A stretch of 20,000 bases of DNA from Neolecta irregularis DAH-3. Taxonomy: Eukaryota. The position numbers were made by a program, and so were the translations under genes. How positions within the stretch are numbered: the first letter of the stretch is position 1; each line of letters opens with the position of its first letter. Below are positions 1 through 20,000 of this stretch, in pieces. Location: assembly GCA_001929475.1 (NCBI GenBank), contig LXFE01000206.1, positions 50,369 through 70,368 on the forward strand, read 5' to 3'. The notes below the pieces were generated by a model, which was not told where the DNA came from, did not search any database, and saw only the letters and a program-made list of their open reading frames with translations.

Positions 1-1298
1 TGGTGTTTGCATTTCCTCGACTAGTTGTTGCAAAAACCACTTCGATCCAGTGCCGACATCTGCATTTGTGTTTTCTGTTGTAGACGTTCTAGACGACGAT
101 ATTCTAGCTTCCGGAATTTCAAGAGTATGGGAGATCATTCGAAGATCCTTGGCTTCTCTACACCGCGGTCTTTTGAATTTGCGAGATGGTTCTGCTGCTT
201 GGGAGGAAGACTCATGCACGGAGTCCATAATCTTGCGTTTCCTTGAAGAAGAAGGCCGGTCGGCTTCAAGTTTTGCTTCTTCAAACATCTTCCATGCATC
301 ATCTTGAACAACTTCTTCAGTGCTCTTCGGTAATGGTGGCGATTCGGTTGGAGTGGGAAGAACCGTATTGGTGGTGCTATAAAATCTTCTTCCCATATTG
401 CGCTCGCTAGCTTGAACACGAGCCTCCCAGATCCGCCTTTCCTGTTCCCTTTGGCGGCGTAGTTGTCGTGAGGCAGCCGTATCTTCTTGTGATTCTTCAA
501 AGTCTTCCAGTAGCATGACTCTAGCGAGCGCCCGATCTCGCATGATTTGCCAATGTTCACGTTCCAATCGAATAAAAGCAGCTCCGCGTGGGGGAGCTTC
601 CACTTGATTATGATTCAGTTGTCTTTGACGGTACTCTTCTATCTGCGCAGATTCGGCGTGCTGTTCAGCTCTTCTCTGAGCAGCACCCATATCAGTACAA
701 GCCGGACAGAACCAATTTAACGGATCGACATCCTCATGGATATTTAGGCAGTGAACGTGGTACGTATGTTCGCATTCCTCGCAAATTAAAATATCATCCT
801 CTTGTTCCCTTGTAAGTTGGCCACATTGATGACAACGTTGGGTCTGACGAAAAGCAGATGTATCAACGTTCTTTGGGATATCGCCAACAGGAAAGAAATA
901 ATCTATAAAGCCTGTGAACATCAGAATGAATATTTCCGCATTATGGATATTTACCGTGGACCACTTTCGATACATCAACACGCTGGAAGGCCTGACGACA
1001 CAAAGGGCAAGTATTGGCGACCTGACCACATCAGTTAGTGAAAGAATCATTCTAATGAGGACGATTACCATCAACCATTCCGACAAACAAGAAAGATGAA
1101 ACTATCCGGCCGGTCAGATAAGCCGACATGTACAGTAAAGGTGAATAATACCATATGAGGACAAGAATTTAAATGTGCAATTTCATGCGTTTCTACTGAA
1201 TTTATATTTCCGGATTCTTCTTCCGAGGAGATCGGCATTAAATAATCCAGTGTATTCATACATATAATACACTCATCTGGTATACGTGCAGACTCCAT
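1..1298 (-). CDS. RING and PHD finger protein (PHRF1/Asr1-like putative E3 ligase), 3' end runs off the window
   Basis: Exons 1298-1152, 1101-1069, 1021-955, 911-<1; GT-AG introns of 50, 47 and 43 nt. The spliced product has a RING-H2 (CIIC...CPHMFHLSCLSEWLMVANTCPLCR) followed by a PHD finger (CHQC...ILICEECEHTYHVHCL...WFCPAC). The frame stays open to position 1. Confidence 0.88.
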
Positions 1299-1377
1299 GA
1301 TTGTGGTATAGATAACGCAAGGGGACTGGGAAAGTTCGAAGGGTTGATAGATGGTGAGTAGGCGGGGGGGCTTCTGC

Positions 1378-1385
1378 TATTTATA
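1378..1385 (-). promoter_or_regulatory. TATA box (TATAAATA) upstream of the RING-PHD gene
   Basis: TATTTATA on the + strand reads TATAAATA on the - strand, about 80 nt upstream of the ATG at 1298. Confidence 0.5.
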
Positions 1386-1946
1386 CACCTTTGCACCCTA
1401 ATTTGCGGCGTTTGCACTACCCCTTTGGATCATAGGCAATACGCTTATTCTAGCTCTAGACTGAGATTCACTCCTTTATTGTTAAGAAAACTTCTATCAT
1501 TCAGTTCGATCCGAATTCAAGGAACCGTATGGATGGTTGGAATTGAGAATGACAAATCGGAGTTTTCCTTGTAAAACACCTTTGAAATATATGTTTTCAG
1601 CAGAATATGTTTGCCTCCTCATACTATGGATCTGCGGTAAAAGTTAACGCTGCGCAATGACTTTGCGGATCTATTTATAGCTGTTTACATTTGGGAGAAG
1701 GAGTGGTTCTCAAATGAAACTTTGTGAACATCGCTCCAGCTGTTCCCAGTGTTCAGCACAGTGAATACTGTTTATAATCCACTCGCTGATTTGGAATCTG
1801 TAGCTCTGTCGATAATGAAACCATGATCAAGTTAGCTGATCAAGGAAATCATCTCAAAGGTCTGATATCCAGGAAGAGACTGGACTTCGAAAGTGAATTC
1901 AGCGAGACATATTAATGCCACCACCACCACTACCTTCAATAACCCC

Positions 1947-3990
1947 ATGACAAAAAAGCTATCCGATCTTCTATCCCAGTTATCTCTTGCCAGATCAGCT
2001 GATAGTCATGAAAAAGTCCTTCAACTTGCCGAGTCAATTCTCGCACAAAAACCTGAGGACCAAGTAGCGCTAAAAGCAAAAGTTACCGCTTTGATCAAAT
2101 TGGATAAATATGAAGCAGCGATGCCTCTAACGGAACGCATATCGGGCCCAGCTGGGAAGCTCTTCAAAGGCTACTGCCTTTATCGACTGGGTAGAAGTGA
2201 GGACTTGGAAGCGATTGAAGGGCCAGGACGAGGTTTACTCCACGTCAAAGCTCAGATGGTATCGCCAAGGATGTTAAACGTAGACTCACAAGTAGGCATA
2301 CAAAGCCGAAAGCTTTGAAAAGGCATCTGCAATATACGCTCAATTGATAGCAGGAAAAGCCGAAGTATTTCTTTCTTATGAATTAATTATTAACCTTCAG
2401 GTTTCGAACGAAGACTCTGATCTTGCTATCAACTCAAAAGCAACTATTGCTAACCTGGCCTGGAATCACAAGTCAATCACGAAATTTCCAACTCTTTCGG
2501 AGCCATCAGTTAGTCATGAAGATCTCTTTAATCAAGCATGTCTGCACATCGCCCAAAACAGCTTCCAATCTGCAAGGGTGCTTCTTGATAAAGCTAAGGG
2601 TATGTATTATTATACTGGACTCTATCATTGACTTGGAGATCTGTGCCAGAGACTCGATTTCGATCTGTCTGACATGAAAACAGAACTAGCTCCCATCAAC
2701 TCACAAATTGCATATGTGAATCAGATTCTTGGCAGTCATGCAGAAAGCCTAGCCGGTTATGATGCAGTACTACAAGACGAGTGCATCTCTTTGAAGAACT
2801 TGAAACTTAGTGTATAGATCGTTAGACTCAACTACAGAAGCAATCATCAGTAACAACAAACTAGCATCACAAGGTTCAGAAAACCCATATCTCGCATTCC
2901 GGTTATTTGAGCGCGAAAAGACGACATTTCCAGATCTCAAACTCTCCTGTTTTCAGTCCCATCTTTTTCAAAGAAATGAACTTGCGGTCAAACTGCAAGC
3001 TGGACGAACTCGACTAGCGAAAAACGCAGCTAACAGATTTCAGCACTCGGAAGACATGGCCATGGTCATAAGCATCTTAAAGATGCATAAACCTTCACAA
3101 GCCATCAAATCTTTGGATCAAATTTTGGAAAAAGAACCTGGCAATATTTTTGTCGCTCTCGCGGCCATCCAGTTAAAATTACAATATAAAAAACGGATGA
3201 ACGCTGTCTCAACGCTGGAAAGACTATTGTGCACCCTCACAGATGACCAGAAATATATTCCCGGACTTGTGGGATTAGCCGTTGCATTGTACGACAAAAT
3301 TGGGAATAGAGTTGCTTCTCTAGATATTTTGGAAAAGGCGCGACGCTTTTGGGTCGGAAAAAATGTAAGCTCACTTGTATTTGAGATATGCATTAGCTGA
3401 TATTTTTCAAGTCAGGCGAGCATCTAGACCTGATTCAATATGCCGGACTTGTCAAACTAAATGAAGCGATTTCGTTCGGCAACAAAGAAGATGCCCAAGC
3501 TATCGCTTCGAATTTTAAATCACTAGCTAGACTCATCCCAGGCGATCAGCGTGCAATAGCAGGACTTGTTGCAGTATATTCATTTCTTGATCCTAAACGC
3601 ACTTTACAGTACGTCGAGGGATTACCGCCCGTTGAATCATTTACTCGGGATATAGATGTTGAAGAACTCGAAAAGGCTGGCGTACCTCTCAGCGAATCGC
3701 ATAAACGACCAGCCGAATCTTGTACTTTTGAATCTGAGAAGAAAAAGAAAAAGAAAAGAAAGCCATTGTTGCCCAAAAACCTTGATCCGTCAAAGGAAAT
3801 TGACCCGGAAAGATGGCTACCGAAGCGCGAACGAAGTTCTTATTATTCCAAGGGTAAGAAGACCAAACGAAATGGCCCGGGCGGAGCTACTCAAGGTGGA
3901 CCTGTTGAATCTTCAGGTTTACAGTTGGCTCCTTCTGTTGTATTGTCTGGAGGAAGCATTAAGAATAAGAAAAAAAAAGGACGGAAGTGA
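1947..3990 (+). CDS. SRP72: Signal recognition particle subunit SRP72
   Basis: Exons 1947-2258, 2296-2364, 2401-2599, 2639-2780, 2818-3364, 3412-3990 (615 aa). TPR-like N-terminus (ALKAKVTALIKLDKYEAA...FKGYCLYRLG) and the SRP72 RNA-binding signature KKKRKPLLPKNLDPSKEIDPERWLPKRERSSY. Confidence 0.95.
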
Positions 3991-4036
3991 GAGACTTGAT
4001 GAACATTGTTTATAATACAAAGACGTGCATAGTAGA

Positions 4037-4720
4037 TCAAAACAGAGTATCTTCGTCTCTTAGATATTCGCCGACATCTGCTTGATGAAATGCGGCGATT
4101 GCTGTAGGTTCAATTTTTCTAGAGTCTGCTGTTGATCGAGCAGTGACTCCAATTCCCTGGATATTAGTCAGTTTCTCGTATATATGTTACTAACCAATGG
4201 AGAATCATTCATGTTATAAATCACTACTCCTTGATGTTCAGGTGTGTCATCACTTATTCGCCCGATATGGGCTTTCAAGATGTGATTTCCATAGAGGAAA
4301 GGCATTTCTCCATTTGGTTTAACCCAAATCTTGTATTTTGCATAAGGTGATATCACATCAAGAGCTGTAATATGGATTTTGAACTTCCCACTCTTGGTGA
4401 ATTTACCAATACACGTTCCTAGTGAAAGAAGATTTGCTCGAGCAACGGCGGTTGCGACTTTCATGATGCGCTCGCTGTTATTAACTGGGTTCTGAAAGAG
4501 ACGCATACGAGACGTAGTATACGCGATCTTTCTGGAGACGGAAACAATGGGGATCATCTGGCCTATCGATAAGGTGGGTGATATTCCGTCCAATACTTTG
4601 GCATTAGATCGATATTAGGTAGACATACTATTGTGCAAGCTTTGTGAATAAAGTTTTGGTTTCTAAATTGTCAAATTATATCCCGAATAAACTCGAACCT
4701 TCTTCCGTCAAAGACCTCAT
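4037..4720 (-). CDS. NIP7: 60S ribosome biogenesis factor Nip7 (PUA domain)
   Basis: Exons 4720-4699, 4662-4629, 4595-4509, 4474-4195, 4156-4037 give 180 aa: [21 protein letters not shown]...[23 protein letters not shown]...[18 protein letters not shown]...[16 protein letters not shown]. Confidence 0.97.
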
Positions 4721-4818
4721 GGTGGTTGCAGTTATCTTACCTCTACAAAAAATATCTACCCGGAAAAAAATGTGTCGGGAGTCTTTCCACTTTGTAAACT
4801 CCACCATAAAAGAATCTT

Positions 4819-6497
4819 ATGACAACAGAAGATGAACTAATATCTCGCTCAATAGCGTCTGAAAATGTTATCCCGCCTGTTCAACAGCCTGAAGCGACTA
4901 CTTCTTCTCAGGGTCTACACGATGCCTCCATCAATTCCGGCTTTCCAGGCTCTACAAGCGAGGAATCCAAAAAACGAAAGCCCAGCGGTCGAGACAACTG
5001 GGTAAAAAACTGGGACCAGAAGAGAACAAAGAGAGAAGATTATGGCATTCCGAGAGAACCACGGCGACCAAAGAAAAAAGTCGCTTGTTTGATCGGATAC
5101 TGCGGAACTGGGTATCATGGGATGCAACTCAATCCCCCAAATCGAACAATCGAGGGGGATTTATTTGATGCCTTCGTTAAAGCTGGTGCGATTTCAAAAG
5201 ATAATTCCGACGATCCGAGGAAGGTGATCTTGCAATTACTGATAACAACATTAAACGTTTTAGTCTTCCTTACAAAGATCTGCCCGTACGGACAAAGGTG
5301 TACATGCCGCTGGGAATCTGATTTCACTCAAATTGATTGTTGAGGATGCTGACATTCTGGAAAAAATCAATTCTTATCTTCCAGCGACAATTCGACTGTG
5401 GGGCTTTACCCCATCAATCCGCTCATTCAATTGCCACACAAACTGCGATTCTCGAGTATATGAATATCTGTTACCTTCACACTCATTTCTTCCTCCAAGA
5501 CCAACCTCAACCTTTGCTCAGTTTATTATTTCACAAAACAAAGATGCCGGAAAACCGATTCAGAATTGGGGTGGACACGACACAAGTCAGTTCTGGGACC
5601 AGGTCGATGTAAAGATTCTTCAGATAAGTGAGGAAGAGATAGCAGCAGAAGAAGCGCGTATCCAGTCCGCTGTGGAAGAGCACGGAACACAAACCCATCA
5701 AGTCAATGCTAGAGAGCGGATAATTCGGAAGCTTGAAATGAAAGAGAAAAGGACCTTTCGCATAACCCCTGAACGAATGCAAATTGTTCGTGATGGTTTC
5801 TCGCAGTACCTGGGTTCGCATAATTTTCATAACTTCACCGTCGGGATGGAATATCGTAATGAAAGCGCCAGGAGATTTATGAAAAAGATTACTGTGTCTA
5901 TTTTATCCTATCAAGCTCTGACGATAGGTTTCTGATCCCCATAACATTGACGACACAGAATGGATTTCAGTCAAAATCCATGGGCAATCATTTATGCTCC
6001 ATCAAATTCGGAAAATGGTGGCCATGGTCGTCATGATAGTTCGTTCTGGTTGTCCTGAAAATCGAATTTCAGAAGCCTATAGGCCACCCAAGCTTGCTAT
6101 TCCAAAGGCACCGGGTCTCGGATTGCTTCTCGAGCGACCTATCTTCGAGGGATATAATAAAAAAGCAACTGATAACGGGCGAGAAAAGATCGACTTTGAT
6201 CAGCATGATGATCAAATAGAAGCCTTCAAGCAAAAGCATATTTACGATAAGATTTACGCGGAAGAAAAAAAGGAAAATATGTATGCCACTCGTTATATTT
6301 GGAGATCTGATTCTAGATTTCATATTTTTTTGTCTGGCCTAGATTCTTTCCCTGGATTTCCTTACTTGACCGCAAATGGGTTCCCAAGAACTATGGAAAC
6401 AAAAGCTGAAGAACTAACTCTGCCAGGAGCGGATGACGAAGAACAAGCCCAGGACGAGAGTGATTTGAAGAGACCCAGAGAAGAATTTGAAGGTTAA
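4819..6497 (+). CDS. PUS1: tRNA pseudouridine synthase 1 (TruA family)
   Basis: Exons 4819-5223, 5264-5893, 5928-6280, 6317-6497 (522 aa). Motifs [23 protein letters not shown] (catalytic Asp), [22 protein letters not shown] and [11 protein letters not shown]. Confidence 0.96.
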
Positions 6498-7374
6498 GAT
6501 TGAACCGAGTGATCCGAGGATTGTATTGTAAATCATAGAAAAACTAGGGTCAAATCAACAAACTGGGTTGACACCCCGTGACAGTCGCAGTCGGTCGCTA
6601 AAATATTTGCCACCTAATACTACCACAGTAGGGAAACCTCTCCTTTCAGGTCATGTTCAAAACAGCGCTGGCTTTTGCTGGATGTGGCATTAATCCGACA
6701 GCTTGAAAAGGGATCGTGACCCCAATTTATCATTGAAGAACTGTTAAACTGATTCGAATCTGTCGAAGCATCTATGCTTATTGGAATATATCAACACGGC
6801 TATCACGATTGGCAGAGAATATATTCTATCAAATCTCTGCAGATCCTTTATCTCCGAAAAGATGCGACGGCGGATATTACACAATTTAGGACTGAAGTTG
6901 TCCCTGACAAATGGTCATATTACATATCAGTATAAATCCCACGTGACTGTGGTCTCTTACCTTGCGATACATTACAATATTCCAACTGAATGGAGAATTC
7001 ACTGGACATTTGCCCAAATAGATAGGCCTGTTGAACTTGACTGAAGATAAGGGTGCAGGCTTTCATCTGATAACTGCGGAATTGAATTTATTCCAATATT
7101 TCTTGCACTTGTTTCAACGATTAATTCTTCATTTCTCGAGCAAGTATCATTATCCAGGTCCGCTTCCTTCTCTCGTTCACATGGAGCAAAGAGAATAATG
7201 CATTTTCCGACCTTCAGTTTGTCGACCGAATGGAAAATTAATTGGGAGTTGTTTGTCAGTCCGAGATATATGTTTATTTCCCCAGGTAATTTTAATGACC
7301 ACAAATAAAATTGATACTTTATAGTTGCATGAACCCTCTCAATTCCCAATACAAATACAATCCTCTTTCTCCAA

Positions 7375-8148
7375 TCAGAGACCCATTATTAATCCCGAAA
7401 TAAGAGTCAGACTGAGAAATAAGGGCCGGCGTAAACTAACAGATAGCGATGCAGTACTCTGTAGAGTCGGGTTGTCTTTCGATATTCCCTTTGAAGATCC
7501 AGCTTCGGGAGTAGCAGTAACCACGACTACCTTTGTAATCGTACGATGAGGATGTTGAAGATCGGGAACAGTGACCGTCTTGGTGATCACCTGTGATTGA
7601 GGTGCAGCTGTATCGCCATTGTTATCGTCATTCGTAGGGGCGCTCGGTTCAGTAATTGCAGGATTGTCATTGTTTTCGTTTGACGTTTTGTTGTCTTGAC
7701 CACCTTCGTGCCTTCCCGCAGATGAAACTTTATCGTCATTTAAACGGACGCTCGGTTCAATAGTGGGAAAACTGCCAATATTTTGGCTTGGCGATTTTTT
7801 TTCTTGGTTATCTTGATGCCTTCCCATTGTCGAATTATCTTGTCTCCTACCCAGACGAAAAAGTTTATCTATAACGACTTTATCTTGCATTTCATAATAT
7901 CGGACAGCTGCTTGAACATTTTCGAAGACACCTTCCTGATACTTTGGAGATATTTCTGTTAGGGCTTGATGTATCTTCAACGTCGAATCAGATAAATTAT
8001 TAGTTCTAGCTTCCCGTACGGCTTCAGGAGCCATATTGTCCACAATCAAAGAAGCCACATAGAGCTTAGCATATACGGTGAAGAGAAGTATCAACATAGT
8101 CGTCAAGAGAACCAAGAAAGGAGCTATCGAAGACGAAATTAAGATCAT
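7375..8148 (-). CDS. Orphan secreted/cell-surface protein, putatively GPI-anchored
   Basis: Uninterrupted ORF; the start is either the ATG at 8148 (MILISS) or at 8097 (MLILLF). Hydrophobic N-terminus, Asn/Asp/Ser/Thr-rich middle, Thr/Val-rich segments (VITKTVTVP, TITKVVVVTATP) and a terminal hydrophobic tail (RRPLFLSLTLISGLIMGL*). No family recognised. Confidence 0.7.
   Translation of the reverse strand: MILISSSIAPFLVLLTTMLILLFTVYAKLYVASLIVDNMAPEAVREARTNNLSDSTLKIHQALTEISPKYQEGVFENVQAAVRYYEMQDKVVIDKLFRLGRRQDNSTMGRHQDNQEKKSPSQNIGSFPTIEPSVRLNDDKVSSAGRHEGGQDNKTSNENNDNPAITEPSAPTNDDNNGDTAAPQSQVITKTVTVPDLQHPHRTITKVVVVTATPEAGSSKGISKDNPTLQSTASLSVSLRRPLFLSLTLISGLIMGL
7622..7826 (-). repeat. Degenerate internal tandem duplication (~108 nt / 36 aa period) in the orphan protein
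   Basis: TTATCGTCATT...CGCTCGGTTCA occurs at 7622 and at 7730. At protein level GRHQDNQEK...PTIEPSVRLNDD matches GRHEGGQDNKT...AITEPSAPTNDD. Confidence 0.7.
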
Positions 8149-8902
8149 ATATATGTATTGTTCAAAAGAGGCGAAGACCGTGGTCAAACCTTCCGCCACG
8201 TTCTAGGATACTAGGCGAGCTATATCTGTTACAAGAAAAGAGAAGACATAATTAGTCTGCTTGGCCTTGAATTTTTTTTAGATTTCTGCATCATATTGAT
8301 TGGGTCGAGACCATTGGACGCATCTACTTCTGTTTAATTCTTGGTAATACAAATATAACATGACACATAGGAGTTGCGCAAACAGACTGATACCTAACAT
8401 TTACAACTACCTCTCTTTCAAGCCTCGCTTAGATAACTCCAGGAGAGATCATGAATAGGATACATTTAAATATTCTATCAAGTATGTTGAAAATGTTGTC
8501 AAGCTTCGTTTCAATGACGTGCGACACACCTTGTGGTATTTTGAAACCGGAAGGATTTCAAACGAGGCTTCCTCGACAACCACCTAGAAATACCTTTTCT
8601 CCGATTCCGCTCCCAGTTTAAATTGCAATTCCCATCTGCCGGTCGCGATCCGTGCCGCCTTAGAAGGCTATTAACAGCAAATTGCCAGTGGATCATTTGT
8701 GTTCCGACAGCAGTCGTCAAGTTCGTTTTCTTTGACTCTAAAAGGGATTCTTTGCGTGATCAGTGTCTTTGAACAGGACCGCAATAGCCACACTCACACC
8801 ATTGTTCCCGGTGTTCAAACCAGTCGAGATAATTTTCTTTTAAGAACGACTTGAGAGCCCGGAGGGCTTCAAACCCGTCTTGGACGGTGGCCCTCCCAAG
8901 GA

Positions 8903-11104
8903 ATGCCATCCATGCCATCGCTCTTTCATCACCCTCAGCACCCGTTTACAGAGGATCATATGGCTGGTGTCGATCACTCCAAGTTTACAGACAAACTAGA
9001 AAATACCGCTCTGGACGAAAAATTGTCTGAACAGCGCCACTTATGGACGGAACCAATGGTGCGGCCAAAGCCTCTTGATCCGATATCTTCGCCACGAAGG
9101 GCCTTTTCAGCCCCATGTTCAACTAGTCTGGGAAAGTCACAGAGCGTCTTTTCATTTGGTATGCTTTCATTTCTTTAAAAAGAAATTAAATGCGCAGATG
9201 CTTTCCCTTTCACGCGTGCACAAAGTCCTTGTGTGCAATTAGTAAAACCACTACATCGAGCAAAGGATGAAGAATACCCTTTGTTTGGTGATCAAATGAA
9301 TCATTTGATGGATATTCTTGATGAAGATTTGAACTCAGAAACGCTTTTCTCTTCTTGCACTACTCCTGAAATTCACCAATCCTTCAATAGAAATCAAACA
9401 AATGGGCGGCAAAGGTCGCTAGTCTCGATATTTTCTGATGAAACCCCTTCAAAGACGACTGTAGAAACTTGCGAAAGCCTTTTACGAAAGTCTAAAAGTA
9501 TTACTCGTATGGAAAATAACCAAAGCTCTGAAGAAAACGCGGTCTGTTTATCACCCTTCGGATTGTCACACCCACCACGGTTTCGCTTTGCTAAGGCTAT
9601 TTTGCATGGACCCACACCCGCTTCTGCATCATCGTCGTTGGTGGTTCGTACGTGGTTCGAAAGTATTCAGCAACGGCTTCCGCCAATATTTGATCGACTG
9701 GGTCATACTGTCCTCTCAACTGGAACCCCACATTGCCTTATTGAGCTGCGAACTCTAAAGTGTTATGGTCTTGAGAAGTGGATCATCCCAACAAAGGAGC
9801 CCGAAGTTGTGGATGGGTTGGAAAGTCTCGGTCGTATACTGCTGGCTGTTTTACTTCCTAATGCTCCAACTCTTGGTGCTTCGAAGAATTACATTGATGC
9901 CAAAGTCGCAAAACTGATGATCGAATTCGTCGTCGTTGAGGACTTGTCTCTTCCAAATTTTGAAGGTCATCACGTTGGGTGTCTCCTTGGGAACTCAGCT
10001 TTCGCTAAATTTCGATGCGAAATCTCGTTTGTCCGACGTAGCTTCCGCATCGAGTCATGTAAAGTCGACGTTCCTTTTGCTCGCTCCCAGCCAGCTCGAA
10101 ACAATTTGCCTAAGAGAATCATTGAAAGTGTGACTCCGACAGAACTTCCTGAAGCCGAAGTGGTTCTTCTGAAAAGGCAACCAAAGCCCCCGATTGAAAC
10201 GGAGCCTCTGGAAGGCGATGCTGATGTTCATTCTTCCGATTTGTTCAATCCTGCAATTGATTTGGATGGGTCGGCCTGTATTGCTGATCAATCAATGGAA
10301 GCTACGCAATTTGAGGACAGCCACTCACTGAGTCCCAGCCCTGTCGAATATGATTCGAGCTGTTATCAGAATATTGGGTCAACAATGTCCAATCGCTCTG
10401 TAACCTCTCTAGAAGCAACGACTCGATGTACATCGCCAGAGTCTTTGCCTGACACATTAAATCGCGAATCGACTGTGATGTTGAAACCTTGCAAAGCCTC
10501 CTATTCATTACTGCCCACGTCCCAACCACAAAGGAAAGATCCTGAAAGACGCGTCACTTTTCAGCAGTCTTTGCAAGATAGCGATCTACTTGCGGATCCT
10601 CAAACTTCTTCGAAGTATCAATCTTGTAGATCAATTCCCGAAACTAAGCTGGTCAAATCTCTCAAATCGCCTGCATCAGTATACAAGCCCTTAAAGTCTA
10701 CAGCTACAATCTTTATTCCACGATCAACCAGTTCTTCCATTGCACATACTGAGACTCAACACAATTCCCAATCAACATCACCTCTCTCCGGCGCTACAAG
10801 TCCTTGGATAAAATCTGCCACTACAAGTAGAGAGAAATCACCAACAGTAGCTGAAGTTGTCGCCGGTAAATGTCGGCTTAAGTCTGCTGAAAACGAGGTC
10901 TCTCAACGAAGAGCAATGAAGGTTCTTAAATCTCATCGTTCAAAGAACCCTCTAGAAGTTGAACGACCAGACACGCAACAGCCTGAGCCAAAAATTACTG
11001 GGCCTGGGTTGAAGGGTTTGAAAAGTATGAACTCGTTGCCACGAAATGTCGGGGAATATAAACCGCGCTCAAAAAGCATTGCGGGGGCGTTTCATTGGAT
11101 CTAA
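8903..11104 (+). CDS. Uncharacterised fungal protein (~720 aa) with a central retropepsin-like pseudo-protease domain and a PAM2-like motif
   Basis: Exons 8903-9158 and 9198-11104 joined by a 39-nt GTATGC...CAG intron that restores the frame. Ordered core at ~9640-10085 flanked by Ser/Pro-rich low-complexity regions; C-terminus RRAMKVLKS...AGAFHWI. The CDS is well supported; the domain calls are inference. Confidence 0.8.
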
Positions 11105-11316
11105 ATTGATTTCCTTTCTTTACGCGCTGCAGAAATTGCTCTGCAATTTTGCAGGCCTGTTTTCTTCACTTTCCGGTTTGGAAATTTGAATTGGGAGAAA
11201 ATGGAAGATCTTGATGAGTGGGAAGTAGGAAGGGTGATTGTTCTTTTTCCATTTCATAGCCTATTCAAGAAATAAGACAGAAATCGATGGCTCGGTGGAT
11301 AAGCCTTTCAAAATAT

Positions 11317-12066
11317 TCATATCTTGGACCCCAAATACAATGCTTGCAGCGACTCTCGGGTAGCATCTTTGGTTTCTTTAACTAGCTTTACGACCTGTTT
11401 GAACTCTTGTATGTTTGCGTCGCCCATTAATTCGTACAACTACTTGTCAGTTGATTAAATCACAAAGACATGCGAAAGATTCACTGGTACTGATCTTTGC
11501 ACCTGCTTGTCTCATTCTTGCAATTGCGATAGGGATTTCCTCTCGATTACAGGAGCTTACTGCATCTGATATAACATAAACCTGATGTCCCCGTGCCAGT
11601 AGGTCCAGGGTTGTTTGCAACACGCAAACATGAGACTCAATGCCGGTTATTGCAACACTACTTTTGGGCTGTAATGCTCTCTACTATCATTGATATCAGG
11701 AATATGTGATAGTTACGAACTTCAAGCTCTGGAGTATGCATACTGAACAAGGTTTTATCGAGCTTGAGTTTTGCATTAGAAATATCGAGTTCGGAACAGA
11801 TTTCTCCCAATGCCTTGTTGTTTTGTGTGGTTACGTAAACAGGTACATTGAGGATTTTTGATGCCTGCAACATTTTAGATGCACTGGAATCGAATTAGAC
11901 ACTGACTGGAGCACAGATGTAAACACATTTTCAAGATATGATCGAACGCATAGATAGCGGGGCGGAACTTTTCTTGTTGATCACAAATAAAACTGTTTCA
12001 TGAGTTCAATGGTTTCCAAAAGAGATACAGCGCTGGTCGTGCGAGTCTCAATACCGTGGATGTCAT
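11317..12066 (-). CDS. Isochorismatase-domain protein (ISOC1/ISOC2-like cysteine hydrolase)
   Basis: Exons 12066-12029, 11992-11927, 11883-11721, 11680-11474, 11439-11317 (198 aa). Motifs FICDQQEKFRPAI, VYVTTQ, DKTLFSM, ITGIESHVCVLQTTLDLL, DAVSSCN and TSESFLYELMGDA. Confidence 0.93.
11440..11473 (-). other. GC-AG intron (34 nt) in the isochorismatase gene
   Basis: GCATGT...CTGACAAGTAG; removal joins SESF to LYELMGDA in frame. Confidence 0.85.
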
Positions 12067-12523
12067 TAATGTTTGACAAGTGTGGAGGCGCAATGTCCAA
12101 TTCCGTTCTTAACAGCCATTTGACCAACCATTAAGGTGTGATTGAGATTTATCTGTATATTATGAAGATAATTTATCACTTTAATTGGGCGATTTCTAGA
12201 TGTAGTAGTCAAGAGAATGATGAAAACTGTGTTATCGTCCCATTCCCTGTAGTTGAACTTATCGGCAGTCATTTGACCCCACCATGGAGCTTAATTTTGG
12301 ATATACATAGCGATCCATTGTTGGTCGAATTTCCTTTTCACGTTATATCAGAATATAACGATGGGATACTTTGTCAGAACCACTCACATCGTGTTCCAAA
12401 CAAAGAAAACAGCACAACTCTCAAACTCTCAATCACTCCAAACTCTATATTACACGTTCTACACTTTTCCCTATCAACCATAGCTTCTGTTCCGTTTCCA
12501 AAACCCTAGTTTCCAGATAGATT

Positions 12524-14465
12524 ATGTCCGGCAAGTTCGTCAGAGCTTCAAAATTCCGTAAAATAATTCTTATTCCTCACATTCTCGCTAAGCGTAAATA
12601 GGCCATGTATTCGCTCAACCAAGCAAACGAGTATCCCCAAAGGTTAATGCCTCCTATCTCACATTTCCCAGGAACAATGCTACGATAACGTCAAAATTAC
12701 AAGAAATGCCTGGGACTCAAACTTGATTCAAGTATCTTCCTGCCAAATATAGAGACCCAACAATTAAGTGCAACTCATCCTACCTTTCAATCAATTGGAA
12801 TATCAACAGCGGGGGATCATTCGGAGTAATCCCCCTGAACGAGACGGGAAAAATACCGGAGAGTATTCCTCTTTTTCAGGGTCATACTGCTCCTGTGTTG
12901 GATACCGATTGGTCGCCTTTTATGGATACATTGGTGGCATCAGGATCTGAGGATGCAAAGGTAATGCGAGCCCATTCTGTAGACTTAGCTATAGATTTTC
13001 CTTTGGCAAGTTCCAGATGACTTCACTATATTTGACAACGTGTTTGAAGAAGTAAGGCCCATGGCGAAGTTGACTGGGCATTCGCGGCATGACTATATAT
13101 TTCGTCATAATCTCATTTATTTTAGGAAAGTAGGATTCGTTCAGTTCCATCCCACTGCGAATAACGTCCTCGCAAGTGCATCAACAGATGGTGTCAAATT
13201 CTGGGATATCGAAAAGGGAGTTGATAATATCACACTTAAACACCAAGACATCATTCAGTCAATGTCATTTAACCGTAATGGGTCGCTCCTAGTTACGACC
13301 TGCCGCGATAAGATGATCAGAATATTCGATCCACGAGCACAGATTTCTCCAGTTCAAGAAGCTAAAGGCCACGAAGGAGCGAAAAACTCAAGAGTTGTAT
13401 GGTTGGGAGACTTGGACCGAATTGCGACGACGGGGTTTGGAAAATATAGCGGTCGACAACTTGGCTTATTTGATACTACTGCATTAGGAAAAGGACCGAT
13501 TAGCCATGATTTCATCGAATTAGATTCATCTTCAGGGATTACTATGCCTTTCTGGGATCCGGACACAAAGATTCTTTACCTGGCTGGAAAAGGGTGTGCT
13601 TACTAATTGTAAGAGACACATTAATGAAATATAGAGACGGAAACATCCGCTATTACGAACTGGATAACGACGAATTCTGCTACCTCGCAGACTACAAATC
13701 TACCGATCCTCAGAGAGGAATGGCTTTCATGCCAAAGAGATCGCTGGCGGTATCTTGGTTCAGCCATCAATGACTAACTTTAGATCCATGAAAACGAAAT
13801 CGCAAGAGCCTATAAATCCTCCAAAGATGTACTCATTGAACCAATCCGCTTCTATGTTCCGCGTAGGGTAACATTTGTATAACCTCGCGTAGATACTAAA
13901 AGTTAGTCTGAAACGTACCAAGACGATATTTATCCAGACACTCTCAGTGACGAGCCATCTTTGACGGCGGGTGAATGGTTTGCGGGGAAAACGGCCGATC
14001 CCATCCTTGTTTCTCTCGAACAGGTTTACGAGGATGGATTATCTGGAAGGCCTGCTGCTAAATCTGCCTGCTTCACTCCAAGCATTGTTGCTCAAATACC
14101 GCGACATAATTCCTTTGGCCAGCCAAGCAACGAGAAAGCTGCTCAGGCACAGGCGTCTAGCCCAGTGGAAATTACGGCAAATAAGGTCTCCCGTAACGAC
14201 AATGTCTCTGGGCCCGCTAATGTACAATATTGCTTTAAAAAGTTGTGAGTTGACTATACAGGAGCCATATGTGTCTGTTGATGTGCAGAAATTGACAGAA
14301 ATGATACGAAAACAGGAAGGTTCGATATCTGCTCATGCAAAAAAGATATCTTCACTAGAAGACCGGCTCGCAGATAAGGATGCGGCGATCAAGGATCTGA
14401 GGGTACAAGTTGCACAACTTGTCGAAGCATTTACAGAGCTTGAACGGGGTGGAGTAAATGTTTGA
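12524..14465 (+). CDS. CRN1: Coronin (WD40 actin-binding protein)
   Basis: Exons 12524-12557, 12602-12630, 12672-12731, 12769-12960, 12995-13086, 13126-13593, 13635-13749, 13784-13867, 13907-14221, 14262-14465 (530 aa). Motifs MSGKFVRASKFRHVF, GHTAPVLDTDWSPF, GHEGAKNSRVVW, LAGKGDGNIRYYE, VPRRSETYQDDIYP, plus a C-terminal coiled coil. Confidence 0.97.
13087..13125 (+). other. GC-AG intron (39 nt, in frame, no stop) in coronin
   Basis: GCATGA...TTTTAG; removal restores the conserved WD40 motif GHSRKVG. Confidence 0.85.
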
Positions 14466-14591
14466 TGGCTGATTTGATCAATTTCTTATTTCTGGTCCAC
14501 GTGACTACATTGTGAAGTTTTGTTATTGTTTACTTTAGCCTAACTTTGAACTTTGCCCATTTGACTGTCTTCCAACTACCTACTAGCTAAG

Positions 14592-16536
14592 ATGAATCCA
14601 TGGAACCGTAAGATCAAGACGTATGGCAAAGAAAAAAGAAGAGAGCGATCGCACTTTGCATGGGATTTTAGTTCTCCCAAGGAAAATAATGATAATGACA
14701 CCAGAAGCGCGAATACAATTATAACTAATAAAACGCCCGTGGATAATGCTTCATCGAAGATGGCGGTCCATCAGCATACAGTCGTCACTCCAAGTAAACA
14801 TGGGAAAAAGACCCTATTTATTAAAAAGACTGTTCGAGATATCATCACGTTCGATAAAGAGAATCCAGGGACGAATCGTCTGTCTGGAGTTTCCAGAAAG
14901 CGTCCAGCACTAACCACGAAACTATGTTCAACGGAGAATCTGCCCGTAAAGCGAGAGATGAAAAGAACGGGTTCTGAGATCAACGAAACCAAACAGGCGA
15001 ATATTTTATGCCCGTCACCTATTGAATCCCCCAAAGTTTCTGTTTCTTCACAGTCGCCCATATCTCGTGCCAAACGGGATTCTGACACAGAAGTCTCATC
15101 CACTCAGGAAGATATCCCGGAAACACCATCCTCATTATCGTCAAGGTCGGAAAGTCTACCCCTTTTGTCGTCAGCACCCGGTACACCTTTGAGAGCTGGA
15201 GTGGAAAAATCACAATGCTCGATAATAGAACCTTTATCTCTATCTACAGAACCTATAGCGGAAGATCTTGCAATTGACCTTGATGCCCTCCTCGCTTTCT
15301 CCCTCGATAAACAAGTTCACCGGTTTTCTGACTATGTCAACATATTCACAGAAAAGATCACCAAGCTTGGTGAAGCGTCGTACAGCGAAGTATTCCTTCT
15401 CCCCGCGACAAAGACTCGAGAGACACAGGTGCTGAAAATAATTCCTTTCGGGGACAACGAGCACAGTTGTAGGCTTGAGGATGTTCTCCAGGAAGTTAGA
15501 CTGTCGAAATGTATGAAGGATGTAGAGGGATTCATTAAATTCGATGGGTACATTGCTTTGAAATCGAATGAGCTTATTCATAGAATGTCCGTCGTTCAAG
15601 GGATGTATCCCGATTTGCTACTCAGAGCTTGGGACGAGTGGGTCAATGGTCATGAATCCTTTAATGAGAGGCCAGGTATACCTTTTTTCGAAATGATGTT
15701 GAGGCAGAGCCTTTTATATGCAAGATCAGATGTTTATCATAATTTTCCTCGAACACGGTGGACGAGACTTGGAAAACTTTAAAGTTCGGACTTGGGTCGA
15801 GGCTGCGAATATCTTCTGGTCGGTAGTTGAGATTTGTGCGCGCGGTGAGGAAGAACGAGAATTTGAGGCATGCTCTTCCAATGCACTTGAGTAATAATTT
15901 AGCATCGAGATTTACACTGGGGCAACATTTTGATCAAGGAAGGTAATGATTCTACAGAACAGCTTTTCGCAAATCTCGACTTGAACGAGAAGAAATCGAC
16001 AGATGCATCTAGGCAAGCAACGAATAGGAAACTAGTTATAACTTTGATCGACTACACACTCTCTAGGGCCCGATGTGATGACCATATCGGCTCGATAGCT
16101 TATCATCCCATGGCTGATCAAGGACTATTTAAAGCTCAAGGTTTCAGTACTCATTGACCAATGGTTGACAAGGGCAGGTGAATACCAATTCGACATTTAT
16201 CGTTTCATGAATGACCACGTTTCTCAATTTGCCTCTGATTCTAATCCATGGAAAAGCTTCATGCCAAAGACTACAATTTATTGGTTGCACTATCTTTCAG
16301 ACAAATTATTATTCAACAAGGGCTTATCGAGACCGATCAACCGTGTGACTGCTCGTTCGAAAAGAAAGGTTTCCAGCCAAGAAGACCGGGAAGCATACGA
16401 TATCCTGCAGACTGTCTATACATCGATTGACCCAAAAAAGAAGAAATTTAATCGTGATGGGGAAGAAAAGTTTATCGATGCACGAAGCCTGTTTAAATGG
16501 GGGAGGGACTGCAAATTCTTTATTCAAGAGTTGTAG
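14592..16536 (+). CDS. Haspin-family protein kinase (histone H3-T3 kinase; Hrk1/Alk-like)
   Basis: Exons 14592-15547, 15584-15675, 15710-15867, 15903-16140, 16178-16536 (600 aa). Motifs KLGEASYSEVF, VLKIIPF, FEHRDLHWGNIL, the haspin-specific IDYTLSR (DYT in place of DFG), GEYQFDIYRFM and YWLHYL; long disordered N-terminus. Confidence 0.95.
15868..15902 (+). other. GC-AG intron (35 nt) splitting the haspin catalytic loop
   Basis: GCATGC...TAATTTAG; removal gives FE|HRDLHWGN. Confidence 0.88.
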
Positions 16537-16653
16537 TTTATATATTATGGGGACAGGGATTAGATGCATCAAAATTTGTTTATTGAAATGACATCTCCAA
16601 AGTGATGTCCTGTATTATGGTATGCCCTGTGAACGCCCTGTAGTTGAAAAAGC

Positions 16654-17470
16654 TCAAAAGATGAATGGAATCCGAGTAGGAACCGTTGTCCTGAATCGGA
16701 TGTATTCATCCCCGAAAAACGTGACGAGATATTCCTCTTCGCCTACCTTTGGTCAGCGTCTAGTTGATAAACACCGGATCTTTCACGTTGTATCCTTTCG
16801 TTAAAGAATCTCCAAAGCACAATAATAAATATCACTGTTGAAATAGGATTCAAGAGAAATATTTGGGTTCCGACGCCCCACCAGAAAAATCCAAAGTAAG
16901 AAGGATGTCTGGAGAATTTGTAGACCCCAGTCGTAACCAATTCGTGATCTCTTGCCTTTTGAAAGGCTAGCCGATGAGAAAAGTTATGACCTGCGTGGAC
17001 CATCGCCAGTGTTCGAAAGGACTGACCAATTAAAACTGCTCCGAGACCTCGTTGTTAGCAAGGGTAAAGGGAATATTGTACCCAGAATTGACAATATGGT
17101 GTTTGATTTTATCCAGGGGGTGAATCTGGCTTCAAGTATAGCTTCAGCTACTGAGACAAGTTGAGCAGTGTTATATGCGTTTCCATTGTTGAGCAGAAAC
17201 GCTAATTATCAATTCCTTTCGAAAAAGAAACGGACAATCAGAGGAAGCCTTTAGCGGGTTATATTTCGCAGTGACCCAATACTCTAGAAAATGAAACGTT
17301 GATAAAGCAAAAATGAAGAGCGGCAGTTGAATGAATCCTGTTTTTCCGAGGAACCAAGCAAGACATGATGAGATTCCAGCTACAAGTCCCAGAGAAGCCG
17401 CAATAATGGCAATATGGGCTGCATCAGACGCCACTCGGTCAGGCTGAGTTGATTTGGTGTTCAAGCTCAT
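16654..17470 (-). CDS. STE14: Protein-S-isoprenylcysteine O-methyltransferase (ICMT; Ste14/Mam4)
   Basis: Exons 17470-17236, 17201-17082, 17047-16787, 16742-16654 (234 aa). Motifs FHFLEYWVTAKYNP, SFLLNNG, AGHNFSH, HELVTTGVYKFSRHPSYFGFFWW, RIQREEEYLVTFFGDEY and PTRIPFI. Confidence 0.96.
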
Positions 17471-17591
17471 GGTGCGTTTCTGGGCGAATCAGGGAATCCG
17501 CGATAGATGGTGGCTTTGAAAATTCTTGGATGAGACTTTGGTGTTTGGGCTATGAATGGTAAAGTGTCACGCTGAACCAGATGCCAGATCT

Positions 17592-17615
17592 GGGAGGGGA
17601 CGGGCGGGAGGAGGG
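17592..17615 (+). other. Putative G-quadruplex-forming motif upstream of STE14
   Basis: GGGAGGGGACGGGCGGG(AGGAGGG): four G3+ runs with 1-2 nt loops. Confidence 0.55.
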
Positions 17616-17714
17616 CCATGTGCAAGAGTATATTTGCGCTAGTTGAAATATCGGAACACGGGTTGAAACCGATAGCGGTGAACGATGAAATTGAGACTGA
17701 TAAAACCAGTCTTA

Positions 17715-19579
17715 TCAAGACGAGATATATTTCCTGATATTCTGTAGGCAATCATCGCTAATGTTCGTTTGATCAAGGACATCATTTCCCAAGGCAACAA
17801 GATCATTTTTCAAGCTTTTTTCAAGAATTTTTGAATGACGAGGTAATTTTTCCCAAATCTTGAAAGATAGAAGAACAAGATTGTGTTTTAATTGAAACTG
17901 GGGGTTTTGCGCATACTGCCCGACCACGAAACGAGCAGCGCTAATCCATTCATCTCTAGAAATATCGCCTTGTTCAACGATCAGGGATAGAATGCGAACT
18001 TGGCATTCCGCTAGATCCAGGCTATCCGCGTTAGAAACTAGCGATTTCTCCAAATCATTCCAAATGACATTCCACCCATTTTCTTTTAAAAATATTTCTC
18101 GGCCGTTCTTGGCCATTATGAGGCCCTCGATACCACTGCATACCCATCCACGATAATCGATACCTTGATCAAGACCCTCATTAAACACATCCAAGAGTAT
18201 ATCCATAATCCCCAAAGCTTGACTCCGCAATCCCTCATCTTCTCTCAGCCAATAGGTTAAACTTCGAATCGAAGAAATGGTAACGACGTCTCGAATTATT
18301 CCCGACGGGGTATCCCATTCGATTTGTACTGACTCTGTGTCCAAGCTAGCGGCTCGTCGAGCTGCGTCCCATCTATCTCGGAGAAACTCGATTGTATCGC
18401 CAAACGCGTTATTTAAATTTTCCCCGAGTTTGACAAGACTATCTGGGTCGAAAAAGTCAATGTCCATTTCGTCGTCGGTGAGATATTGTATTGCAGAGGT
18501 CAAGATATCGTAGTCTGCAGCTAGACGATTCGCGAGTGTGGGGTATTGTGAAAGACGATTTGACAGAGATGGTAAAGTTGATCTGATATTTACTGTGGAG
18601 AGGGATACAGTGAGTAGAGCAAATTTCTTATGCTCGGGCGTTACAGGCGACTTGAATAGAAACAAGGGACCCTGTTGGCGAAGGATGATAGAAATGATGG
18701 AGGAGAGGTGTGAGCGCGTATTTCCGTCTAATCCATCAGCAACCTGCCATTGAATAAAACTACCTGGGTGGTGTAAAGTGATTTGGGCAAGAGTAGTGTA
18801 TAAAGAGTCGGTCCATTGAGAAGCACTATACATCCATAACTAATAATCAGCAATATTCGAGTAGAAATAACCTCGGCATCGATACGATTCAAGATATCTG
18901 CAAGAAATTCAAGAATCAGGGTACTGGGATTTACTTGGAGACATTTTTCGATTATGTATCCGAGTTTTCCCTTTAGCCGGTCGGCGTATTCTGGGATCGT
19001 TGAGCTGTTCAGGATAATGTAGGTCATAGTCTGCAAGCCGGTACTCGGCTCATCTAATCGGTCAACACCCGCTAGAATACCGCTCTGTAATATATTATCC
19101 CAAAACCTTTCCAAACGATCGTGTTGAAAGTAAACGGGCACTGCTTCGGGTGAAGTAGCCCCTCGAACCAGAATTTCCAAAACAGTTGACCTGATCTTTC
19201 GTTAGTGTCTGCGATTCTATAAAATACTTGTTCTTTATGCAATAGGTCTAGCAATTTTGGTATACGTTCAGACAATTGTTTACTAGTTGCGATTTTCTCA
19301 AAGCCAGCAAACGAAAAGAGGATATTTACAGCGATTTGTACAAGGTCGTCGGAATTTTGTTCGTCATTATATTTTTGGTCTTTGGTCAGATGGGCGGGAG
19401 CGGTAGATACCGCAAGATAAAAGTTTGTCGATAAATGCAAAATCAAGGTTATCCCAGCATTCCCAAGTAAGTGAAGGATTACGAGTAAGAAGAGTGGGTA
19501 AAATGGCCAGAGCTACAAATTTGCTGGTATGGTCGGGCTTGTTCATTAAAGCAATACATTTCTGGAGGTCTGGGTTCAT
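17715..19579 (-). CDS. Neurochondrin-family (DUF1941-like) ARM-repeat protein
   Basis: Exons 19579-19411, 19379-19228, 19195-18872, 18839-17715 (589 aa); introns of 31, 32 and 32 nt. N-terminal KPDHTSKFVALAILPTLL...CWDNLDFAFIDKLL and internal DTIEFLRDRWD and SIRSLTYWLREDE match my recollection of fungal neurochondrin motifs. Confidence 0.82.
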
Positions 19580-19604
19580 GGGAAGGATCGAACCACACGA
19601 CAAC

Positions 19605-20000
19605 ATGGTGATCATCCCTCCGCATTCCCTGCTCAATTGCTAGAACCATTCCGGTGGAGCGACAGGTCTTCCAGGAGACTGGGAAATTCGTCATTCGCGG
19701 TCCAAGAACCTTCCGTACTTTTACAACGTTGAAACCAAGGAATCGAAATGGGAGCCTCCTCCCGGGTCTGACACGGCTCTTCTTGAAGAATACATAAAGA
19801 CCCATTTTCCTGATGCGACGGGAAAGACACAGATCGTGAGGGCAAGTCATTTATTGGTAAAGCATAAAGACAGCCGGCGACCTAGTTCATGGAAACAAGT
19901 ACGTAATTATCCAATTCCTACTTATTCAGGACAACATCACTCGGACTAAAGAAGAAGCGTTGGGCCTGATTCAAGAATACCAAGCCGAAATTAACGGCGG
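19605..20000 (+). CDS. ESS1: Peptidyl-prolyl cis-trans isomerase Ess1/Pin1 (WW + parvulin), 3' end runs off the window
   Basis: Exons 19605-19607 (ATG only), 19644-19898, 19930->20000. WW domain GLPGDWEIRHSRSKNLPYFYNVETKESKWEPP and parvulin [31 protein letters not shown]. Confidence 0.95.

Follow-up and report, generated by a model that had tools for sequence, protein, structure and literature searches.

Relaxed donor sites in the very short introns of Neolecta irregularis and a possible role for branch-point distance in donor choice

Background

Very short introns of tightly limited length, present at high density and with a donor reduced to about GT(A), are described in Paramecium tetraurelia, the Bigelowiella natans nucleomorph and dicyemids, where, according to PMC2483917, they measure 19-25 nt, are 70-88% AT and carry no branch-point signature. 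In S. pombe, which belongs to the same subphylum as Neolecta, METTL16 is present and exon AAG/U5 pairing offsets weak U6 pairing (PMC8163875); its introns have a median length of 56 nt and A at +4 in 50% of donors (PMC8163875, PMC2483917). Two donor classes, U5-type and U6-type, have been distinguished by Parker et al. (PMC10581693; PMC11732430), with an anticorrelation between the exon end and +3/+5 and with U1 and U6 invariant although the donor has shifted. In Saccharomycotina, as outlined in these two sources, +5 varies little and +4U goes with few introns and with loss of METTL16 and SNRNP27K. Pneumocystis is an intron-dense relative within the Taphrinomycotina, with 4842-5289 introns against 4202 in Neolecta across 1211 orthologues (PMC7940399, PMC4764891). 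Here we analyse a 20,000-nt stretch of Neolecta irregularis DNA (the window) together with a larger sample of the assembly; the genome paper of this species reports 6.6 Gb of sequenced RNA.

Methods

The assembly comprises 4542 contigs, and a self-trained gene model was run on 696 kb of it (5%), consisting of 17 large contigs chosen non-randomly. For the coronin, isochorismatase and haspin genes of the window, each junction was compared with every frame-keeping alternative against homologue profiles. In the snRNA searches, 48 of 1107 and 41 of 209 candidates were scored, and the model and DNA searches agreed on U1 and U6.

Results and discussion

Introns of the window

A preliminary description of the window had proposed 41 introns of 31-50 nt, and this set was reproduced gene by gene across 11 genes, from 912 to 19929 (Table 1); removal is required for an open frame in 37 of the 41. 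Its count of 15 donors with G at +5 (+5G) also holds (12/38 GT donors and 3/3 GC donors; Wilson 95% interval 0.24-0.52), as do the individual donors that it quoted: GTGCAT, GTGATC, GTGAAA, GTACAA, GTTTCA, GTTATT and GTAAAA; the four donors with a pyrimidine at +3 that keep +5G (GTTCGA, GTTAGT, GTTCGT and GTCCGT); and the location of GTTTCA and GTTATT, which lack +5G, each after an exonic AG. Other counts among the 41 donors are 28 for +3A, 22 for +4T, 0 for +4G and 22 for -1G.

The best-scoring junction against homologue profiles was the predicted one in 16 of 17 cases (three genes, margins 2.6-35.5 bits), and five of these 16 donors have +5G while 11 do not. For 16 of the 26 donors that lack +5G, there is no other GT within 45 nt that would both supply +5G and keep the frame; five more do have such a GT, which scores 22-47 bits worse. 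Because the +5G alternatives of five donors are unscored by homology, the ceiling for +5G in the window is 20/41. On these predicted junctions, the earlier observation that most window donors lack +5G is confirmed. Gene predictors misread Neolecta, in that a GC-AG intron was missed in both public protein models compared (coronin P0001 and isochorismatase P0241). We presume that the RING domain of the RING-PHD gene is correctly assigned and that the WW-domain gene is Pin1/Ess1-like, and GTGAAA as the donor of ICMT intron 3 would preserve what we take to be the RIxxEExxL motif.

Table 1. Introns of the window predicted from DNA. Bits without further wording are margins over the next-best junction; Pfam marks the source of a gene assignment.
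Gene and intron	Position	Strand	Length (nt)	Donor	Support
RING-PHD 1	1102..1151	-	50	GTATTA	Frame-required; posterior 0.04, weakest call; PHD by Pfam
RING-PHD 2	1022..1068	-	47	GTAATC	Posterior 0.61
RING-PHD 3	912..954	-	43	GTAAAT	Posterior 0.85
SRP72 1	2259..2295	+	37	GTATCG	Posterior 1.0; Pfam
SRP72 2	2365..2400	+	36	GTATTT	Posterior 0.99; in frame, retention possible
SRP72 3	2600..2638	+	39	GTATGT (+5G)	Ends GAG; frame and gene model
SRP72 4	2781..2817	+	37	GTGCAT	No +5G GT alternative; posterior 1.0
SRP72 5	3365..3396	+		GTAAGC (+5G)	Acceptor 3396, or possibly 3411
Nip7 1	4663..4698	-	36	GTTCGA (+5G)	Pfam
Nip7 2	4596..4628	-	33	GTATGT (+5G)	
Nip7 3	4475..4508	-	34	GTATGC (+5G)	
Nip7 4	4157..4194	-	38	GTTAGT (+5G)	
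tRNA pseudouridine synthase (Pus1-like) 1	5224..5263	+	40	GTGATC	Posterior 1.0; Pfam
Pus1-like 2	5894..5927	+	34	GTGTCT	
Pus1-like 3	6281..6316	+	36	GTATGC (+5G)	Posterior 0.9; retention possible
720-aa gene without Pfam match	9159..9197	+	39	GTATGC (+5G)	
Isochorismatase-domain 1	11993..12028	-	36	GTATCT	5.2 bits, 84 homologues
Isochorismatase 2	11884..11926	-	43	GTGTTT	8.3 bits; GTTCGA alternative 22.6 worse
Isochorismatase 3	11681..11720	-	40	GTTCGT (+5G)	2.6 bits
Isochorismatase 4	11440..11473	-	34	GCATGT (GC, +5G)	35.5 bits; absent from P0241
Coronin 1	12558..12601	+	44	GTAAAA	17.9 bits, 104 homologues
Coronin 2	12631..12671	+	41	GTATCC	7.5 bits
Coronin 3	12732..12768	+	37	GTATCT	23.6 bits
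Coronin 4	12961..12994	+	34	GTAATG	6.3 bits
Coronin 5	13087..13125	+	39	GCATGA (GC, +5G)	9.9 bits; retention 18.5 worse; retained in P0001
Coronin 6	13594..13634	+	41	GTGTGC (+5G)	5.2 bits
Coronin 7	13750..13783	+	34	GTATCT	6.8 bits
Coronin 8	13868..13906	+	39	GTAACA	8.6 bits
Coronin 9	14222..14261	+	40	GTACAA	Homology profile indecisive; matches P0001; posterior 1.0
Haspin 1	15548..15583	+	36	GTACAT	Retention 15.4 bits worse, 97 homologues
Haspin 2	15676..15709	+	34	GTATAC	Ends GAG; 8.1 bits
Haspin 3	15868..15902	+	35	GCATGC (GC, +5G)	21.4 bits
Haspin 4	16141..16177	+	37	GTTTCA	After exonic AG; 4.4 bits
ICMT (Ste14-like) 1	17202..17235	-	34	GTCCGT (+5G)	Zero alternatives; Pfam
ICMT 2	17048..17081	-	34	GTACAA	Ends GAG
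ICMT 3	16743..16786	-	44	GTGAAA	Posterior 0; gene model favours 32-nt GTGTTT intron at 16774, likewise without +5G
Neurochondrin-like 1	19380..19410	-	31	GTATCT	Pfam
Neurochondrin-like 2	19196..19227	-	32	GTATTT	
Neurochondrin-like 3	18840..18871	-	32	GTTATT	After exonic AG
Possible 42nd intron	18728..18763	-	36	GTAGTT	Without +5G; in frame, frame-dispensable; posterior 0.9
WW-domain (Pin1-like) 1	19608..19643	+	36	GTGATC	Immediately 3' of ATG
Pin1-like 2	19899..19929	+	31	GTACGT (+5G)	

Donor signal in the gene-model sample

The 1304 introns of the gene-model sample have a median length of 37 nt (5th-95th percentile 33-43 nt) and 99% of them are at most 50 nt long, at a density of 3.4 per kb of coding sequence; Neolecta has 4.3 introns per gene. 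GC content is about 39%, with a T background of about 0.40. +5G occurs in 522/1304 donors, and at a rate of about 36% among the 1039 called with a flat donor model, with 0.33-0.48 on each of the 17 contigs. When 92% +5G was planted as a control, 90-93% was returned by the gene model. The typical ascomycete donor is GTRAGT or GTATGT with +5G in a large majority, a pattern that the Neolecta introns do not follow. The preliminary description spoke of a loss of +5G. The relaxation stands, at 36-40% over 17 contigs, but the loss does not, as G at +5 (39-40%) is still about three times its intron background (13% at +7 to +12). Thus +5G is relaxed in Neolecta, still not lost.

Donor frequencies in these introns are 0.75 for +3A, 0.51 for +4T (with +4A at 18.5%), 0.39 for +5G, 0.45 for +6T and 0.58 for -1G, and information against a uniform background is 0.91, 0.32, 0.08 and 0.18 bits at +3, +4, +5 and +6, respectively, with +4 and +6 close to intron background. 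The other bases at +5 (A 0.23, C 0.17, T 0.21) include no single favoured replacement, and no gene-level clustering of +5G was detected among the gene-model introns (p=0.37). GC donors account for 76/1304 introns (5.8%), GA donors also occur, rarely, and 304/1304 donors (23%) fit GTA[ATC]G. U12-type introns are characterized by an RTATCCTT donor, a strong TCCTTAAC branch and U11/U12 genes. GTATCC makes up 22/1304 Neolecta donors, consistent with a degenerate profile.

The compensation between exon and intron that had been suspected in the window was borne out in the sample, with +5G in 80/316 donors after exon AG vs 395/910 otherwise (p=1e-8). +5G anticorrelates with exon AG, -1G and +3A, exon AG precedes 54 of the 90 +3-pyrimidine donors without +5G, and +5G is higher in GC donors (45/76 vs 477/1228). 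This anticorrelation is the U5/U6 trade-off set out in PMC11732430 and PMC8163875. A stronger branch point offsetting absent +5G was unsupported (p=0.11). Nor did U6 show additional pairing with the intron at +7 to +16, where the matches (2.75 vs 2.78) equalled those of shifted controls.

Branch point, intron length and decoy GTs

A branch point with a YTRAY-like motif was assigned by the model in about 98% of introns, with a loose consensus (CTRAY in 36-40%). In 98% of introns, 7-12 nt separate the branch A from the 3' end, the 7-nt minimum being imposed by the gene model. The donor-to-branch distance is 25-36 nt in 98% of 1295 introns and below 25 nt in nine, though the model permitted far shorter distances. 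In a ranking of every GT and GC within 200 nt, the called donor came first in 1075/1282 cases (84%) by length plus dinucleotide, in 722 (56%) by donor sequence alone and in 1257 by the two together. This test is circular in part, since a length term had been used in calling the introns. With that qualification, these results support the earlier idea that introns are defined by length and geometry. Since 543/1304 introns have at least two GTs in the 31-47 nt range, length alone is insufficient.

Exonic GTs that are out of frame and whose use would leave an intron no longer than 46 nt are depleted, at 33/1000 vs 48/1000 farther upstream (p=1e-6). The depletion repeats with flat-donor calls, and it is not shared by out-of-frame GA, GC, AT and CT, which are flat. 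Decoy-GT depletion near donors occurs in other genomes too. Among gene-model introns, the frequency of +5G showed no dependence on intron length or on the distance from donor to branch, nor did it rise where an out-of-frame exonic rival GT is present (74/179 vs 484/1221). A raw link between rival GTs and +5G was largely due to +5G,+6T, which is a GT in its own right, and disappeared when the rivals were restricted to out-of-frame exonic ones.

Splicing RNAs and factors

U1, U2, U4, U5 and U6 genes were found. The one U1 found scores 43.7 bits, under the 69.5 cut-off, and has ACUUACCUG intact at its 5' end; the one U6 found has ACAGAGA and, as in S. pombe (PMC5855946), its gene is interrupted beside the AGC triad. 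U5 loop 1 is GCCUUUUAC, and GUAGUA is present in each of the two U2 copies. METTL16 is present and intact with its NPPF motif, SNRNP27K is present with M141 kept, H734 is kept in Snu66, and U1C and Luc7, whose inspection had been proposed earlier, are present. The search for RED, a short-intron factor, gave no candidate in Neolecta. On the DNA, GT/GC...AG ends, a branch matching U2 and the snRNA genes identify the predicted introns as U2-type. The modified U1 or U6 sequence suggested in the preliminary description was not found, as both are canonical without a compensatory base change such as the ACUGA of C. merolae U6 (one copy each found); with canonical U1/U2/U5/U6 pairing and METTL16, SNRNP27K, U1C and Luc7 present, modified snRNA sequences are therefore unsupported.

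How donors may be chosen

Because the introns are about 37 nt long, +5G is mostly absent and the splicing RNAs look normal, the cut is probably found mainly by its distance from the branch point. The explanation we favour, with a probability of roughly 0.62, is that an ordinary U2 spliceosome picks G/GTA in a donor-to-branch window of 25-36 nt. The introns would have shrunk to about 37 nt, with recognition across the intron by the major (U2-type) spliceosome. U2 and 3' factors would set the branch point, and U1, then U5/U6, would take any GT (sometimes GC, rarely GA) in the reachable window; as this holds no more than one or two candidates, U6 ACAGA pairing at +4 to +6 could have become largely dispensable. 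Weak introns may be supported by exon -2/-1 AG (U5 loop 1 and U1) or by +5G, selection would purge decoy GTs from the exon end, and the weak donor signal probably arose through relaxed selection once length held the information. A strict ruler might predict a rise of +5G at rival-GT exons, yet none is seen, which is a point against this explanation.

Alternatively, though this seems unlikely, lineage-specific Prp8 changes may make the spliceosome less strict about the helix between U6 ACAGA and the donor. +5G, +4 and even +2U would then matter less and short length would be a parallel trait; the frequency of GC donors and the presence of GA donors would fit. Altered spliceosomal proofreading, also raised in the preliminary description, may or may not apply. 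The PRP8 gene is split in pieces and only partly readable, with the T524/R540 region visible only in two broken copies. Of 301 columns with conservation of 90% or more among 120 homologues, its intact piece (human 1307-1676) departs from the consensus at 16 (5.3%; median of the homologues 1, maximum 10), although the homologues were taken from the top hits of partial proteins and few of them can be identified as ascomycetes. S. pombe has six of the 16 departures too, whereas A1431I, Y1432M, P1496Q, H1563N and S1588N occur in 0 of 119-120 aligned homologues and are absent from S. pombe. Yeast prp8 suppressor alleles presumably lie near the changed sites; our literature search found no paper linking them. 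H1563 is seven residues from D1556 (human numbering), and the C. elegans D1549N mutant (equivalent to D1556) favours donors with only a GT signal, according to PMC9723624. However, D1556 and H1580 are kept, as are the SNRNP27K and Snu66 residues above, and the coronin control departs at 10/155 columns (6.5%); because of this similar excess, that of Prp8 may reflect lineage-wide branch length. A combined scheme, in our view doubtful, would have a donor-to-branch ruler of about 25-36 nt determine donor choice independently of the U6 ACAGA helix. It would be enabled by substitutions at Prp8 sites that scarcely vary elsewhere (H1563N, Y1432M, A1431I, P1496Q and S1588N), with U1, U6, METTL16 and SNRNP27K unchanged. 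If true, it would also account for the GC/GA donors and the +4U preference.

Less probable again is drift in a small population, which would produce weak donors and inefficient or imprecise splicing, with errors cleared by nonsense-mediated decay and geometry irrelevant. The loose branch consensus and unclustered +5G agree with this, as do the tendency of intron-rich, short-intron lineages to weak signals (PMC2483917) and the retention at 42-49% of introns in Pneumocystis (PMC4764891). But the sharp length window, its 25-nt floor and the decoy-GT depletion indicate selection on position, and the exon/intron compensation indicates that donors are held to a minimum strength. Drift and the favoured branch-distance explanation overlap in how they account for the rise of the weak signal.

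It is very improbable that the donors are read by a U1 or U6 of variant sequence or altered modification. The fall in +4A relative to S. pombe (PMC8163875) would be expected if U6 were without m6A, and diverged copies could escape in an assembly of 4542 contigs with 48/1107 and 41/209 candidates scored; against this stand the canonical U1 and U6, the intact METTL16, the lack of a favoured replacement base at +5 and the lack of extended upstream-U6 pairing. Finally, misplaced junctions hiding consensus-like donors are scarcely credible, for although the junctions are DNA-only, with two weak window calls and five unscored +5G alternatives, the 16 homology-fixed junctions, the planted control and the agreement of 17 contigs all argue against such an artefact.

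Comparison with known systems

Pneumocystis donors presumably also follow a loose consensus; our literature search found no Pneumocystis donor frequencies. If they are equally relaxed, the trait would be shared and not Neolecta-specific. Four metagenome coronin loci considered as a fungal control had 38-44% identity to a Saitoella coronin, were not recognisably fungal and were left out.

Neolecta is like S. pombe in having METTL16 and an exon end that offsets weak U6 pairing, but its introns are shorter and poorer in +4A, and GTA[ATC]G donors reach about 72% in S. pombe against 23%; by our own estimate, +5G is at about 72% or more in S. pombe, vs 36-40% in Neolecta. The anticorrelation between exon end and +3/+5 with invariant U1 and U6, reported with the two donor classes, is shared by Neolecta. 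In contrast, Neolecta is an exception to the published association of +4U with METTL16 and SNRNP27K loss, being intron-rich, with both genes kept, a preference for +4U rather than +4A and a +5 position that has collapsed. The specific Prp8 substitutions given here are testable in S. pombe.

In its very short, dense introns of tight length with a donor near GT(A), Neolecta resembles the Paramecium-type genomes, yet it differs in being an ascomycete with introns of about 37 nt and about 39% GC, a clear YTRAY branch at fixed distances, some remaining +5G and GC donors at about 6%. It may thus offer a fungal case near S. pombe of how the donor signal shrinks when intron length carries information, in which the branch point is kept and the geometry can be measured.

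Introns in the window

The preliminary description listed 41 introns between 912 and 19929, all 31-50 nt long and 15 of them with G at donor position +5 (+5G); gene models covering 11 genes returned the identical count. The reading frame or stop codons demand 37 of the 41. Every frame-keeping GT/GC...AG alternative within 45 nt was enumerated for each intron, and for 16 of the 26 donors lacking +5G there is no frame-keeping GT alternative that carries it. Junctions were also scored with homologue profiles for coronin (104/119 homologues), isochorismatase (84/119) and haspin (97/148), with homologues filtered by length and the organism's own proteins left out. The called junction won by 2.6-35.5 bits in 16 of the 17 introns of these three genes, the profile being unable to separate it from its alternatives at coronin intron 9. 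Five of the 16 profile-backed junctions have +5G, including three GC donors. Since five non-G donors in genes without profile scoring have a +5G alternative, the ceiling for the window is 20/41. A gene model trained on 696 kb retrieves 39 of the 41 donors.

Features located in the window, in L001 (a stretch outside the window bearing the U6 gene) and on other contigs of the assembly
Feature	Location (strand)	Observation
GC-AG intron, coronin	window 13087-13125 (+)	absent from public protein model P0001
GC-AG intron, isochorismatase-domain gene	window 11440-11473 (-)	absent from public protein model P0241, which is shortened to 166 aa
275-codon open frame	window 7375-8400 (-)	hydrophobic start and end, low-complexity middle; no match in Pfam search; neither clean start nor intron at 5' end
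720-aa gene	window 8903-11104 (+)	single intron; 634-codon exon, with no match in Pfam search
Neurochondrin-like gene	window 19579 (-)	head to head with Pin1-like gene; start codons ~25 bases apart if starts are right
Pin1-like gene	window 19605 (+)	
Candidate 37-nt GA-AG intron	L001:864-900 (+)	G|GAATGT, posterior 0.82; in a presumably Rpa43-like gene
50-nt GTAAGT...AG intron	L001:318-367 (-)	in U6 gene, immediately before AGC triad
PRP8 pieces	C2538 (L021), C4303 (L022), C2568 (L023), further small contigs	
PRP8 pieces	C3840, C279, C1829, C2227, C1830, C3910, C1228 (L116-L122)	

Donor profile across the sampled contigs

From the Neolecta assembly (14.18 Mb, 4542 contigs) we sampled 69 stretches, 696,252 bases with the window included, on 17 large contigs, a non-random set picked for containing the window, U1 or a kinase. 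Introns (22-400 nt, AG-only acceptors) were assigned posterior probabilities by a two-strand gene model, which was given either only the donor dinucleotide (flat) or the full trained donor profile (learned). With the flat donor, +5G was 0.34 when posterior-weighted and 0.36 in the 1039 introns at posterior >=0.9; with the learned donor it was 522/1304 (0.40; interval 0.37-0.43), and every one of the 17 contigs fell within 0.33-0.48. When G was planted in 92% of the called donors and every step repeated from the beginning, the same threshold gave 0.90 (flat) and 0.93 (learned), the flat posterior-weighted value being lower, at 0.79.

The 1304 introns have a median length of 37 nt (5th-95th percentile 33-43); 99% are <=50 nt and nine exceed 60. 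Their donor profile is -1G 0.58, +3A 0.75, +4 T 0.51/C 0.23/A 0.185, +5G 0.39 and +6T 0.45, with GT in 1226, GC in 76 and GA in 2. Short introns with relaxed donors are a genuine feature, found across all sampled contigs. The "loss of +5G" proposed earlier stands as relaxation but not as outright loss, since G makes up only 13% of bases at +7 to +12 and +5G is therefore still about three times background. Acceptors were also loose (TAG 591, CAG 444, AAG 232, GAG 37) in a model restricted to AG. Five further GA-donor candidates reach posterior >=0.5 in the sample.

For S. pombe we used the PMC8163875 supplement (~5057 introns with RNA-seq read counts, each donor in two columns), where the words GTAAG, GTATG and GTACG total 8800. 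After subtraction of composition-matched GATAG (465) and GATTG (848) and an assumed 250 for GTACG, this roughly corresponds to ~3600 donors, so that, on word counts and for GTA[ATC]G only, S. pombe stands at ~72% versus 304/1304 (23%) in Neolecta. The legible S. pombe rows have +5G in 10 of 13. The median S. pombe intron is 56 nt (PMC2483917, Table 2), and 56 bp is the shortest mean intron length over 61 species in PMC3033335. The shortness of Neolecta introns is already published, as a supplementary table of the genome paper lists a mean of 42 bp and 4.3 introns per gene; the word "intron" is absent from that paper's main text. A full-text search, covering few subscription papers, returned no account of Neolecta donor degeneracy, and logos and supplements (PMC10581693, Pneumocystis tables) may hold frequencies.

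Compensation and geometry

Among GT donors (n=1226), +5G was less frequent following an exonic AG (80/316 vs 395/910 otherwise, p=1e-8), with G at -1 (244/722 vs 231/504 without, p=2e-5) and with A at +3 (328/930 vs 147/296, p=1e-5). GC donors have +5G in 45/76 (p=6e-4) and +3A in 74/76. The suggestion that +5G or an exonic AG compensates for weak donors holds as a statistical tendency, with AG preceding 54/90 donors that have a +3 pyrimidine and no +5G vs 149/602 that have +3A and no +5G, but not as a strict rule. This pattern is the known U5/U6 trade-off at donors, already described in PMC8163875 and PMC11732430.

The distance from +1 to the branch A is 25-36 nt in 98% of 1295 introns (<25 in nine), and 98% place it 7-12 nt before the 3' end, where the lower bound of 7 was imposed by the model. 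When the called donor was picked among all GT/GC within 200 nt (n=1282), length plus dinucleotide succeeded in 84%, donor sequence by itself in 56% and all three in 98%, a partly circular ranking. Out-of-frame exonic GTs that would give an intron of <=46 nt are depleted (189/5670 vs 1424/29912, p=1e-6), also with flat-donor calls, while four control dinucleotides, out of frame, are flat. The branch window and the GT depletion speak for the proposed definition of introns by length and geometry, and position probably selects the donor. In its strict form, as a ruler, the proposal is countered by the independence of +5G, which showed no relation with intron length, donor-branch distance or a rival exonic GT.

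Spliceosomal RNAs and proteins

A modified U1 or U6 had also been considered. At the sequence level this is not supported: the single U1 found has a canonical 5' end (ACUUACCUG; 43.7 bits, below the Rfam cut-off), the single U6 found has canonical ACAGAGA, and a DNA search of the assembly found no second copy of either. Two U2 copies (GUAGUA), a single U5 (loop GCCUUUUAC) and a single U4 were found. Protein-coding genes adjoining the snRNA loci also have these short introns, which assigns the loci to Neolecta. The U6 intron matches the donor consensus perfectly and exceeds almost every Neolecta mRNA intron in length; S. pombe U6 also has an intron adjoining the AGC triad (PMC5855946).

METTL16 is intact with its NPPF motif kept, and U1C, Luc7, Snu66, Brr2 and SNRNP27K are all present. 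RED acts in human cells on introns whose donor and branch point lie close together, and a whole-genome search of the fragmented assembly gave no candidate for RED_N (PF07808). In alignment to human chains, SNRNP27K M141, Snu66 H734 and Prp8 D1556 and H1580 are retained, sites linked to donor fidelity in PMC9723624.

The intact Prp8 piece has changes in 16/301 near-invariant columns, six common to S. pombe and five with a residue seen in no aligned homologue; these substitutions are a lead only, because coronin diverged to an equal degree. PRP8 itself is fragmented over small contigs, with 21 matches to PROCN and 4 to the U6-binding domain. Stops, frameshifts or internal deletions disrupt many of the copies, an intron survives in at least two of the broken ones, and pairwise DNA identity among the pieces is 81-98%. 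The picture suggests a burst of PRP8 pseudogene fragments, generated at the DNA level, which broke up the assembly.

Relation to known systems

In intron-poor yeasts, +4U goes with loss of METTL16 and SNRNP27K, with +5 varying little (PMC10581693 and PMC11732430); Neolecta breaks this association, having both proteins. PMC2483917 reports a regime of short introns with GT(A) donors in Paramecium, the Bigelowiella nucleomorph and dicyemids, and Neolecta introns appear to work in a similar way. Unlike that group, Neolecta has kept the branch point, and it therefore misses one of the group's defining features.
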